Assembly (NCBI GenBank): GCA_963791445.1
Contig: CAWBSN010000026.1
Span: forward strand, 22,635 to 86,634
Source of the DNA: an uncultured Acidobacteriaceae bacterium
GTDB taxonomy: Bacteria > Acidobacteriota > Terriglobia > Terriglobales > Acidobacteriaceae
Length of the DNA: 64,000 bases
Direction of reading: 5' to 3'
The position numbers were made by a program, and so were the translations under genes. The notes under the pieces are model-generated. The model did not search any database, had not been told where the DNA came from, and saw only the letters and a program-made list of their open reading frames with translations. Below, piece after piece: positions 1 to 64,000 of the stretch (positions within the stretch are counted from its first letter, which is position 1; every line of letters begins with the position of its first letter).

Positions 1-1
1 C

Positions 2-205
2 GAAATGGAGTTGAGTCCGCTGAACGGTCCTGAGTTGATTTATCCCGGCGGACGGGAGAATCTGCCGCCGCACGCGAATTTGCACTATCCGATGGTTGAG
101 AACTTTGTCGATGCGGTGCTTGGCAAGGCTCCACTGGTGGCTAGCGGAGCTTCTTCCTTCTGGACGGACTGGGTCACAGAGCGAGCGCGGAAGGGCAAAC
201 AGTAG
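2..205 (+). CDS. C-terminal fragment of an oxidoreductase-like protein (5' end outside the window)
   Basis: ORF is open to the left window edge. The tail ...ENFVDAVLGKAPLVASGASSFWTDWV... weakly resembles Gfo/Idh/MocA-type C-termini. Confidence 0.35.
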   Translation, partial: EMELSPLNGPELIYPGGRENLPPHANLHYPMVENFVDAVLGKAPLVASGASSFWTDWVTERARKGKQ

Positions 206-214
206 AAAGTCACT

Positions 215-243
215 CCTTCAGCGGCTAAAGCCGCGCCCTTCCC
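215..243 (-). repeat. Small GC hairpin repeat (GCGGC-TAAA-GCCGC)
   Basis: CCTTCAGCGGCTAAAGCCGCGCCCTTCCC. Its reverse complement resembles the GGAAGAGCGGCGCTTTCAGCGCCGCGTAAGG unit at 63546-63577. Confidence 0.5.
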
Positions 244-267
244 GAACTATATAGCGGCAGCTCTTGC

Positions 268-1566
268 TCACTTTCCGTATTCGTTCCGCACGACCTCGCC
301 GCCCTTCATCACGAACTTCACTCGCTCCAGCGTGGTCACATCTTTCAGAGGATCGCCATCGACCGCGACAATATCGGCCCACGCGCCGGGATCAAGGCTG
401 CCGACTTTTCCTGGCCATCCCAGCAGATCCGCGGCATTGATCGTGGCGGCCTGAATGGCCTGCAGCGGCGTCAACCCCAGCTTGACCATCACAGCGAACT
501 CATGCGCGTTCAGTCCATGAGGATAAACGGCTGCGTCGGTGCCGAACGCCACCTTCACTCCGCTGGCAAAGGCGTGGGCAATGTTTTTGCGTGCGACCGG
601 CATGACGGCCTTTGCTTTGGCCAGATAAAACTCGGGCACATGATTTCTCTCGGCATTTTCCAGGAACCAGTCGCCCAGATAAAGCGTGGGCACTAGATAG
701 GTGCCGTTCTTTTTCATCTCGGCGATGTCCGCGTCGTCAATGTAGGAGCCGTGCTCGATCGAATCCACTCCCGCCTCGGACGCCCAAAGAATGGCCTGCG
801 CTCCATGGGCGTGGGCAGCGACTTTGCGACCCAAGCGGTGGGACTCGGCTACAATGGCCTTCATTTCTTCCAGCGTGTACTGCGACGCCTGCGGATCGTC
901 TCCCTTCGAGAGCACCCCGCCCGAGGCCATGAACTTGATCAAGTCCGCGCCATACTTGATGTTCTGCCGAACCATGTGACGGACGCCTTCCACGCCATCG
1001 GCCACGCCGTCAGAGGTCGCGTGATATTCGAACGGCAGCAGGTTATTGTCGGCATGTCCGCCGGTGATGCTGAGCGGCGGCCCGCTCACCAGCATTCTTG
1101 GCCCGGGGACGTCGCCGGCATTGATGGCGTCGCGCAACGCGACATCGCTGAAGCCGGACGCGCCCACATTGCGGACGGTGGTGAATCCCGCTTGGAGCGT
1201 GACCCGCGCGTTCTTGGCGCCGGTCAACGTTTCTCGCGGTATGGAAACGCCGAGTTCCTCATAGCCGAACTTGGGATCCATCGTCAGATGCGTATGGGCG
1301 TCGATTAATCCAGGAAGGATGGTTGCGTTGGGCAGTTCGATGCGAACGGCATCCGCGGGCGCCTTCGCGTCCCCGGATCCTCCCACGCTCACGATTTTTC
1401 CATCCTCGATAACGACCGTCTGATCGGAAAGTAGCTTGCCGGTCTTTACGTCGAGCACGTGCCCGGCGTGGATAACGACGCTTTTGGAGCTTTGCTGGGC
1501 AATGGCCTGTCCAGCGAACAGAAGCAACGCTACGGCCAGCAGCGGGGAACAGTGAAGTTTCTTCAC
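268..1566 (-). CDS. Secreted metal-dependent amidohydrolase family protein
   Basis: GTG at 1566 is preceded by GAGGAG. Signal peptide VKKLHCSPLLAVALLLFAGQAIAQQ. Motifs GLIDAHTH, AHAHG and FGTDA are typical of the amidohydrolase superfamily. Confidence 0.85.
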   Translation of the reverse strand: MKKLHCSPLLAVALLLFAGQAIAQQSSKSVVIHAGHVLDVKTGKLLSDQTVVIEDGKIVSVGGSGDAKAPADAVRIELPNATILPGLIDAHTHLTMDPKFGYEELGVSIPRETLTGAKNARVTLQAGFTTVRNVGASGFSDVALRDAINAGDVPGPRMLVSGPPLSITGGHADNNLLPFEYHATSDGVADGVEGVRHMVRQNIKYGADLIKFMASGGVLSKGDDPQASQYTLEEMKAIVAESHRLGRKVAAHAHGAQAILWASEAGVDSIEHGSYIDDADIAEMKKNGTYLVPTLYLGDWFLENAERNHVPEFYLAKAKAVMPVARKNIAHAFASGVKVAFGTDAAVYPHGLNAHEFAVMVKLGLTPLQAIQAATINAADLLGWPGKVGSLDPGAWADIVAVDGDPLKDVTTLERVKFVMKGGEVVRNEYGK

Positions 1567-1734
1567 GGAGCATCTCCTCTTACTCAAGCGATTGAGTTGT
1601 GCAGCGATTGGACGCATGTATGACACGGGAATAGCAGAAAGAAAACCGCAGTGGTACACACCAGTGGAGTTTTTTACCACAGACGACGAGGGGTTCGCCA
1701 TTCGTTTTGAAATGACAGGCCGCGAAAGCTGGTG

Positions 1735-2178
1735 CTAGCCTCCCGGCCCGTCATTGGAGACATACTGCTCGAGCGACTCCAGTTCACGGCTGAGATCGTC
1801 GACGCGCCACTCCAGCAGGTTGCGGATGGAAAGAATTCCGAGCAGCTTGCCGTTGTCGTCGGCTACAGGGAGATGACGGAAGTGGCGCTCCAGCATGGTG
1901 GTAAGGGCCTCGCCCGCGCCGGTGCGGCGCGTTGCCATCTCTACCGGCGTAGTCATCAGTTCGCGGACCGAGGTGGTCTGCGGGTCAGTGCGGCTGAGCG
2001 CCATCTTGCGCAGAACGTCGCGCTCGGTGAAGATTCCGGCGACCCGGTATTCGGAATCGACCACGGCGACGGCTCCCACATGGTGGTCGAGCATTTTGTT
2101 GATGGCGTCGGCGACGGTGGCATCGAGCGGAACCGCCGCGATTTCCCGGTCGCAAAGTTCCAGTACGCTCATAAACAC
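1735..2178 (-). CDS. CBS domain-containing protein
   Basis: 147 aa with two CBS-like repeats (…HHVGAVAVVDSEYRVAGIFTERDVLRK… and …HFRHLPVADDNGKLLGILSIRNLL…). Confidence 0.85.
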   Translation of the reverse strand: MFMSVLELCDREIAAVPLDATVADAINKMLDHHVGAVAVVDSEYRVAGIFTERDVLRKMALSRTDPQTTSVRELMTTPVEMATRRTGAGEALTTMLERHFRHLPVADDNGKLLGILSIRNLLEWRVDDLSRELESLEQYVSNDGPGG

Positions 2179-2336
2179 CTCCTCCGGCTCTGCACAGCAA
2201 TTCCCTGAGCCGAATCCCGATCCAAGTCAGGGACCGGATTGATGAATTATGCTCGCGGCGATGCCGTTGTCAAGTGAATTGAAACGATTAGAGCAATCTT
2301 TAATTCACCAGGGTAAAAAGACGAGAAACTCATCCC

Positions 2337-3662
2337 TCACGGTTTCTCGCTCTTGAATACCTTGCCGTCTTTCATCACGAACTGCACGTTTTCCAGCACT
2401 TTGATGTCGGACAGAGGATCGCCGTTCACCGCAATGATGTCGGCAAACGCTCCCGGCGCAACCACGCCGATCTTGCCTTCCATTTCGAGCATGGCGGCGG
2501 CACGCGAGGTTGCGCTTTGGATGGCGTCCATCGGCTGCATGCCCAGCTCCACCATGCGCGGGAACTCCTGCGCGATGGGCTCGGTCCAGGGAATTCCGCC
2601 CATGTCGGTGCCGAAGACAATCTTCACCCCGGCTTTCAGCGCCTTCTTGAACGACTGCTCGTGCACCGAAGCGCGCAGCCGGTCGCGCTGTCCAGCTGGC
2701 GTGTCCGCCGGGGCCCAGTCGCCGTAATAGACGCTGATCGTCGGCACATACCAGGTGCCTTGCTTCAGCATCTGGGCAATCGCGGCATCGTCCAGATCAA
2801 GGCCATGTTCGATGGAGTCGCATCCGCCGTCGAGCGCCCGGCGCAGGCCGATGCCGCCATAGACGTGGCAGGCGACTTTCTTGCCCCAGCCGTGAGTTTC
2901 GTCCACGACCGCCCGCAACTCTTCGAGCGTCAGCGTGGGCTGGGAGACCAGTTCGCCGTTCTTGCCCACCCACGAACGATGCGTCATGTAAACCTTGATC
3001 CAGTCAGCGCCATGATCGAGTTGCTCCCGCGCCGCCTTACGCGCCTCGACTGGGCCGTCGACAATCTGCGCGCCTTTGGGCATGTCGAGTTCCGGAGCGT
3101 AGCCCTCGAGCGGATATCCGCCCGTGGTCGAGATGGCGCGGGTCGCGACGAAGAGGCGCGGCCCCGGAATATAACCTTTTTCGATGGCCTCCTTGATGCC
3201 GACATCGCCATAGCCGGCGCCTTCGGTTTCTACATCGCGCAAGGTTGTGAAGCCTTGCTCGAGCGCCCGCCGCGCGGAAACCGTGGCTCGCGCCGCGCGC
3301 AGGGCGAGCGGGGCGTTCAGGATGTTCGCATCGTATCCTCCCTGCGCGGGATCTTCTCCCTGCAAAAAGATGTGGGTGTGGGAATCGATGAGGCCGGGCA
3401 GGAGCGTGGCTTTTGACAAGTCAATCACGGCCGCGCCTGAGGGAATCTTGGCGGTGGCCGCATCGCTGACACTCTCGATGCGATTGCCGTGAATGACAAT
3501 TACCTGGTCGCGCCGCGGCGCGGCGGACTTGCCGTCGATTAGAGATCCGGCACGAATGACTGTCCAGGAGTCGGACGCAGCATTGTCTTTCTGTTGCGCG
3601 GCCGCTGGAATCACGGCGGCAAGAAGCAGTACGCACCCATAGTTCCACACATAGTTCTTCAC
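2337..3662 (-). CDS. Secreted metal-dependent amidohydrolase family protein (paralogue of 268..1566)
   Basis: Signal peptide MKNYVWNYGCVLLLAAVIPAAAQQ. Motifs PGLIDSHTH, ACHVYG and FGTDMG. Confidence 0.85.
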   Translation of the reverse strand: MKNYVWNYGCVLLLAAVIPAAAQQKDNAASDSWTVIRAGSLIDGKSAAPRRDQVIVIHGNRIESVSDAATAKIPSGAAVIDLSKATLLPGLIDSHTHIFLQGEDPAQGGYDANILNAPLALRAARATVSARRALEQGFTTLRDVETEGAGYGDVGIKEAIEKGYIPGPRLFVATRAISTTGGYPLEGYAPELDMPKGAQIVDGPVEARKAAREQLDHGADWIKVYMTHRSWVGKNGELVSQPTLTLEELRAVVDETHGWGKKVACHVYGGIGLRRALDGGCDSIEHGLDLDDAAIAQMLKQGTWYVPTISVYYGDWAPADTPAGQRDRLRASVHEQSFKKALKAGVKIVFGTDMGGIPWTEPIAQEFPRMVELGMQPMDAIQSATSRAAAMLEMEGKIGVVAPGAFADIIAVNGDPLSDIKVLENVQFVMKDGKVFKSEKP

Positions 3663-3713
3663 GTTGGCATCTCCCGGTTGCCGCGTAGGCTTTGGGATGG
3701 GGGAATTCTACTC

Positions 3714-4106
3714 TCACTTCCCCGCGAAATAAGCATCGGCTTCGATTTCGACCAGCATCTCGGGCGAGATCAAAGCGCTCACCTGCACCATCGAGGTTGC
3801 GGGACGTATATCGCGGAAGAACTCTCCATGCGCCTTGCCGATTTTCTCCCACTCGGCGATGTTGGTCACAAACATGCGCGTGCGGACGACGTCCTTCATG
3901 CTGGCGCCGGCTTTCTGCAAGGCGCTTTCAATGTTCTTCAACGTCTGCACGGCCTGGGCGTAGGCGTCTCCCACGCCCACAACCTTGCCGTCAGGCCCGG
4001 TCGCGGTGGTTCCCGACACATGGATGTAGGATCCAACCTTCACTGCACGCGAGTAACCCACCACAGGTTCCCAGGGTGTGCCACTGGAGATGTTCATTCT
4101 TTCCAT
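3714..4106 (-). CDS. RidA/YjgF/UK114-family reactive-intermediate deaminase-like protein
   Basis: ATG at 4106 follows GGAGGG. The 130-aa sequence (…[19 protein letters not shown]…VRTRMFV…VEIEADAY) fits the YjgF/RidA fold. Confidence 0.8.
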
Positions 4107-4299
4107 TTGCGATTCCCTCCTACACGCAATTCTATTAGCGATCCAGCCGTTTGTGATTAGCAGCCAACACCTGCGTCTGCCAACAAAACACCCGCGCAAC
4201 CTGACAACGATTCGCACGCTTCCAATGATTACGAAAAAACGATAGGCGGGATAAACAAAAGTCACTTGCGTTTGTTTCGAGACTGGGATAACTAGTTAC

Positions 4300-4324
4300 T
4301 AACGAACATTTATTAACGAACATT
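4300..4324 (+). repeat. Tandem 14-bp-period direct repeat TAACGAACATT x2
   Basis: TAACGAACATT occurs at 4300-4310 and 4314-4324, followed by hairpin GAAAGCCG-N9-CGGCTTTC (4326-4350) just upstream of the RBS/ATG at 4367. Confidence 0.6.
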
Positions 4325-4366
4325 GGAAAGCCGTAAGCAACGCGGCTTTCAGGAGCCCAAAGAGGC

Positions 4367-4918
4367 ATGATTCCGGAATCTCATCCGCTGCGGCAGCTTT
4401 TCCAGGAATTGGTGGGACGGCACTATGCCCAGGAGATCGGCATTCGGGACCCACAAGTCGTTGCCTATGTCTCGCATCTGCTGACGGAGTTCTGCGAGAC
4501 CGATCAGCTGTTCAAGATTCATGACATCGCCGACCGTCCGGTGACCGACCTGGGCGAAATGCTGCTCGAGACCGATCCGGTCTACGGCCCCGCGCCCTCG
4601 TTTGACCGGGAGCGCCAGGTGCGCAAGCACATTGGAGACTATGCGTTGTTCTTCGCCGGGATGTTTCCCGAGAGCATCAACCACTTCCGGCTGCGCCGCC
4701 ATCGCCTGGAGAATTTTGTGGAGTGGATGAAGGCGGGAAAAGAAAGCTACTACATCGTCTCGAAGTTCGAGCACTTCGAATACGCCAAGGTGGCGCCGCT
4801 TTTCGCTCATCTTTCGCGCGAGTTCGAGGGCTGCGTTTACGGCCTCAACATGGTGAAGAACGACCTGCAGGAGATGCAGCACCCGATCGTGCGCGCCAGC
4901 AGCGATCTGATCATGTAG
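4367..4918 (+). CDS. Conserved-looking hypothetical protein
   Basis: 183-aa ORF with an AGGAG-type RBS and coding-like composition. No family recognised. Confidence 0.6.
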   Translation: MIPESHPLRQLFQELVGRHYAQEIGIRDPQVVAYVSHLLTEFCETDQLFKIHDIADRPVTDLGEMLLETDPVYGPAPSFDRERQVRKHIGDYALFFAGMFPESINHFRLRRHRLENFVEWMKAGKESYYIVSKFEHFEYAKVAPLFAHLSREFEGCVYGLNMVKNDLQEMQHPIVRASSDLIM

Positions 4919-4967
4919 TGTCGCCTAGCTAGTGTCGTCCAACCAGACTCCCGCCGCAGCATCACAC

Positions 4968-5558
4968 TCAAACACTCAAGTCCGGACGCCCGCCGATGCG
5001 ATAAAAGCTGAGAGCGGCGTTTCCTTGCACCAGCTTGCGGGTTCGCCGCAGCGATCCGAATTCATCGCCGGGATCAAACTTCTTTTCATGTTCCGCCACC
5101 ACCAGTGACATCGCCCACACTACCGATGAATCGGCGAGCGCCGTAAGCGTCTCTTCATAGGCGTGCTGCATACGATACGGCGGGTCGAGGAACACTACGT
5201 CGGCAGCGACATGCTGGCGCTGCAGGCGCCAGAGAATTCCGGAAAGATCATCCCGGAGGATTTTGTAGCCGGAAGCGATTCCCAGGCTCTGCAGGTTTTG
5301 CTCAATCAACTTTCGCCGCCGCGGCCGAGGTCTCCACGAAATAAACTTGCTTGGCGCCGCGGCTGATCGCTTCAATCCCCACCGCGCCCGTGCCGGCAAA
5401 CAGATCCAGCCCACACGCTGCCTTCGAGGGCCTGGGGATTGCCGGCGGTGAGAACGTTAAACAGAGTTTCGCGCAAGCGGTCGGAGGTGGGACGGATATC
5501 GGTACCGCGTCAACGACCGCAGAGGACGCCCCCGGTATTTGCCGGCGATCACGCGCAT
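4968..5558 (-). CDS. rsmD: 16S rRNA (guanine966-N2)-methyltransferase RsmD, interrupted by at least 3 frame changes
   Basis: The DPPY motif (VVFLDPPY) is in the 4968..5414 frame. MRVIAGKYRGRPLRSL, GTDIRPTSDRLRETLFNVL and LDLFAGTGAVGIEAISRGAKQVYFVETS lie in other frames. Breaks are near 5510, 5410 and 5320. Confidence 0.8.
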
Positions 5559-5652
5559 GGCTCTGTACTGTTAAGCTCTGTACCTTCGATTATTTGCCGC
5601 TTCCGGAGCCAATATATCCGACCATGTAAAATACTTGTAGTAGCCAGACCTC

Positions 5653-6777
5653 ATGCGAAGTTTCTCCATTCACGTCGGACGCCTGTTCGGAGTCGAGGTT
5701 CGGCTTCACCTGACGTTCCTGATCCTGCCGGTGTTCGTTTTCTGGACGGAATACAACAGCCATGGCTCAGCCAACGGACCGCGGGACCTGGCGCTGGTTG
5801 GAATCGTGCTGGCTTGCGTCGCGGCCCACGAAGTAGCGCACATGCTGATGGCCCGCCGTGCCGGACTGATTCCCAAGGCAGTGATTCTTCTGCCGCTCAG
5901 CGGTGTAACTGTTTTCGACGAATCGCGCACGGAACCTCAGCCGTCCGGTGAGGCGGTCTGGCAGCGGGATGTTCGCATCGCACTCACGGGTCCGCTGGTA
6001 AATCTTGTGTTCGCTGTGCTGGCGGCTGGCGTCATCTCGGTGACTGTTCCCGGAGCAAAGCTGTGGGAGTGGCCTTTCTTGCAGCCGAGCAACCTGCCGC
6101 GCAGCCTGGTATGGGCCAACCTTTATCTTGCTGGTCTGAATCTTCTGCCGGCTTATCCTCTCGATGGAGGCCGCGTCCTGCGCGCCTATTTCGCGCGCAC
6201 CATCGATCCCGCCGCTGCTACGCGCCGCGCTGTCTCCATCAGCCACGCCATCGCAATGGTTCTGATGGTGGCGGGTTTGTTCAGCAATGCCTGGCTCACT
6301 ATGGTGGGCGTGATTATCTTCTCGGCGGCGCAGCTCGAGGAACGCGCGGTCATCTTCCAATCGGTGCTGGACAATGTGCGTCTGGAAGAAGTCATGCTTA
6401 CCGATTTCGCCACTCTGTCACCGGCAGACACGCTCGAAGACGCGTTGGAGAAGGCAGTGCACTCCCTGCAGGATGACTTTCCTGTGGTGCGCGGCAGCGA
6501 CATGGTGGGAGTGATTTCGCGACAGCGCATTCTGGAAGCGCTACGCATGGAAGGCAACGGCTACGTCCAGGCCGTGATGAATAAGATCTTCGAAGTCTCG
6601 GTGCGGCAGGAGTCGCTGGCTACCGCCTTCCGCAAGCTCACGTCACGCAATCTCAGCATCATTCCCGTGGTCGAAGATCAGCGACTGGTGGGCATTGTCA
6701 CCTTGCAGAATCTGATGCATTCGATGGCTCTGTTGGCGGAGAGCCGAAAGCTGCGGCGGGACGAGTCGAACTCCTGA
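5653..6777 (+). CDS. Site-2 protease (M50) family metalloprotease with C-terminal CBS pair
   Basis: HEVAHMLMARR (HExxH), multiple TM segments, the LNLLPAYPLDGGR motif, then two CBS-like repeats. Confidence 0.85.
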   Translation: MRSFSIHVGRLFGVEVRLHLTFLILPVFVFWTEYNSHGSANGPRDLALVGIVLACVAAHEVAHMLMARRAGLIPKAVILLPLSGVTVFDESRTEPQPSGEAVWQRDVRIALTGPLVNLVFAVLAAGVISVTVPGAKLWEWPFLQPSNLPRSLVWANLYLAGLNLLPAYPLDGGRVLRAYFARTIDPAAATRRAVSISHAIAMVLMVAGLFSNAWLTMVGVIIFSAAQLEERAVIFQSVLDNVRLEEVMLTDFATLSPADTLEDALEKAVHSLQDDFPVVRGSDMVGVISRQRILEALRMEGNGYVQAVMNKIFEVSVRQESLATAFRKLTSRNLSIIPVVEDQRLVGIVTLQNLMHSMALLAESRKLRRDESNS

Positions 6778-6794
6778 GCATCCATAATTCTGAC

Positions 6795-8393
6795 TCAAAA
6801 CAGCCGCACCGCTTTCGCCTGCCGTACGGCAGGAATCTGCTCGAGCTTCCTCAAGACATCGTCTGGCACACGCCCGTCCACGTGGACAACAGCGATGGCC
6901 TCACGCGGCTCCGACGACGCCTCGGCGCTGCGCCTGCCCAGTGAAAAGTCCGCGATGTTGATCTCGCCCTCGCCGAGGATGGTGCCCACTTTCCCGATCA
7001 CTCCCGGGACGTCGCGATTGCGCAGGTAGATGAGGTTGCGCTCGAGCGGTGCCTCCACATCGATGCCATCAATGTGAATAAGGCGCGGCGCGGTTCCGTG
7101 CAGAACGGCGCCCTTGACCATGTGCTCTTCGGTGGAACTCTTCAGGAAGAGAGAAAGCACGCTGCCGGCGCCGCCGGTCGAGGCCTTCGCCTTATGCGCT
7201 TCATGAATGCGAAGTCCGCGAAGGTTGGCCAGGGACGCGGCATTCACAAGATTGGCTTTCTCCTCCAGCGCCTGGTTCAGGATGCCCTTGATCGCCCCGT
7301 TGCGAATCAGTTCCGTCTTCCACTCCGCGATGTGGCCGCTGTAGCGCAACGAGATTTCTTCGATCGAGCCTTCGGAAATTTGCGCCAGGAATGCTCCCAT
7401 GCGTTCAGCGAGAACGATGTAAGGCTGCATCTCTGCATACTCTTCGGCGGACACAGAAGGCACATTCACTGCATTCTGTATGACGCCGTGCTTCAGGTAT
7501 TCCCGCACCTGCTGCGCAATCTGCACTCCTACGGCCTCCTGCGCTTCGTACGTCTGCCCGCCAATGTGAGGCGTGAGAATCACATTCTCCATCGTCTGGA
7601 GTGGCGAACTCTTTAACGGCTCTTCATTGAAAACGTCGAGCGCCGCGGCGGCCACATAGCCTTCTTTCAGCGCCTGCACCAGATCAGCTTCCTGCACCAG
7701 TTCTCCGCGCGCGCAATTCACCAGGCGGACACCCTTTTTCATTTTCTTGAGCGAGGCCTCGTTGATCATGCCTGCAGTCTGCGGTGTGAGGCCGACATGC
7801 AGCGTGATGTAATCGGCCGCCGCATAAAGTTCATCCAGGCTGACCAGGCGGATGGCCTGCTCTTTGGCCACGCTGACGGAAACAAACGGATCATGACCGA
7901 CAATTTCCATTCCAAAGGCGCGCGCCCGCCGCGCGACTTCCATGCCGATGCGGCCGAGCCCGGCGATCCCCAGAGTTTTGCCCCGCAGCTCCGTGCCTTG
8001 CAGCGACTTCTTTTCCCACCGCCCGGCGTGCATGAGCGCGTCGGCGCGGCAGAGATGGCGCGCCATGGCGAGCATCATCCCGAGCGTCTGTTCCGCTACG
8101 GCCACGGCATTTGCCCCGGGCGTGTTCATCACCGCGATGCCTTGCCGCGTGGCCGCGTCCAGATCGATGTTGTCCACGCCCACGCCTGCCCGGCCGACCA
8201 CACGCAGCTTTTTCGCATGGGACAGCAGCGCTGCATCCGCCTGCACCGCCGAGCGCACAATCAGCGCGTCGGCCGACTCGAGATGGTCAGAAAGCTTACC
8301 GTCCAGTTGGTCTGCGGTAAGGATGGTCCAGCCCGGCTCTTTCAGTTGCTCGACCGCAGCGGCAGAGATTTTCTCGGCAATGACGATTTTCAA
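6795..8393 (-). CDS. serA: D-3-phosphoglycerate dehydrogenase (long form with ASB and ACT domains)
   Basis: 532 aa. Contains the NAD-binding GLGRIGMEVARRA motif, the 2-hydroxyacid dehydrogenase core and a C-terminal ACT-like region. Confidence 0.9.
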   Translation of the reverse strand: MKIVIAEKISAAAVEQLKEPGWTILTADQLDGKLSDHLESADALIVRSAVQADAALLSHAKKLRVVGRAGVGVDNIDLDAATRQGIAVMNTPGANAVAVAEQTLGMMLAMARHLCRADALMHAGRWEKKSLQGTELRGKTLGIAGLGRIGMEVARRARAFGMEIVGHDPFVSVSVAKEQAIRLVSLDELYAAADYITLHVGLTPQTAGMINEASLKKMKKGVRLVNCARGELVQEADLVQALKEGYVAAAALDVFNEEPLKSSPLQTMENVILTPHIGGQTYEAQEAVGVQIAQQVREYLKHGVIQNAVNVPSVSAEEYAEMQPYIVLAERMGAFLAQISEGSIEEISLRYSGHIAEWKTELIRNGAIKGILNQALEEKANLVNAASLANLRGLRIHEAHKAKASTGGAGSVLSLFLKSSTEEHMVKGAVLHGTAPRLIHIDGIDVEAPLERNLIYLRNRDVPGVIGKVGTILGEGEINIADFSLGRRSAEASSEPREAIAVVHVDGRVPDDVLRKLEQIPAVRQAKAVRLF

Positions 8394-8547
8394 GAGAGAA
8401 TTTATCCTTTTGGATTAAGACTTTTGCACCGACAAAACATTGACACGAAAATGACACCCTTCTGACACTACCGCCGCACCTGTCTCCTAGACTTTTTCTC
8501 AGTCGGGACCGATCCATCGTCGTCTATTGTCCCGCGGGAGAACAGTC

Positions 8548-8944
8548 ATGAAGATTGCGCAGACAGTATTTCTAGCCGGGCTTCTCGCCCTAAGCATGGC
8601 GTGCGGTTACAGCAAGCCGGCCACTACTCCACCAACGGCGGGAACTATGCCCACGATCACAGAGCTCGCTCCTCCTAACGTCACCCACGGCAGTCAGGCT
8701 TTCGTTTTGACGGTCAACGGTACCGACTTTAGCAGCACCGCGACCATCTATTGGAACGGCACGGCCGAGACAACCACCGTTGTGAGCCCGGGCACGCAGT
8801 TGACTGACCACGATCCCAGCAACGGACGTGGCTACTCCGGGTACGGCGACCGTGACGGTGACCAATCCTGGTACCGCCGGCGGCGTGTACGGCGGCGGCA
8901 CCTCGGCGGAAACGTCGGCCCCGATGACGTTCACCATCAACTAG
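8548..8944 (+). CDS. IPT/TIG-like lipoprotein, frame break near 8806
   Basis: ATG 8548 follows GGGAGA. Lipobox LSMAC. The C-terminal part TTIPATDVATPGTATVTVTNPGTAGGVYGGGTSAETSAPMTFTIN is read in the +1 frame from 8807 to the TAG at 8942-8944. Confidence 0.55.
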
Positions 8945-8987
8945 TCGCCCGCAAAGTCTGAGAGCGCTTCGCCGCGGGTCTCGCTCC

Positions 8988-10181
8988 TTAGACTCCGACC
9001 GGTTGATGTTTACCCGAGAGGCCGCGCGCGTACGCTTGTTGCGCCGCGCGCACCGCCGCTCCATACTCGACCGTTTTTGCGGTGCAGCGGGCCAGCACGT
9101 GCTCCAGCGCGCCCAGGATGCCAATCGTATCCAGGTAATCGTAGTAGCCGATGTGCGCGATGCGGAAGAGCTCGCCTTTCATCTCGCCCTGGCCATTCGC
9201 CACCACGGCATCGAACGACTCGCGGAATTCTTTGATGATCTTTCCGGAGTCAATCCCGTCGGGCGAGCGGACCGCGGTGAGCGCGGATGCAGGCGAGGTC
9301 GCGAAAAGCTTCAACCCCACTGCCTGAACGCCTGCCCGCGTCATCTCCGCGCAGAGTTCGGCATTGTCGACCAACGCTTCGCGTCCCTTGGCCAAGTCAC
9401 CCTTCCCCATTCCCCGGATAAACTCCAAGGCAGCTCCGAGCGCCGCAAATAACGACGTAGGCGGAGTGTAGGCGGATTCCCCTTTCGCCGCGGCCTTGCG
9501 TTCCTTGCGCAAATCGAAGTAGAACCGCGGAGAAGTCGTGGTCTCCATCCGCCGCCACGCCCGGTCGCTCACGGCGCAATAGGCCAAACCGGGAGGAATC
9601 ATCAAGGCCTTTTGCGACCCGCCGATAATTACGTCCACGCCCCAGCCATCCACGTCGAGATGGGTCGTGCCCAGGCCGGTGATCGCATCTACGACCAGCA
9701 GCGTATCGTCACCCGTGGCGCGCACGATCTTCGCAATACCCTGCACGTCATGCCGCGCGCCGGTCGAACTCTCCGTAGCCTGCACGAACACTGCGCGCAC
9801 GTCGGAAGTGAGCTTCGCTCGAATTTCATTCAGCGAAAACGTTTCGCCGTAAGGCGCACTCAGGACGTCTACATTGCAGCCAAACGCCTTGGTCAATCCC
9901 GTCCAGCGCTCGCCGAACTTTCCAGCCGTGAGCACCAAAACTTTGTCGCCCGGCGATGTCAGGTTCGAGACCGAGGCCTCCATCGCGCCCGTGCCCGAGG
10001 ATGCCAGAACAAGCACGTCATTCTGCGTGCCGATGAATTCCTTAATGTCCGCAAGCACGCGCTGGAACAGGCCGCGGAAGTCGGCGGTGCGGTGATGCGC
10101 CGTAAAGGAAGCCATGGCCGTTTGCGCCGCCGGCAGCAGCGGCGTCGGCCCGGGAGTAAAAAGACGGTTCTTGCGCAGCAT
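8988..10181 (-). CDS. Class V (serine/alanine-glyoxylate type) PLP-dependent aminotransferase
   Basis: 397 aa with the GGSQKALMIPPGL PLP-lysine region. Near serA, so plausibly the transaminase step of serine synthesis (inference). Confidence 0.85.
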   Translation of the reverse strand: MLRKNRLFTPGPTPLLPAAQTAMASFTAHHRTADFRGLFQRVLADIKEFIGTQNDVLVLASSGTGAMEASVSNLTSPGDKVLVLTAGKFGERWTGLTKAFGCNVDVLSAPYGETFSLNEIRAKLTSDVRAVFVQATESSTGARHDVQGIAKIVRATGDDTLLVVDAITGLGTTHLDVDGWGVDVIIGGSQKALMIPPGLAYCAVSDRAWRRMETTTSPRFYFDLRKERKAAAKGESAYTPPTSLFAALGAALEFIRGMGKGDLAKGREALVDNAELCAEMTRAGVQAVGLKLFATSPASALTAVRSPDGIDSGKIIKEFRESFDAVVANGQGEMKGELFRIAHIGYYDYLDTIGILGALEHVLARCTAKTVEYGAAVRAAQQAYARGLSGKHQPVGV

Positions 10182-10262
10182 TTCGATTGGGTCCTGAGGA
10201 TCCGAAAAATATGGTCCTCCAGTAGTCTATCGGAAACGCTGGCGTGTTCTGAAATACTGACG

Positions 10263-10290
10263 CCAGTGCCGTATCTGAAAACGGCACTGG
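10263..10290 (-). terminator. Perfect 10-bp hairpin downstream of the ABM gene (possible terminator or attenuator element)
   Basis: CCAGTGCCGT-ATCTGAAA-ACGGCACTGG. It overlaps alternative pairings at 10239-10266 and 10257-10303, and has no clean U-tract. Confidence 0.3.
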
Positions 10291-10299
10291 CGGATGGCG

Positions 10300-10605
10300 T
10301 CAGGCGTGGGTGGACTTCACGGCGAGAACTTCCGGCTTGGCAACATCCGGAGGTTTGGAAAAAAGATCCTTGGCTTTGGCGAAGAGCGCCTTGGCAATTT
10401 CGCCGTTGAGGTGGGCGTTGCGGCCGTTTTCATCGGCAAAGGTATCGAAGATGCCGTATTTGCCGGGCCCCATTTTTATGGCGTACCAACTCAGGGTCGC
10501 CGCTTCGCGTTCGGCCAGCGGTTGCGCCGACTTCAGAAAATCTTCCACCTCTTTTTCTTTTCCCGGTTTCGCTTCCAGTTGTGCCCAAATGGCGAGTCTG
10601 CTCAT
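10300..10605 (-). CDS. Antibiotic-biosynthesis-monooxygenase (ABM)-like small protein
   Basis: 101-aa ferredoxin-like ABM pattern (…AKPGKEKEVEDFLKSA…WYAIKMGPGKYGIFDTF…). Confidence 0.7.
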   Translation of the reverse strand: MSRLAIWAQLEAKPGKEKEVEDFLKSAQPLAEREAATLSWYAIKMGPGKYGIFDTFADENGRNAHLNGEIAKALFAKAKDLFSKPPDVAKPEVLAVKSTHA

Positions 10606-10713
10606 GGCTGCTTCCTCCTGAGCATAAGATGCGCGTCTTGATCGTTTGGTGACAGACCTGATCGGAGATCACAAGGCGTCAGCTTCTAGTTCCTCCGATA
10701 TAATTGGCGCAAT

Positions 10714-11172
10714 ATGAGCTTAGTCGAACAGATACAGAAAGACATTACGGCAGCCATGAAAGCACGCGAGGAGCAACGGCTCTCCACCTTGCGCATGGTC
10801 AAGAGCGCGCTGAAGAATCGCCAAATCGAGAAAATGGCGCCGCTCGATGACAAAGAGTCTCAGGCCGTCCTCACCACGCTGATCAAGCAGCGTAAAGAGT
10901 CGGTCGAGCAGTTCACCAAAGGTGGACGCCAGGAGATGGCCGACAAAGAAGCCGCCGAGATCGTGCTGATCGAGACCTACCTGCCCAAAGCTTCCGGCGA
11001 AGCGGAAGTGGTTGCTGGAGTGAAAGCTGTGATCGCCGAAATGGGCTCTCCCACCATGAAAGAAATGGGCACGGTGATGAAGAACGTGATGGCGCGGTTC
11101 TCCGGTGCCGGCATGCGCGTGGATGGGAAGATGGTCAGCGAGGCGGTGAAGCGGGAGCTGGCGGGAAAGTAG
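10714..11172 (+). CDS. GatB/YqeY domain-containing protein
   Basis: 152 aa. MSLVEQIQKDITAAMKAREEQRLSTLRMVKSALKN… is a typical YqeY N-terminus. Confidence 0.85.
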   Translation: MSLVEQIQKDITAAMKAREEQRLSTLRMVKSALKNRQIEKMAPLDDKESQAVLTTLIKQRKESVEQFTKGGRQEMADKEAAEIVLIETYLPKASGEAEVVAGVKAVIAEMGSPTMKEMGTVMKNVMARFSGAGMRVDGKMVSEAVKRELAGK

Positions 11173-11193
11173 TGGTCGGTGGCAAGGGTTTAT

Positions 11194-11236
11194 ATGGGAC
11201 AGCCGCCTTCGGCAGCCGGTCGAGTGTAGCTCGACA
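11194..11236 (+). repeat. Degenerate CATGTGGGGACAGCCGCCTTCGGCTGTCC-type repeat module
   Basis: ATGGGACAGCCGCCTTCGGCAGCCGG followed by hairpin GTCGAG-TGTAG-CTCGAC. Related to 29422, 56185 and 57047. Confidence 0.5.
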
Positions 11237-11362
11237 TCGCAAGACCTGATGGGAGTGACAGTGTCATTTCGAAGGTAGGTTGAAGGGCGCCCAAGCCTTC
11301 TCCAGTCTTCTTCTTTATATCGAGGAAGTAGGTCGTGCCGAGACTCTGCTCACTCGAAAGAG

Positions 11363-11714
11363 TTGAAAACGCTCACGCGAAACTTCGTAGGGTACGCGAA
11401 GAACGGCCGTGGGACTATATTGGGCCAGGCAAAAGGTATTTTGCTCTATTTACATGAGGATTGCGAACCCCTTCGCCTTGAATTTGACCGAGAGCTATAT
11501 GTTCAGGAGTGGGTGAAGACACAGTTTGCCGGCGTTGAAACACATATTCGCCTGATCCAAATGCTCAGAGACCTTAAGAGGTTTTTCCAGACTGCTCTTC
11601 TCCTTCAACGACGAAGGAGAGTATTGGGAAAGTCGAAAAGAAAGCGGCCTTGAACTGAGTACATTCCGACGTTGCAACGAAGTGATCGCTGAGTTCCGTC
11701 CGCAAAACTGCTAG
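11363..11714 (+). CDS. Hypothetical protein in an AT-richer patch, probably frame-broken near 11590
   Basis: TTG-start ORF 11363..11653. A +1 frame continues …LLFSFNDEGEYWESRKESGLELSTFRRCNEVIAEFRPQNC to the TAG at 11712-11714. No family recognised. Confidence 0.3.
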
Positions 11715-11780
11715 CTCTCAAGTCTAAGTGCCCAGAACTCTACGGAAGGCTAATAGATCTGCATCGAGATCTGATGGCTG

Positions 11781-12716
11781 CTATTTACCTCTCTGCAACT
11801 CCCGGTACGCTTCGCTCTTTGAAATCCCACGCTCCTTCGCAACTTTTTTCAGCGCGGCTTTCTCGTCGACTTTCTCTTCCCCCATGATCTGCTCGACTCG
11901 CTGCCTGACTGATACCCGGACGACGAATGCGTCCGTCGCCCGCACGAGCATCCTCTTCCTCGGCCTTCCCAATCAGCAGCGTGATCTCGCCCTTCACTCC
12001 GTCGCGCGCTGCAACGTCTCGAGAATCTCTCCCGCGCGCCCGCGTAGGAATTCTTCATGCAGCTTGGTTACTTCGCGCGCGATCACCACATGCCGGGCGT
12101 TCCCCAGAACTTCGACAACATCCGCAAGCGCCTCAACAATCCGGTGCGGAGCTTCGTAGAAAACCTGGGTGCGCGGTGAAGTCCTGATCGCCTCCAGCGC
12201 AGCCCGCCGCTCTCCGCGCTTGGCTGGAAGAAATCCACTGAAGCGAAATGAGTCCGTTGGCAATCCGCTCGCCACCAGCGCTGCCAGAAATGCCGACGCT
12301 CCGGGAATCGGCACCACCGGCACATGATGTCGAATAGCCAGTGAAATCAGCCGGTATCCCGGATCGGAAATCCCGGGCATGCCCGCATCCGTCACCAGCG
12401 CGACGCTCGCGCCCTCCTGCATTTCCTTCACCAGCTCCGCGGCGCGCGTCATCTCGTTGTGCTCGTGGTAGCTGATGGTGCGGGTCGTGATGCCGTAGTG
12501 GTTGAGCAGCTTCTGCGTCTGGCGAGTGTCTTCGCAGGCGATCTGGTCCACTTCCTTGAGCACGCGCAGGGCGCGCAGCGTGATGTCTTCCAGATTGCCG
12601 ATCGGCGTCGCAACAAGATAAAGAGCCGGGCCCGGCGCGAGCGCAGACCCAGAAGTCTGCGACTGGGCGGTTTCAGGCTGGTCAGTCTCGGACTCGTCGA
12701 GCTTTGCGGCCAGCAT
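11781..12716 (-). CDS. rsmI: 16S rRNA (cytidine1402-2'-O)-methyltransferase RsmI, two frame breaks
   Basis: LYLVATPIGNLEDITLRALRVL…EDTR…GISDPG core in 11994..12716. The C-terminus continues as VKGEITLLIGKAEEED (second frame) and then …EKVDEKAALKKVAKERGISKSEAYRELQRGK (third frame). Breaks are near 11994-12002 and the CCC run at 11939-11941. Confidence 0.85.
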
Positions 12717-12814
12717 CCTTCATGGCCGGAGTCTACCACCGCAGCAGCCGTAACTTCGTGGCCTCGCAAGCCGTTGTGCTATGGTACGCACGTTCCATCC
12801 GTGGAGACTTCTGC

Positions 12815-13153
12815 GTGACCGCCAACGATTTTCGCCGCCTGGCACTGGCTCTTCCTGAAACCGCAGAACACGCTCACATGGACCACCCGGATTTCCGCAT
12901 CGGAGGAAAGATCTTCGCCACCCTTGGCTATCCCGCCAAAGGCTGGGGCATGGTCAAGCTCACCCCCGAGCAGCAACACTATTTCTCGAAGGACTATCCC
13001 GGCGTTTTCGTTCCTGCGAAGGGAGCATGGGGGCGCAATGGCGCCACCACGGTGCACCTAAAGGAAGTAAGCAAGACAACATTGAAGAAAGCACTCTCCG
13101 CGGCCTGGCGCAATACCGTTCCCAAGCGCCTCGCGGAGCAATTCTTGAAGTAG
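12815..13153 (+). CDS. MmcQ/YjbR family DNA-binding protein
   Basis: GTG 12815 follows GGAGA. …LALALPETAEHAHMDHPDFRIGGKIFATLGYP… matches the YjbR pattern. Confidence 0.7.
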   Translation: MTANDFRRLALALPETAEHAHMDHPDFRIGGKIFATLGYPAKGWGMVKLTPEQQHYFSKDYPGVFVPAKGAWGRNGATTVHLKEVSKTTLKKALSAAWRNTVPKRLAEQFLK

Positions 13154-13191
13154 ACTTTAGCGTAAGCATCGCGAATCCCCCGAGCCGTACC

Positions 13192-13533
13192 TCACCCAAA
13201 GCGGCTTCTCGCCGGCCGCCGAAACGCGCCCATGAAATCGTCCAATTCCTGGAGGGAGAACGGCTTTTTCAGAACCGGCGATGCCGTAATGAAGGCGAAC
13301 TTCTGTTTGGGATCCTTCTGACGCAGGGCTTCGATCAGTTTGGCACCACCGGCATTGGAACTGCGCAGGAATTTCAACGCGATGAGAACAACGTCATGAG
13401 GTCCTTTGTCGGAGTAAATACGGAGCGCTTCACTGCAGTTCGGCGCCAGTCCGACTTCATAACCGAGCTTGTTGAGCATAACGCCGGTAGCCTTTAAAGC
13501 CGCATCTTCTGATTCAACCACCAGGACCTTCAT
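13192..13533 (-). CDS. Stand-alone receiver-like domain protein lacking the phospho-acceptor Asp
   Basis: CheY-like layout (MKVLVVESED…, …FITAS…, …LKKPF), but the beta3 end reads HDVVLIALKF, with Ala where the Asp is expected. Confidence 0.6.
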   Translation of the reverse strand: MKVLVVESEDAALKATGVMLNKLGYEVGLAPNCSEALRIYSDKGPHDVVLIALKFLRSSNAGGAKLIEALRQKDPKQKFAFITASPVLKKPFSLQELDDFMGAFRRPARSRFG

Positions 13534-13738
13534 GGATCGCCCCCTTGTTTCCTCCTCGAAATGTTAGACAGAAAAACAGCCCGATGAAAGAGACGACTCT
13601 GGTGCCGGGAGCGCCACAAGCCGGGGTTTATCGATTTTCCCGGCACTATAGCTATCCCCCAGGCAGAATTGACGCAATCGAACCCGGCCCCTAGAATCAG
13701 AATGGATCCAGGTTTTTCTCACAAACGTCCCTGAAACC

Positions 13739-14131
13739 ATGCCCCTTTACGAATACGAATGCGAGAAGTGCGGTCATCGCTTCGAGAAAATTCAGAAATT
13801 CTCCGACAAGATGGTCAAAAAGTGTCCCGAATGCGGCGGCCGGGTTGAGCAGATGATTTCCGCGCCCGCCGTGCAGTTCAAGGGATCGGGCTGGTACGTC
13901 ACCGACTACGCCAACAAGTCCCACGCGCCCAGCTCCGACAGCGGGAAGGACGCGAAGAAGGAAGAAAAGTCGAAGTCGGAGGGTTCGTCGAGGGAAAGCT
14001 CGTCGAAGGAGAACTCCGCCAAAGGCTCATCTTCTGACAGTTCCTCGAAAGAGAGCTCCAGCAAAGAGAGCTCTACGAAAGAAAGCGCGAACCGAGTCAG
14101 TTCGTCCCGCAAGCCCGACAAGCACGGGTAG
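13739..14131 (+). CDS. FmdB/CxxC_CxxC_SSSS zinc-ribbon family protein with Ser/Lys/Glu-rich tail
   Basis: MPLYEYECEKCGHRFE…KCPECGG. The tail has SSKESSSKESSTKES-type low complexity. Confidence 0.8.
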   Translation: MPLYEYECEKCGHRFEKIQKFSDKMVKKCPECGGRVEQMISAPAVQFKGSGWYVTDYANKSHAPSSDSGKDAKKEEKSKSEGSSRESSSKENSAKGSSSDSSSKESSSKESSTKESANRVSSSRKPDKHG

Positions 14132-14137
14132 ATTTCC

Positions 14138-16370
14138 CTATTTCAGCTCCCGCTCGAAGTGATCTTCAATCATGTGAAACAGGTGCTCGCGCGCATCGCT
14201 GCCAGAGATGCCGTGGGTCTTGTTGGGATAGATCATCAGCCGGAATTGTTTGCCCGCCGTGATTAGAGCGTCAATCATCTGAATGCTGTTTTGGAAGTGC
14301 ACATTATCGTCGCCTGTACCGTGGGCCAGCATCAGCGCTCCGTGCAGATTGGCGGCAGCCTTGGTCATATCGGATTCGGCATAGTTCTTCGCCTCGTCCT
14401 TCAGCAAGCCCATGTAGCGCTCGGTGTAGATTGAGTCGTAGTTGACCCAATCGGTCACGGGCGCCACCGAAACTCCCGCGCGAAACCGGTCGGAGTGCGT
14501 CATTGCGTAGAGCGTCATCGAGCCGCCGTTTGACCATCCCCATATCGCAGCCCGACCTTTATCGAGCTGCGGGTATTGGGCGAGAAGCTGATCGAGCGCC
14601 GTGAGCTGATCTTTTAGTTCAATCACCCCGAACTCGTGGCGAATCGCGGTCTGGAACTTCCGGTCGCGGCCCGGAGTTCCGCGATTATCGACCGAGAAAA
14701 TTGCGAAGCCCCGACGCGACAGGATCTCATCGAACGGATCCTCTGGTTGTTTCAGGACTGTCTGTGCCGCAGGCCCTCCGTAGATATGAACGATCAACGG
14801 AACCTTGCCGCTGGCCGCCGGTCCCGGAGGCAGCAACAAACGTCCGTAAAGCGTGGTGCCGTCGTCCGCTTTGAACTCCAGGAACTTCGGCGATCGCAAT
14901 CCATACTCCGCAAACTCATCGCGCGCCTGCCACACGGGAGCGCATGCGCCGCCCACTGCGCACAAAGACATCCGGGGCGCTGTTAATGCGCCTGAGAATG
15001 TCTGCTCGTAGTGCTTCCCATCCTCAGAAAACTGGGCTGAGTAAACTCCCTCATCATGCGTGAGCTGCTGCAAGCCGGTTCCGTCCAGCTTGACCGAGAA
15101 AACATGCCTTTGCCTCGGATCGCCTTTGTTGGCCGAGAAAAATACGGCGCCGGCGGATTCGTCCACTCCTTCAATTCCTAACACTTCGTAGTCGCCCTGC
15201 GTGAGTTGCCGCTCCAGCTTTGCGTCGGCGGCGAGCGGATTCTGTTTGTCAAAGCTGTAGAGGTAAAGGTGCATATTTCCGTCGCGCCAGCTCGGCCACA
15301 GGAATCCGCCGCTGGAATTCACGAAACGAACTTCCGCGTGGTCGAAATCGATCCACGCGCCAGGAGTAGATTCTGTCAGAACGATCCGCGACCTCCCCGA
15401 CTTTGCATCCACGAAATACAGATCCATCTTGTCCTGCGTGCGGTTAAGAACTTCCGCCCAGATCACGCCGTCGCGGACCCAGCCAAAGCGCGGGATGTAG
15501 GAGTCTTCATCGTTCGTGATGGAAATCCAGCGAACTTTATCCCGGTCTGCATCCACCACGCCCAGCTTCACCACGGGATTCGGATCCCCCACCTCGGGAT
15601 ATTTTTCATTGTCCACGGTCGGATGCGTAGGGCTCAAGTTGACGAGGGGATAGCTTGGCACCTTGGTTTCATCCATGTGCAGAGAAGACGATCTGTTTGC
15701 TGTCGGGCGACCAGAAATAATTGCTGCGCACGGCCAGTTCTTCGGTGTAAACCCAGTCGATGTCACCGTTGAACATGTTCTCCCCGGCATCCTTGGTGAG
15801 CTGTTTTTCGTCCTCTCCGCTCAGCGGCCGGACATAAAGGTTGTGCTTGCGAACGTAAGAAACATGGCTGCCATCGGGGGAGAACTTGGGGTCGATGCTG
15901 GGGTCGGGTGCCGAGGTAAACTGCACGGCGGTGCCCGTCGCCAGATCAAAAAGCCAGAGCTGCCCCTGGGAATCGAAAATCAGGTGCTTCGAATCCGGAG
16001 CCCACAGGTAGGCCGCGACGTGATAGCGCGTCAGGCGCTCGCGTTCGCGCTCATCCTTCACTTTGTTTGCGTCGGGCGCCAGCGACGCCAGTTTGGCGGC
16101 GCTGACCAGGACTTTCTTCTCACCCGTTGCCACATCCACATACCACAGCTCGCCGTGTTCCCCTTCATCGTCGCGCTGCACGTAGGAGAACTTCGTCCCG
16201 TCGGGACTCCACTCCATGTTTTCCGGACCACGGCCGGTGAGCCCTCCGGGTGCGAACATTGCCTCAATGGTGAGGGGTTTCACGGAAGAAGACGATTGCG
16301 CCCAAAGAGGCGTCAACAGGCCGGTGAGAAGGATTGGAGCAAAAGTGGCGAATGAAATCTGCTTCTTCAC
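14138..16370 (-). CDS. Dipeptidyl-peptidase IV-type S9 serine peptidase, frame break near 15680-15688
   Basis: N-terminal beta-propeller part is 15669..16370 (signal peptide; …YFWSPDSKQIVF). It continues as LHMDETKVPSYPLVN… in the 14138..15790 frame. Catalytic GWSNGGSMT and …GTGDDNVH. Confidence 0.85.
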
Positions 16371-16532
16371 GATGAAACCCCGGGGCTAAAAGTAGGAACG
16401 GGAGCGCAAGGCGCGAACGAAAGAGTTTACACCGGCGAGGGCCACGTGCGGGCGCTCCAGCCGGGGGCTGAGCCCGGATCAGGGAGGAAGCGGCGTTTCC
16501 GCGTGTTAGAATTGAGGCTGGGTTACGTCTGG

Positions 16533-17663
16533 ATGCTTCTAGAAATAGAAAACCTGTTGCGCCTGCAGGAAGCGGACAAGGCAATCCGCCGCCTGCAGGA
16601 TGAAATCGCCGAACTCCCCAAACGCGTCGCCGCCATCGAACATAAGCTAGCGGACACCAAGGCCCAACTGGAAAAGGCTCAGGGCGCCGTAAAAGCCGAT
16701 GAAGCCGCCCGCCGCAAATACGACACCGCAATCACAGACCTTCGCAGCAAGATCTCCAAATACCGCGACCAGTCTCTCGATGTAAAAACCAACGAGCAAT
16801 ACAAGGCGCTGTTGCACGAGATCCAGTTTGCGGAGAAAGAAATCGCCGCGACTGAGGACAAGATCCTTGAGCTGATGGTGAATGCGGACGCGCGCGACAA
16901 AGAAGTAAAAGCCGCCCAGGCTGAACTGAAAGCGGAAGCCGCCGAGATCGAAAAAGAGAAGGTTGAAGCTCGCCAGCGCACAGCCGAAGACGAGAAGCAA
17001 CTTGCCGAGTGGCGCGCCAAGCGGGATCAGATGCGGGCCGGCGTCAACGAAGATCTTCTGCGGCACTACGAGCGCGTATCCAAGTTTCGCGGCAGCGGCA
17101 TCTCCGAAGTGCTCGATCACAAATGTATGGCCTGCCAGGTTATGCTGCGGCCGCAGACCTATAACGATGTCCGCACCGGCCAGCAAACCGTGGTTTGCGA
17201 TTCCTGCCAGCGCATCCTCTACTTCAATCCCGCGAACGAAATGCTGGCGCTTGAGCCCGAACACAAACGCTCCCGCCGCCACCATCCCAAGATCGACGCT
17301 CCTCAGGCCTGGTACTACCGTCAGGAATTCGGCGACGCCGGCGAGGTTTTCCTGTGCTTCAACAATGCCTCGGGCCAGGCTACGCGTCGCGTCTTCGACA
17401 TGCATACCGGCCGTCTCATCGGCGACATTCTCATCCGCGAGGGAGATTTTCGTCATGCCTTCCCGGAAGACATTACCGGCGCCATCCGCCTGAACGGAAG
17501 CTGGACGGAGCACGAAATGGAAACCTGGGGCACCGAAATGCCCATGACGGCGCTTGATTCGCTTCACGTTGATCTGGAGGCCGCACAGTACGAAATGCGC
17601 ACCCGCACTTCCGGCAAGGCCGAGAAGCCCGCCGCCGTTCCCACCGAACAAGCCGCCAGCTAG
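16533..17663 (+). CDS. Coiled-coil plus C4 zinc-ribbon protein (COG1579/DUF164-like) with ~130-aa C-terminal extension
   Basis: MLLEIENLLRLQEADKAIRRLQDEI… long coiled coil, then CMACQVMLRPQ…VVCDSCQRILY. An extra C-terminal region is of unknown family. Confidence 0.7.
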   Translation: MLLEIENLLRLQEADKAIRRLQDEIAELPKRVAAIEHKLADTKAQLEKAQGAVKADEAARRKYDTAITDLRSKISKYRDQSLDVKTNEQYKALLHEIQFAEKEIAATEDKILELMVNADARDKEVKAAQAELKAEAAEIEKEKVEARQRTAEDEKQLAEWRAKRDQMRAGVNEDLLRHYERVSKFRGSGISEVLDHKCMACQVMLRPQTYNDVRTGQQTVVCDSCQRILYFNPANEMLALEPEHKRSRRHHPKIDAPQAWYYRQEFGDAGEVFLCFNNASGQATRRVFDMHTGRLIGDILIREGDFRHAFPEDITGAIRLNGSWTEHEMETWGTEMPMTALDSLHVDLEAAQYEMRTRTSGKAEKPAAVPTEQAAS

Positions 17664-17686
17664 GCTCCAGCGTTTAAGATTGCTGC

Positions 17687-18897
17687 ATGCCCAAGACGAC
17701 CAGCCATCCGAGCATTCCCATCGTCAAGATTTCCGCACGCGGGTCATCCCGCCTGAAGGACGGCCACGTCTGGGTCTATCGCTCCGACATCGTATCGGCT
17801 GAAGACGTTCCCCCAGGCTCACTCGTCAGAGTACAAGATCATCGCGGCCAGCCGCTCGGCGGCGCGCTCTATTCCAGCTCTTCGCAAATCGCCATCCGCC
17901 TGATCTCGCGCGAGCCCGTCGCCGACTTCCCGGCGTTGCTTCGCCAGCGCATTGCCGAGGCTATCGCCTATCGCGAACGGATCGTCCACGATACCAATGC
18001 CTACCGCATCATCTTCAGCGAAGCCGATTTCCTTCCCGGCCTCATCGTCGATCGCTACCACGACATTCTTTCGATGCAGATCCTGACTCAGGCCATGGAC
18101 GCCGAGATCGTGCGCCAGACGCTGACTTCAGAGCTCACCGACAGACTGCATCCGGCGTCCATCGTCGAGCGTGTCGACCCGCGGGTCCGCCAACTCGAGG
18201 ATCTGCCGCCCCGCGCCTCTGGTCTGGTGCAGGGCGAAAAAGCCTCCACCATCTTCACCATGAACGGCGTGCAGTTCCACTTCGACGCCCTCGAAGGCCA
18301 GAAGACCGGAGCCTTCCTCGACCAGCGCGAGAACTACGCCGCCGCTGCCCAATACGCCCACGGCGAAGCCCTCGACGTATTCTGCTATCAGGGAGGCTTC
18401 GCGCTTCATCTGGCTCCTCGCTGCGCGCACGTCACCGGCATCGATAGTTCCAGGCCTGCGCTCGAAGTTGCCGACCAGAATGCCGCGCTTAACCGCCGCG
18501 ACCAGCAGCCGGCCAGAGATCGAATGGATCGAAGCCAACGCCTTCGATCTGCTCAAGGACTACTCCGCCTCCGGTCAGCGCTACGACACGATCGTCCTCG
18601 ACCCGCCGGCGTTCGCCAAGAGTAAGCGCGACCTCGATGCCGCCCTCCGCGGCTATAAAGAACTCAACCTCCGCGCCCTGAAGATGCTTGCGCCCAGGCG
18701 GCGTCCTGGTCACCTGCTCCTGCTCCTACCACGTCAGCCAAGCCGACTTCCTGGAAGTGCTGGCCGACGCCGCCCGCGACGCCCACCGGACCCTGCGCGT
18801 GGTCGAGGTCCGCGGACAGGCTAAAGATCATCCCATCCTGCTAAATGTGCCTGAAACCGCCTACCTTAAGTGCGTAATATCAATTGTAAGTAACTGA
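17687..18897 (+). CDS. RlmI-like class I SAM-dependent rRNA (cytosine-C5) methyltransferase, two frame breaks
   Basis: PUA-like N-terminus (…RLKDGHVWVYRSDI…), GAFLDQREN, then …EIEWIEANAFDLL…IVLDPPAFAKS (second frame) and RPGGVLVTCSCSYHV… (third frame). Breaks are at about 18490-18518 and 18690. Confidence 0.8.
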
Positions 18898-18917
18898 AAA
18901 ATATATAATTATATGTA

Positions 18918-18946
18918 TTGACAATAACACACTCATATTTTATGCT
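18918..18946 (+). promoter_or_regulatory. Near-consensus sigma70-type promoter for hsp20 (TTGACA-17 nt-TATGCT)
   Basis: TTGACA at 18918-18923, a 17-nt spacer, and TATGCT at 18941-18946, within an AT-rich 80-bp patch about 78 nt upstream of the hsp20 ATG. Confidence 0.5.
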
Positions 18947-18974
18947 TCGTTTGTGCTGAATAAGCATCAAACGA
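18947..18974 (+). promoter_or_regulatory. Inverted repeat immediately after the -10 element (candidate operator or 5'-UTR hairpin)
   Basis: TCGTTTGTGCT-GAATA-AGCA(T)CAAACGA: 11-bp arms with one bulged T. Confidence 0.35.
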
Positions 18975-19023
18975 TTTGAACCGGCACTGCCGAATTCCTA
19001 TGAAACCAGCACAGAAGGAGATT

Positions 19024-19536
19024 ATGACCATGACAGTACTTACCCGTTGGGAGCCTTTCCGTGAGCTTTCGACCCTGCAAGACCGCATCAACCGCGCCTT
19101 CCGCGAGTCTTATCGCGAAGGTGGGCGGGATGAGTCCCTCACTACCTCAAGCTTTGCCCCCGCCGTCGACGTCTACGAAGACGAGCACAACGTCACGTTG
19201 AAGATCGAAGTTCCGGGCATCGACGAGAAGGACATCGACGTCAACCTCGAGAACAACACCCTCACCGTGCACGGCGAGCGCAAGATCGAGAAAGAAGAGA
19301 AGGAAGAGAACTACCGCCGTGTGGAGCGCGAGTACGGCAGCTTCACCCGCACTTTCACTCTGCCCACCACCGTGGATTCCGAGAAAGTCTCGGCAACCTA
19401 CGACAAGGGCGTGTTGAAGGTCACTCTGCCCAAAAAGGCAGAAGCCAAGCCCAAGCAGATCAAAGTCAACGTGGGCGGGACCAAGGCGGAGACCGAGAAG
19501 ACCATCGAAGCCAAAGCCCCCAGCAAAGCCGCGTAA
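19024..19536 (+). CDS. Hsp20/alpha-crystallin family small heat-shock protein
   Basis: ATG 19024 follows AAGGAG. Alpha-crystallin domain (…PAVDVYEDEHNVTLKIEVPGIDEKDIDV…GVLKVTLPK). Confidence 0.9.
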   Translation: MTMTVLTRWEPFRELSTLQDRINRAFRESYREGGRDESLTTSSFAPAVDVYEDEHNVTLKIEVPGIDEKDIDVNLENNTLTVHGERKIEKEEKEENYRRVEREYGSFTRTFTLPTTVDSEKVSATYDKGVLKVTLPKKAEAKPKQIKVNVGGTKAETEKTIEAKAPSKAA

Positions 19537-19573
19537 GTGAAGTGCGTGTGTAGAACTGGATCTCTGATCCGGT

Positions 19574-19631
19574 CGCCGGGCGAAGCCCGGCGGTTTACAA
19601 TCGACGGGAGGCGGCAGAAACTGCGCCTCCC
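19574..19631 (+). terminator. Two GC hairpins downstream of hsp20 (probable terminator region)
   Basis: CGCCGGGC-GAA-GCCCGGCG followed by GTTT (19574-19595). GGGAGGCG-N10-CGCCTCCC followed by ATTGTTGTTG (19606-19640). Confidence 0.45.
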
Positions 19632-19684
19632 ATTGTTGTTGTAGGCTGGCAATTCGAAGTCCTCCCTGTTGGCTTGCCCGTTTC

Positions 19685-19715
19685 AAATTGCCCAATTACA
19701 AAATTGCTAAATTAC
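19685..19715 (+). promoter_or_regulatory. Two tandem 15-nt partially palindromic units upstream of clpB
   Basis: AAATTGCCCAATTAC (19685-19699) and AAATTGCTAAATTAC (19701-19715). Each contains AATTG-NN-(C/A)AATT. They lie 24-54 nt before the clpB ATG. Confidence 0.4.
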
Positions 19716-19738
19716 CAAATGATGATCAGGAGTCTCCC

Positions 19739-22388
19739 ATGCCCATCCGTTGGGATAAATTCACCGTAAAAGCACAGGAAGCCATCCAGCGCGCCAATAA
19801 TCTCGCCTCCGAAAATGGCAATCCCGAGATGCTGCCCATCCACCTGCTCGCCGCGCTGCTCGAAGACAAAGAAGGCATCGTCGCGCCCGTGCTCGAAAAA
19901 ATCGGCATCGGCCCGCAGGCAGTTCTCAGCGACCTCTATCGCGAGATCGAGAAACTCCCCAAGGTCTCCGGAGAAGCAGCCCAGGCCACGCTCTCGAACG
20001 CCACCAACAAGCTGCTCGAGCAAGCCTTCAAAGAGGCTTCCAATTTCAAGGACGAGTACGTTTCCACCGAACACCTGCTGCTCGCCATCACGCATCTCAA
20101 GCAGGACGCGGCCCAGCAGATTCTCGCGCGTCACGGCGCCACGCACGATGCAATTCTGAAAGCACTAACTGCCGTCCGCGGTTCGCAGAAAGTCACCGAC
20201 CAGAATCCCGAAGCCAAATATCAGGCTCTCGAACGCTACGCCCGCGATCTGACCGAACAGGCCCGCCGCGGCAAGCTCGACCCAGTGATCGGCCGCGACG
20301 AAGAAATCCGCCGCGTGGTCCAGGTTCTCTCCCGCCGCACGAAAAATAATCCCGTGTTAATCGGCGAACCCGGCGTCGGTAAAACGGCCATCGTCGAAGG
20401 CCTCGCCCAGCGCATCATTTCAGGCGATGTGCCCGAAGTTCTCAAGAACAAACGCGTAGTCGCACTCGACCTGGGAGCGATGCTGGCCGGAGCGAAATAT
20501 CGCGGCGAATTCGAAGACCGCCTCAAGGCTGTCTTGAAAGAGATCGAAGACTCGCAGGGCCAGGTCATTCTCTTCATCGACGAACTGCACACCCTGGTCG
20601 GCGCCGGAGCCGCTGAAGGCGCCATCGACGCCTCCAACATGCTGAAGCCCGCGCTGGCTCGTGGCGAACTGCGCGCCATCGGCGCCACCACGCTCAACGA
20701 ATATCGCAAATACATCGAAAAAGACGCCGCCCTCGAACGCCGCTTCCAGATTGTTTTTGTCGGCGAGCCTAATGTCGAGGACACCATCGCCATTCTTCGC
20801 GGTCTGAAGGAGAAATACGAGGTGCATCATGGCGTGCGCATAAAAGACTCGGCGATCGTCGCCGCCGCTACGCTTTCGCATCGCTATATCTCCGACCGAT
20901 TTCTGCCTGACAAGGCCATCGACCTGGTCGACGAAGCCGCCGCCTCAATTCGCATCCAGATCGATTCGCTTCCGACCGATATCGATCAGCTCGAGCGCCG
21001 CGCCACGCAGCTCGAAATCGAGAAGCAGGCGCTGAAAAAGGAGGACGATGCCAACTCCCGCGAGCGTCTATCCGTCATCGAAAAGGAACTCGCCGGCATC
21101 CGCGAGAAATCTACTGCCCTCAAAGCCAATTGGAAAAAGGAAAAGGATCTGATCGCCCGCTCGCGCGAGCTGAAAGAGAAAATCGAGAAGCTCAAGATCG
21201 AAGAGCAGGCCGAAGAGCGCAAAGGCAACCTGCAGCGCGTCGCCGAAATCCGCTACGGATTGCTGCGGCAAGCCGAAGAAGAGTTAAAGCAACTGTCGGC
21301 CAAAATCGACAACAAAGCCGCAGGCGCGCCGCGCATGCTGAAAGAAGAAGTCGACGAAGAAGATATCGCCCGCATCGTCTCCAAGTGGACCGGCATCCCC
21401 GTCTCGAAAATGCTCGAAGGCGAGGTGAAAAAGCTGGTCACCATGGAAGACCGCCTGCGCCACCGCGTCATCGGCCAGGACCAGGCTCTCGAGCGCGTCT
21501 CCAACGCCATTCGCCGCTCCCGCGCCGGACTCAGCGACCCCAAGCGCCCCATCGGCTCGTTTATTTTTCTCGGTCCAACCGGCGTCGGCAAAACCGAACT
21601 CGCCCGCGCTCTCGCTGAATTTCTTTTCGACGACGAGCGCGCCCTGCTGCGCATCGACATGTCCGAATACATGGAGAAGCATTCGGTCGCCCGCTTGATC
21701 GGCGCGCCTCCGGGCTACGTCGGCTATGAAGAAGGCGGCCAACTCACTGAGCAGGTGCGCCGCCGTCCCTACGCGGTAGTGCTGTTCGATGAAATCGAGA
21801 AGGCGCACCCCGACGTCTTCAACGTTCTGCTGCAGGTGATGGACGACGGCCGCCTCACCGACGGCAAAGGCCGCGTCGTGGACTTCAAGAACACGATTCT
21901 GATCATGACCTCGAACATCGGATCGAGCTATCTGCAAGCCGAAAACCTGCGTACCCCGGAAGACTTCGAGAAGGCCAGCGAACAGGTGATGAACGCGCTG
22001 CACGGCCACTTCCGGCCCGAGTTTCTGAACCGCGTCGACGACATCATCGTCTTCGCGCCGCTCGGCAAAGAACAGCTGGTCAAGATTATCGAGCTGCGCC
22101 TCGAAGACGTGCGCCGCCTGCTGGCCGATCGCAAGATTTCGATCGAACTCATCCGACGCTGCCAAGGACATGCTCTTCACCCAAGGCTACGACGCGAACT
22201 TCGGCGCCCGTCCGCTGAAGCGCGCCATCCAGAAGCTGGTGCAGGATCCGCTGGCTCTCAAGATTTTGGACGGAGAAATCCTGCACGGCGACCACGTCAT
22301 CATCGATGCCGACAAGAAAGCCGGCAAGATGAAATTCGAAGTCAGCAAGCGTGTAGGAGAAAAAGAGCCAGTAAAGGCGAAGCGATAA
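19739..22388 (+). CDS. clpB: ATP-dependent chaperone ClpB, one frame break near 22152
   Basis: ATG 19739 follows AGGAG. Clp N-domain, two AAA+ modules ([16 protein letters not shown]) and the coiled-coil middle domain. …[10 protein letters not shown] then [27 protein letters not shown]… is read after dropping one base at about 22152. Confidence 0.95.
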
Positions 22389-22402
22389 AACGAAATCGAA
22401 AT

Positions 22403-22429
22403 GTCACCCCGAGCAAAGCGGGGGATCTT
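22403..22429 (+). repeat. Short (hairpin-less) GTCAYCC-type repeat
   Basis: GTCACCCCGAGCAAAGCGGGGGATCTT. Compare 62286-62311. Confidence 0.6.
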
Positions 22430-22475
22430 CGTGTTTGCTCGCATCAACAACACAGGGTGCCACAAGCGGAAACCA

Positions 22476-22501
22476 GGATCCCTCGCTGCGCTCGGGATGA
22501 C
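22476..22501 (-). repeat. Short GTCATCC-type repeat, inverted orientation
   Basis: The reverse complement reads GTCATCCCGAGCGCAGCGAGGGATCC. It forms an inverted pair with 22403-22429. Confidence 0.6.
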
Positions 22502-22521
22502 AGCGTTTCACGGATCGCTGC

Positions 22522-22932
22522 CTACTTTCGCACGAAAGCTTCCATCACCTCAGGCGATGCGGCCAGGAGCCACGCGATCACCACCCGCGCCATGATCTGG
22601 ACGCCGTAAAACCAGAAGCGCCAGGTCAGATCCCTCGCTGCCGCAGAAACCGCCGGCACCGATCCCGCAATTCCGATGACCATGATGACAATCGCGCACC
22701 AGCGCGCCCAATTGCTCAGCCGATAAAGGCCCCAGCCCACCAGTGCCCAACCGGCGCCAACGGAGATGGCCGTCTGCGGCCCGGTCAGTTCTCGCCCGTA
22801 CGTCACGCCCGTTCCCAGCGTCCTTGAAAGTGTGCCAGGCGCTACCAATTCGATGATGCCGATCGTAGCAAGATATCCCGCGACCAGAAAAAACAGAGCC
22901 GCGATCACGGTGACACTGGCCGGGCGCTCCAT
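22522..22932 (-). CDS. Hypothetical integral membrane protein
   Basis: 136 aa with about 4 hydrophobic segments. No family recognised. Confidence 0.5.
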
Positions 22933-22996
22933 AGCGATGAGAGTACCGCAGTTTCGCCGAAGAAGTGTCAGTTAGATCTGTGGCAAACTACACTCC

Positions 22997-23836
22997 ATGC
23001 CCAGCCTCACTCTCGGCGACTTCGAACTCAGCATCTTCTCCGACGGCACTTACCCGCTCGACGGTGGCGCATTCTTCGGGGTCGTCCCCAAAGTGATGTG
23101 GTCGCGCAAAGTAAACGCTGACGAGAGGAATTACGTCCAGGCCGGCCTCAACTCGCTGCTCATCCGCACCGGCAAGCAAACGGTGCTGGTAGAAACCGGC
23201 ATGGGCAACAAGCTGTCAGAGCGCATGATCAAATTCTACGGCCAGCCCGCAAAGCTGCTCGCAAATCTCAGCGGTGCCGGGGTCGCTCCCGAAGATATCG
23301 ATATCGTCATCAATACCCACCTGCACTTCGACCACTGCGGCTGGAACACCGTCCGCGGCAAAGACGGCAAGATCGTCCCCACATTTCCGCGCGCAAAATA
23401 CTACGCGCCGGAAGGCGAATGGCAATATGCCCGCCGTCCCAGCGAGCGCGACGCCATCAGCTACATCCCCGAAAACTACGATCCGCTTGTCGAAAGCGGC
23501 CAGATGACGCTGCTCAAAGGCGGCGAAGAAATCGTCCCCGGCATCTCAGTGAAAACTTTCCCCGGCCACACCGCCCACATGCAAGCCGTAATCGTCGAAA
23601 GCGCAGGCCGCACCGCCTGCTACATCTCCGATCTCATCCCCACGACCGCACACATCGACCTGACCTGGGGAATGTCCTTCGACCTCTACCCGCTGCAGAC
23701 CATCGAGAGCAAGAAGCAGTACTACGCGAAAGCGATCCCCGAGAAATGGCTGACGGTCTTTACGCATGATGCGAAAGTCCCGTGGGCGTATGTGGAGAAA
23801 GATGAAACCGGGAAGATGGTAGCAAGGTCGGCCTAG
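22997..23836 (+). CDS. MBL-fold metallo-hydrolase
   Basis: INTHLHFDHCGW (HxHxDH) motif; 279 aa. Confidence 0.85.
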   Translation: MPSLTLGDFELSIFSDGTYPLDGGAFFGVVPKVMWSRKVNADERNYVQAGLNSLLIRTGKQTVLVETGMGNKLSERMIKFYGQPAKLLANLSGAGVAPEDIDIVINTHLHFDHCGWNTVRGKDGKIVPTFPRAKYYAPEGEWQYARRPSERDAISYIPENYDPLVESGQMTLLKGGEEIVPGISVKTFPGHTAHMQAVIVESAGRTACYISDLIPTTAHIDLTWGMSFDLYPLQTIESKKQYYAKAIPEKWLTVFTHDAKVPWAYVEKDETGKMVARSA

Positions 23837-24960
23837 ACCGTCTCGCGGATGAGAGCCTGCCCCGAGCCTGCCGAAGGGACGCTACATAGCCTCGCTTCGA
23901 AGAATTCCTCGACCCGCCCCAGAATCTCCACCGCACTCTTCGACTCGTAGATCGCCTTGCGAAGCGCCGCTCCGCCAGGCACGCCGTGCGTGAACCACGA
24001 AGCGAACTGCTTCATCTTGCCGACGGCGTCCGGCAGTTCTTCTTCAATCAGCATCTGGAAGTAGGTGCGGATCATCTGGTAACGATCGGCCTCGGAGGGC
24101 TCGTCGTAGGATTTGGAAGCTGCCCCCGCGTCAGCTTTTTCCATGCCCGCGCAATACTGCTGAATCTGCCGAAAGATCCACGGATTCGACGGCGCAGTCC
24201 GTCCAATCATCACCGCATCGCATCCAGTCTGCGCGACCATGGCACAGGCGTCCTCAGGCGTGCGGATGTCGCCATTGCCGATCACCGGAATCTTCACCGC
24301 GTCTTTGATCGCCGCAATCCACTCCCAGCGAGCGTTCCCGCTATAGCCTTGTTCCCGAGTCCGCGCATGCAACGCAACCGCCGCCAGTCCGCACGATTCC
24401 GCCATCCGCGCCAGCTCTACGCAAACGATCTCGTCGTCGCTCCATCCCGCGCGAAACTTCACCGTGAACGGAACCTTCACCGCGGCTCGCACCGCCTCAA
24501 AAATCCGGCCAATCGCCGGCAGATCGCGCAGCAATCCGGAGCCTCCGTTGCACTTCACGACTTTCTTCGCCGGACATCCCAGGTTCAAATCGACCAGGTC
24601 GAAGCCCAGGCCCTCGACCATGCGAGCCGCCTCCGCCATCACCAGCGGATTACTGCCAAAAAGCTGCGCCGAGATGGGATGCTCGTCTTCATAGAAATGG
24701 AGGTAGCGCTTGGCCTTCTCGTCCTTCTTGCGGAGCACGCCATCGGCCGAGGTGAACTCGGTCATGATCAGCCCACAGCCACCCAGGTTGCGTATGAACC
24801 GCCGGAACACCGTGTCAGTAACTCCGGCCATCGGCGCCAGCACAGTGGCGGGCGCAATGTTGATTTTGCCGATGGATACGCTGGCGGGGACCGGCTTCAG
24901 ACCCTCTACCTGGCGGACAACCGTGCCCGCCCCACCCGAGTTGTCCCAGGACTTGCGCAC
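23833..24960 (-). CDS. dusB: tRNA-dihydrouridine synthase (DusB-like)
   Basis: …LAPMAGVTDTVFR…, the TIM-barrel Dus core and a C-terminal helical domain. GTG start at 24960 is uncertain. The last codons run into a repeat module. Confidence 0.8.
   Translation of the reverse strand: MRKSWDNSGGAGTVVRQVEGLKPVPASVSIGKINIAPATVLAPMAGVTDTVFRRFIRNLGGCGLIMTEFTSADGVLRKKDEKAKRYLHFYEDEHPISAQLFGSNPLVMAEAARMVEGLGFDLVDLNLGCPAKKVVKCNGGSGLLRDLPAIGRIFEAVRAAVKVPFTVKFRAGWSDDEIVCVELARMAESCGLAAVALHARTREQGYSGNARWEWIAAIKDAVKIPVIGNGDIRTPEDACAMVAQTGCDAVMIGRTAPSNPWIFRQIQQYCAGMEKADAGAASKSYDEPSEADRYQMIRTYFQMLIEEELPDAVGKMKQFASWFTHGVPGGAALRKAIYESKSAVEILGRVEEFFEARLCSVPSAGSGQALIRETV
23853..23879 (+). repeat. GAGCCTGCCC-type 27-nt repeat module (variant), overlapping the dusB 3' end
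   Basis: GAGCCTGCCCCGAGCCTGCCGAAGGGA. Related to 33027, 37458 and 53226. Confidence 0.5.
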
Positions 24961-24995
24961 AGATCTATTCTACTTGCCCCTGTCTACTTGCCCCC

Positions 24996-25028
24996 GCAAA
25001 ACAAAGCCCTCGCCGATGGGCGAGGGCT
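24996..25028 (-). terminator. Intrinsic terminator of rpmE
   Basis: Perfect 10-bp stem AGCCCTCGCC-GATG-GGCGAGGGCT (25005-25028), followed on the minus strand by TTGTTTTG. Confidence 0.6.
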
Positions 25029-25076
25029 GAGTTTACAGGGTATCCGCGTTAATCCGAGCAAATCCGTCGCAAAGAC

Positions 25077-25316
25077 TTAGTTCTTCGCGGCGGTCTCGAC
25101 GGCCTTAGCCGGCGCGTTCTTGGCGTACTTGCGGCGGAAGCGCTCTACTCGTCCGGCAGTATCCATCAGCTTCTGCTTGCCGGTAAAGAAGGGATGGCAG
25201 GCCGAGCAGATTTCTACGCTGATATCACCCTTATGGGTGGACCGGGTAACAAACGCATTGCCGCACGCGCAATGGACGCGCACTTCGTTATAAGCGGGAT
25301 GAATAGCAGGTTTCAT
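25077..25316 (-). CDS. rpmE: 50S ribosomal protein L31
   Basis: [22 protein letters not shown]…[13 protein letters not shown]…. Confidence 0.95.
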
Positions 25317-25405
25317 ATAGGTTCAGACCTCAACACGAATCCTTAGATTCTACCGGAATGCCCGGGGATTCAGCAATCCGGACGCCCGAGCCGTATTCGA
25401 GTTCA

Positions 25406-25439
25406 AAAGCTGAGAGCTGACGGCTGAAAGCTGAGAGCT
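25406..25439 (+). repeat. Direct repeat AAAGCTGAGAGCT x2
   Basis: Copies at 25406-25418 and 25427-25439, separated by GACGGCTG. Intergenic, between rpmE and the outer-membrane protein gene. Confidence 0.5.
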
Positions 25440-25441
25440 CT

Positions 25442-28189
25442 CTAGAAGCGGAACTGGTAGGAAACCTTAACAAAGAACTGCCGGCTGTCGTTGATATAGC
25501 CCTTCGCGGTGTACAGCCCCGCCAGACCTTCGGGGCCCGGCGCAAACTCACGATCCAGGTTCTGCAGGTCGCTGTTGTAGCCCACATAAATCGCCGTCCC
25601 AGGATGCACCAGGTAAGTGACCAGAACATCGGCATTGAACTGCTTCTGCGTCGGCAGGTAGGTGTACAAGTAGAACGGTATGGGTTGGCCGGAGGGTTCG
25701 GCAGGTAGAACTGGCTGCCCGGCGTGTTCGCCAGAACTGAGTTGTACTGCAGAATCACTCGCAGCGAAAGTTGCGGCGTAAACTGCCAGTTCCACTTGCT
25801 GCGCACAATGTGGTTGTTGAAAATGCCTTTCCCGATGGGCAAGCCCGGCGTCGTGGACTGAGCAACCTCTGAAAGCGCAAAAAGATATTCGTTCTCCGTC
25901 GCCCGCAAACGCTCAAACAGATAAGTGTTTTCAATCTTCAACGGCTTGATGGGACGGAACGTCAACGTCGCCGAGCCCGTGTCCAACCGCGAAAGAAGAG
26001 ACTGCGGCAGCGCGTTCTGCAGAGGCAGCGGCAGCTCAGTCGTCGCCGGCACGAAGTTCGCTCCGTCTCCCCAGTAGTAGTTCGCCACCAACGTCACCTT
26101 CGGAAAGTAGCTCGTCTGGAATGAAGCCCCGCTGCGGTGTTCGTGATAGTCCTGGTTATGGTTTACGGACAAACCAAGAAAGAGAAAATCCTGCGGCCGC
26201 AACCGCTCCCGCAATTCCTGGTAAGGAAGCAGATAGATTACCGTCTGTCCTCGTCCTTGAATCGCCAGGTAAGGATCGTAATATGTGTCGAGCCGATTGC
26301 CTTCATGATCGAATACATAGCGCTGGTTCAGCGACGGTCCCCAGTCCACGATCCAGCCCTTCTTCGGACGGAAGCGGTAGTCAATCATGTGGTAAAGATC
26401 GCGGATGTCCACGCGGTTCACGAATCCGGGCACAGTTACGAACCCCGGACTGATGTCGTCATAAATTCCTTCATAGGAAAAGTGCAGCCCTTCGCGCTTC
26501 AGATCCAGCTTGTCCGCTGGTCCCGCATAATAGTTGCCGTTGCTTAGGTTGCCATTGCTGGCATTGCCGGAGCTGAATGGGAACAGGTTGTACTCGCAGG
26601 TGGTTTCCGGGTTGCCGTAAAAGTAGGCATTGAGTCCCTGCAAGTTGCTCGAACTTACCACCCCCTGACCTTCCAGGGTCCAGTTGGCATTGAACTTCAA
26701 GCGCGCGTCCAGGCCGCCCACGCGGTTAAACTCGCCGGTCGTCGGGCACTCCCAATCGGTGTAAACCGCTCCCACACTCGACTGCTTGAAAATGTCGCGG
26801 CTCACTCGCGCAATTGTGAAGTACGACCGGTCGCCGTAGAGACTGTCTGAACAGATCGGGGAGGTAGCCGGGCAAAAGCTTGGCACGGCCAGCCCCGGCG
26901 CGCGGTCATCGCTCGTCATCAGCCCCACCGAATATGGCCCTTCTTTTCCGGTCAGCCGGATTCCCGCCGAAGGGTCCTGAATATTGCGCGTGAAAAACAA
27001 ATCGAAAGGCGTGCGAAAGTAGTCTTCGTTCTCCAGAAAGAACGGCCGCTTCTCCGGAAAATACACTTCGAAACGCTGATTCACCGTGATCTGCGGATCC
27101 TCCGATTCCACCTGGCTGAAATCAGGATTCGCCGTCAGATCCAGCACAAAGTGGTCATGGATCACGAACTTCGCGTCCATGCCCGCCTGTCCCTGCGCCG
27201 CCGCACTCTGAAAGAACGGATTGTAGGGATCGACGGTGTCCAGCGACCGGAAGCCGCGCATGATTCCATAAGGAATCAGCTCGATTCGACGCCCCGGCGA
27301 AATTCCTTCCAGCCCATACAGCGTCGCCGCCTGCCCCAGCCGTCCTTGCACCCTGGATGAAATCTCCGGCCAGAACGAATCCTCATTCTTGCGAACGATT
27401 CCGCGATACAGAATGATTCCCCACTCCTGCTGTTTCGTCGCTGGAAAGCGCAAACTCTTGAACGGAATCGCCATCCACACCACAAAGCCGCGGCTGGTTA
27501 CCTTGCCCCGCGAATCCCATACCGTGTCCCACGAGGTATCCAAGTTCCCGCCGAGTCTCGTCCCGTGACGCCTCGGTGTAGATCGCATCCCACTGCACCC
27601 CTAGCGGCGTGGTCTGAAATTCATAGGCGCGGCGCCGGTCATGAAACGTATCGAACATGACCGCGACTTCATCGTCGTCCGCAATATCTTCCCGCGGCGA
27701 CATTCGCGCCCGCACCTTCTTCGGATCGTCGAAACATACAAACACGACGTACAGATTCTTCTGGTCGTAGCCCAGATAGGCTGCGGTCTCTTCTGAAACT
27801 TTCTCTCCATCGTGCGGATTGCGTTGCACGAAGCCCGTCACCTTCGCCATCTGCAAAGCGATCTCGCCCTCGGGTTTCATGCCCAGGAAGTCTTCCAGCG
27901 CAGGCGCGCGGCTCAAACGCGGAATGGTCAGCGCCGGAGGAGCAAGCGCGTGCCCAGCAGGCGACACTTGCGGACTCCGGGTGATGGGTTGAGTCGATGG
28001 CGGCGGAGTGGGCTGAGGATTTTGTCCGGCGGGATCTTGGGGCACGGGCGCTGCAGTCTGCGCTGCTAGCTCTGCGGTGCGGCCGCGCCCCGCGCACACT
28101 CCACCACTCCCGGCAGCGTCAGCGCACCTGCCAGCAGAAACCTCAGAAACCTTTTGGATGAAAAGACGCCGAATTCGCCCCGAACGCAA
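25442..28189 (-). CDS. Large DUF5916/CBM9-like outer-membrane protein, at least 2 frame breaks
   Basis: The N-terminal region (…FVQRNPHDGEKVSEETAAYLGYDQKNLYVVFVCFDD…FDTFHDRRRAYEF) resembles CBM9/DUF5916. It continues GNLDTSWDTVWDSRGKV… after a break near 27545-27556. The C-terminal beta-strand end …YINDSRQFFVKVSYQFRF is reached after a break near 25682-25688. The start and signal-peptide region (28080-28250) are unclear. Confidence 0.6.
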
Positions 28190-28347
28190 AGTGCCCTCGG
28201 CTCCCCGTCTCTAACGAGGAATTCAGCAAGATACACCATGAGCGTGCCTCCTGAAAAAGAAAGGCGCTGCTCTAAGGTTTACCGAACAGTGTCAGGGCTG
28301 GGTTTAAGCCGGTTCGTGGATTCAGAACGTGGATTTAGAACATCGAT

Positions 28348-29424
28348 TCAGAACAACGAACTCTGCCGCCGGCTCGGCGTAATCCCAAAATGCTCGTAGG
28401 CCAGCTGCGTCGCCACGCGCCCGCGCGGAGTGCGGTTCAAAAACCCAATCTGCATCAGAAACGGCTCGTAAATCTCTTCAATCGCGTCCGGCTCCTCGGC
28501 CAGCACCGCCGCCAGCGTATTCACGCCCACCGGCCCGCCCTGATATTTCTCGATAATGGTCAGCAGCAAACGCCGGTCCACTTCGTCGAACCCATATTTA
28601 TCCACTTCCAGCATCTGCAGCGCCGCCTGCGCCGTAGGCAAATCGATTTTGCCCGCTCCGCGCACCTGCGCATAGTCGCGCACCCGCCGCAGCAGCCGGT
28701 TCGCAATGCGCGGCGTTCCCCGCGACCGGCTGGCAATCTCAATCGCCCCCGCGTCGTCAACCTGAACTCCCAGAATCTCCGCCGAACGCTCCACGATCAC
28801 GCGCAACTCTTCCGGAGTATAAAACTCCAGCCGCAGCACGATCCCAAATCGCGACCGCAGCGGCGCTGAAATCAATCCCGCCCGCGTAGTCGCGCCCACA
28901 AATGTAAACGGCTTCACTTCGAGAGTGTGCGTGCGCGCCGAAGGCCCCTGCCCGATAATAATGTCGAGCTTGTAATCTTCCAGCGCCGAATACAGCAGCT
29001 CTTCGAGCACCGGCTGCAGCCGGTGAATCTCATCGATGAACAGGACTTGCTTGTCCTGCATGTTGGTGATGATCGCCGTCAGGTCGCCTTTGATCTGCAG
29101 CAGCGGCGCCGCCGTAGGCTGAAAGTGCACTCCGAGTTCATTGGCAATAATGTTAGCCAGCGTAGTCTTGCCCAGCCCCGGAGGCCCATACAGCAGCACA
29201 TGGTCCATGGCTTCGCCGCGCGACCGCGCCGCCTCAATCGCCACCGCCAGATTTTCTTTTACCTTGGTCTGCCCGATAAACTCGCCCAGCCGTTGCGGCC
29301 GCAGCTTCAGCTCAAACGAAGAATCATCTTCCACGGGCGCGGCAGACACCAGCCGCTCAGGACTGTAATTCAGGTTGGGATTGTTTCTAGCAGTAGCCAC
29401 TCGCCGGATGTTACCACGAACCAT
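28348..29424 (-). CDS. ruvB: Holliday junction branch-migration ATPase RuvB
   Basis: …[12 protein letters not shown]…[14 protein letters not shown]…FIDEIHRL…. Confidence 0.95.
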
Positions 29425-29476
29425 GTGGGGACAGCCGCCTTCGGCTGTCCAGGCCGAAGCGCAGCGAGGCTTGCTC
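29422..29476 (+). repeat. CATGTGGGGACAGCCG-CCTT-CGGCTGTCC hairpin repeat
   Basis: Perfect 9-bp stem GGACAGCCG/CGGCTGTCC. Its CAT supplies the annotated ruvB ATG on the other strand. Confidence 0.7.
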
Positions 29477-29483
29477 TTGTTTC

Positions 29484-30209
29484 CTACTTGGGATACCAGT
29501 CCAGCACCCGCACCTCAATCCCAGTCCCTTCCAGCGCTTTTTGAAACACGGCGAGATCCGATCCGCGATAGTGATAAGGAATGACAATCTTCGGATGAAA
29601 CGCCTTGACCGCATCAGCCGCCTCTTCCGGCGGCATGGTATAAGGCAGATTCATGCACACAAACGCCACATCAATGTTCTTAAGCGCGCGCATCTCCGGC
29701 ACGCCCTCGGTATCACCGGAAAAATAAAACCGCTTGCCGCCGTAGGTGAGCACGTAACCATTCCCGCGCCCCTTGTCGTGAAAGAATTTCCCCGGAGCGG
29801 GGCCGCGCTTCAGGTTGTAGGCCGCGATAGCCTCAATCGTCCACCCCTGCCAGTTCTTCGTTTCTCCATTAGCAATGGGCTTCGCGCTGGTAACAGTCGC
29901 GACCACCGCCGGCGCCGCCAGAATCTCCGTCTCCGCCTTGCTGATCTCCTTAATCGAGTCGGGGTCCATGTGATCGCCATGAATGTCGGTGATCAGAATC
30001 AGGTCAGCCTTCGGCAGCCCCGCCAATTTCGCAGGTTTGGCAGGATCAAGATAGATGACCTTCCCGCCCGCCTCAATCAGCGTGCTGGCGTGATACAGCG
30101 GAGTAATCTTCACCGGCCCGGCCGATGTAGAAAAGACTTGAGTGTCGGCAGCACGCGCAAGCGTCGCCGAAGCAATAAGAGAGCAAATAAGAACCAATAC
30201 AAGTTTCAT
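29484..30209 (-). CDS. Secreted MBL-fold metallo-hydrolase
   Basis: Signal peptide [20 protein letters not shown] and a …[10 protein letters not shown] motif. Confidence 0.8.
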
Positions 30210-30235
30210 GATTGACCTCGCGTTCTCCCCACATT

Positions 30236-30294
30236 GTCATCCTGAGCGAAGCATGAGCACCTGAAAGGCGGTCATGCGCAGTCGAAGGATCCCT
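30236..30294 (+). repeat. GTCATCC-type hairpin repeat
   Basis: GTCATCCTGAGCGAAG-CATGAGCACC-TGAAA-GGCGGTCATG-CGCAGTCGAAGGATCCCT. Confidence 0.8.
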
Positions 30295-30347
30295 ACAGCT
30301 CCAACCGCGCCCAGCGATCTAAGGCGTTTCTCCCGTGCAGCGCGCCT

Positions 30348-32456
30348 CTACTCTTCCTCTTCCTTCACCTCGCCCCGCGCCGCCTTAGCCTTCTCAATAA
30401 TCTTCTCCTGCAGCTGTCCCGGCACCGTATCGTAGTGATGCATCTCCATGTTGAAACTGCCACGGCCTTGCGTCATCGAAGTCAAATCCACTCCGTAAGT
30501 CAGCATTTCCGCCATCGGCACTTCAGCTTTCACCACCGTATTGCCGCCCTTGTTATCCATGCCCTGGATGCGCCCCCGCCGGCTGTTCAAGTCGCCCATA
30601 ATGGATCCCGCAAACTCGTCCGGCACCGTAATCTCGACCACCATGACCGGCTCGAGCAGCGTGGGCTTGGCCACTTCCATCGCCTTCTTGAACGCGATGC
30701 GTCCCGCCATCTGAAACGACAAATCATTCGAGTCGACATCGTGATACGACCCGTCATACAGAATCACCCGGAAGTCGACCACCGGAAATCCCGCCAGATA
30801 CCCGCGCGCCGCCGCGTCCTTGATTCCCTTTTCCACCGCCGGAATAAAGTTCTTCGGGATCGCGCCGCCGAAAATATCGTTCACAAACTCAAACTGTCCG
30901 CCCCGCGGCATAGGCTCCATCTTGATCTTGCAATCGCCGTACTGCCCATGCCCGCCAGTCTGTTTCTTGTGCCGTCCCTGCACATCAGCTTTGGCGCGAA
31001 TCGTCTCGCGGTAGGGAACCTTGGGCGCTTTCAAAACCACTTCCGTGTGATACCGCTTCTTCAGCTTCGAAACGATCACTTCAATATGCTGCTGCCCGGT
31101 GCCCGCGATCAGAAACTCCTTGGTCTGCGGATCGCGAAAGAATCGCAGCATCGCATCTTCTTCCATCAGCTTATGGATCCCCGGCCCCAGCTTGTCTTCA
31201 TCGGCGCGGCTCTTGGGCTCAATCGCAAACGTAATCGCCGGCTCCGGCAGCTTCACCCTCGGATACTGAATCGGCGCCGCCTTGTCTCCCAACGTGTCGC
31301 CGGTCAGCGTGTCTTTCAATTTCGCGACGGCCCCAATGTCCCCAGCATGCAGCTCCGTCACCGGAACGGCCGTCTTCCCTTGCATGATGGAAATATGTGA
31401 CAGCTTCTCCGCCGACCCGCGCGAGAAGTTCTGTACAGTCGCCTCATTCTTGAGCACGCCGGAAAAAACTTTGAAATACGAAATCCTCCCGGCAAACGCG
31501 TCCGAAATCGTCTTGAACACATACAGTGAAACTGGCTCTGCGTCCGTCTCATGCCGCTTCGGCGCGTCTCCATTCCCCGACGCCGCCGGTTCACCCTGCA
31601 CCCATTCATGCTCGGAAGGCGCCGGAGTGTAGTCCACAATAAAATCCATCACACGGTCGGCCCCAATGTTCCCGAGCCCCGAAGCAAAGACAACCGGGAA
31701 GAGTCTGTCTTCGCGAATCGCGTTATGCAGCGCCGGAATCAAATCCTCCTCGGGAATGGTCCCCTTCTCGAAGAACTCCTCCATCAGCTTGTCATCGCCC
31801 TCAGCCACCAGCTCCACCAGTTGCTCATGCGACTCCTGCACCTGAGCTCGCATGCTGGCCGGGATTTCCGTCTCTTTGCCTTTTCCATTCCCTCCCAACT
31901 CGTAGGTGTAAGCCTTCATGCGCACCAGGTCGACGACGCCGCTCAAACTCTTCTCGCTCCCGATGGGCAGCTCAATCGGAATCACATTCCGTCCAAACGC
32001 ATTGATCAGCGACTCCAGCACGCGCTCCGCATTCGCCCGGTCCCGGTCCATGCGGTTCACCACAATCAGCCGCGGAGTCTTGTACTCCTCGCAATCCTTC
32101 CACACCCGCTGTGTCACTACTTCCACGCCCGCCACGCCGTCCACCACCACAATCGCCGCGTCCACCACCGGCAGCACCATCCGGGCCTCGTGGACAAACA
32201 TATTGAACCCGGGCGTATCAATCACATTGATCTTCGTTTTGCCCCACTCCACGTAAGCCGCCGCGGCGGCAATCGACATCTTTCGCGCAATTTCTTCCTC
32301 GTCATGATCGGTAGTCGCCGACCCGTCGTCCACCCGCCCCAGCCGCGGCGTTGCCCCCGCCGTGTACAGCATGGCCGAAAGCAGCGATGTCTTCCCCGCA
32401 TGCCCATGCCCCACCACCGCGACATTACGAATGTTTTCCCCGGTATAGACTTTCAC
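30348..32456 (-). CDS. Elongation factor G family GTPase (not in an rpsG-tuf context, so possibly an EF-G paralogue)
   Basis: GTG 32456 follows GAAGGAG. VVGHGHAGKTSL, DTPGF and NRMD G-motifs, plus EF-G domains II-V. Confidence 0.9.
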   Translation of the reverse strand: MKVYTGENIRNVAVVGHGHAGKTSLLSAMLYTAGATPRLGRVDDGSATTDHDEEEIARKMSIAAAAAYVEWGKTKINVIDTPGFNMFVHEARMVLPVVDAAIVVVDGVAGVEVVTQRVWKDCEEYKTPRLIVVNRMDRDRANAERVLESLINAFGRNVIPIELPIGSEKSLSGVVDLVRMKAYTYELGGNGKGKETEIPASMRAQVQESHEQLVELVAEGDDKLMEEFFEKGTIPEEDLIPALHNAIREDRLFPVVFASGLGNIGADRVMDFIVDYTPAPSEHEWVQGEPAASGNGDAPKRHETDAEPVSLYVFKTISDAFAGRISYFKVFSGVLKNEATVQNFSRGSAEKLSHISIMQGKTAVPVTELHAGDIGAVAKLKDTLTGDTLGDKAAPIQYPRVKLPEPAITFAIEPKSRADEDKLGPGIHKLMEEDAMLRFFRDPQTKEFLIAGTGQQHIEVIVSKLKKRYHTEVVLKAPKVPYRETIRAKADVQGRHKKQTGGHGQYGDCKIKMEPMPRGGQFEFVNDIFGGAIPKNFIPAVEKGIKDAAARGYLAGFPVVDFRVILYDGSYHDVDSNDLSFQMAGRIAFKKAMEVAKPTLLEPVMVVEITVPDEFAGSIMGDLNSRRGRIQGMDNKGGNTVVKAEVPMAEMLTYGVDLTSMTQGRGSFNMEMHHYDTVPGQLQEKIIEKAKAARGEVKEEEE

Positions 32457-32650
32457 CAATAGGCTCCTTCGCAGGCGTGGAAAAAGAGAAGGCCCAGAAT
32501 TCAGAATCCAGACTTCACGATGAAGACCAGCGCAGCATACAGGCCAGCCCAACTTACCTGCCAAAACCTAGGATGCTACCACGCGGCAAGCGGCCACTCA
32601 ACCCGCGACGATTCGTGCAAACAACCAGCAGCCGTTGTATCATCCTTCGC

Positions 32651-32953
32651 ATGCTGGGCGACCGCACCCACGAGCAGTGGATCTCCCAATACTCCTCCAG
32701 CCACCAGAACCGCATAAACCGGCTCTGCCACACCCTGGGCATCCCAACCATCGTGCTCTCGATCGCAGTTTTTCTAGCGAGTATCTTCGTCCATCGCCTC
32801 TGGCCCTATGCATTAGCTCTGTTTATCCTAGGGTGGCTTCTCCAATTCATCGGCCACGCCTTCGAAGGCAAGCCCCCGGAGTTCTTCAGCGACTGGCGTT
32901 TCCTGTTCGTCGGCGTCCGCTGGTGGTGGGCCAAGATCCAGGGCAAAGCTTGA
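32651..32953 (+). CDS. DUF962 (Mpo1-like) membrane protein
   Basis: …YSSSHQNRINRLCHTLGIP…FIGHAFEGKPPEFFSDWRFL… pattern. Confidence 0.7.
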   Translation: MLGDRTHEQWISQYSSSHQNRINRLCHTLGIPTIVLSIAVFLASIFVHRLWPYALALFILGWLLQFIGHAFEGKPPEFFSDWRFLFVGVRWWWAKIQGKA

Positions 32954-32971
32954 GACTCGCCTTTAGGATCT

Positions 32972-33058
32972 GTCATCCTGAGCGGAGAGACGCGGTTCGC
33001 GAAGCGAAGCGCGTGTCGGAGTCGAAGAGCCTGCCCCGAGCGAAGCCGAGGGGATCCC
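32972..33058 (+). repeat. GTCATCC-type hairpin repeat with a GAGCCTGCCC module inserted in its 3' end
   Basis: GTCATCCTGAGCGGAG…GTCGAAG | AGCCTGCCCCGAGCGAAGCCGAGGG | GATCCC. Deleting the 25-nt insert restores GTCGAAGGATCCC. Confidence 0.75.
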
Positions 33059-33191
33059 TCGCATCTTTTCGGCATCCGCAGCTTCGTGGGGATCTTTCAT
33101 CATTGGCGTAGCAGTTTCCCCGCCAACTGCGCGCAGCCTCGTTCTTGCTTTCGTCAACCGCAAGTTGGTAAGCTTCAAACACCGAAGCACC

Positions 33192-33542
33192 ATGCATCGC
33201 CTGACCGCAAGACTGCTGCTGTTCTTTGCACTCGTGGGAACCGTTGCCCCACTGGCGCTGGCAGCGAATGCTGCTCCGCCTCATTCCTGTTGTCTCCGCA
33301 AAGCGCATCACTGCCACGACGCGGCGGTTTCCGAATCCGATCAGCTCGTCATCCGCGACGCTTGTTGCTGTAACCACGATTGCGGCCGAGCGACCATCTC
33401 AACCCAATGGGCTCACCCTGAGTCGCAAGCTGCAGCCTTTTTCCTGCAAGCCATTAGTGCTCGCGTAGCCGCAACCCAGCCGGACTCCCCGGCCACGGCC
33501 CCAGCAGAATTCCAATCCACCCGCGCCCCGCCCGCCTGCTGA
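33192..33542 (+). CDS. Secreted Cys/His-rich small protein of unknown family
   Basis: Signal peptide MHRLTARLLLFFALVGTVAPLALA. Motifs HSCCLRKAHHCHD and DACCCNHDC. Lies directly upstream of a TonB-dependent receptor. Confidence 0.5.
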   Translation: MHRLTARLLLFFALVGTVAPLALAANAAPPHSCCLRKAHHCHDAAVSESDQLVIRDACCCNHDCGRATISTQWAHPESQAAAFFLQAISARVAATQPDSPATAPAEFQSTRAPPAC

Positions 33543-33686
33543 AGTTGTCTCCGAAATCGAATCAAGTTCCGCTTGCCTGACGCAAGCGCGCGTTCTCGGC
33601 CGCAACGTTTTCCGTTCGCCGCCGAAGCCAACACAGGCGCCTTCCCTGCAAGTCGCCCTAACCCGATGCAGAGAATGGAGACATTT

Positions 33687-35961
33687 ATGAGACAAATTGC
33701 TAGCTTGACGGCAGTTGTTTTATTCCTGAGTGCCGCGGCATTCGCCACGATCTTCGGTTCCGTTCGCGGCGTCGTTCACGATCCTCAGCACCGCCCCATT
33801 CAAGGCGCGCACGTCACGCTGAAAGCTCAAAACTCCGACTGGACGCGCTCCTTCGATTCCAGCGACAACGGGGAGTTTGACTTTACCTCAGTCCCACTCG
33901 GTAACTACACCGTGACTGTGTCCTCGAAGGGCTTCCAGCAAATGCAACAAGGCGTGATCGTTCAGTCCGACACCAGCCCGGTGCTTCATTTCGGCTTGGT
34001 TGTCGCGGGGACGCGGGAGAATGTTGAGGTTTCCGAAATTCCCGTCGAAGCCACCACCCAAAGCGTCACTCCGACCGTCACTCTCAACCGCATCGACATC
34101 CAGGAGACTCCGGGAGCCGACCGCACCAATGGCATGGAAATGATCACCGACTACGTCCCCGCCGCCTACGTCGTGCACGACATGCTCCACATGCGCGGAG
34201 GCCATCAGGTCGAGTGGCTCATCGACGGCGTTCCCATCCCCAACACCAACATCGCCAACAATCTCGGCCCTCAGATCGATCCCAAGGACATTGACTATCT
34301 CGAAGTCCAGCGCGGCAGCTATGACGCCGACTACGGCGACCGCACTTACGGCATATTCAACATCGTCCCCCGCACCGGCTTCGAGCGCGATCGGGACTGC
34401 GATTTCGTCATTACCGCCGGCAATTTCTACCAGACCAACGACCAGATCAGTTGCGGAAGCCACACCGCCCGCTCCGCTTATTACGGCAGCCTCAACGGCA
34501 ACCGCAGCCAGTACGGCCTGCAGACGCCCATTCCGCAGACCGTCAACGATGCCGCCAACGGCTTCGGCGGATTCACTTCCATTCATCTTTAATCCCGATC
34601 CCAAAAACCAGTTCCGCGTCGTAGGCTCTCTCCGTCGCGACTACTATCAGATTCCCATCGACCCCGACCCCAACTCCATCACCAACGTCTACTACCCCAG
34701 TTCCGGGCTGCACGACGCCGAGGTCGAGCCCGATGGCTACGCCACCTTCTCGTGGGTTCACACATTTGACCCAAATACTCTGCTGACCGTTTCTCCGTTC
34801 TATCACTACAACGGCGCCGACTATCACGGCGGGCCGAACGACATCCCGGTCATCTCCACCGTAACCCAGACCGCCCAATATGGAGGAGCGCAGGTAGCGC
34901 TCAATGCCAACGTCAAGCGCAATGATATTCAGGCTGGCGTTTATGGATTCGCCCAGCATCAGTACAACTACTTTTTCAACGATTACACCGACGGCACCAC
35001 GAATGTTCCCCCGTCGTCGATCGGTGTGAACGGAGGTGTCGCCGCCTTCTTCATCAACGACAAATTCAAAGTCACGCCGTGGCTCACCCTCATCGCAGGC
35101 CTTCGCGAAACCGCATTCAGCTCCACCATCTCCGAAAACGCCACCGATCCTCGTCTTGGAGCCGCAATCCGGATTCCTCGCCTGAATTGGGTCTTCCGCG
35201 GCTTTTACGGTTACTTCTACCAGGCTCCGCCGCTTTCAACCCCAACCACTCAGCTGCAAACTCTGGCCGCCGGTCAGAGCTTTGCCTTCGCTCCGCTGCA
35301 CGGTGAACGTGACATCGAGTGGCAATTCGGTGTGACGATCCCCCTCCACGGATGGACCCTCGATGCCGACAACTTTGAAACCCGCGCCCACAATTGGCTC
35401 GATCACAATAACATTGGCGAGTCGAATATCTTCTGGCCCATCACCTGGTCCTATGCGCAGATTCAAGGCTGGGAACTCACACTGCGCTCGCCCAATGTTT
35501 TGCATCACGGCCAGTTCCATCTCGCCTACTCCAACCAGATCGCGCAGGCAACCTCGCCCATCACCGGAGGTCTAGTCTGCCCCCAGCCGATCACTCCATC
35601 GTGTGGCCTCGATATCCCCTACGGTCTTTCTCCCGTGGATCACGATCAGCGCAATACGCTGAACGTCGGTTTCAACGGCAGCCTGCCGGGCCATGCCTAT
35701 GCCTCCACGAATGTATATTACGGATCAGGATTCACCAACGGGTTGCCAGGCGTGCAATATCCCGGCAACTATCTGCCCAGCCACAGCGCTGTGGATCTTT
35801 CGCTGGGCAAGACTTTCGCCGAGAACTATACGGTTTCCGTGACAGCCGTCAATGTCGCGAACCGCCGCGTGCAGCTCGACAATAGTCTGACTTTCGGCGG
35901 ATTCCACTGGGACGAACCGCGTCAAATCTACGCAGAGTTCCGCTACCGGTTTCACTTCTGA
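33687..35961 (+). CDS. TonB-dependent receptor with N-terminal carboxypeptidase-regulatory-like domain, frame break at about 34581
   Basis: ATG 33687 follows GGAGA. Signal peptide, CarboxypepD_reg-like region (…GAHVTLKAQNSDWTRSFDSSDNGEFDFTSVPLGNYTV), plug, and a beta-barrel ending …YAEFRYRFHF. The two ORFs join at …GFGGFTS/FIFNPDP. Confidence 0.85.
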
Positions 35962-36037
35962 AGCTGCAAGCCATGAAATCCGCAGCTATGATTGGAGAGA
36001 AGAGAGATTGCCCATGCCCTTGAGTCTGAATTCGCCC

Positions 36038-36950
36038 ATGCCCCGCGCAGTGCTCTTCTGCCTGTGTGCTCTGCTCGATGTTTTCCCCCGCCTGCAACCA
36101 CGCACCCTCCCAGCCCGGCGCCACAAAGGCCGAATCCGGCGCCAAGCGCTATGCCTTCAAGGGCAAAGTCGTGTCCGTCGATAAGAATGCCAGAACCGCC
36201 AACATCGACAACGAACCCGTCCCCGGCTTCATGGACCCGATGGTCATGCCCTACACCATCAAGCCCGCCTCCGCGCTCGATCAACTCCAGCCCGGCGACA
36301 CCATCACCGCCGATGTAGTCGTTCAACCGGACAACGTCCAGCCCGACAACACCTACTGGCTCGAAAACGTCAAAGTCGTCGCCCACTCACAAACCCCAGT
36401 GGATAAGCCCACATCCAATCTCCACATCCCATCTCCCGGAGACGAAGTACCCGACTTCAAGCTCGTCAACCAAAACGGCCAGCACACGTCCCTGCATCAG
36501 TACCGCGGCGAGACCTTGCTTCTAACGCTCATCTACACCCGTTGCCCGTTCCCCGATTTCTGCCCGCGCGTCAGCCACGAGTTTGCCGCGATCGACCGCC
36601 AGGTCCGCGCCGATCCCTCCCGCTACGGCAAGACTCACCTGCTCAGCATCAGCTTCGATCCCGCCCACGACACCCCCAAAGTTCTGCGCGCCTACGGATT
36701 CTCCTGCGCCGCGACCAAAGACCCCGCCCTGTTCACGCACTGGGAGTTCTCCGCGATTCCGCAGCCAGAGCTGCAGGAATTTGCCGACTACTTCGCTCTC
36801 ACCTACAACGAAGATGGTGGCCTGATCACGCACTCCCTCAGCACCGCCGTCATCTCTCCCGACGGAAAAATTTACCGTTGGTATCACGGCGCCGACTGGC
36901 AGGCCTCCGACCTGCTCCAGGACATCGCCGCAGCGCATTCCGCCAGCTAG
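36038..36950 (+). CDS. Lipoprotein fusing a CusF-like domain to an SCO1/SenC thioredoxin-fold domain; possible frame break near 36070-36080
   Basis: MPRAVLFCLCALL (frame of ATG 36038), then …MFSPACNH lipobox in the 36066 frame. GKVVSVDKNARTANIDNEPVPGFMDPMVMPYTI…GDTITADVV is CusF-like. YTRCPFPDFCP and a downstream His fit the SCO family. Confidence 0.75.
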
Positions 36951-36986
36951 GAAGATCTGTGAGAGATTAAGAAAGGGGAATATCCC

Positions 36987-37412
36987 ATGAGGTACGTTCT
37001 GGTCCTTCTCGCTTCGCTGGGAATCGTAGTCTCCGCCCTGGCCCTCCGCGAACATTACCGCACCGAAGGCGATGCCCCCTGCAGCATCAACGAGCGCTGG
37101 GACTGCGGCATCGTCAATAAAAGCCCCTACGCCGTTGTGCAAGGCACGGGCATTCCGGTAGCCGTCCTCGGCATCGCCGGATATCTCCTCATCGGCGCCC
37201 TAGCCGTGCGCCGCGCCTACAGTCTGCTCCTAGCCGCCGCCCTCATTGGACTAGCCTTCTCACTCTACCTCGCCCGCATCGAAGCCCACGTCCTCGGAGT
37301 CTGGTGCATTTACTGCGTAATCTCCCTCGTCGATATCTCGCTAATCACGCTGCTAGCCCTTGGAACCGCAGCCGCATCGCTATTCCGCAAGTCATCCGTA
37401 AGACCCTCGTAA
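36987..37412 (+). CDS. Vitamin K epoxide reductase (VKOR) family protein
   Basis: Four TM segments, a loop Cys pair (CSINERWDC) and the CIYC active-site motif. Confidence 0.85.
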   Translation: MRYVLVLLASLGIVVSALALREHYRTEGDAPCSINERWDCGIVNKSPYAVVQGTGIPVAVLGIAGYLLIGALAVRRAYSLLLAAALIGLAFSLYLARIEAHVLGVWCIYCVISLVDISLITLLALGTAAASLFRKSSVRPS

Positions 37413-37434
37413 CGCCAGGAAAATCGAAAAAGCA

Positions 37435-37505
37435 CATGTAGGGACGGGCGCATTCGTGAGCCTGCCCTGAGTGAAGCCGAAGGGCCCAGCGAGCAAGCGA
37501 GCCAG
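37435..37505 (+). repeat. CATGTRGGGAC-type repeat carrying a nested GAGCCTGCCC module
   Basis: CATGTAGGGACGGGCGCATTCGT-GAGCCTGCCCTGAGTGAAGCCGAAGGG-CCCAGCGAGCAAGCGAGCCAG. The end modules match 56185 and 57047. Confidence 0.6.
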
Positions 37506-37650
37506 ACATCTCCGATCAGCATTTTTACAATCTAACGAACCGGATAGGCATAAAATAGCGCTGTTCTCAAGGATGGAAGGGGATTCGTGCCCACGGGCCG
37601 AGGATCCCAGCCAGAGCCACCGCGTACCTTCGCCATGGAGGGAGCTTCCC

Positions 37651-38331
37651 ATGTTTCAGTTCATGTTTCGGATCAAGAGAAGTAGATCTTCCTGCTTGAT
37701 CACCGTAGCCGCCCTGCTATTAATCCTGTCCGTAGGGTGTGGCAGTAGCAACTCCATGAACAACAATATGTCGCAGGCCCAGGCCCAGGCGGTGGCGCAA
37801 CAGTTCGCACAAGCTCTCACTCAGGCTGTGAGCGGCGCAGTTCCCTCGACTGCGACCAGCGACACCCGTCCAAGCCTTTCCACGACGGTGAATGACATTC
37901 GCCCAGACGCCTTGCCGGGCTGCACTTCATCCTTGAGCGGCGAAACCTGCAACATTCCCATCTCCTTGACGAACTACCCTTGCGGCGGCCCTCAAGCCGG
38001 GACGATTTCCGTCACCGGCGACGTCGACGGCACTCTGACCAACACCGGCAGTGGCTCTCTAAGCACCCAACTCGCGATAACTCCGGCCAATTGTTCCGTT
38101 TCGAACCTGATCGTGAATGGCGATCCGAGCATCAACGTCGGTGGCGAAATAAACTTCACCAACAACGAAACCCCAGTGTTCCCCGTAACCTTCACAGAAA
38201 CCGGAGGCATCTCCTACGGCCCAAATCCCTCCGGAAGCTGTCAGGTCAACGCCACCTACACGATAAATTCTTCGCTCGCCTGTACGATCAGCGGGACAGT
38301 CTGCGGCCAGTCGGTCAGTGGAAGTTGCTGA
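37651..38331 (+). CDS. Cys-rich lipoprotein of unknown function
   Basis: ATG 37651 follows GGAGGGA. Lipobox LSVGC. Nine Cys in a Ser/Thr/Gly/Asn-rich mature chain. Confidence 0.6.
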   Translation: MFQFMFRIKRSRSSCLITVAALLLILSVGCGSSNSMNNNMSQAQAQAVAQQFAQALTQAVSGAVPSTATSDTRPSLSTTVNDIRPDALPGCTSSLSGETCNIPISLTNYPCGGPQAGTISVTGDVDGTLTNTGSGSLSTQLAITPANCSVSNLIVNGDPSINVGGEINFTNNETPVFPVTFTETGGISYGPNPSGSCQVNATYTINSSLACTISGTVCGQSVSGSC

Positions 38332-38353
38332 GGGCGAAATTGCTGAGGGTGGA

Positions 38354-38407
38354 GCAGGCCTTCAGGCCTGCGTCTAAGAGCATCAGGAGACAGCCGGGCT
38401 TTAGCCC
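38354..38407. repeat. Two small GC hairpins between convergent genes
   Basis: GCAGGCC-TTCA-GGCCTGC (38354-38371) and GGGC-TTTA-GCCC (38396-38407). Also direct repeat TTGCTGAGGG at 38325 and 38340. Confidence 0.45.
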
Positions 38408-38433
38408 CTGAGGTGCCCGCGCCAGCGCCAGCG

Positions 38434-38922
38434 CTAAATATCGAGACTCTTCACATCGAGCGCAAGGCGAGCCAGGCCGCCCCGGCTATCTGTCAGCAGA
38501 CTCCACGCCTCCTTGTAACACTCGTAACAGTAGCTCTTTTTCTTAGTAGGCGGCACGACCGGGCTGAGCATCACGCAGGTGATTCGCCGGACGCCCAGCA
38601 CCAACGATGCCGGGATCAGATACCACGCCTCCACCGGAATCACGTACGCGCCGAACAAGTCAACTTGTTCCAAAGTGTAGTCTTGCTTCTTCGCGTGGTT
38701 GGGTATCAGCTGACAGCAATAGCCATCCCCACGCCTGTAGCTGGTGGACTTAACCTGCACCCGCAGAAAGTTCGGCCCATGTTCGATTCCCACATCGTAA
38801 GCCCGAGTATCACCCCAGGGCTTACAAACCGCGAACCGCCGCCGTGCCGCCTCCGCCATGAACTGCAACTCCACCCACTCCCCGCGCTCTTTAAAGCTCT
38901 TGAATCCCTCCCAATACTTCAT
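38434..38922 (-). CDS. PD-(D/E)XK-type endonuclease-like protein (group I intron endonuclease-like family)
   Basis: …GEWVELQFMAEAARRRFAVCKPWGDTRAYDVGIEHGPNFLRVQVKST… resembles the small PDDEXK nuclease family. Assignment is by eye only. Confidence 0.5.
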   Translation of the reverse strand: MKYWEGFKSFKERGEWVELQFMAEAARRRFAVCKPWGDTRAYDVGIEHGPNFLRVQVKSTSYRRGDGYCCQLIPNHAKKQDYTLEQVDLFGAYVIPVEAWYLIPASLVLGVRRITCVMLSPVVPPTKKKSYCYECYKEAWSLLTDSRGGLARLALDVKSLDI

Positions 38923-38965
38923 CCCCCAGCCCTCCCCAAATCACCGCCACCCCCAAGAAGACGGC

Positions 38966-39010
38966 GTCATCCCGAAGCCCCGCGTTTTCTCGAGCGGGGC
39001 GAGGGATCTC
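38966..39010 (+). repeat. GTCATCC-type repeat variant
   Basis: GTCATCCCGAAG-CCCCGC-GTTTTCTCGA-GCGGGG-CGAGGGATCTC. Confidence 0.65.
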
Positions 39011-39080
39011 TGCGAGCGCGCACCGTCCACGCAAACGTTTTTCTTGAATTGCGCCCAGGCAGGACTAGGGCAAAAGAAAA

Positions 39081-39102
39081 GGCGCGACCGAGAGGCCGCG
39101 CC
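39081..39102. terminator. Orphan bidirectional terminator-like hairpin
   Basis: GGCGCGACC-GAGA-GGCCGCGCC, flanked by CAAAAGAAAA on the left and CTTTTCAAAATCTT on the right. Lies between divergent genes. Confidence 0.4.
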
Positions 39103-39374
39103 CTTTTCAAAATCTTAACCCTATATATCCAGAATACCAAGTTGGATGGGGTAAATGTGTCACCAAACCGAACTTTATATTCGCCTTCTTTCCTTCACCT
39201 TAGCCCCATTCGCGTAACTTCTACATATTGACAAGATTTTCCTAGACCCACCACGCGACCGCTGATCTGGAAGAAGACGAACCGTCGATGTGACTTGCGC
39301 GAATGAGGTCGGTACAATGCAATAGAAGAGTTGACCTTGCGCGTTTACGACTGTTCTTGAGTGATGGAGGTCTC

Positions 39375-40049
39375 ATGAGCCAAAACAACATCATGGAGAT
39401 TCCCATCTACGGCGTCTCCGAAGCTGCTCAATATCTGCGCGTGCCCCTAAATACGCTCCGATATTGGACGCGGGACGAGACGTCCGTCGGCGCGCTGGTT
39501 CGGCTGGCCGGAAAGGACCCCTTGCGCCTATCTTTCCATAACCTGCTGGAATGCCACATGATCAGCAGCATGCGCGCAGTGTACGACGTGCGCCTGCCAA
39601 AAGTCCGCAAAGCCTTGAAGGCACTGGCCAAGTACGTCCATCATGAGCATCCTCTGATCGAGCACGCGTTCCGAACCGATCGCAGAGATTTGTTCATCGA
39701 GCACTTGGGAAATATCGTCAACTTGTCCGGCAAAGAAGAACAGATTTTAATTCCCGACGTCATGAAGTTCTACCTTGAACGAATCGAGCGTGATCCTAAC
39801 GGCCTGTTCAAGCTGCACCCCTTTGTCATGGAACGCAAAGAGAGCGAGCCCAAACTCATTCAGCTAAATCCCGCGCTGGGCTTTGGCAAGCCCGTGATAA
39901 CAGGCACGGGGATTTCTACAGCGGTCATCGCTTCCCGTTTCAACGCCCGCGAATCGGTTCCTGATCTCGCTTCCGAATATGGCGTCGACCCCAAACAGAT
40001 CGAAGAAGCAATCCGTTGGGAGCAGAAGACGGCTGCCATCGCCGCCTGA
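39375..40049 (+). CDS. HTH + DUF433 protein (VapB45-like putative antitoxin)
   Basis: ATG 39375 follows GGAGG. N-terminal MerR-like HTH (…YGVSEAAQYLRVPLNTLRYWT…) and C-terminal DUF433-like segment (…GFGKPVITGTGISTAVIASRF…SVPDLASEYGV…IEEAIRWE). Confidence 0.7.
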   Translation: MSQNNIMEIPIYGVSEAAQYLRVPLNTLRYWTRDETSVGALVRLAGKDPLRLSFHNLLECHMISSMRAVYDVRLPKVRKALKALAKYVHHEHPLIEHAFRTDRRDLFIEHLGNIVNLSGKEEQILIPDVMKFYLERIERDPNGLFKLHPFVMERKESEPKLIQLNPALGFGKPVITGTGISTAVIASRFNARESVPDLASEYGVDPKQIEEAIRWEQKTAAIAA

Positions 40050-40450
40050 AGACTTCGTTCTGTACCTCGACGAGAATCTTCACAACTGCAAACCAATTTT
40101 GGAGGCACTCGTGCACAACGACATCCATCACGAGCGCCACGGAGCGCACTTTTCTGCGGGAACCGAAGACTCGGTATGGCTGCCTTTTGTCGGAGAAAAA
40201 GGGTGGATACTCCTCACGAAAGACAAACGCATTCGCTTCAATGACCTGGAGAAGCGGGCCGTGATTGCCGCACCGGGTGCGGGAGTTCTATTTTACTTCG
40301 GGAAACTTCAACGGCGCGGAGATGGCAGCACTGTTAGCCGTAGCTTTGCCTGAAATGTTTCGGCTGTGCAGGAAGCACCGTCCCCCGTTTATTGCCAGCA
40401 TCACGAAGGCGGGCAACGTTCACATTCGGCTGCAAGCGGAAAACGATTGA
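39979..40450 (+). CDS. DUF5615/Mut7-C PIN-like putative toxin, frame break near 40268-40270; start uncertain
   Basis: …FVLYLDENLHNCKPILEAL…WILLTKDKRIRFN…RAVIA, then HRVREFYFTSGNFNGAEMAALLAVALPEMFRLCRKHRPPFIASITKAGNVHIRL in the next frame. It overlaps the end of the DUF433 gene. Confidence 0.55.
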
Positions 40451-40468
40451 CTTCCTCACAAAGAATTC

Positions 40469-43152
<2,684 letters not shown>

Positions 43153-43511
43153 TTACGTCTTGAAAATCAGCCTGAAAACCCGCCCCAACCCAGCCTCTGG
43201 ACTGCGCCCACGAATCGACTTCAAGTGATTGAAATATCTTATACTTAGGTTCGTTTGGCGACTGTGAAAATTATACCACGAAACGCCCGTTTTTTCGACC
43301 CGTCCAAGCCCCAGAATCGGCCCAGTAAACGTCCCATTTTGAGCCTGTTCCAAGCCCGCTCTAGCCGCTTCACGGACGCTGACCAGACAACGATCACAAG
43401 ACGGAAAAACTCGCGCCGGAGAAGTTTCGTTTTCCGGCACCTCGAACCAGTTCTGCGCCATCTAACCACCCGACCCTGATAAGATAGACGCACCGGAGTT
43501 CTCAACCAAGA

Positions 43512-44638
43512 ATGCCAGTTCCCGTTTCACAGATGTGGACCGTTTCGTCCTACGTCCTGCGCCAGAAACTAGCCGGCCGCAAGCAGTACCCGCTCGTGCT
43601 CATGCTCGAGCCCCGTTCCGCTGCAATCTGGCCTGCGCCGGATGCGGCAAGATCCAGTACCCCGCCCACATCCTGAAAAAAGATCTCTCTCCCGAGGAAT
43701 GTTTCCGCGCCGTCGACGAATGCGGAGCCCCCATGGTCTCCATCCCCGGCGGCGAACCGCTCATGCATCCCCAGATCGCCGACATTGTCGGAGGCCTGGT
43801 CGCGCGCAAGAAATATATCTATCTCTGCACCAATGCCCTGCTGCTGAAAGAAAAGCTGAATCTCTTCAAGCCGAGCAAGTACCTGACTTTCAGCGTGCAC
43901 CTCGACGGCCAGCGCGAAGAGCACGACCTGGCGGTCTGCCGCGAAGGCGGCTACGACATCGCCGTGGACGCGATCAAAGAAGCGCTTGCTCGCGGCTTCC
44001 GCGTCACCACCAACACCACTCTCTTTGACGGCGCCGATCCGAAATCCGTACGCGCCTTCTTCGACGACATGATGGAGCTCGGGCTAGAGGGCATGATGCT
44101 CTCGCCCGGCTACTCCTACGACAAAGCGCCGGACCAAAAGCATTTTCTCGGCCGCGCCCGCACCCGCCGCATGTTCCGCGCGATCCTGTCGAACCGCAAA
44201 AAGAACTGGCGCTTCAATCTCTCGCCGCTCTTTTTAGAGTTTCTGATGGGCAAGCGCACCTACCCCTGCACCCCATGGGGTATGCCTACGTATAACGTTT
44301 TCGGATGGCAGAAGCCCTGCTACTTGCTTCAGGATGGCTACGCCGAAACTTTCGCGGAGCTGCTCGCGACCACGAACTGGAGCAACTACGGCACTGAATC
44401 CGGCAATCCGGCCTGCGCCAACTGCATGGTCCACAGCGGCTATGAAGCCTCGGCGGTAAACGCCACCTTCAGTTCGCTCGAAGGGTTCCTGGCCACGGTA
44501 AAAGCCACACTGTTCGACGGCTATCGCGACGAAGAAGCGCTGCGCTTGCTGGACGAACCGCAAGCCCCGGTGCATCCGCTGGTCCAGATCTCTCCGACCG
44601 ACGACTCGTCTCATGTATGGCAGGGGACTCAGGCGTAG
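43512..44638 (+). CDS. hpnH: Adenosyl-hopene transferase HpnH (radical SAM), frame break in the C-run 43611-43614
   Basis: [34 protein letters not shown] (frame of ATG 43512), then [16 protein letters not shown]…GGEPL… in the 43535 frame. The overall sequence is HpnH-like. Confidence 0.8.
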
Positions 44639-44939
44639 GGTAGTCGGACGTGTGACACTCTTCGCGAAGGTCGAGAGCGTCTTCCAGATACCTGGCCGAG
44701 GGACTGCAGTTGTACCGGCCTTGCTGTCGAATTTGTGCGTGCGTGCGGGGTCGCTTATTCAACTTCGCACTCCCGGTGGGCAGGTTAGGGAAACTCACGT
44801 CGCCTCCGTGGAATTGATTTCTGGGTTGGAGAAGAGCCGACTGGCCTTCATGCTGCCTCGTGACGTTGCGAAACAGGATGTTCCTGAAGGAACAGAGATC
44901 TGGCTCAAGGAAACTCAAGAGCCAAGCGAGACGTTATGA
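44613..44939 (+). CDS. Small protein resembling EF-Tu domain 2 (beta-barrel); the real start may be GTG 44652
   Basis: …[21 protein letters not shown]… compares with the EF-Tu domain II motif (I/V)EDVFxIxGRGTVVTG. Its stop overlaps the next ATG (ATGA at 44936). Confidence 0.4.
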
Positions 44940-45391
44940 CAGGCAAAGAATCCGGCCACATCGATCACGAAGCCGCCCAAGCCGTGCCCCACGCCAATCC
45001 CGAGACTCTCGAAGTCGCCCCCGGCACTGCCCACGAAAAGCTCGAAGGCTGGATCCCGCAACTAGCCACCGAGGAAGAAATCCGCGTCGCTCTTGAAAAA
45101 GCCTTCGACTACCGCGGCGACGTAACCATCACCCGCAAGAATGGATCAAAGATCGAAGGCTACCTCTTCGACCGCCGCACCGCCGCTACGTTGAAGGATT
45201 CGGTAGTCCGCCTGTTCCCAAAAGACGCCAACGAAAAAATCTCCATCTCCTACGCCGAAATCGCCGCCCTGGCCTTCACCGGACGCGACACCGCCGCCGG
45301 AAAAAGCTGGGAAGCCTGGATGAAAAAATACGCCCAGAAAAAAGCTGCCGGCGAAACCAACATAGCCCTCGAACCCGAACCCTTAGACTAA
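44936..45391 (+). CDS. Hypothetical protein, translationally coupled to the preceding ORF
   Basis: 151 aa with coding-like composition. No family recognised. Confidence 0.55.
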   Translation: MTGKESGHIDHEAAQAVPHANPETLEVAPGTAHEKLEGWIPQLATEEEIRVALEKAFDYRGDVTITRKNGSKIEGYLFDRRTAATLKDSVVRLFPKDANEKISISYAEIAALAFTGRDTAAGKSWEAWMKKYAQKKAAGETNIALEPEPLD

Positions 45392-45403
45392 TCTCGATCC
45401 CTT

Positions 45404-45461
45404 GTCATCCTGAGCGAAGCATGAGCGCCTGAAAGGCGGTCATGCGTAGTCGAAGGACCCC
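45404..45461 (+). repeat. GTCATCC-type hairpin repeat
   Basis: GTCATCCTGAGCGAAG-CATGAGCGCC-TGAAA-GGCGGTCATG-CGTAGTCGAAGGACCCC, 13 nt after the stop at 45391. Confidence 0.8.
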
Positions 45462-45509
45462 TTGCATCTCGAGATCACCGCCAAGCTTTCGGGGAATTTC
45501 CGCCACGAT

Positions 45510-46256
45510 CTACTTCGCAGTCTTCGCCCCCGCCCCAAAACTTAGCCCCCCGACCAACTCCTCCACCTCATCCTCCGTCCCGCCAATAAACGTAAACGAA
45601 ACCGCATACCCCCGCGCCAGGACCACCAGCGTCGATTGCCGCATCACCCGCGACCCAACATCCTTCTGAAAATCTCCCCGGACCACCTTCTTAGTCCCAA
45701 TCACAAACTCATAAGGATCCTCGACCACCTCGAAACCCCGAGCCTGCGCCACTTCGGTCACCGGACCAAAATACTGCGCCGCATCCTTCAGTCCCGGATA
45801 AGCCGCCGCACTCTCCGCCGCAATCAGTATCGACGAATTAACATCTTCCGCCCGAGCCTCGGGAGGCCGCGAGAACGCCGCCAGCAGCACGTGCCCGCAA
45901 CCACCGGTGTGGGTACAGCCGCCCTCGCTTGGCCGATCGAGCGCAGCTCGATCTTCTTTTGCCGGCGCCACATCATCCCGCGCACTCATCTCCTCAGTCC
46001 GCAAGACCCACTGCGCCGGAATCTTGCATGTGAATCCAAACCCGGGATTGCGATAGACGCTGTTGCTTACCGTCCCTGAATCCAGCGGATTGGCCGCGCC
46101 TGATGCAGACTTTCCCGCTGGCTTCGACGATGAGGTAGAGGACGAGGAGGGCGACGAGGAAGGTTGCGCAGTCGCCTGCGCCCGAAGCACTGGCGCCGCC
46201 TGCGCGATTACGACCCAACAACAAAGACAACTACATAAAATCCGGCGGAAACTCAT
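45510..46256 (-). CDS. Secreted hypothetical protein with a Ser-rich linker
   Basis: Signal peptide, then a PSSSPSSSSTSSSKPAGKS linker. No family recognised. Confidence 0.55.
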   Translation of the reverse strand: MSFRRILCSCLCCWVVIAQAAPVLRAQATAQPSSSPSSSSTSSSKPAGKSASGAANPLDSGTVSNSVYRNPGFGFTCKIPAQWVLRTEEMSARDDVAPAKEDRAALDRPSEGGCTHTGGCGHVLLAAFSRPPEARAEDVNSSILIAAESAAAYPGLKDAAQYFGPVTEVAQARGFEVVEDPYEFVIGTKKVVRGDFQKDVGSRVMRQSTLVVLARGYAVSFTFIGGTEDEVEELVGGLSFGAGAKTAK

Positions 46257-46303
46257 ACCGCCATGTTATCCGACATGCCGCCCGAATGGCGCAGCCCGGC
46301 TGC

Positions 46304-46732
46304 CTAAGCCGCCCGCCCCAGCACCGGCTGCGTGCAGTGCGAGCACCGCCGCGCCTCAATCGGAATCTCGCTCAAACACTCCGGACACTTCTTGGTCGTC
46401 GGATCAGGCGGCTTCTCTCCCCGGTTCATGCGCGCCACCAGCGCGTTCACCGGCGTCACCACAAAGAAATAGATCGCCGATGCAATCAGAAAGAACGACA
46501 CGCACGCATTGATAAACTCGCCGACCGGAAAGTGCGTGCTCCCAATCGTAAATCCCAGATAAGAAAAATCCGGCTTGCCCACGATGGCCGCAATCAACGG
46601 CGTCAGCAGATCCTTGGTCAACGCCGTGACCACCCCGCCAAACGCCGCGCCAATCACAACGCCCACCGCCATGTCGACAACATTGCCCCGCAGGATGAAC
46701 TTCTTAAATCCGTCAAGCATAGATACCTCCAA
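46304..46732 (-). CDS. mscL: Large-conductance mechanosensitive channel MscL with a C-terminal CxxC…CxxC tail
   Basis: MLDGFKKFILRGNVVDMAVGVVIGAAFG… The tail is …KKCPECLSEIPIEARRCSHCTQPV. Confidence 0.9.
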   Translation of the reverse strand: MEVSMLDGFKKFILRGNVVDMAVGVVIGAAFGGVVTALTKDLLTPLIAAIVGKPDFSYLGFTIGSTHFPVGEFINACVSFFLIASAIYFFVVTPVNALVARMNRGEKPPDPTTKKCPECLSEIPIEARRCSHCTQPVLGRAA

Positions 46733-46831
46733 AACAGATCGGTCGCAAATGTATGACAGGAAGGCTCACAGGTCAAGGCCAGGCAGGACCGTTGGACTAC
46801 CGGGGGAAATACAATTTCGAAAGGGACTCGC

Positions 46832-47947
46832 TCAGATCCGCATCGGCATAACGATATACCGGTACTTATAATCATCGCCCTCAGCTGGACGCAACTGCCC
46901 CGCGGACTGCGAATCCTTCAACTCCAGCCGCACGTCATCAGTCCCAGCAGCTTTCAAAAAATCCACGAGGTAAACTGCATTGAAACCAATGGTGAGCGTC
47001 TCCCCATCATAAGGAGCCTCAATCGAATCCTCCGACTCGCCCGCTTCCGTCGACGACGCCGAAATCTTCACTTCACCCTTTTCCAGCTTCAGCCGCACCG
47101 CACGCGAGCGCTCGTCGGCAAACTGTGCCACGCGCAGAATTGCCGAGTTCAAATCGGAATTGTTCAGCGTGATGCTCTTGTTGTTGTCCTTGGGCAGAAC
47201 CGCCTCAAAGTTCGGAAACTGTCCCGTAAGCTGCCGCGAGGTCAGCAGCCGCGATCCAATCCGGAAAAATAAAGTCGACTCATCCTTGGCAAACTCCACA
47301 GTCTCCGCGTCAGTCGAATCCAGCAGTGACTTCAATTCGTCCATACATTTCTTCGGCACCAGAGTCTTCATCTCGCCGGAGACACCTTCAAACTTCTCGC
47401 CGCTGCGTTCGCAGTGCGCCAGCCGATGGCCATCGGTCGCGACCATTGTGATCGACTCCGGCTTCAGCAGCATCAGCGCGCCATTCAGCGTGTAGCGTGA
47501 CTCTTCGCTCGATATCGCAAACCCGGTGCGCGCAATCAATCCGCGCAAAACCTGCCCAGGAATCTTCACCACACCCGCGGTGGGAAACACCGGCAAGCTG
47601 GGGAAATTCGACTTCGCCATCCCCACCATCTTTGTGTTGGATCTGCCGCAGCGAATACTGACCCAGTGATTTTCGAGGAGTTTAATCGTGATATCAGCGT
47701 CCGGCAAGAGCTTCACGTAGTCATGCAGCTTGCGTGCCGGAATTGTGCACGATCCTTCCTTCTTCACCTTCGCATTGCACGAAGTTCGCAGGCTAAGGTC
47801 CAAGTCAGTGGCAGTCAGCGACAGCTTTCCAGCCGCTGCCTCAAATAAATAATTGGAAAGAATGGGGATGGTGGTCTTGCGCTCGACTACGCCCTGCGTT
47901 GCCGTCAACTCGCGCAGCAATTCAACCTTGCTGACCGTGATCTCCAT
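46832..47947 (-). CDS. dnaN: DNA polymerase III beta sliding clamp
   Basis: MEITVSKVELLRELTATQGVVERKTTIPILSNYLFEA… The ATG at 47947 is preferred over the upstream 47992. Confidence 0.95.
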   Translation of the reverse strand: MEITVSKVELLRELTATQGVVERKTTIPILSNYLFEAAAGKLSLTATDLDLSLRTSCNAKVKKEGSCTIPARKLHDYVKLLPDADITIKLLENHWVSIRCGRSNTKMVGMAKSNFPSLPVFPTAGVVKIPGQVLRGLIARTGFAISSEESRYTLNGALMLLKPESITMVATDGHRLAHCERSGEKFEGVSGEMKTLVPKKCMDELKSLLDSTDAETVEFAKDESTLFFRIGSRLLTSRQLTGQFPNFEAVLPKDNNKSITLNNSDLNSAILRVAQFADERSRAVRLKLEKGEVKISASSTEAGESEDSIEAPYDGETLTIGFNAVYLVDFLKAAGTDDVRLELKDSQSAGQLRPAEGDDYKYRYIVMPMRI

Positions 47948-48296
47948 CGTACCCACCGCCGCCCCTACTGCTTCCACCGCTTCCACCGGCATATACTTTA
48001 TCTCCCCTGCCGCGTGCTACTTTTATTACTTCCCTTATATCAAATACAAAACCTATAAAACCAGCAGTAACAGTAGGCGCTTCGCAGAAGTGGAAAACTT
48101 TGAGAACTGACCTATTGTCACCACCTTGGGGAGCATCCCTTCGTGTGAGAAATCGGTCCCGAACCAGGCGGAGACCCTACAACAAGATTCCCACTTTTCT
48201 CATTACTCCCGACCCTTGCACAGCTTCCACATCTCATTCACAGCTCGGAAAAAGGAAACTGATCGATTCAGTGCAAAACTACAAAGAACTGCCGCT
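47948..48296. other. dnaA-dnaN intergenic region: candidate oriC part (AT-rich tract plus DnaA-box-like 9-mers)
   Basis: AT-rich tract at 48018-48060. TTTTCCACT (minus strand, 48089-48097), ATTCCCACT (48187-48195) and CTTCCACA (48224-48231) are 1-2 mismatches from TTATCCACA. Confidence 0.4.
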
Positions 48297-49679
48297 TTAT
48301 CCGCCCAATTGCTCGGTCAGCTTATTGAGCAACCTGTTTAAATCCTTGTCGTTCTTGCGAGCCTCTTCAATTTTCTCGACAGAGTGCAGCACGGTCGTGT
48401 GATGTTTCCCGCCAAACTGCCGCCCAATTTCCGGCAGCGAAGCCTCCGTCATATGTTTCGCCAGATACATGGCAATCTGCCGCGGATAAACAATCGCCCG
48501 CGAATTGTCTTTCGCTTTGATCTCGACCAGCCGCAGCCCAAACTGCTCGGCCACCATCTTCTGGATCGACTCAATCGTGACCTTACGCGCCTGCGAATCA
48601 ATGAAGTTCTTCAGCACCTGCTGCGCGTAAGGCAGAGTGATCTCCGCCCCAATCAGCGACGAATGCGCCACCAGCCGGATCAGCGCGCCTTCCAACTCGC
48701 GCACATTCGACCGGATATTCTGCGCAACGTACAGCGCCACATCCGTCGGCAGCGTCACTTTCTCCTGCTCCGCCTTCTTTTGCAGGATTGCTACCTTCGT
48801 TTCCAGATCCGGAGGCTGAATGTCGGCGATCAGTCCCCACTCAAAACGGCTGCGCAGCCGGTCCTCAATCTCCGCCAATTCCTTCGGCGATCGATCGCTC
48901 GCGATAACGATCTGCTTCATCGTGTCGTGCAGCGCGTTGAAGGTGTGGAAAAATTCTTCCTGCGTCCGCTCTTTGCCCGTCAGGAATTGAATGTCATCGA
49001 TCAGCAGCACGTCCACGCTGCGGAACTTGTCGCGGAACGACGTCATCTTGTCGTAGCGCAGCGAGTTGATCATGTCGTTGGTGAACTTCTCGCTCGAGAC
49101 GTAGCAGATCGCCGCCTGCGGCTGCCGCCGCTTCACTTCGTGTCCAATGGCCTGCATCAGATGCGTCTTGCCCATACCGACGCCGCCATACAGGAACAGT
49201 GGGTTGTAGGCTTTTGAAGGACGTTCCGCGACCGCCTGGCACGCGGCATGCGCGAATTGATTTCCGCTTCCGATCACGAATGCGTCAAACGTGTAGCGCG
49301 GGTTCAGTTGCGCCGCGCCATCCCAGTCGAACCGCGCCTGCGCCGGGGCCCCGCCGACCGGAACCGGACCCGCCGACAGTCCGCCATTGTGTCGCACCGT
49401 CGTCGCCGCCGGATCGTCCTCCGGCGTCACGAACTTCACGTCGTTGAACTCCAGCCCCAGGTTGTCGATCGCTTCCTGGATCAGGTCCGCGTATTTGTCG
49501 CCGGCGTGCCGGAACTCCGCCGTCGGCACCCGCACAAACAAAACCCCGCCGCTGGAGTGGCTGTAGCGCGTAGGTTTCAACCACGTGTCATAGGAGTGCC
49601 GGTTGATCTTCTTTTCCAGCGCATCCAGAATGCGCGTCCACGGATTGGGGGAAAGCGGTGGTGTGCTCTGAGCTGACAT
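48297..49679 (-). CDS. dnaA: Chromosomal replication initiator DnaA
   Basis: AAA+ core (LFLYGGVGMGKTHL, LLIDDIQFL) and C-terminal DNA-binding domain (…GGKHHTTVLHSVEKI…). Confidence 0.97.
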   Translation of the reverse strand: MSAQSTPPLSPNPWTRILDALEKKINRHSYDTWLKPTRYSHSSGGVLFVRVPTAEFRHAGDKYADLIQEAIDNLGLEFNDVKFVTPEDDPAATTVRHNGGLSAGPVPVGGAPAQARFDWDGAAQLNPRYTFDAFVIGSGNQFAHAACQAVAERPSKAYNPLFLYGGVGMGKTHLMQAIGHEVKRRQPQAAICYVSSEKFTNDMINSLRYDKMTSFRDKFRSVDVLLIDDIQFLTGKERTQEEFFHTFNALHDTMKQIVIASDRSPKELAEIEDRLRSRFEWGLIADIQPPDLETKVAILQKKAEQEKVTLPTDVALYVAQNIRSNVRELEGALIRLVAHSSLIGAEITLPYAQQVLKNFIDSQARKVTIESIQKMVAEQFGLRLVEIKAKDNSRAIVYPRQIAMYLAKHMTEASLPEIGRQFGGKHHTTVLHSVEKIEEARKNDKDLNRLLNKLTEQLGG

Positions 49680-50192
49680 AATTTATGAAATACCCGCCGC
49701 GGCGTCCCGGCGGCTGGCTGAGGGCGCCTGTCTAAAACTGCTGTTTACCTGCTCGCCGATGGAACTCTTAGTGTACTGCGGAATGCGCCACTTGTGTCGT
49801 GCGCGGTTGCCATTTGTGAAAGAGAATTTCAAACCCGACAGTGCGGCATAGTAGCACAAAAATTTTTTGTCGTGACGGAAATCTTCGCGCACAAATTCTT
49901 CTCGAACACGATTCGGAACCCCAAGCCCCGCGCCTGTCAAGTGTCAAGGATGTAACTGCAACGGTCACGGTGCAAACGCGCCAGACTTTTTCTTTCCACG
50001 GTGGAACTAACCAAAAGACTCTTCTTCTACTCTTCTACAGCAATCGCACACTACCAACCAGCAACCGAAACCGGAGACCTAAGACCCAGGATCTGAAGCC
50101 TGAAGTCTCGCCCTTTGCCCTCATCCCTCCCAGTCATTTATACTTCTTGTTTGCCATAACACTGTCGACGGAATCAGGAGCAGCTATCTTTC
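49680..50192. other. rpmH-dnaA intergenic region: dnaA promoter and second candidate oriC part
   Basis: Convergent box pair TTTCCACG/GTGGAA (49993-50006), A5T6 tract (49856-49870) and tandem TGTCAAG x2 (49935-49948). Confidence 0.4.
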
Positions 50193-50348
50193 ATGCCCAA
50201 GCGTACATTCCAACCCAACCGGCGCAAGCGAAGCAAGAAGCATGGTTTTCGCACGCGCATGAAGACCCAGGGCGGCAAAAAGGTGATTTCCCGCCGCCGC
50301 GCCAAGGGACGGAAGCGGGTCTCCGTAAAACCCGGCTTCCGCGAGTAG
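50193..50348 (+). CDS. rpmH: 50S ribosomal protein L34
   Basis: [51 protein letters not shown]. Below the ORF-track size cutoff; preceded by AGGAG. Confidence 0.95.
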
Positions 50349-50452
50349 CTTTTCTGGTGCCGCTCACTTCCACAGTCGAGACCCTCAGCCGCCCGCTGCA
50401 TCACGCGGGCATGCTGGCTAGCGCCACGCTGAGAACTCGGCCGGACTTCGCC

Positions 50453-50854
50453 ATGCAGCCAAAGCCAACAGCCCGATTTCCCCGCAGCGCGCGCCTTCTG
50501 CGCCATGCGGATTTCGAGCGCGTCTACAAACAAGGACGCCGCCACTTTTCCGCGTCCATCACCGTTTTTTATTGGCCTCGCCCAGAAGCAGAAACGCCGG
50601 TCGCAGGCTTGCGCGTGGGATTCACGGTAGGCCGCGCCCTCGGCGGTGCCGTCCAGCGCAACCGCATGAAGCGCCGTTTGCGTGAAGCAGTTCGCATGAC
50701 GCGTCTAGTCACAGGGATTGCGGCCGACGTTGTCATTAATCCGAAAAAGTCATTGCTGACTACCGACTTCGCCGCTCTGCAAAACGAAGTGAGCCGAGCC
50801 TTCGCCGTAATCGAGCAAAAGCTCTCAGGGAATCAGCAGCCGCGAGAGAAATGA
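50453..50854 (+). CDS. rnpA: Ribonuclease P protein component
   Basis: …RLLRHADFERVYKQGRR…VGFTVGRALGGAVQRNRMKRRLREA… An alternative ATG is at 50411. Confidence 0.85.
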   Translation: MQPKPTARFPRSARLLRHADFERVYKQGRRHFSASITVFYWPRPEAETPVAGLRVGFTVGRALGGAVQRNRMKRRLREAVRMTRLVTGIAADVVINPKKSLLTTDFAALQNEVSRAFAVIEQKLSGNQQPREK

Positions 50855-50892
50855 ATTTCTGGTGAAGAACAAGAAGCGAATCGTCGCATTCA

Positions 50893-50978
50893 AGCCCCGA
50901 AGGGGCGGCATGTGAAAGCCCGGCGCGGAAGCGCCGGGTAAAGTGGAGAGATTGGAACAAGTCCCGTAGGGACGACAC
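50893..50978 (+). repeat. Three-hairpin element, copy 1 (between rnpA and yidD)
   Basis: GCCCC-GAA-GGGGC, GCCCGGCGC-GGAA-GCGCCGGGT and GTCCC-GTA-GGGAC, with conserved linkers. Confidence 0.75.
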
Positions 50979-51020
50979 TGTGTTTTCGCCCGCTCCCATA
51001 CGGCGCTATGGATTTCAAAC

Positions 51021-51269
51021 GTGAGCAACATCGCCAAATTCGTCACGCTGCAACTGCTGCGGGCCTACAAGTGGGCCATCTCGCCCATGCTGCCCCCGGC
51101 CTGCCGCTACGTGCCGACCTGCTCCGAATATGCCATGGAGGCCATCGAACGCTACGGCGCCTTGCGTGGCGGATGGATGGCCTTCAACCGCGTCCTCCGC
51201 TGCCATCCCCTAGCCCGCTCCGGCTACGATCCGGTGGTAAAGCAAGCAACCGGCTGCGGAAAACTGTGA
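51021..51269 (+). CDS. yidD: Membrane protein insertion efficiency factor YidD
   Basis: …[31 protein letters not shown]…. Confidence 0.9.
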
Positions 51270-51289
51270 TCCAGAATGCTGCACCGCAC

Positions 51290-51378
51290 AGCCCCTTCAA
51301 GGGGCGGCATTCATTAGCCCCGGACGTAAGTCCGGGGTGCAAGAGGAAAGTGGGAACGAGTCCCGTAAGGGACGGCAC
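51290..51378 (+). repeat. Three-hairpin element, copy 2 (between yidD and yidC)
   Basis: GCCCC-TTCAA-GGGGC, GCCCCGGAC-GTAA-GTCCGGGGT and GTCCC-GTAA-GGGAC. The second stem differs from copy 1 by compensating changes. Confidence 0.75.
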
Positions 51379-51409
51379 CCGCTCTGACGCGATTAATTAA
51401 AGGAAGACT

Positions 51410-53197
51410 TTGGCTGAATATCAAAATCCTCAACAAGAGCCCGGCTCCGAGCGCCGGCTTCTCATCGTCGTTGTTCTGACGTTCGTCGTCCTCGTCGTCT
51501 CGCAAGCGTTGCTCAAGAAGTACGCGCCAGCCCCGACTGAGCCAGCGCAAAATAAAACCGCACAAACGCAGCCGGTGATCACACCGCCTCCGTCTGCTCC
51601 CGCGGCGATAATCCCCAAGCTTCCATCCTCCACGGTCACGAAACAGGCGTCCACCGAGACTGAAACCGTCATCGAGAACGATCTGTACAAAATCACCTTT
51701 ACCAACCGCGGCGCTCAGGTCAAGTCCTGGATCCTCAAAAAGTTCGACAACGACGCCCAGAACGGGCCGCTCGAATTAGTCAATGCCGCCGCCGCACAAA
51801 AATTCGGTTACCCGCTCTCGCTATGGACCTACGACGAAACTCTGCGCAATCGCCTCAGCTCCGCGCTCTACGTAGCTTCAAACGAAGGCAATCTCACGGC
51901 CCCAGCCACGATCACCTTCGAATACGCCGACCAGGATCTCGTCGTCCGCAAGACCTTCCATTTCGACCACACCTACGTCCTCAACGTCGAAACCTCAGTC
52001 CTCTACAAAGGCGCTGAAATCTTTGCCCCGCCCGCCTGGCCCGCCGGATTCGGTGACCAGGTCACGCCCGCGTCCTACGGCGCCTCCGGCATCGACTATC
52101 ACAACGACGCCTCCACCGAACGCAGCGGCTACATCTTCTTTCCGACTTACGTGACGCGCCTTACCGTCAAGGCCATCAGCGGCGGCAACACCATCAAAGG
52201 TCCATTCGAGTGGGCCGGCACCGGCGACCAATACTTCACCGCTATCTTTATTCCCAACGATCCCGCCTCAGCTGCCATGGTCACGCTCCACAACTCCATG
52301 GAGATTCCGCAGAAGCCGGGCCTCAACCCTATCGGCGCCGGCTCCAAAGACACCGCCAACGTAGATCTCCTCGGCGCGGCCGTCGGCGACCTCCGCGGCC
52401 CAACCACCCAGCGCATGTATGTCGGCCCCAAAGAGATCGCCGTCCTCGATGCCGTTCCGGTACCTACCATCAAGAACGACAGCCCCGATCTTCGCGGTAT
52501 CGTCAACTACGGCTGGTGGGGTATCCTCGCGCGCCCGCTCTTCCTCTGGCTCAAGTGGACCTACAACCATATCGTCCACAACTGGGGATGGGCCATCGTC
52601 ATTCAAACTTTCATCATCACCATCCTGCTGCTCCCGCTGCGCATCACCCAGATGAAGTCGATGCTGAAGATGCAGCGCATCCAACCCCAGATCAAAAACA
52701 TTCAGGAGAAATACAAGAAGTACAGCCTGCGCGATCCCCGTAAAGCCGCCATGAACGAAGAGATCAGCGGACTCTATAAGAAGGAAGGCGTAAATCCCGC
52801 CGGCGGCTGTCTGCCTGTTATCATTCAGTTCCCGTTCCTGATCGCTTACTACAGAATGTTGGGCGTAGCTCTCGAACTCCGCCACGCCCACTGGCTCTGG
52901 ATCACGGACTTGTCCGCGTCGGATTGGGTCCTGCCGCTCTTGATGGTAGTCAGCATGGTCGTAATGCAGCGCATGACCCCGCAAGCCGGCATGGATCCCG
53001 CCCAGCAGAAAATGATGACGATCATGATGCCATTGTTTATGGGCTTCATCTTCTTTAAGCTGGCCGCAGGCTTGAATCTCTATTACACCGAGAGCAACCT
53101 GATTTCGATCGCGCAACAAGCAGTAATGAACCGCACCAAGCTAGGCCGCGAAATGCGCGAAATGATGGAAAAACGCGCCCGCAAGAAAGAGAAGTAA
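51410..53197 (+). CDS. yidC: Membrane protein insertase YidC
   Basis: TTG start follows AAGGAAG. 595 aa with a large periplasmic domain and a conserved C-terminal 5-TM core (…GWAIVIQTFIITILLLPL…MMPLFMGFIFFKLAAGLNLYY…). Confidence 0.95.
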   Translation: MAEYQNPQQEPGSERRLLIVVVLTFVVLVVSQALLKKYAPAPTEPAQNKTAQTQPVITPPPSAPAAIIPKLPSSTVTKQASTETETVIENDLYKITFTNRGAQVKSWILKKFDNDAQNGPLELVNAAAAQKFGYPLSLWTYDETLRNRLSSALYVASNEGNLTAPATITFEYADQDLVVRKTFHFDHTYVLNVETSVLYKGAEIFAPPAWPAGFGDQVTPASYGASGIDYHNDASTERSGYIFFPTYVTRLTVKAISGGNTIKGPFEWAGTGDQYFTAIFIPNDPASAAMVTLHNSMEIPQKPGLNPIGAGSKDTANVDLLGAAVGDLRGPTTQRMYVGPKEIAVLDAVPVPTIKNDSPDLRGIVNYGWWGILARPLFLWLKWTYNHIVHNWGWAIVIQTFIITILLLPLRITQMKSMLKMQRIQPQIKNIQEKYKKYSLRDPRKAAMNEEISGLYKKEGVNPAGGCLPVIIQFPFLIAYYRMLGVALELRHAHWLWITDLSASDWVLPLLMVVSMVVMQRMTPQAGMDPAQQKMMTIMMPLFMGFIFFKLAAGLNLYYTESNLISIAQQAVMNRTKLGREMREMMEKRARKKEK

Positions 53198-53201
53198 AGA
53201 T

Positions 53202-53265
53202 TTACCCTGTGAACCCCTGTGCCCGGAGCCTGCCCTGAGCGAAGCCGAAGGGTGTTTAAGGTTTT
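53202..53265 (+). repeat. TTACCCTGTG-type module interrupted by a GAGCCTGCCC module
   Basis: TTACCCTGTGAACCCCTGTGCCC | GGAGCCTGCCCTGAGCGAAGCCGAAGGG | TGTTTAAGG. Uninterrupted copies are at 58605 and 61767. Confidence 0.65.
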
Positions 53266-53297
53266 AAAGGTTTAGTTGTAGAAGCGAGAGCCGCCCT

Positions 53298-53822
53298 ATG
53301 GATAAACTAGCCGCCGCCAACCGCATCAACGAATTCCTCCAATCCGTAGTCACCAACGGAGGACTTCACCTAAAGTACCGCATAGTAGTCGACCCTCCAG
53401 CGCCCACCGACTGGGAGAAGCCAGAAATCTTCGTGGATTTCTCCGGCCCAGATTCCACTCTGCTCCTCGATCGCGGCGCCGAACTTCTCCGCGCCCTCGA
53501 ACTCCTGGCCTTCGAAATCCTCCATCTTCCGTCCGCCGAACACGAAAAGATTTCTTTCGACTGCAAGAACCAGCGTTCCATCCGCCTACAGGAACTTCGC
53601 ATGGCCGCGACCGTCGCCGCCGAAAAAGTTCGCCAGACCGGAACCCCGTTTCATTTCGCTCCCATGTCCTCGCGCGAGCGCCGCATCGTCCACCTCGCCC
53701 TGCGCGATCAAACCGACCTCCGCACCGAAAGCGACGGCGAAGGCTTCAACCGCTGCGTAGTCCTCTACCCCGCAGACTACAAACCCGCCACCAGCAAGCC
53801 ATCCCGCCGCACCCTCCCGTAG
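53298..53822 (+). CDS. jag: Jag/KhpB-like KH + R3H RNA-binding protein
   Basis: The position after yidC and the R3H region (…FHFAPMSSRERRIVHLAL…) fit. Confidence 0.8.
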   Translation: MDKLAAANRINEFLQSVVTNGGLHLKYRIVVDPPAPTDWEKPEIFVDFSGPDSTLLLDRGAELLRALELLAFEILHLPSAEHEKISFDCKNQRSIRLQELRMAATVAAEKVRQTGTPFHFAPMSSRERRIVHLALRDQTDLRTESDGEGFNRCVVLYPADYKPATSKPSRRTLP

Positions 53823-53839
53823 CTATCTTCATCGCCCCT

Positions 53840-53902
53840 GTCATCCTGAGCGGAGACACGCGGCCCGCGGAGCGGACCGCGTGTCGGAGTCGAAGGATCC
53901 CT
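53840..53902 (+). repeat. GTCATCC-type hairpin repeat
   Basis: GTCATCCTGAGCGGA-GACACGCGGCCCGC-GGA-GCGGACCGCGTGTC-GGAGTCGAAGGATCCCT, 18 nt after the jag stop. Confidence 0.8.
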
Positions 53903-54017
53903 ACCAGCTTGCACCAAGGCCGCCTCCGCAAGGCATTTCCACCGCGGGCTCTGTCTTGCGTCTGACCCGCTCCCACAGGCAAAATAGATCGCACCACCGA
54001 CTCCACCCAGAGGCCCC

Positions 54018-56159
54018 ATGCATCTAGCTCGCCACGCGACAATTCTGTTTTCATTACTCTCAGTCATGACCCTATTCCCCGCCGCGCAATCCGCCCCGCT
54101 CACTTACCCTCAAGCCCGCCGCAGCGACCAGGTCGATGACTACCATGGCACCAAGGTCGCCGACCCTTACCGCTGGCTCGAGGACACCGACTCCGCCGAA
54201 ACTCACGCCTGGGTCGAAGCCGAAAACAAACTAACCTTCGGCTACCTCGATCAGCTCCCCTACCGTCAGGCCATCCGCGACCGCCTCACCAAACTTTGGA
54301 ACTACGAGCGCTTCACCACTCCCAGCCAGTTTGGCGGACGCTACTTCTACATGCACAACACCGGACTTCAGCAGCAGAACGTCCTCTTCGTCGCCGAATC
54401 CCTCAACGCCGAGCCCCGCGTCCTGCTCGATCCCAACACGCTTTCTCCCGATGGCACCGTCGCGCTGGCCGGTGACGCCATCTCCGACGACGGCAAACTC
54501 ATGGCCTACGCCATCGCCACTTCCGGTTCCGACTGGACCGAGTGGCACGTCCGCGACATCGACACCGGAAAAGATCTCCCCGACGATCTCAAGTGGGTGA
54601 AGTTCTCCGGCGCATCCTGGACCAAAGACAACCAGGGTTTCTTTTACAGCCGCTACGACGAACCCACCGGCGCCACCATGCGCGACACCAATTATTTTCA
54701 AAAGCTCTACTATCACCGCCTGGGCACCGCGCAATCCACAGACAAACTGATCTACGAACGTCCCGATAACAAAGAAATGTTGTTCGGAGGCAGCGTCACC
54801 GATGACGGCCACTATCTGATCATCCACGTCTCCGAAGGCACGTCGCCCAAGAACCGCCTCTATTACAAAGACCTCACCCAACCGGATTCCCAGGTAGTAA
54901 AGCTCCTCGACGACTTCGACGCGCAATACATATTCATCGATAACGACGGTCCCGTCTTCTGGTTCCAGACCGATCTCGACGCTCCCCGCGGACGCCTGAT
55001 CGCCATCGACACCCGCCATCCCGAACGCATCAACTGGAAAACCGTAGTTCCCCAGAGCGTCGACAAGCTGGAGTTCTCAAACGTCGTGAACAATTCATTT
55101 CTTCTGGGATATCTGAAAGATGCCCGCACCGAAGTCCGCGTCTACGACTTGAGCGGAACGTTCCTCCACAACGTCGATCTGCCCGGCATCGGCACCGCCG
55201 CAGGTTTCGGCGGCAAACGCAAAGACAAAGAAACTTTCTACGCCTTCACCAGCTTCATCTCTCCCGCCACCGTCTATCGCTACGATCTCGAAGCCGCCAA
55301 GAGCGCCATCTTCCGCCAGCCCAAAGGTCGATTTCGATTCCAGCCTCTACGAAACCAAACAAGTTTTCTACGCCAGCAAAGACGGCACTCGCGTCCCCAT
55401 GTTCCTGACCTACAAGAAAGGATTAAAGCTCGACGGACAAAACCCCGTCCTGCTCTATGCCTACGGCGGATTCGACATCTCTCTCACTCCAGCCTTCTCC
55501 GTCCCGAATATAGTCTGGCTGGAAATGGGAGGAATCTACGCTCAGCCCAACCTGCGCGGCGGCGGTGAATACGGCGAAGAGTGGCATCAGGCGGGCATGA
55601 AACTGAAAAAGCAAAACGTATTCGACGACTTCATCGCCGCCGCCGAATGGCTCATCGCCAACAAGTACACGTCAACGCCAAAACTGGCAATCCGCGGCGG
55701 CAGCAACGGAGGCCTGCTCATCGGCGCCTGCGTAACTCAGCGCCCCGATCTCTTCGGCGCAACCTTACCCGAAGTCGGCGTCATGGACATGCTGCGCTTC
55801 CAGAAATTCACCATAGGCTGGGCCTGGACCAGCGACTACGGCTCCTCCGACGATCGCCGAGGAATTCAAAGCCCTCTACGCCTACTCCCCGCTGCACAAC
55901 CTGAAGCCAGGAACAAAATATCCGCCCACGTTAATCGCAACTTCCGACCACGATGACCGCGTAGTCCCCGGCCACAGCTTCAAATTCGCCGCGACCATGC
56001 AAGCCGATCAAGCCGGCCCAGCCCCGATCTTGATTCGCATCGAGACGAAAGCCGGCCACGGCGCCGGCAAATCCATTACAAAGCTGATCGACGAAACCGC
56101 CGACACCTGGTGCATTCCTGGCCCACAACCTGGACATGAAGGTAGCCCTGCAACAGTAG
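54018..56159 (+). CDS. Prolyl oligopeptidase (S9A) family serine peptidase, three frame breaks
   Basis: Signal peptide. …[17 protein letters not shown]…, catalytic GGSNGGLL, …SDHDDRV…H. Breaks are at the AAA run 55323-55325, about 55855-55860, and about 56111. The reconstructed end is …[21 protein letters not shown] with TAG at 56157-56159. Confidence 0.85.
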
Positions 56160-56184
56160 CGCCGCCGCGCCGGCGACCAGAATG

Positions 56185-56335
56185 CTCATGTGGGGACAGC
56201 CGCCTTCGGCTGTCCAGCGAGCGAAGCGAGCCAGTCTCCACCTCACCCATCCCGTTGTCATCCTGAGCGAAGTGGCTGGTCCGCGAAAGCGAACCAGCCA
56301 CGCAGTCGAAGGATCCCTAGCAGCTCAAATGCACC
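56185..56335 (+). repeat. ~150-bp composite repeat (GGACAGCCG hairpin module + GTCATCC hairpin module), copy 1
   Basis: About 95% identical to 57047-57196. Contains GGACAGCCG-CCTT-CGGCTGTCC and GTCATCCTGAGCGAAG-GTGGCTGGTCCGC-GAAA-GCGAACCAGCCAC-GCAGTCGAAGGATCCCT. Confidence 0.85.
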
Positions 56336-56354
56336 GGGGCCCCGCTCCAGATTT

Positions 56355-56394
56355 GTCATCCTGAGGCCCGCGCTTTTCGCGGGCCGAAGGACCT
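56355..56394 (+). repeat. GTCATCC-type repeat, compact variant
   Basis: GTCATCCTGAG-GCCCGCG-CTTTT-CGCGGGC-CGAAGGACCT. Confidence 0.7.
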
Positions 56395-56567
56395 ATGCAC
56401 CTGCCTGCACAACCCGCGGCTCCGCCAGCATTCTCCCCGTGACGCCAGCTCAGGAAGCCTTCCCACATATCGCGAAGTAGAGTGCATTCCCGCTAGCCAC
56501 AGTTACTGTCGTAAGCCGCAGTTCCGGCACGAGAATGGTGTAATTCCCAAAGGGAGCGCCCGAACCC

Positions 56568-57014
56568 ATGCCTCGCTGTCCAGATTGCACACGTGATCTT
56601 CCACCTTTCCAAACACTCTGTTCAGAGTGCTACGAGGCGAGCTATGCCGAGGTAAGTCGCCCGAAGTCCCTTTTGCAATCGATTCGACAATACGGATCGA
56701 ATCCGCGAAGACAGCAGGTAATAAAAGATCGAATCAATGCGCAGCCCTGGTGGGTTGCGTGGTGTCTTGCTGTTATCGGCCTCGGACTTGACTGGCGTTG
56801 CGCGTTCGACTGGTTCGCCGGAAAGAGTCCTTTTTACTCCGAGCTTGTCCTCGGTAGAGCATTGCTGATAGTGCTGGCGTGTGCCGGCATTTCTTTGTTG
56901 GCGACGCGCTCCATCCGGGAACGAAGATTCCTGGTCGCCTCGGTATTTTTCTGTGCGCTCTCCGTCGAGCTATACCGCTTCCTAAGCAACGGCTGGATCG
57001 CCCACCGCCGATAA
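56568..57014 (+). CDS. Hypothetical membrane protein with an N-terminal zinc-ribbon-like CxxC…CxxC
   Basis: MPRCPDCTRDLPPFQTLCSECYE…, then about 3 TM segments. Flanked by the 150-bp direct repeats. Confidence 0.45.
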   Translation: MPRCPDCTRDLPPFQTLCSECYEASYAEVSRPKSLLQSIRQYGSNPRRQQVIKDRINAQPWWVAWCLAVIGLGLDWRCAFDWFAGKSPFYSELVLGRALLIVLACAGISLLATRSIRERRFLVASVFFCALSVELYRFLSNGWIAHRR

Positions 57015-57046
57015 GTCATCCTTGTAAGAGCGCTGCCGTAAGAGAA

Positions 57047-57196
57047 CTCATGTGGGGACAGCCGCCTTCGGCTGTCCAGCGAGCGAAGCGAGCCAGCCTC
57101 CACCTCACCCATCCGGTTGTCATCCTGAGCGAAGTGGCTGGTTCGCGAAGCGAACCAGCCACGCAGTCGAAGGATCCCTAGCCGTTCAAATGCGCC
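57047..57196 (+). repeat. ~150-bp composite repeat, copy 2
   Basis: Same order of modules as 56185-56335. Here the stem GTGGCTGGTTCGC-GAA-GCGAACCAGCCAC is perfect. Confidence 0.85.
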
Positions 57197-57254
57197 CTCG
57201 GCTCCGCAAGGCATTCTCTCTGTGCGCGGACAGCTCGTATGCTATCGTGGGCGG

Positions 57255-57706
57255 GTGCATTCTCATCCGCCGAAGCGCGTGGCTGGATTCATTCTTTGTA
57301 CCTTCGTCTACGTAATTAGTACGGCGCCTATTTGGGCACAAGACTCCAAGGCGGACAACGCAAAGCAAGACGGCCAACGGCTACCCTCCCGCTGTGTACA
57401 TGCATTTTTACCTCGGATGTCCCGGCGATAAGCCGTGCACCCAAGCAGAGAATTTTCGTGTCGATCCGGTGCCAAAAGGTTGCTGCGTGTTAACCGTCAC
57501 GAACGGCGACGGTCAAGGCGGAGACGAAGTCAGCAGCTATGAAGTATTCCTCAACGGTGAGCGAGTGCTTCCACCCGGCAGAGGCAGAAATGTTCAAGCA
57601 GCGGTGAAGATACCGCAAAGACAATACCCTGAAGGTGATTCTTACTGGGGGACCGCATTCCAAAGTCTTCATTGTAGTCGCGTATGACCCACGCGAGTCG
57701 AAGTGA
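57255..57706 (+). CDS. Possible small secreted protein spread over three frames (two putative frame breaks)
   Basis: Signal-like VAGFILCTFVYVISTAPIWAQ (GTG 57255). Then …YMHFYLGCPGDKPC…CCVLTVTNGDGQGGDEVSSYEVFLNGERV… (57394 frame). Then NTLKVILTGGPHSKVFIVVAYDPRESK, ending TGA 57704-57706. Confidence 0.3.
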
Positions 57707-57775
57707 TCGCCTGCAGGCCAACGACAGGCCGTGATAAAATAACTGCCGCGATCGTGATCGTAATTGATGCCGGGC

Positions 57776-58288
57776 TCACCGTCCCTCATCCGCCGAAGGC
57801 CCATACACCGAAGGCACCGCCACATCATTCAACCGCAAATAAACTCCCAACTGCGCCCGATGATGGATCACATGATTCATCATCATCCGCCGCATCGCCC
57901 CGAACCGCGATCCGTCATAAAACTTTCTCTCACCCGCCGAGAGCGTCCACTTCCCAGCCCAACGTTCATCACTGGCGCCCGCAATCGCAGCCCGCGCCGC
58001 CGCAACATTCTTGTCAAACAATTCCAGCACATGCTTCTGCGACTCCGCCACGTTCGGCTTCCGTGGCGGCTCTCCAGCCGGACGCTTGGCAAAATCCAGA
58101 GCATCCTCTTTCATCACACTCACTCCCATGCCCGGCAGCTCCGCAATATGGCCGGCCAGCCGTCCCAGCGTCATCGACTTCTCATGCGGCTTCCAAGCCA
58201 GCTTATCCTCCGGAATCCGTTCCAAAGTCCGCCGCGCCGCCGCCATCTCCAAATCAAACTCCGGCAAAAACTCCGCACTAACGCTCAT
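57776..58288 (-). CDS. DinB-family (four-helix-bundle) protein
   Basis: ATG 58288 follows GAGGAGGG. …LAGHIAE…HVIHHRAQL… pattern. Confidence 0.75.
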   Translation of the reverse strand: MSVSAEFLPEFDLEMAAARRTLERIPEDKLAWKPHEKSMTLGRLAGHIAELPGMGVSVMKEDALDFAKRPAGEPPRKPNVAESQKHVLELFDKNVAAARAAIAGASDERWAGKWTLSAGERKFYDGSRFGAMRRMMMNHVIHHRAQLGVYLRLNDVAVPSVYGPSADEGR

Positions 58289-58604
58289 AACACCCTCCTC
58301 ACACACCGCTTTGGATGTGATGCACGACAATTCGCTTCTCTAAAGTTTGTCAGGCAGAAATTCTGGACAAGAACCCCACTGGGCCAGCTCAGCAAACAGA
58401 AATCAGGATTTCCACGCAACCGAACCAGCCGCGGAACCACCAGGACGCTCCACTATTACCAACCAGGTTCGCACCGAAATTCAACCGGGCCGGCGACAAG
58501 AAATTCCACTTCAATCCCATCAAGCCCCAGACAACCGATGAAACAACGTAGTAAATCGGCAACCAATCCCACCAGTTAACCACTAAGATTCGTATCAATC
58601 CGAA

Positions 58605-58643
58605 TTACCCTGTGTGCCTCTGTGCCCCCTGTGTTAAAGGGTT
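58605..58643 (+). repeat. TTACCCTGTG-type repeat module
   Basis: TTACCCTGTGTGCCTCTGTGCCCCCTGTGTTAAAGGGTTT. Confidence 0.6.
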
Positions 58644-58652
58644 TCTCTCTCC

Positions 58653-58683
58653 AAAGAAAAAAGAGCGGCCGCAAAGCCGCTCT
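58653..58683 (-). terminator. Intrinsic terminator of the 58714..59106 gene
   Basis: AGAGCGGC-N6-GCCGCTCT, followed on the minus strand by TTTTTTCTTTGG. Confidence 0.65.
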
Positions 58684-58713
58684 CAATAGAACTGGGTATC
58701 CAGGTACTGGCAA

Positions 58714-59106
58714 CTACCTCCCGGCAGCCGCTCCCGCAGCAGCCGGAATCACCCCCGCAATCGCCATCCCTTCAATCCGCGCCACAACATTCTCCACGCT
58801 GGCCCCGGTATCCGTGCAAGCATCCACATAAGGATGCCGGCTTCCATCCGCGTGCATCACCAGCACGCTAACCTCGGCCTGCGCCTTCTTCACCATATAA
58901 GGTAGATGATGCCGATCATTCCGGCTCAAACTCGGACCCAGCACCACCAGGTCGAACCGACCCTTGCCAATCGCCGCTTCCACGGCCTTTCGCCCCACGG
59001 CCTTCTCCACCGTGTGCCCAGCCTTCTCCAAGGCCGCCGCCGTAACCGCCTGTTCCTCAGCATCCCCTTCACCATAAAGAATTTTCAGCTTCGCTGCTTT
59101 CGCCAT
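58714..59106 (-). CDS. Stand-alone receiver-like domain protein lacking the phospho-acceptor Asp
   Basis: MAKAAKLKILYGEGD…RFDLVVLGPSL…, with Gly where the acceptor Asp is expected. Confidence 0.5.
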   Translation of the reverse strand: MAKAAKLKILYGEGDAEEQAVTAAALEKAGHTVEKAVGRKAVEAAIGKGRFDLVVLGPSLSRNDRHHLPYMVKKAQAEVSVLVMHADGSRHPYVDACTDTGASVENVVARIEGMAIAGVIPAAAGAAAGR

Positions 59107-59272
59107 GAGTGTGTGTCCTCGCCACTCACGGTAGCAACGCCCCACCCGTCTGAGTACATCACCGAAGACCAGCAACAACCGGGGCAAATCCCTCGCTCCA
59201 GGAGCCGGAACTCAAATTTCCTTCCCCTCCGCCCATTTCGGCGCTAAACTGTTTGGCCCAGAGGGGTCTCCC

Positions 59273-59764
59273 ATGTTCCGCGCTCGCTTCGTAGTCGCCA
59301 TCCTATTCCTGCCAACTCTCACAGCCATCGGTTCGGCACAATCCGAGCCTTCCACCGCCAGCTGTAATCTCGATGACGGACGCCAGGTCTACATCCGCTA
59401 CAACCCCGTCAGCGCTAAAAGCGACAAAGCTCCCAACGGCAAGCCCTGGACGCCCGGCGGCACTCCCATGACCCTCTTCACCGAGGCCCCACTCGCCTTC
59501 GGCGGCGTAACCATCCCTCTCGGCGCCTACACCGTTTACCCCATTCCCGAAAAAGGCAAATGGACTCTCGCCGTCAACAAAAACGTAACCCCCGGCTCCG
59601 CCTACGACGAGAAGCAGGACCTCGCCCGCTCTCAAATGGAAACCGATCAAGTCTCCGACGCGGCCGACACACTAGAGGTCGCTTTCGCGCACTACAACAC
59701 CAAATGCACTCTCCGCATCTACTTCGGCAAAGTAGCCTCCTTCGCCGACTTCATCGCCAAGTAG
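59273..59764 (+). CDS. DUF2911-like secreted protein
   Basis: Signal peptide. …VTIPLGAYTVYPIPEKGKWTLAVNKN… pattern. Confidence 0.65.
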   Translation: MFRARFVVAILFLPTLTAIGSAQSEPSTASCNLDDGRQVYIRYNPVSAKSDKAPNGKPWTPGGTPMTLFTEAPLAFGGVTIPLGAYTVYPIPEKGKWTLAVNKNVTPGSAYDEKQDLARSQMETDQVSDAADTLEVAFAHYNTKCTLRIYFGKVASFADFIAK

Positions 59765-59792
59765 CTGGGTTCGCAACCAACAATAAAGCACT

Positions 59793-59852
59793 GTCATCCT
59801 GAGCGGAGGAAGCGCTTAAGCGAAGCGCAAGCGCTTACGGAGAGAATGACCC
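59793..59852 (+). repeat. GTCATCC-type repeat with a degenerate 3' module
   Basis: GTCATCCTGAGCGGAGGAAGCGCTTAAGCGAAGCGCAAGCGCTTACGGAGAGAATGACCC. Confidence 0.6.
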
Positions 59853-60009
59853 AATGCACCTTGCTGCCGCCGCCGATGCCGCCCGGTGACCAAAGTCCCA
59901 TCCCCCCATTGTCCTTCCTGTCCTTGTCCCTCCCGCCATCTTCGACGAAGATGATTAGGAATTACTAACTAATACTGCAGCCCAAAGTCTCCCCCAGACT
60001 GAGAGCCTC

Positions 60010-61629
60010 GTGAAAAACCTGTCTCTAGCCATCATCTTCAGCGCCGCCACGCTCGCGTCCGCGCAAACCGCGCAATCTACCCAGGCCGCGCCAGCTCCTG
60101 CGGCCGCCACCGTAACCCGCACCACCAAAGCTGTCCACTATCGCCTGCAAGGTGGCCAGACCAAAGTAGATTTCCACGGCACCGATCTCCTCCAAGGCGC
60201 ATCCGGCGAAGCCCGCGTAGAAGGCAAGAAGACCAACTTGCAGATCGAAGTGAAATTCCAGAATCTCGAAGACGCCACCAAGTTCGGACTCGAATACTTA
60301 ACCTACGTTCTCTGGGCCGTATCTCCGCAAGGCCGCCCCGTGAATCTAGGCGAGGTCACCATCGACCACAACAGCAACACCGCGCACCTGAAAGCCGCAA
60401 CCGACCTCCAGACTTTCGGCATGATCGTAACCGCCGAGCCCTATTTCGCCGTGACCGCTCCCGGCAACATGGTGGTCATGGAAAGCGCTCCGGTCAACGA
60501 CGCCGGAGGCGAAAACATCGAAGCCAAATATGATCTCGTAAGCCGCGGCACGTATTCGTCAACCAACACTCACATTCAAGACGCCATCTTCGGCATCGAC
60601 AGCAAAACTCCGCTCGAACTTTTCGAAGCCCGCAACGCCGTTCGCATCGCCCGCATCGCCGCCGGAGACAAATACGCCGCCTTCATCATTTCCAAAGCCA
60701 GCCAGCAACTCCTGAACGCCGAAAGCATCTACCGCCAGAAGCAAAACAAAGCCGCAGTAGAAGCCGCCGCCAAAGAGGCGACCGAAACCGCCGAAGAAGC
60801 GCGCCTGATGGCAGTAAAACAAAAAGCTGAGGACGAAGCCCAGGCCGCCGCCGCCGCCCGCGAAGCTAAAGCCCGCGCCGATGCCGACGCCGAAGCCAAG
60901 CGTCGCGCCGAAGCGGAGACCGCCCGCGCCGAAGCCGAACAAGCCAAAGCCGAAGCTCTCAAGATGAAGCAGGAAGCCGAAGCCGCCGCGGCAGAAGCCG
61001 CGCGTCAAAAAGCCGAAGCCGAGAAAGCCACTGCCGAAGCCGTAGCCCAGCAGCAAGCCTTAGCCGCCGAAACCGACAAAGCAAAACAAGCCGCCGCCCA
61101 ATCCGACGCACTCCGTCAGCAGGCAGAAAAAGAAAAGCAGCAAGCGGAATATGACAAGCAGGAACTCCGCGCCCGTCTCCTCCAGCAACTCAACAGCATT
61201 CTTGCGACGCGCGACTCCGCCCGCGGCCTGATCGCCAACATGTCTGACGTTTTATTCCGCAGCGGCAGCTTCGAACTCCTGCCCGGAGCCCGCGAGCGCT
61301 TAGCGAAAGTTTCCGGAATCGTTCTCGCGTATCCCAGTCTGCACGTAGCCATCGAAGGCCACACCGACAGCGTAGGCAGCGACGACTACAACCAGCAACT
61401 CTCCGAGCGCCGCGCCCAGGCCGTCCGCGATTATTTCGTCCAGCAGGGAATCAGCTCCACCAACGTGGAAGCTCACGGCTACGGCAAGACCGAGCCCATC
61501 GCCACCAACGACACTCCCGAAGGCCGCCAGCAAAATCGCCGCGTAGAACTAATCCTCTCCGGCGACGCCATCGGCAGCACCGTCGACGAACCCAAGCCCC
61601 AAACCGTCAGCAGCGCGCAACCTCAATAG
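60010..61629 (+). CDS. OmpA-family protein with a long Ala/Glu/Lys coiled-coil segment
   Basis: GTG start and signal peptide. C-terminal OmpA-like domain (…FRSGSFELLPGARERL…IEGHTDSVGSDDYNQQLSERRAQAV…GRQQNRRVELI). Confidence 0.85.
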   Translation: MKNLSLAIIFSAATLASAQTAQSTQAAPAPAAATVTRTTKAVHYRLQGGQTKVDFHGTDLLQGASGEARVEGKKTNLQIEVKFQNLEDATKFGLEYLTYVLWAVSPQGRPVNLGEVTIDHNSNTAHLKAATDLQTFGMIVTAEPYFAVTAPGNMVVMESAPVNDAGGENIEAKYDLVSRGTYSSTNTHIQDAIFGIDSKTPLELFEARNAVRIARIAAGDKYAAFIISKASQQLLNAESIYRQKQNKAAVEAAAKEATETAEEARLMAVKQKAEDEAQAAAAAREAKARADADAEAKRRAEAETARAEAEQAKAEALKMKQEAEAAAAEAARQKAEAEKATAEAVAQQQALAAETDKAKQAAAQSDALRQQAEKEKQQAEYDKQELRARLLQQLNSILATRDSARGLIANMSDVLFRSGSFELLPGARERLAKVSGIVLAYPSLHVAIEGHTDSVGSDDYNQQLSERRAQAVRDYFVQQGISSTNVEAHGYGKTEPIATNDTPEGRQQNRRVELILSGDAIGSTVDEPKPQTVSSAQPQ

Positions 61630-61643
61630 GCCTCCATCGCTTT

Positions 61644-61701
61644 GTCATCCTGAGCGAAGCATGATCGTCCGAAGGACGGTCATGCGCAGTCGAAGGACCC
61701 C
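61644..61701 (+). repeat. GTCATCC-type hairpin repeat
   Basis: GTCATCCTGAGCGAAG-CATGATCGTCC-GAA-GGACGGTCATG-CGCAGTCGAAGGACCCC, 15 nt after the stop at 61629. Confidence 0.8.
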
Positions 61702-61766
61702 TTTCATCTCGCCGTAATCCGCGGCCCACACAGGGAGTTCCCACCACGGCAAATCCGCGCAATAGC

Positions 61767-61806
61767 TTACCCTGTGCTCCCCCGTGCCCTCTGTGTTTCA
61801 AGCTTT
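61767..61806 (+). repeat. TTACCCTGTG-type repeat module
   Basis: TTACCCTGTGCTCCCCCGTGCCCTCTGTGTTTCAAGCTTT. Confidence 0.6.
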
Positions 61807-61917
61807 CCCCCCCCACCCCAAAAGTCCACCTTCCAACGTGCCCCAAAAACCCCACTCCCCCCTTGCCCCGCCCCCCGAAACCCATTACCCTTAGGCAGCA
61901 TCTAGTAGGCATTCCCC

Positions 61918-62301
61918 ATGTTCACCCCGCACCCCAATCTAGCGGACGACGTCAACCACGCCATCATCCAGTCCGAAATCGAAGGCGGAGTTTTTCTCCA
62001 CGACCTCCCACCCTCCACAGTTTTGGAAATCCAAACCATGCACCACTGCTACACCGCCGTTCTGCTCGGAGGCAGCGACGCCCTCATCTCCGGCCATCCC
62101 GAATTCTGTCCCAGCCCGGTTCACGTAGCCATAGCCGGTTCCACCTGGGGAGGCTCCATGCTAAAGCTCCAATACGTAGGCCGCGGCATGCACCTCGAAT
62201 TTCACCACCCCGAATACGACACCCCCATAGTCACCAGTCCCATCCAGGAAATCCGCGACTCCCAACCCATCCTCATGGAAGAATTGTCATCCCGAGCGTA
62301 G
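61918..62301 (+). CDS. Hypothetical protein
   Basis: 127 aa. The last codons and the stop lie inside repeat 62286-62311. No family recognised. Confidence 0.5.
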   Translation: MFTPHPNLADDVNHAIIQSEIEGGVFLHDLPPSTVLEIQTMHHCYTAVLLGGSDALISGHPEFCPSPVHVAIAGSTWGGSMLKLQYVGRGMHLEFHHPEYDTPIVTSPIQEIRDSQPILMEELSSRA

Positions 62302-62311
62302 CGAGGGATCT
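62286..62311 (+). repeat. Short (hairpin-less) GTCATCC-type repeat
   Basis: GTCATCCCGAGCGTAGCGAGGGATCT. Confidence 0.65.
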
Positions 62312-62375
62312 TGGTGTCTGCCCGCGCCATCCTGAACTCGCCAAGCTATTAGTGCCGGCCAAACTCTCCAGCTCT

Positions 62376-62439
62376 GTCATCCTGAGCGGAGCGAATGCTT
62401 GGGCGCTCAGCGCAAGCATTCGTGCAGTCGAAGGACCCC
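62376..62439 (+). repeat. GTCATCC-type hairpin repeat
   Basis: GTCATCCTGAGCGGAG-CGAATGCTTG-GGCGCTCAGCGC-AAGCATTCG-TGCAGTCGAAGGACCCC. Confidence 0.8.
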
Positions 62440-62576
62440 TAGCCCCAGTACGCCCCCAGCCTCCACCAGGCATCTCCACCATCGCACCCATTGACTTACC
62501 AAGCCCGCCACTCTAACATTCCCGCCAAGGCCGAAAGACGCAACACCGAACACTAAGACCCAAGACCAGACTCCAA

Positions 62577-62931
62577 ATGACCATCACCATCCGCGAAGTC
62601 AGCCACGTCACCATCGTCGACATCGTCGGACGCATCACTCTCGGCGACGAGACCGGACTAGCTCCGCGACACCATCCGCCAGCTCCTCGTCGATGGCAAG
62701 AAAAAAATCATCCTCAATCTAGCCCAGGTCGATTACCTCGATTCCTCCGGCGTAGGCGAACTGGTCAGCGGCTACACCGCCGTCCGCAGCGCCGGCGGCG
62801 AACTGAAACTCCTAAGCCTCACCAAAAAAGTCCACGACATCGTCCAGGTCACCAAGCTCTACACCGTCTTCGACATCAAAGACGACGAATTCACCGCCAT
62901 AAAATCCTTCGACTACTTCTTCGCCAAATAG
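62577..62931 (+). CDS. STAS-domain anti-sigma-factor antagonist, frame break near 62656-62663
   Basis: MTITIREVSHVTIVDIVGRITLGDETG, then LRDTIRQLLVDGKKKIILNLAQVDYLDSSGVGELVSGYTAVRSAGGELKLLSLTKKVHDIVQVTKLYTVFDI… in the next frame, ending TAG 62929-62931. Confidence 0.8.
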
Positions 62932-62946
62932 GATCTTCGAAGCATT

Positions 62947-63010
62947 GTCATCCTGAGCGGAACGAGGGCTTGTGCGCTGAGCGCAAGCCCTTGTGCAGTC
63001 GAAGGACCCC
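62947..63010 (+). repeat. GTCATCC-type hairpin repeat
   Basis: GTCATCCTGAGCGGAAC-GAGGGCTTGTGCGC-TGA-GCGCAAGCCCTTG-TGCAGTCGAAGGACCCC, 16 nt after the stop at 62931. Confidence 0.8.
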
Positions 63011-63134
63011 TGCCATCTCATACACGCATCGCTCTCGAGGGCGTTCTCCTCAACTGCCAGCATCGTGCTGAACCCGCGTCCCAGGTGGATGCCGAGATAT
63101 ACTCCCAATAACCAACACAGAAACGAGGCGCTCC

Positions 63135-63470
63135 ATGCACAAACTCACACTAGCCGTTCTCTTGTTCCTCCCAACCTTCGCCCACGCATCCGACCCCAAA
63201 CCTGCCGACTACACCATCACCATCCACGTCAGCGCCACGCGCACCGCCTCTGTCGGCATCGGCGTGCAAGATCTGGACGTCATCATCGACGCCAAGAAAT
63301 ATGAATTGATGTCGGATCGCGTCATAGGCCAACTACTGGCGCTCGGCGACTACAAAGCGAAGCTCGTCGAAGACAGCCACAAAACCACCTACGACTCCTA
63401 CCAGGTCTACGAATTCCTGTTCCCTGACGGCAAAACCAGAAAGTTCCAAGTCGTAGGCCAAATCGAATAA
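63135..63470 (+). CDS. Small secreted hypothetical protein
   Basis: Signal peptide MHKLTLAVLLFLPTFAHA; 111 aa. No family recognised. Confidence 0.5.
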   Translation: MHKLTLAVLLFLPTFAHASDPKPADYTITIHVSATRTASVGIGVQDLDVIIDAKKYELMSDRVIGQLLALGDYKAKLVEDSHKTTYDSYQVYEFLFPDGKTRKFQVVGQIE

Positions 63471-63496
63471 TCAAATTGATCAGAAGGCCAGGTGAC

Positions 63497-63595
63497 GGCA
63501 CGGCGTGAAGCCGTGCCGCAGCAGCGTGAACCCGCTGCACAACCGCGGAAGAGCGGCGCTTTCAGCGCCGCGTAAGGGTCGCTTATCGATGCGAC
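63497..63595 (+). repeat. Block of four consecutive short GC hairpins between convergent genes
   Basis: GGCACGGC-GTGAA-GCCGTGCC, GCAGCG-TGAACC-CGCTGC, GCGGCGC-TTTCA-GCGCCGC and GTCGC-TTATCGAT-GCGAC. Confidence 0.65.
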
Positions 63596-63622
63596 AAGCA
63601 AATCTACTCCGGCTTGCGTCAA

Positions 63623-63883
63623 CTAGGCACTGACACTCCCATACTTCCGCACTTCCCCATCCACGGACACCGCCACATACTTATGCATCTCCACATCCCG
63701 AAACTGCACCACCTGATGTTTCTCCCGCGCCAGCTTCCCCCAATTGCTAGGCTTCTCAGGATTCTGCTCAATCGCCTCCAACACCCGCCCATTCAGCCGA
63801 AACTGAACCATCCGCAACCGCCCACGCCCCACACGCTCAACCGGAATCTTCTGTCCCTCCAGCAAAACAAAGTCGCCATTCAT
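63623..63883 (-). CDS. Hypothetical small protein
   Basis: The ATG at 63883 (MNGDFVLLEGQKIPVERV…) is preferred over TTG 63907. No family recognised. Confidence 0.5.
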   Translation of the reverse strand: MNGDFVLLEGQKIPVERVGRGRLRMVQFRLNGRVLEAIEQNPEKPSNWGKLAREKHQVVQFRDVEMHKYVAVSVDGEVRKYGSVSA

Positions 63884-63972
63884 CAACTGCGCCGCCACCG
63901 ACCCCAAGTTTTCTCAACCTCAGTCAACGTCATAAGCCAATCTCTCCAAGAATTCGCAAGCTCTCCAACCTT

Positions 63973-64000
63973 GTCATCCTGAGCGGAGCATGACGTCCGC
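63973..64000 (+). repeat. GTCATCC-type hairpin repeat, truncated by the window edge
   Basis: GTCATCCTGAGCGGAGCATGACGTCCGC…. Confidence 0.6.

Follow-up and report, generated by a model that had tools for sequence, protein, structure and literature searches.

What kind of element is repeated sixteen times, with constant ends and a changing interior, in a 64,000-nt stretch of DNA (the window) of an uncultured Acidobacteriaceae bacterium? We consider it probable, at about 80%, that the repeats are members of a large family of Ssn-related motifs (SRM) in Terriglobia (Acidobacteriota), that is, NTS-like DNA hairpins tied to a nuclease homologous to SsnA.

Copies of the repeat in the window

The sixteen copies listed in the initial annotation are all present. 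The 5′ module GTCATCCYGAGCGRAG had 14 matches in the window at no more than 2 mismatches (0.29 expected) and the 3′ module had 8 (0.39 expected), counts far over chance. The window was scanned without filters using a covariance model, R1, made from 39 copies of other genomes. The scan recovered the plus-strand copies at 30236, 32972, 38966, 45404, 53840, 56257, 56355, 57119, 59793, 61644, 62286, 62376, and 62947 and the minus-strand copy at 22476–22501, while 22403 was the weakest (E = 0.13). No convincing match was obtained in 1–22 kb, and the uneven density described earlier was confirmed, with 0 copies there against about one per kb in 53–64 kb. The copy at 63973–64000 (plus strand) is real and consists of the 5′ module and the start of the hairpin, the remainder being cut by the window end.

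Two short copies form a tail-to-tail doublet with a spacer of 49 nt: 22403–22428 on the plus strand (GTCACCCCGAGCAAAGCGGGGGATC, without inner hairpin) and 22476–22501 on the minus strand (GTCATCCCGAGCGCAGCGAGGGATC, 29.9 bits). Another short copy, GTCATCCCGAGCGTAGCGAGGGATC, is located at 62286–62311 (plus). The plus-strand copies of intermediate length are 38966–39009 (GTCATCCCGAA-GCCCCGC...GCGGGGC-GAGGGATC; 16.3 bits), which lies in a divergent region, and 56355–56394 (GTCATCCTGA-GGCCCGCG-CTTTT-CGCGGGCC-GAAGGACC). The long copies are all on the plus strand. The one at 30236–30293, with inner hairpin CATGAGCACC-TGAAA-GGCGGTCATG, is flanked by two minus-strand genes and is antisense to fusA; it shares a subfamily with 45404–45461 and with 61644–61701, the latter 14 nt 3′ of an OmpA-family gene. 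The copy at 53840–53901 begins 17 nt 3′ of the stop of jag (R3H) and is followed by the module AAGGCATTTCC at about 53931–53941. The copy at 56257–56317 is inside a duplicated unit of about 145 nt (56185–56329, matching 57047–57190), and that at 57119–57178, with the hairpin apex TTC-GCGAAGC-GAA, reached the top score of the family model, 85.1 bits. The inner hairpin of 62376–62439 is CGAATGCTTG..CAAGCATTCG, and its paralog at 62947–63010 carries compensatory changes in the arms. The end modules, annotated as shared by all copies, are altered in 59793–59852, whose 3′ module is degenerate, and in 32972–33062, where a nested 25-nt mini-hairpin (about 33027–33053) splits the 3′ module between GTCGAAG and GATCCC.

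Fold, covariation, and turnover

In the folded copies a basal stem ATCCY/RGGAT is followed by a conserved internal loop and, beyond it, by the variable hairpin. That both hairpin arms change together was borne out by the covariation test: paired cells amounted to 92.3% against 73.7% in shuffles, cells changed on both sides were 118 against 27.5, the observed covariation was reached by none of 500 shuffles, and 11 of the 12 inner-stem pairs covaried. Inner sequences were distinct in 188 of 190 cases with the ends invariant. Across 39 loci, G1, T2, and C3 do not vary and the C immediately 3′ of the palindrome is at least 90% conserved; these are the positions critical for cutting and binding in the NTS system (PMC11893778). 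The predicted DNA fold is −3.5 kcal/mol for the short form and about −19 kcal/mol for the long forms. The commonest apical loop was GAA (43/196 copies), and an extra module was found at a fixed distance of +28 to +34 nt in about one third of the single copies. Mismatch counts (45 G·T versus 30 A·C, p = 0.11) did not clearly indicate the folding strand.

Copies of the family occur on the chromosomes of many genomes. The initial annotation proposed looking for presence/absence polymorphism in close relatives, and between strains 93–95% identical both copy number and arrangement vary, copies being gained, lost, and nested by indels, one duplication, and a 25-nt insert nested at a specific site. 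In the relative L121 the stretch 56165–56348, containing the copy at 56257, is missing; the ortholog of 59793 is completely remodelled (63% identity); and the 25-nt insert is nested in the orthologs of 62947 and of 61644, in the latter within the 3′ module. In L122 the ortholog of 45404 has paired differences in both arms. Some copies are 100% conserved between such strains, among them 53840 in L121. Overall identity was 0.905 for orthologous copies and 0.918 for other intergenic DNA. These differences suggest that the repeat is mobile. The earlier comparison with REP/BIME or MITE elements is close as to behaviour, since the copies are extragenic, palindromic, multicopy, and polymorphic between close strains, with inverted doublets in relatives.

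Nuclease gene, strand, and alternative explanations

By tblastn, five GIY-YIG ORFs were found in 120 related Terriglobia genome loci. Three of them are intact and match Pfam PF01541; those of L021 and L086 are frameshifted or broken. The predicted nuclease has 92–95 aa and a single GIY-YIG domain. The repeat flanks the gene at all five loci, within 92 nt on both sides in four of them and at 128 and 248 nt from the broken copy, against a background coverage by the repeat of 7.4%. Among metagenome loci encoding homologs the repeat flanks the gene in 62/62, being present within 200 nt on both sides in 50, on one side in 12, and on neither in 0. The protein of L028 shares 48% identity (E = 2e-26) with a 94-aa protein of N. 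gonorrhoeae, SsnA, whose gene lies amid 7 NTS copies in 1.6 kb. Hairpins of the recently described Ssn-related motif type flank genes encoding a very small nuclease whose substrate is single-stranded DNA (PMC11893778), and the association of repeat and nuclease gene is the decisive link to these motifs. No ssnA gene was found within the 64-kb window, so for this genome the link rests on its relatives. The family has three forms: repeat-ssnA-repeat units, gene-less tail-to-tail doublets, and single copies. In related genomes the spacer ends of the inverted doublets are complementary, and the gene-less ones resemble MITE-type derivatives of repeat-ssnA-repeat units.

Judging from its characterised homologs, the acidobacterial nuclease would need the element in single-stranded, folded form for binding, would accept only the GTCAT strand, and would cut a few nucleotides upstream. 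The end modules (T)GTCATCCYGAGCGRAG and CGSAGTCGAAGGAYCCC(TA), together with the upstream GTC and the C after the palindrome, would constitute the sequence-specific recognition part, forming a short basal helix (ATCCY/RGGAT), a tandem G·A step, and a purine-rich internal loop. The inner hairpin of 25–35 nt may be only a clamp that keeps the weak basal helix closed in ssDNA, and could then drift freely in sequence while pairing is kept. This clamp is proposed because of the near absence of repeated inner sequences, the strong covariation, the difference in predicted fold energy between short and long forms, and the reported cleavage of NTS divided over two oligos (PMC11893778).

In the 120 loci the orientation of the repeat with respect to flanking genes was 21 sense and 22 antisense. 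Single copies were on the C-rich strand in 66 of 67 cases at |skew| ≥ 0.1 (40:3 when counted per locus), masking the elements did not affect this bias, and the elements were depleted in divergent intergenic regions. The strand of the repeat follows local GC skew independently of gene direction. This orientation presumably corresponds to replication direction, in which case the C- and A-rich strand, carrying the cleavable strand of single copies, would be the leading-strand template. Such reading of the skew is an assumption, because the window holds dnaA, dnaN, and rnpA-yidC-jag and the skew does not switch there; an anticorrelated AT skew (r = −0.39) and the absence of a DnaA-box cluster were counted in its favour. 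Tail-to-tail doublets necessarily put one cleavable strand on each template, an arrangement that a model of strict self-avoidance leaves unexplained.

The initial annotation also considered a structured 3′-UTR RNA. The strong covariation, the stable predicted RNA folds, and the start of several window copies 12–28 nt past a plus-strand stop codon would suit a 3′-UTR stabiliser, terminator, or small RNA. The position just 3′ of a stop holds for 32972, 45404, 53840, 59793, and 61644 and fails for 30236 and 38966. We regard an RNA as highly improbable, since orientation is independent of transcription and tied to strand composition, 30236 is antisense to fusA, no T-tract follows the copies, as was annotated, and inverted doublets and ssnA-flanking copies occur in both orientations. 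The recommended comparison with Rfam gave no match even at E ≤ 10, and RNA is not a substrate of the related nuclease (PMC11893778). The elements act as DNA, not as 3′-UTR RNA. Quite unlikely is a REP/REPIN family that an HUH Y1 transposase (RAYT or IS200-type TnpA) moves in trans, with ssDNA transposition at the lagging-strand template determining its orientation. Such a family would account for high-copy extragenic palindromes, inverted doublets with complementary spacer ends, depletion from divergent regions, and a strand bias like that of IS200/IS605 elements (PMC6006769), and Y1_Tnp genes are present in these genomes; but both Y1 genes detected in these loci (L001 5592–6080; L009 2601–2852, truncated) adjoin other repeats, and the consistently repeat-flanked gene is ssnA-like. 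An NTAG foot exists on the complementary strand, but as GTAG it is found in a minority of copies only and is not conserved. The element does not figure in the manual REP table of Quentin et al. 2018, and the strand cut by an SsnA-type enzyme is the C-rich one, the reverse of the IS608 paradigm.

A host-maintained structural DNA element oriented with the replication or the chromosome (a protein-binding or priming site), on which ssnA only lands, would agree with the 66:1 strand bias, as strong as in known polar chromosome motifs, with the fully conserved copies, with GCGNAGC mini-hairpin cores very stable as DNA (PMC13037366), and with the module at fixed distance. We hold it very unlikely, considering that orthologous copies are no better conserved than other intergenic DNA and some are remodelled, that the distribution is very uneven, and that close strains differ in copy number and arrangement. 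Integron attC-like sites in a cassette array, finally, are barely credible: the architecture is similar (basal paired box, unpaired spacer, variable terminal hairpin) and in 53–64 kb the copies follow short ORFs on one strand, but the surrounding genes are housekeeping ones (yidC, jag, prolyl oligopeptidase, the OmpA-family gene, fusA, and clpB), neither RYYYAAC/GTTRRRY boxes nor an integrase was seen, and the copies are spread across chromosomes of many genomes.

Comparison with known systems

REP/BIME/REPIN elements with RAYT (TnpA-REP) are also extragenic palindromes with inverted doublets and compensatory stem variation, and they flank a gene for a small enzyme acting on ssDNA (PMC3116915, PMC3333891, PMC3733652); the enzyme here is GIY-YIG and not HUH-Y1, there is no conserved GTAG foot, and the Y1 genes are flanked by other repeats. 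The Class 3 TnpA-Y1 hairpins (CnGAGCCGCGACCGTNAGGGAGCGG; Solibacter, Planctomycetes, Legionella; Quentin et al. 2018) have a comparable stem, tandem GA, 2-bp stem, and GNNA/GNA loop, besides a CnGAG 5′ stretch and high copy number in an acidobacterium, but differ in sequence and associated enzyme and lack the variable hairpin extension. The d(GCGNAGC) mini-hairpin is found, as GCGAAGC or GCGTAGC, in the short form and in many apices; it is a physical motif and not a genetic element, and a GNA apex occurs in only about one quarter of the long copies. The palindromic core of Neisseria dRS3 (ATTCCC-N8-GGGAAT), about half of whose copies are NTS (PMC11893778), resembles the ATCCC...GGGAT of our repeats, but what defines dRS3 is the palindrome by itself, whereas conservation in our repeats is highest in the asymmetric flanks.

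The closest system is that of NTS/SRM with SsnA GIY-YIG ssDNA nucleases (Chenal et al., Nat Commun 2025, PMC11893778). The Neisseria NTS, CGTCAT-TCCCGCG-MAV-GCGGGAAT-CYRG, and the short form described here, TGTCAT-CCCGAGCG-NAG-CGAGGGAT-CYTG, have in common the frame GTCAT, stem, stem′, AT-C. Both are oriented hairpin repeats in which a palindrome is preceded by GTCAT and immediately followed by C, with hundreds of intergenic copies, a repeat-ssnA-repeat architecture, and a single-domain nuclease of about 94 aa. Differences are that the published degenerate search pattern fits 0/300 copies here, that the long forms exceed the 20–50 nt stated for SRM, most copies having a covarying hairpin extension of 25–35 nt (57–72 nt in total), and that the stem has a tandem G·A step. 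Tail-to-tail doublets and the strong strand-composition bias are further differences; the main text of that paper is silent on Acidobacteria and on any replication-strand bias. The statement that the repeat belongs to no described family is superseded, its frame and gene association being those of NTS and Ssn-related motifs, described in 2025; the published search pattern, however, misses the family, and Rfam gives no match. On this comparison, the sixteen repeats probably form an acidobacterial branch, a divergent one, of these motifs with an extended, freely varying stem.

Architecture and covariation of the repeat

The architecture that the initial annotation had described for the intergenic hairpin repeat was borne out by reading and aligning the window copies, which are named here by start coordinate. 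The 5′ module GTCATCCYGAGCGRAG was found at 14 sites (≤2 mismatches) where 0.29 were expected, and the 3′ module has 8 matches against 0.39 expected in the window. An unfiltered run over the window with a covariance model (A2 and R1) made solely from copies of other genomes recovered every position at which a copy had been listed; copy 63973 is cut off by the end of the window. The absence claimed for the start of the window held as well, the model search giving nothing convincing in 1-22 kb. With a relaxed pattern, 300 copies were found in 120 listed loci of related genomes and the window, against 3 on the reversed sequence. A scan of one genome per species gave at least 120 loci with the element, nearly all of them in Terriglobia or Acidobacteriaceae MAGs, plus Granulicella isolates. 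A literature search on its literal sequence returned no relevant match, and a KOPS-like reading of CCCTACCC was dropped, this sequence being present in only ~10% of copies.

Long copies, those with a large inner hairpin, fold in three parts either as RNA or as DNA: a basal stem of 4-5 bp (ATCCY/RGGAT), a conserved internal loop in which GAGCGRAG faces CGSAGTCGA and which begins with a tandem G.A/A.G step, and a long variable hairpin. Short copies, in which the inner hairpin is missing, read ATCCC-GA-GCGNAGC-GA-GGGAT. The DNA folding energy is −3.5 kcal/mol for the short form and about −19 kcal/mol for the long forms. Both strands are equal in nearest-neighbour DNA folding, and the comparison of G.T with A.C mismatches, as an indicator of the folding strand, was not significant with symmetric scoring (45 versus 30, p = 0.11).

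The central claim, that both arms of the stem change together, was confirmed on an alignment of 39 copies of equal length, taken from 38 loci and the window. The paired cells amount to 92.3% against 73.7% in shuffles, and both-sided changes affect 118 cells, compared with 27.5; the observed value is not approached in any of 500 shuffles or in any slid register. Covariation extends to 11 of the 12 inner-stem pairs and also to the basal stem (ATGCT/AGCAT in locus L013, ACCCT/AGGG in L080). Among the 190 full copies of the 120 listed loci and the window, 188 different inner sequences were counted.

Association with ssnA, gene-less doublets and turnover

By tblastn with a GIY-YIG ORF noticed in L021 as query, five GIY-YIG genes were located in the 120 listed genome loci, and all five are flanked on both sides by the repeat. 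Four have it within 92 nt on both sides and the broken copy of L086 at 128 and 248 nt, against a background of 7.4% of locus bases that close to a copy. Three genes are intact (92-95 aa), with PF01541 (GIY-YIG) as their sole Pfam match; a search of NCBIfam with the acidobacterial proteins gave no family, and the nearest solved structures are UPF0213 proteins (E = 9e-5). No ssnA gene was found in the 64-kb window. A metagenome scan with the protein alignment yielded 80 loci, 62 of them with enough flank, and the repeat lies within 200 nt of the ssnA homolog in all 62 (50 on both sides, 12 on one, 0 on neither).

Ssn-related motifs (SRM) flank ssnA, which encodes a 94-aa single-domain GIY-YIG nuclease (PMC11893778); the Neisseria form, NTS, is CGTCATTCCCGCGMAVGCGGGAATCYRG (PMC11893778, Chenal et al. 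2025). In 2025, Ssn nucleases were presented as the first site-specific nucleases that cut ssDNA only. The tblastn of the acidobacterial protein against N. gonorrhoeae gave E = 1e-16, where the SRM paper uses E < 1e-10. The L028 protein has one match there, a 94-aa ORF with 7 NTS copies around it in 1.6 kb, at 48% identity and E = 2e-26; the regions of the catalytic motifs align, with the GIY, YIG and REKQLK residues conserved.

The nuclease binds the folded motif as ssDNA only and on one strand only, cutting a few nucleotides upstream, as demonstrated for the Neisseria and Wolbachia enzymes only; cutting depends critically on the bases directly before the palindrome, and binding on the C directly after it (PMC11893778). 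Taking the oriented motif of SRM (GTC(W)Y, palindrome, C) as reference, in 39 copies from other genomes G1, T2 and C3 are invariant, A4 and T5 reach at least 90%, and the post-palindrome C58 is at least 90% conserved, the window copies agreeing. GTC and this C are the most conserved positions of the element. By analogy with the characterised homologs, the acidobacterial nuclease would use the invariant end modules to recognise the GTCAT strand in its folded state, and the inner hairpin would serve solely to clamp the weak basal helix. An NTS split across two oligos is still cut (PMC11893778), which fits a recognition part needing just both halves held together. Recognition would then tolerate, or perhaps need, a long arbitrary hairpin between the conserved halves, which could be useful for the design of split or programmable ssDNA substrates.

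Inverted pairs account for 127 of the 300 copies in the related genomes, nearly always tail to tail with the 3′ modules inward, around a spacer of ~27-34 nt with complementary ends. The commonest arrangement around the gene, found in 31 of the 50 loci with the repeat on both sides, is element(+)-ssnA(+)-element(-). Considering that this has the tail-to-tail geometry of the gene-less doublets, the latter look like MITE-type deletion derivatives of the repeat-ssnA-repeat unit. GIY-YIG enzymes are not known to form covalent transposition intermediates, and for this reason break-and-repair copying is the more likely route of spread.

The genes of the window are ordinary chromosomal ones (clpB, fusA, dnaN, dnaA, rnpA, yidC, jag, prolyl oligopeptidase, DinB and an OmpA-family gene). 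The sole tail-to-tail pair in the window, formed by the short copies 22403/22476, lies in the clpB reading frame (19688-22609), which stays open through both copies and gains an apparent C-terminal extension of ~70 aa by read-through. It may be that the repeats took the place of the clpB stop codon or overran it, and the case illustrates how the element can mislead gene callers.

The turnover was followed in three metagenome contigs (L121-L123) syntenic with the window at 93-95% identity, between which and the window gains and losses were seen. Window segment 56165-56348, within which lies a 145-nt unit with copy 56257, is missing from the relative; copy 59793 is wholly remodelled there, 53840, 56355 and 57119 are identical, and 45404 differs from its ortholog by paired changes in both arms. 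In L121, a mini-hairpin of 25 nt is inserted precisely between GTCGAA(G) and GGACCCC in the orthologs of 61644 and 62947; window copy 32972 and copies of further genomes show this nested insert too. The mean identity of orthologous copies is 0.905, equal to that of other intergenic DNA (0.918), so that whole copies are not under general purifying selection. In the same stretch, the prolyl oligopeptidase gene (54018-56160) is broken up into two overlapping ORFs, 54018-55568 and 55399-55956, and is whole in L121 (711 aa); the window version points to a frameshift pseudogene or, alternatively, to a sequencing error.

Several other repeats accompany the element. GAGCCTGCCCYGAGCGAAGCCGARGG, a family of 25-nt mini-hairpins, has the core CCYGAGCGAAG..CGARGG in common with the element and lacks GTCAT; it stands alone or as a strain-polymorphic precise insert in the 3′ module, always directly after CGAAG (window 37458-37484, 53226-53252 and 33027-33053; L121 ~13364 and ~14826). 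In about one-third of single copies a module RGGCRTTYCYC follows downstream at a constant distance of 28-34 nt, which is that of the doublet spacer (window ~53931-53941, with equivalents after 30236, 45404, 57119, 61644, 62376 and 62947). The family CATGTGGGGACAGCCGCCTTCGGCTGTCCAGCGAGCGAAGCGAGCC (window 29422-29452, 56187-56287, 57049-57149 and 11196-11230) is twice fused upstream of the element as a duplicated unit of ~145 nt. In L091 (4536-7666) two short variants alternate in tandem arrays with a period of ~165 nt, and nineteen copies lie on one strand within 8 kb. In L003, L006, L009, L058, L086, L087, L097, L106 and L108 there is a subfamily whose inner segment of 43 nt, CGCCTCGCAGATCTATCG..TAACAGAGGGTTTATGGCGCG, is conserved and pairs imperfectly. 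Its flanks are conserved as well and are shared by at least 9 different MAGs, and the subfamily may represent an orthologous locus or some larger element.

Strand polarity of single copies

The GTCAT strand of single copies is the locally C-rich strand, in a ratio of 66:1 at |GC skew| ≥ 0.1, 82:8 at |GC skew| ≥ 0.05, and 40:3 when counted per locus (p = 3e-9). This bias holds in short, intermediate (reduced hairpin) and long forms, and is the same with the elements masked out of the skew calculation. GC skew shows no relation with gene strand (r = −0.02) and is anticorrelated with AT skew (r = −0.39), the pattern expected of replication-associated asymmetry. That 15 of the 16 window copies are on the + strand is explained by the GC skew of the window, negative from ~16 kb onward. 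Doublets occur more often in loci of low skew. In N. gonorrhoeae, six 50-kb samples of the chromosome contained only 12 NTS copies, 4 of them single, too few to judge strand bias.

The window contains a classical origin neighbourhood at 46.8-53.8 kb (46832-53822), where dnaN and dnaA (-) and the rnpA-yidD-yidC-jag cluster (+) diverge from ~49.7-50.1 kb. Neither GC skew nor element orientation switches in this region, the skew being negative on both sides, and a search for a DnaA-box cluster in the window found none. The oriC is probably elsewhere, or the skew has another cause; the equation of skew with replication direction therefore stays an assumption.

Selection against cutting of the exposed lagging-strand template can explain the polarity, and so can incorporation via the nascent lagging strand; strict avoidance of cutting leaves the doublets unexplained. 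Taking into account the near-absolute orientation of single copies, we tentatively propose, at a probability of about 0.35, that Ssn-type nucleases act on their own chromosome at replication forks, and that the repeat-ssnA-repeat unit and its derivatives are an active IS/MITE-like system whose driving enzyme is a GIY-YIG ssDNA nuclease, not a transposase, with recognition split between fixed end modules and a freely evolving clamp hairpin. Copies would persist only at sites whose cleavable strand serves as leading-strand template, or would enter via the nascent lagging strand. The near-perfect polarity with strand composition is a hint that the nuclease meets chromosomal ssDNA in replication and, if the proposal is true, would be the first in vivo clue to Ssn function outside Neisseria.

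Comparison with known repeat systems

Among the readings offered by the initial annotation, that of a structured 3′-UTR RNA did not hold. Orientation is independent of genes: single copies in co-directional intergenic regions of the 120 listed loci are 21 sense and 22 antisense (codon-based gene calls), and single copies lie in convergent regions more often than in divergent ones (20 versus 5). Position after a + strand stop codon is seen in the window, where the + strand happens to carry most of the neighbouring genes, which produces the apparent rule; it is not general, 30236 being antisense to fusA. No T-tract lies downstream of the copies, in agreement with the annotated lack of a U-tract, and Rfam, with Acido-1 and Acido-Lenti-1 among its families, gave no match to the element, either at the gathering score over the whole window or at E ≤ 10 in 53-64 kb. 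An RNA element was rejected on these grounds. Rfam does match Acido-Lenti-1 RNA at two other window sites between rnpA, yidD and yidC, 50893-50938 and 51290-51337, both (-), at 55.1 and 48.6 bits, above the gathering score, which places the window in Acidobacteriota.

With REP/REPIN-RAYT systems the element has in common that it is extragenic, palindromic, of high copy number and arranged in inverted doublets, and to this extent the REP/BIME- or MITE-like proposal stood; the link to Y1/RAYT genes did not. Two Y1_Tnp genes occur in the loci (~0.9 Mb sampled), both flanked by unrelated repeats: that of L001 (region 5300-6281) by GTCCCGGAGGGAC plus GCCCAGCGCT..AGCGCTGGG, and that of L009 (region 2560-3050) by CCCACATCTCGATTTTGAGATGTGGG. 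Several independent hairpin-repeat systems thus coexist in these Terriglobia genomes. The foot on the complementary strand is NTAGGG, where REP/REPIN expects 5′ GT[AG]G, and it is not conserved: the bases that follow GGAYCC are C (frequency 0.94), T (0.69) and A (0.61), and the next position has C at 0.35, T at 0.34 and G at 0.23, so that GTAG is present in a minority of copies only. The element has no entry in the REP tables of Quentin et al. 2018, and Pfam found ordinary genes only among the ORFs of repeat-dense loci. A RAYT-type REP was rejected considering the Y1 flanks, the foot and the published tables. An integron attC was also rejected; inspection showed no RYYYAAC/GTTRRRY boxes, and housekeeping genes flank the copies.

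The initial annotation could not place the repeat in a described family. By its frame and by the flanking of ssnA it now belongs with SRM/SsnA, of which it is a divergent, previously uncounted branch, and this accounts for a "mystery repeat" that is very common in genomes and MAGs of Terriglobia. The motif census of the Ssn system rests on a single degenerate pattern (PMC11893778), HGTCWYN(0-2)YYVSBRHN(0-5)WNVSBRGN(0-2)RNCYNB, which finds the Neisseria NTS copies and matches 0 of 300 elements, 0 sites in the window and 0 of 62 ssnA flanks; an entire, very abundant branch in soil Acidobacteriota is overlooked by it. The short form, TGTCATCCCGAGCGNAGCGAGGGATCYTG, shares the NTS frame. Short and intermediate forms, of 25-45 nt, fit the 20-50 nt hairpin inverted repeat of SRM; the dominant long forms measure 57-63 nt, and up to 72 nt. 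The element is real and abundant, and it is distinguished by a putative split recognition part around a co-varying hairpin that probably acts as a clamp, by its IS/MITE-like forms and by its strand polarity.
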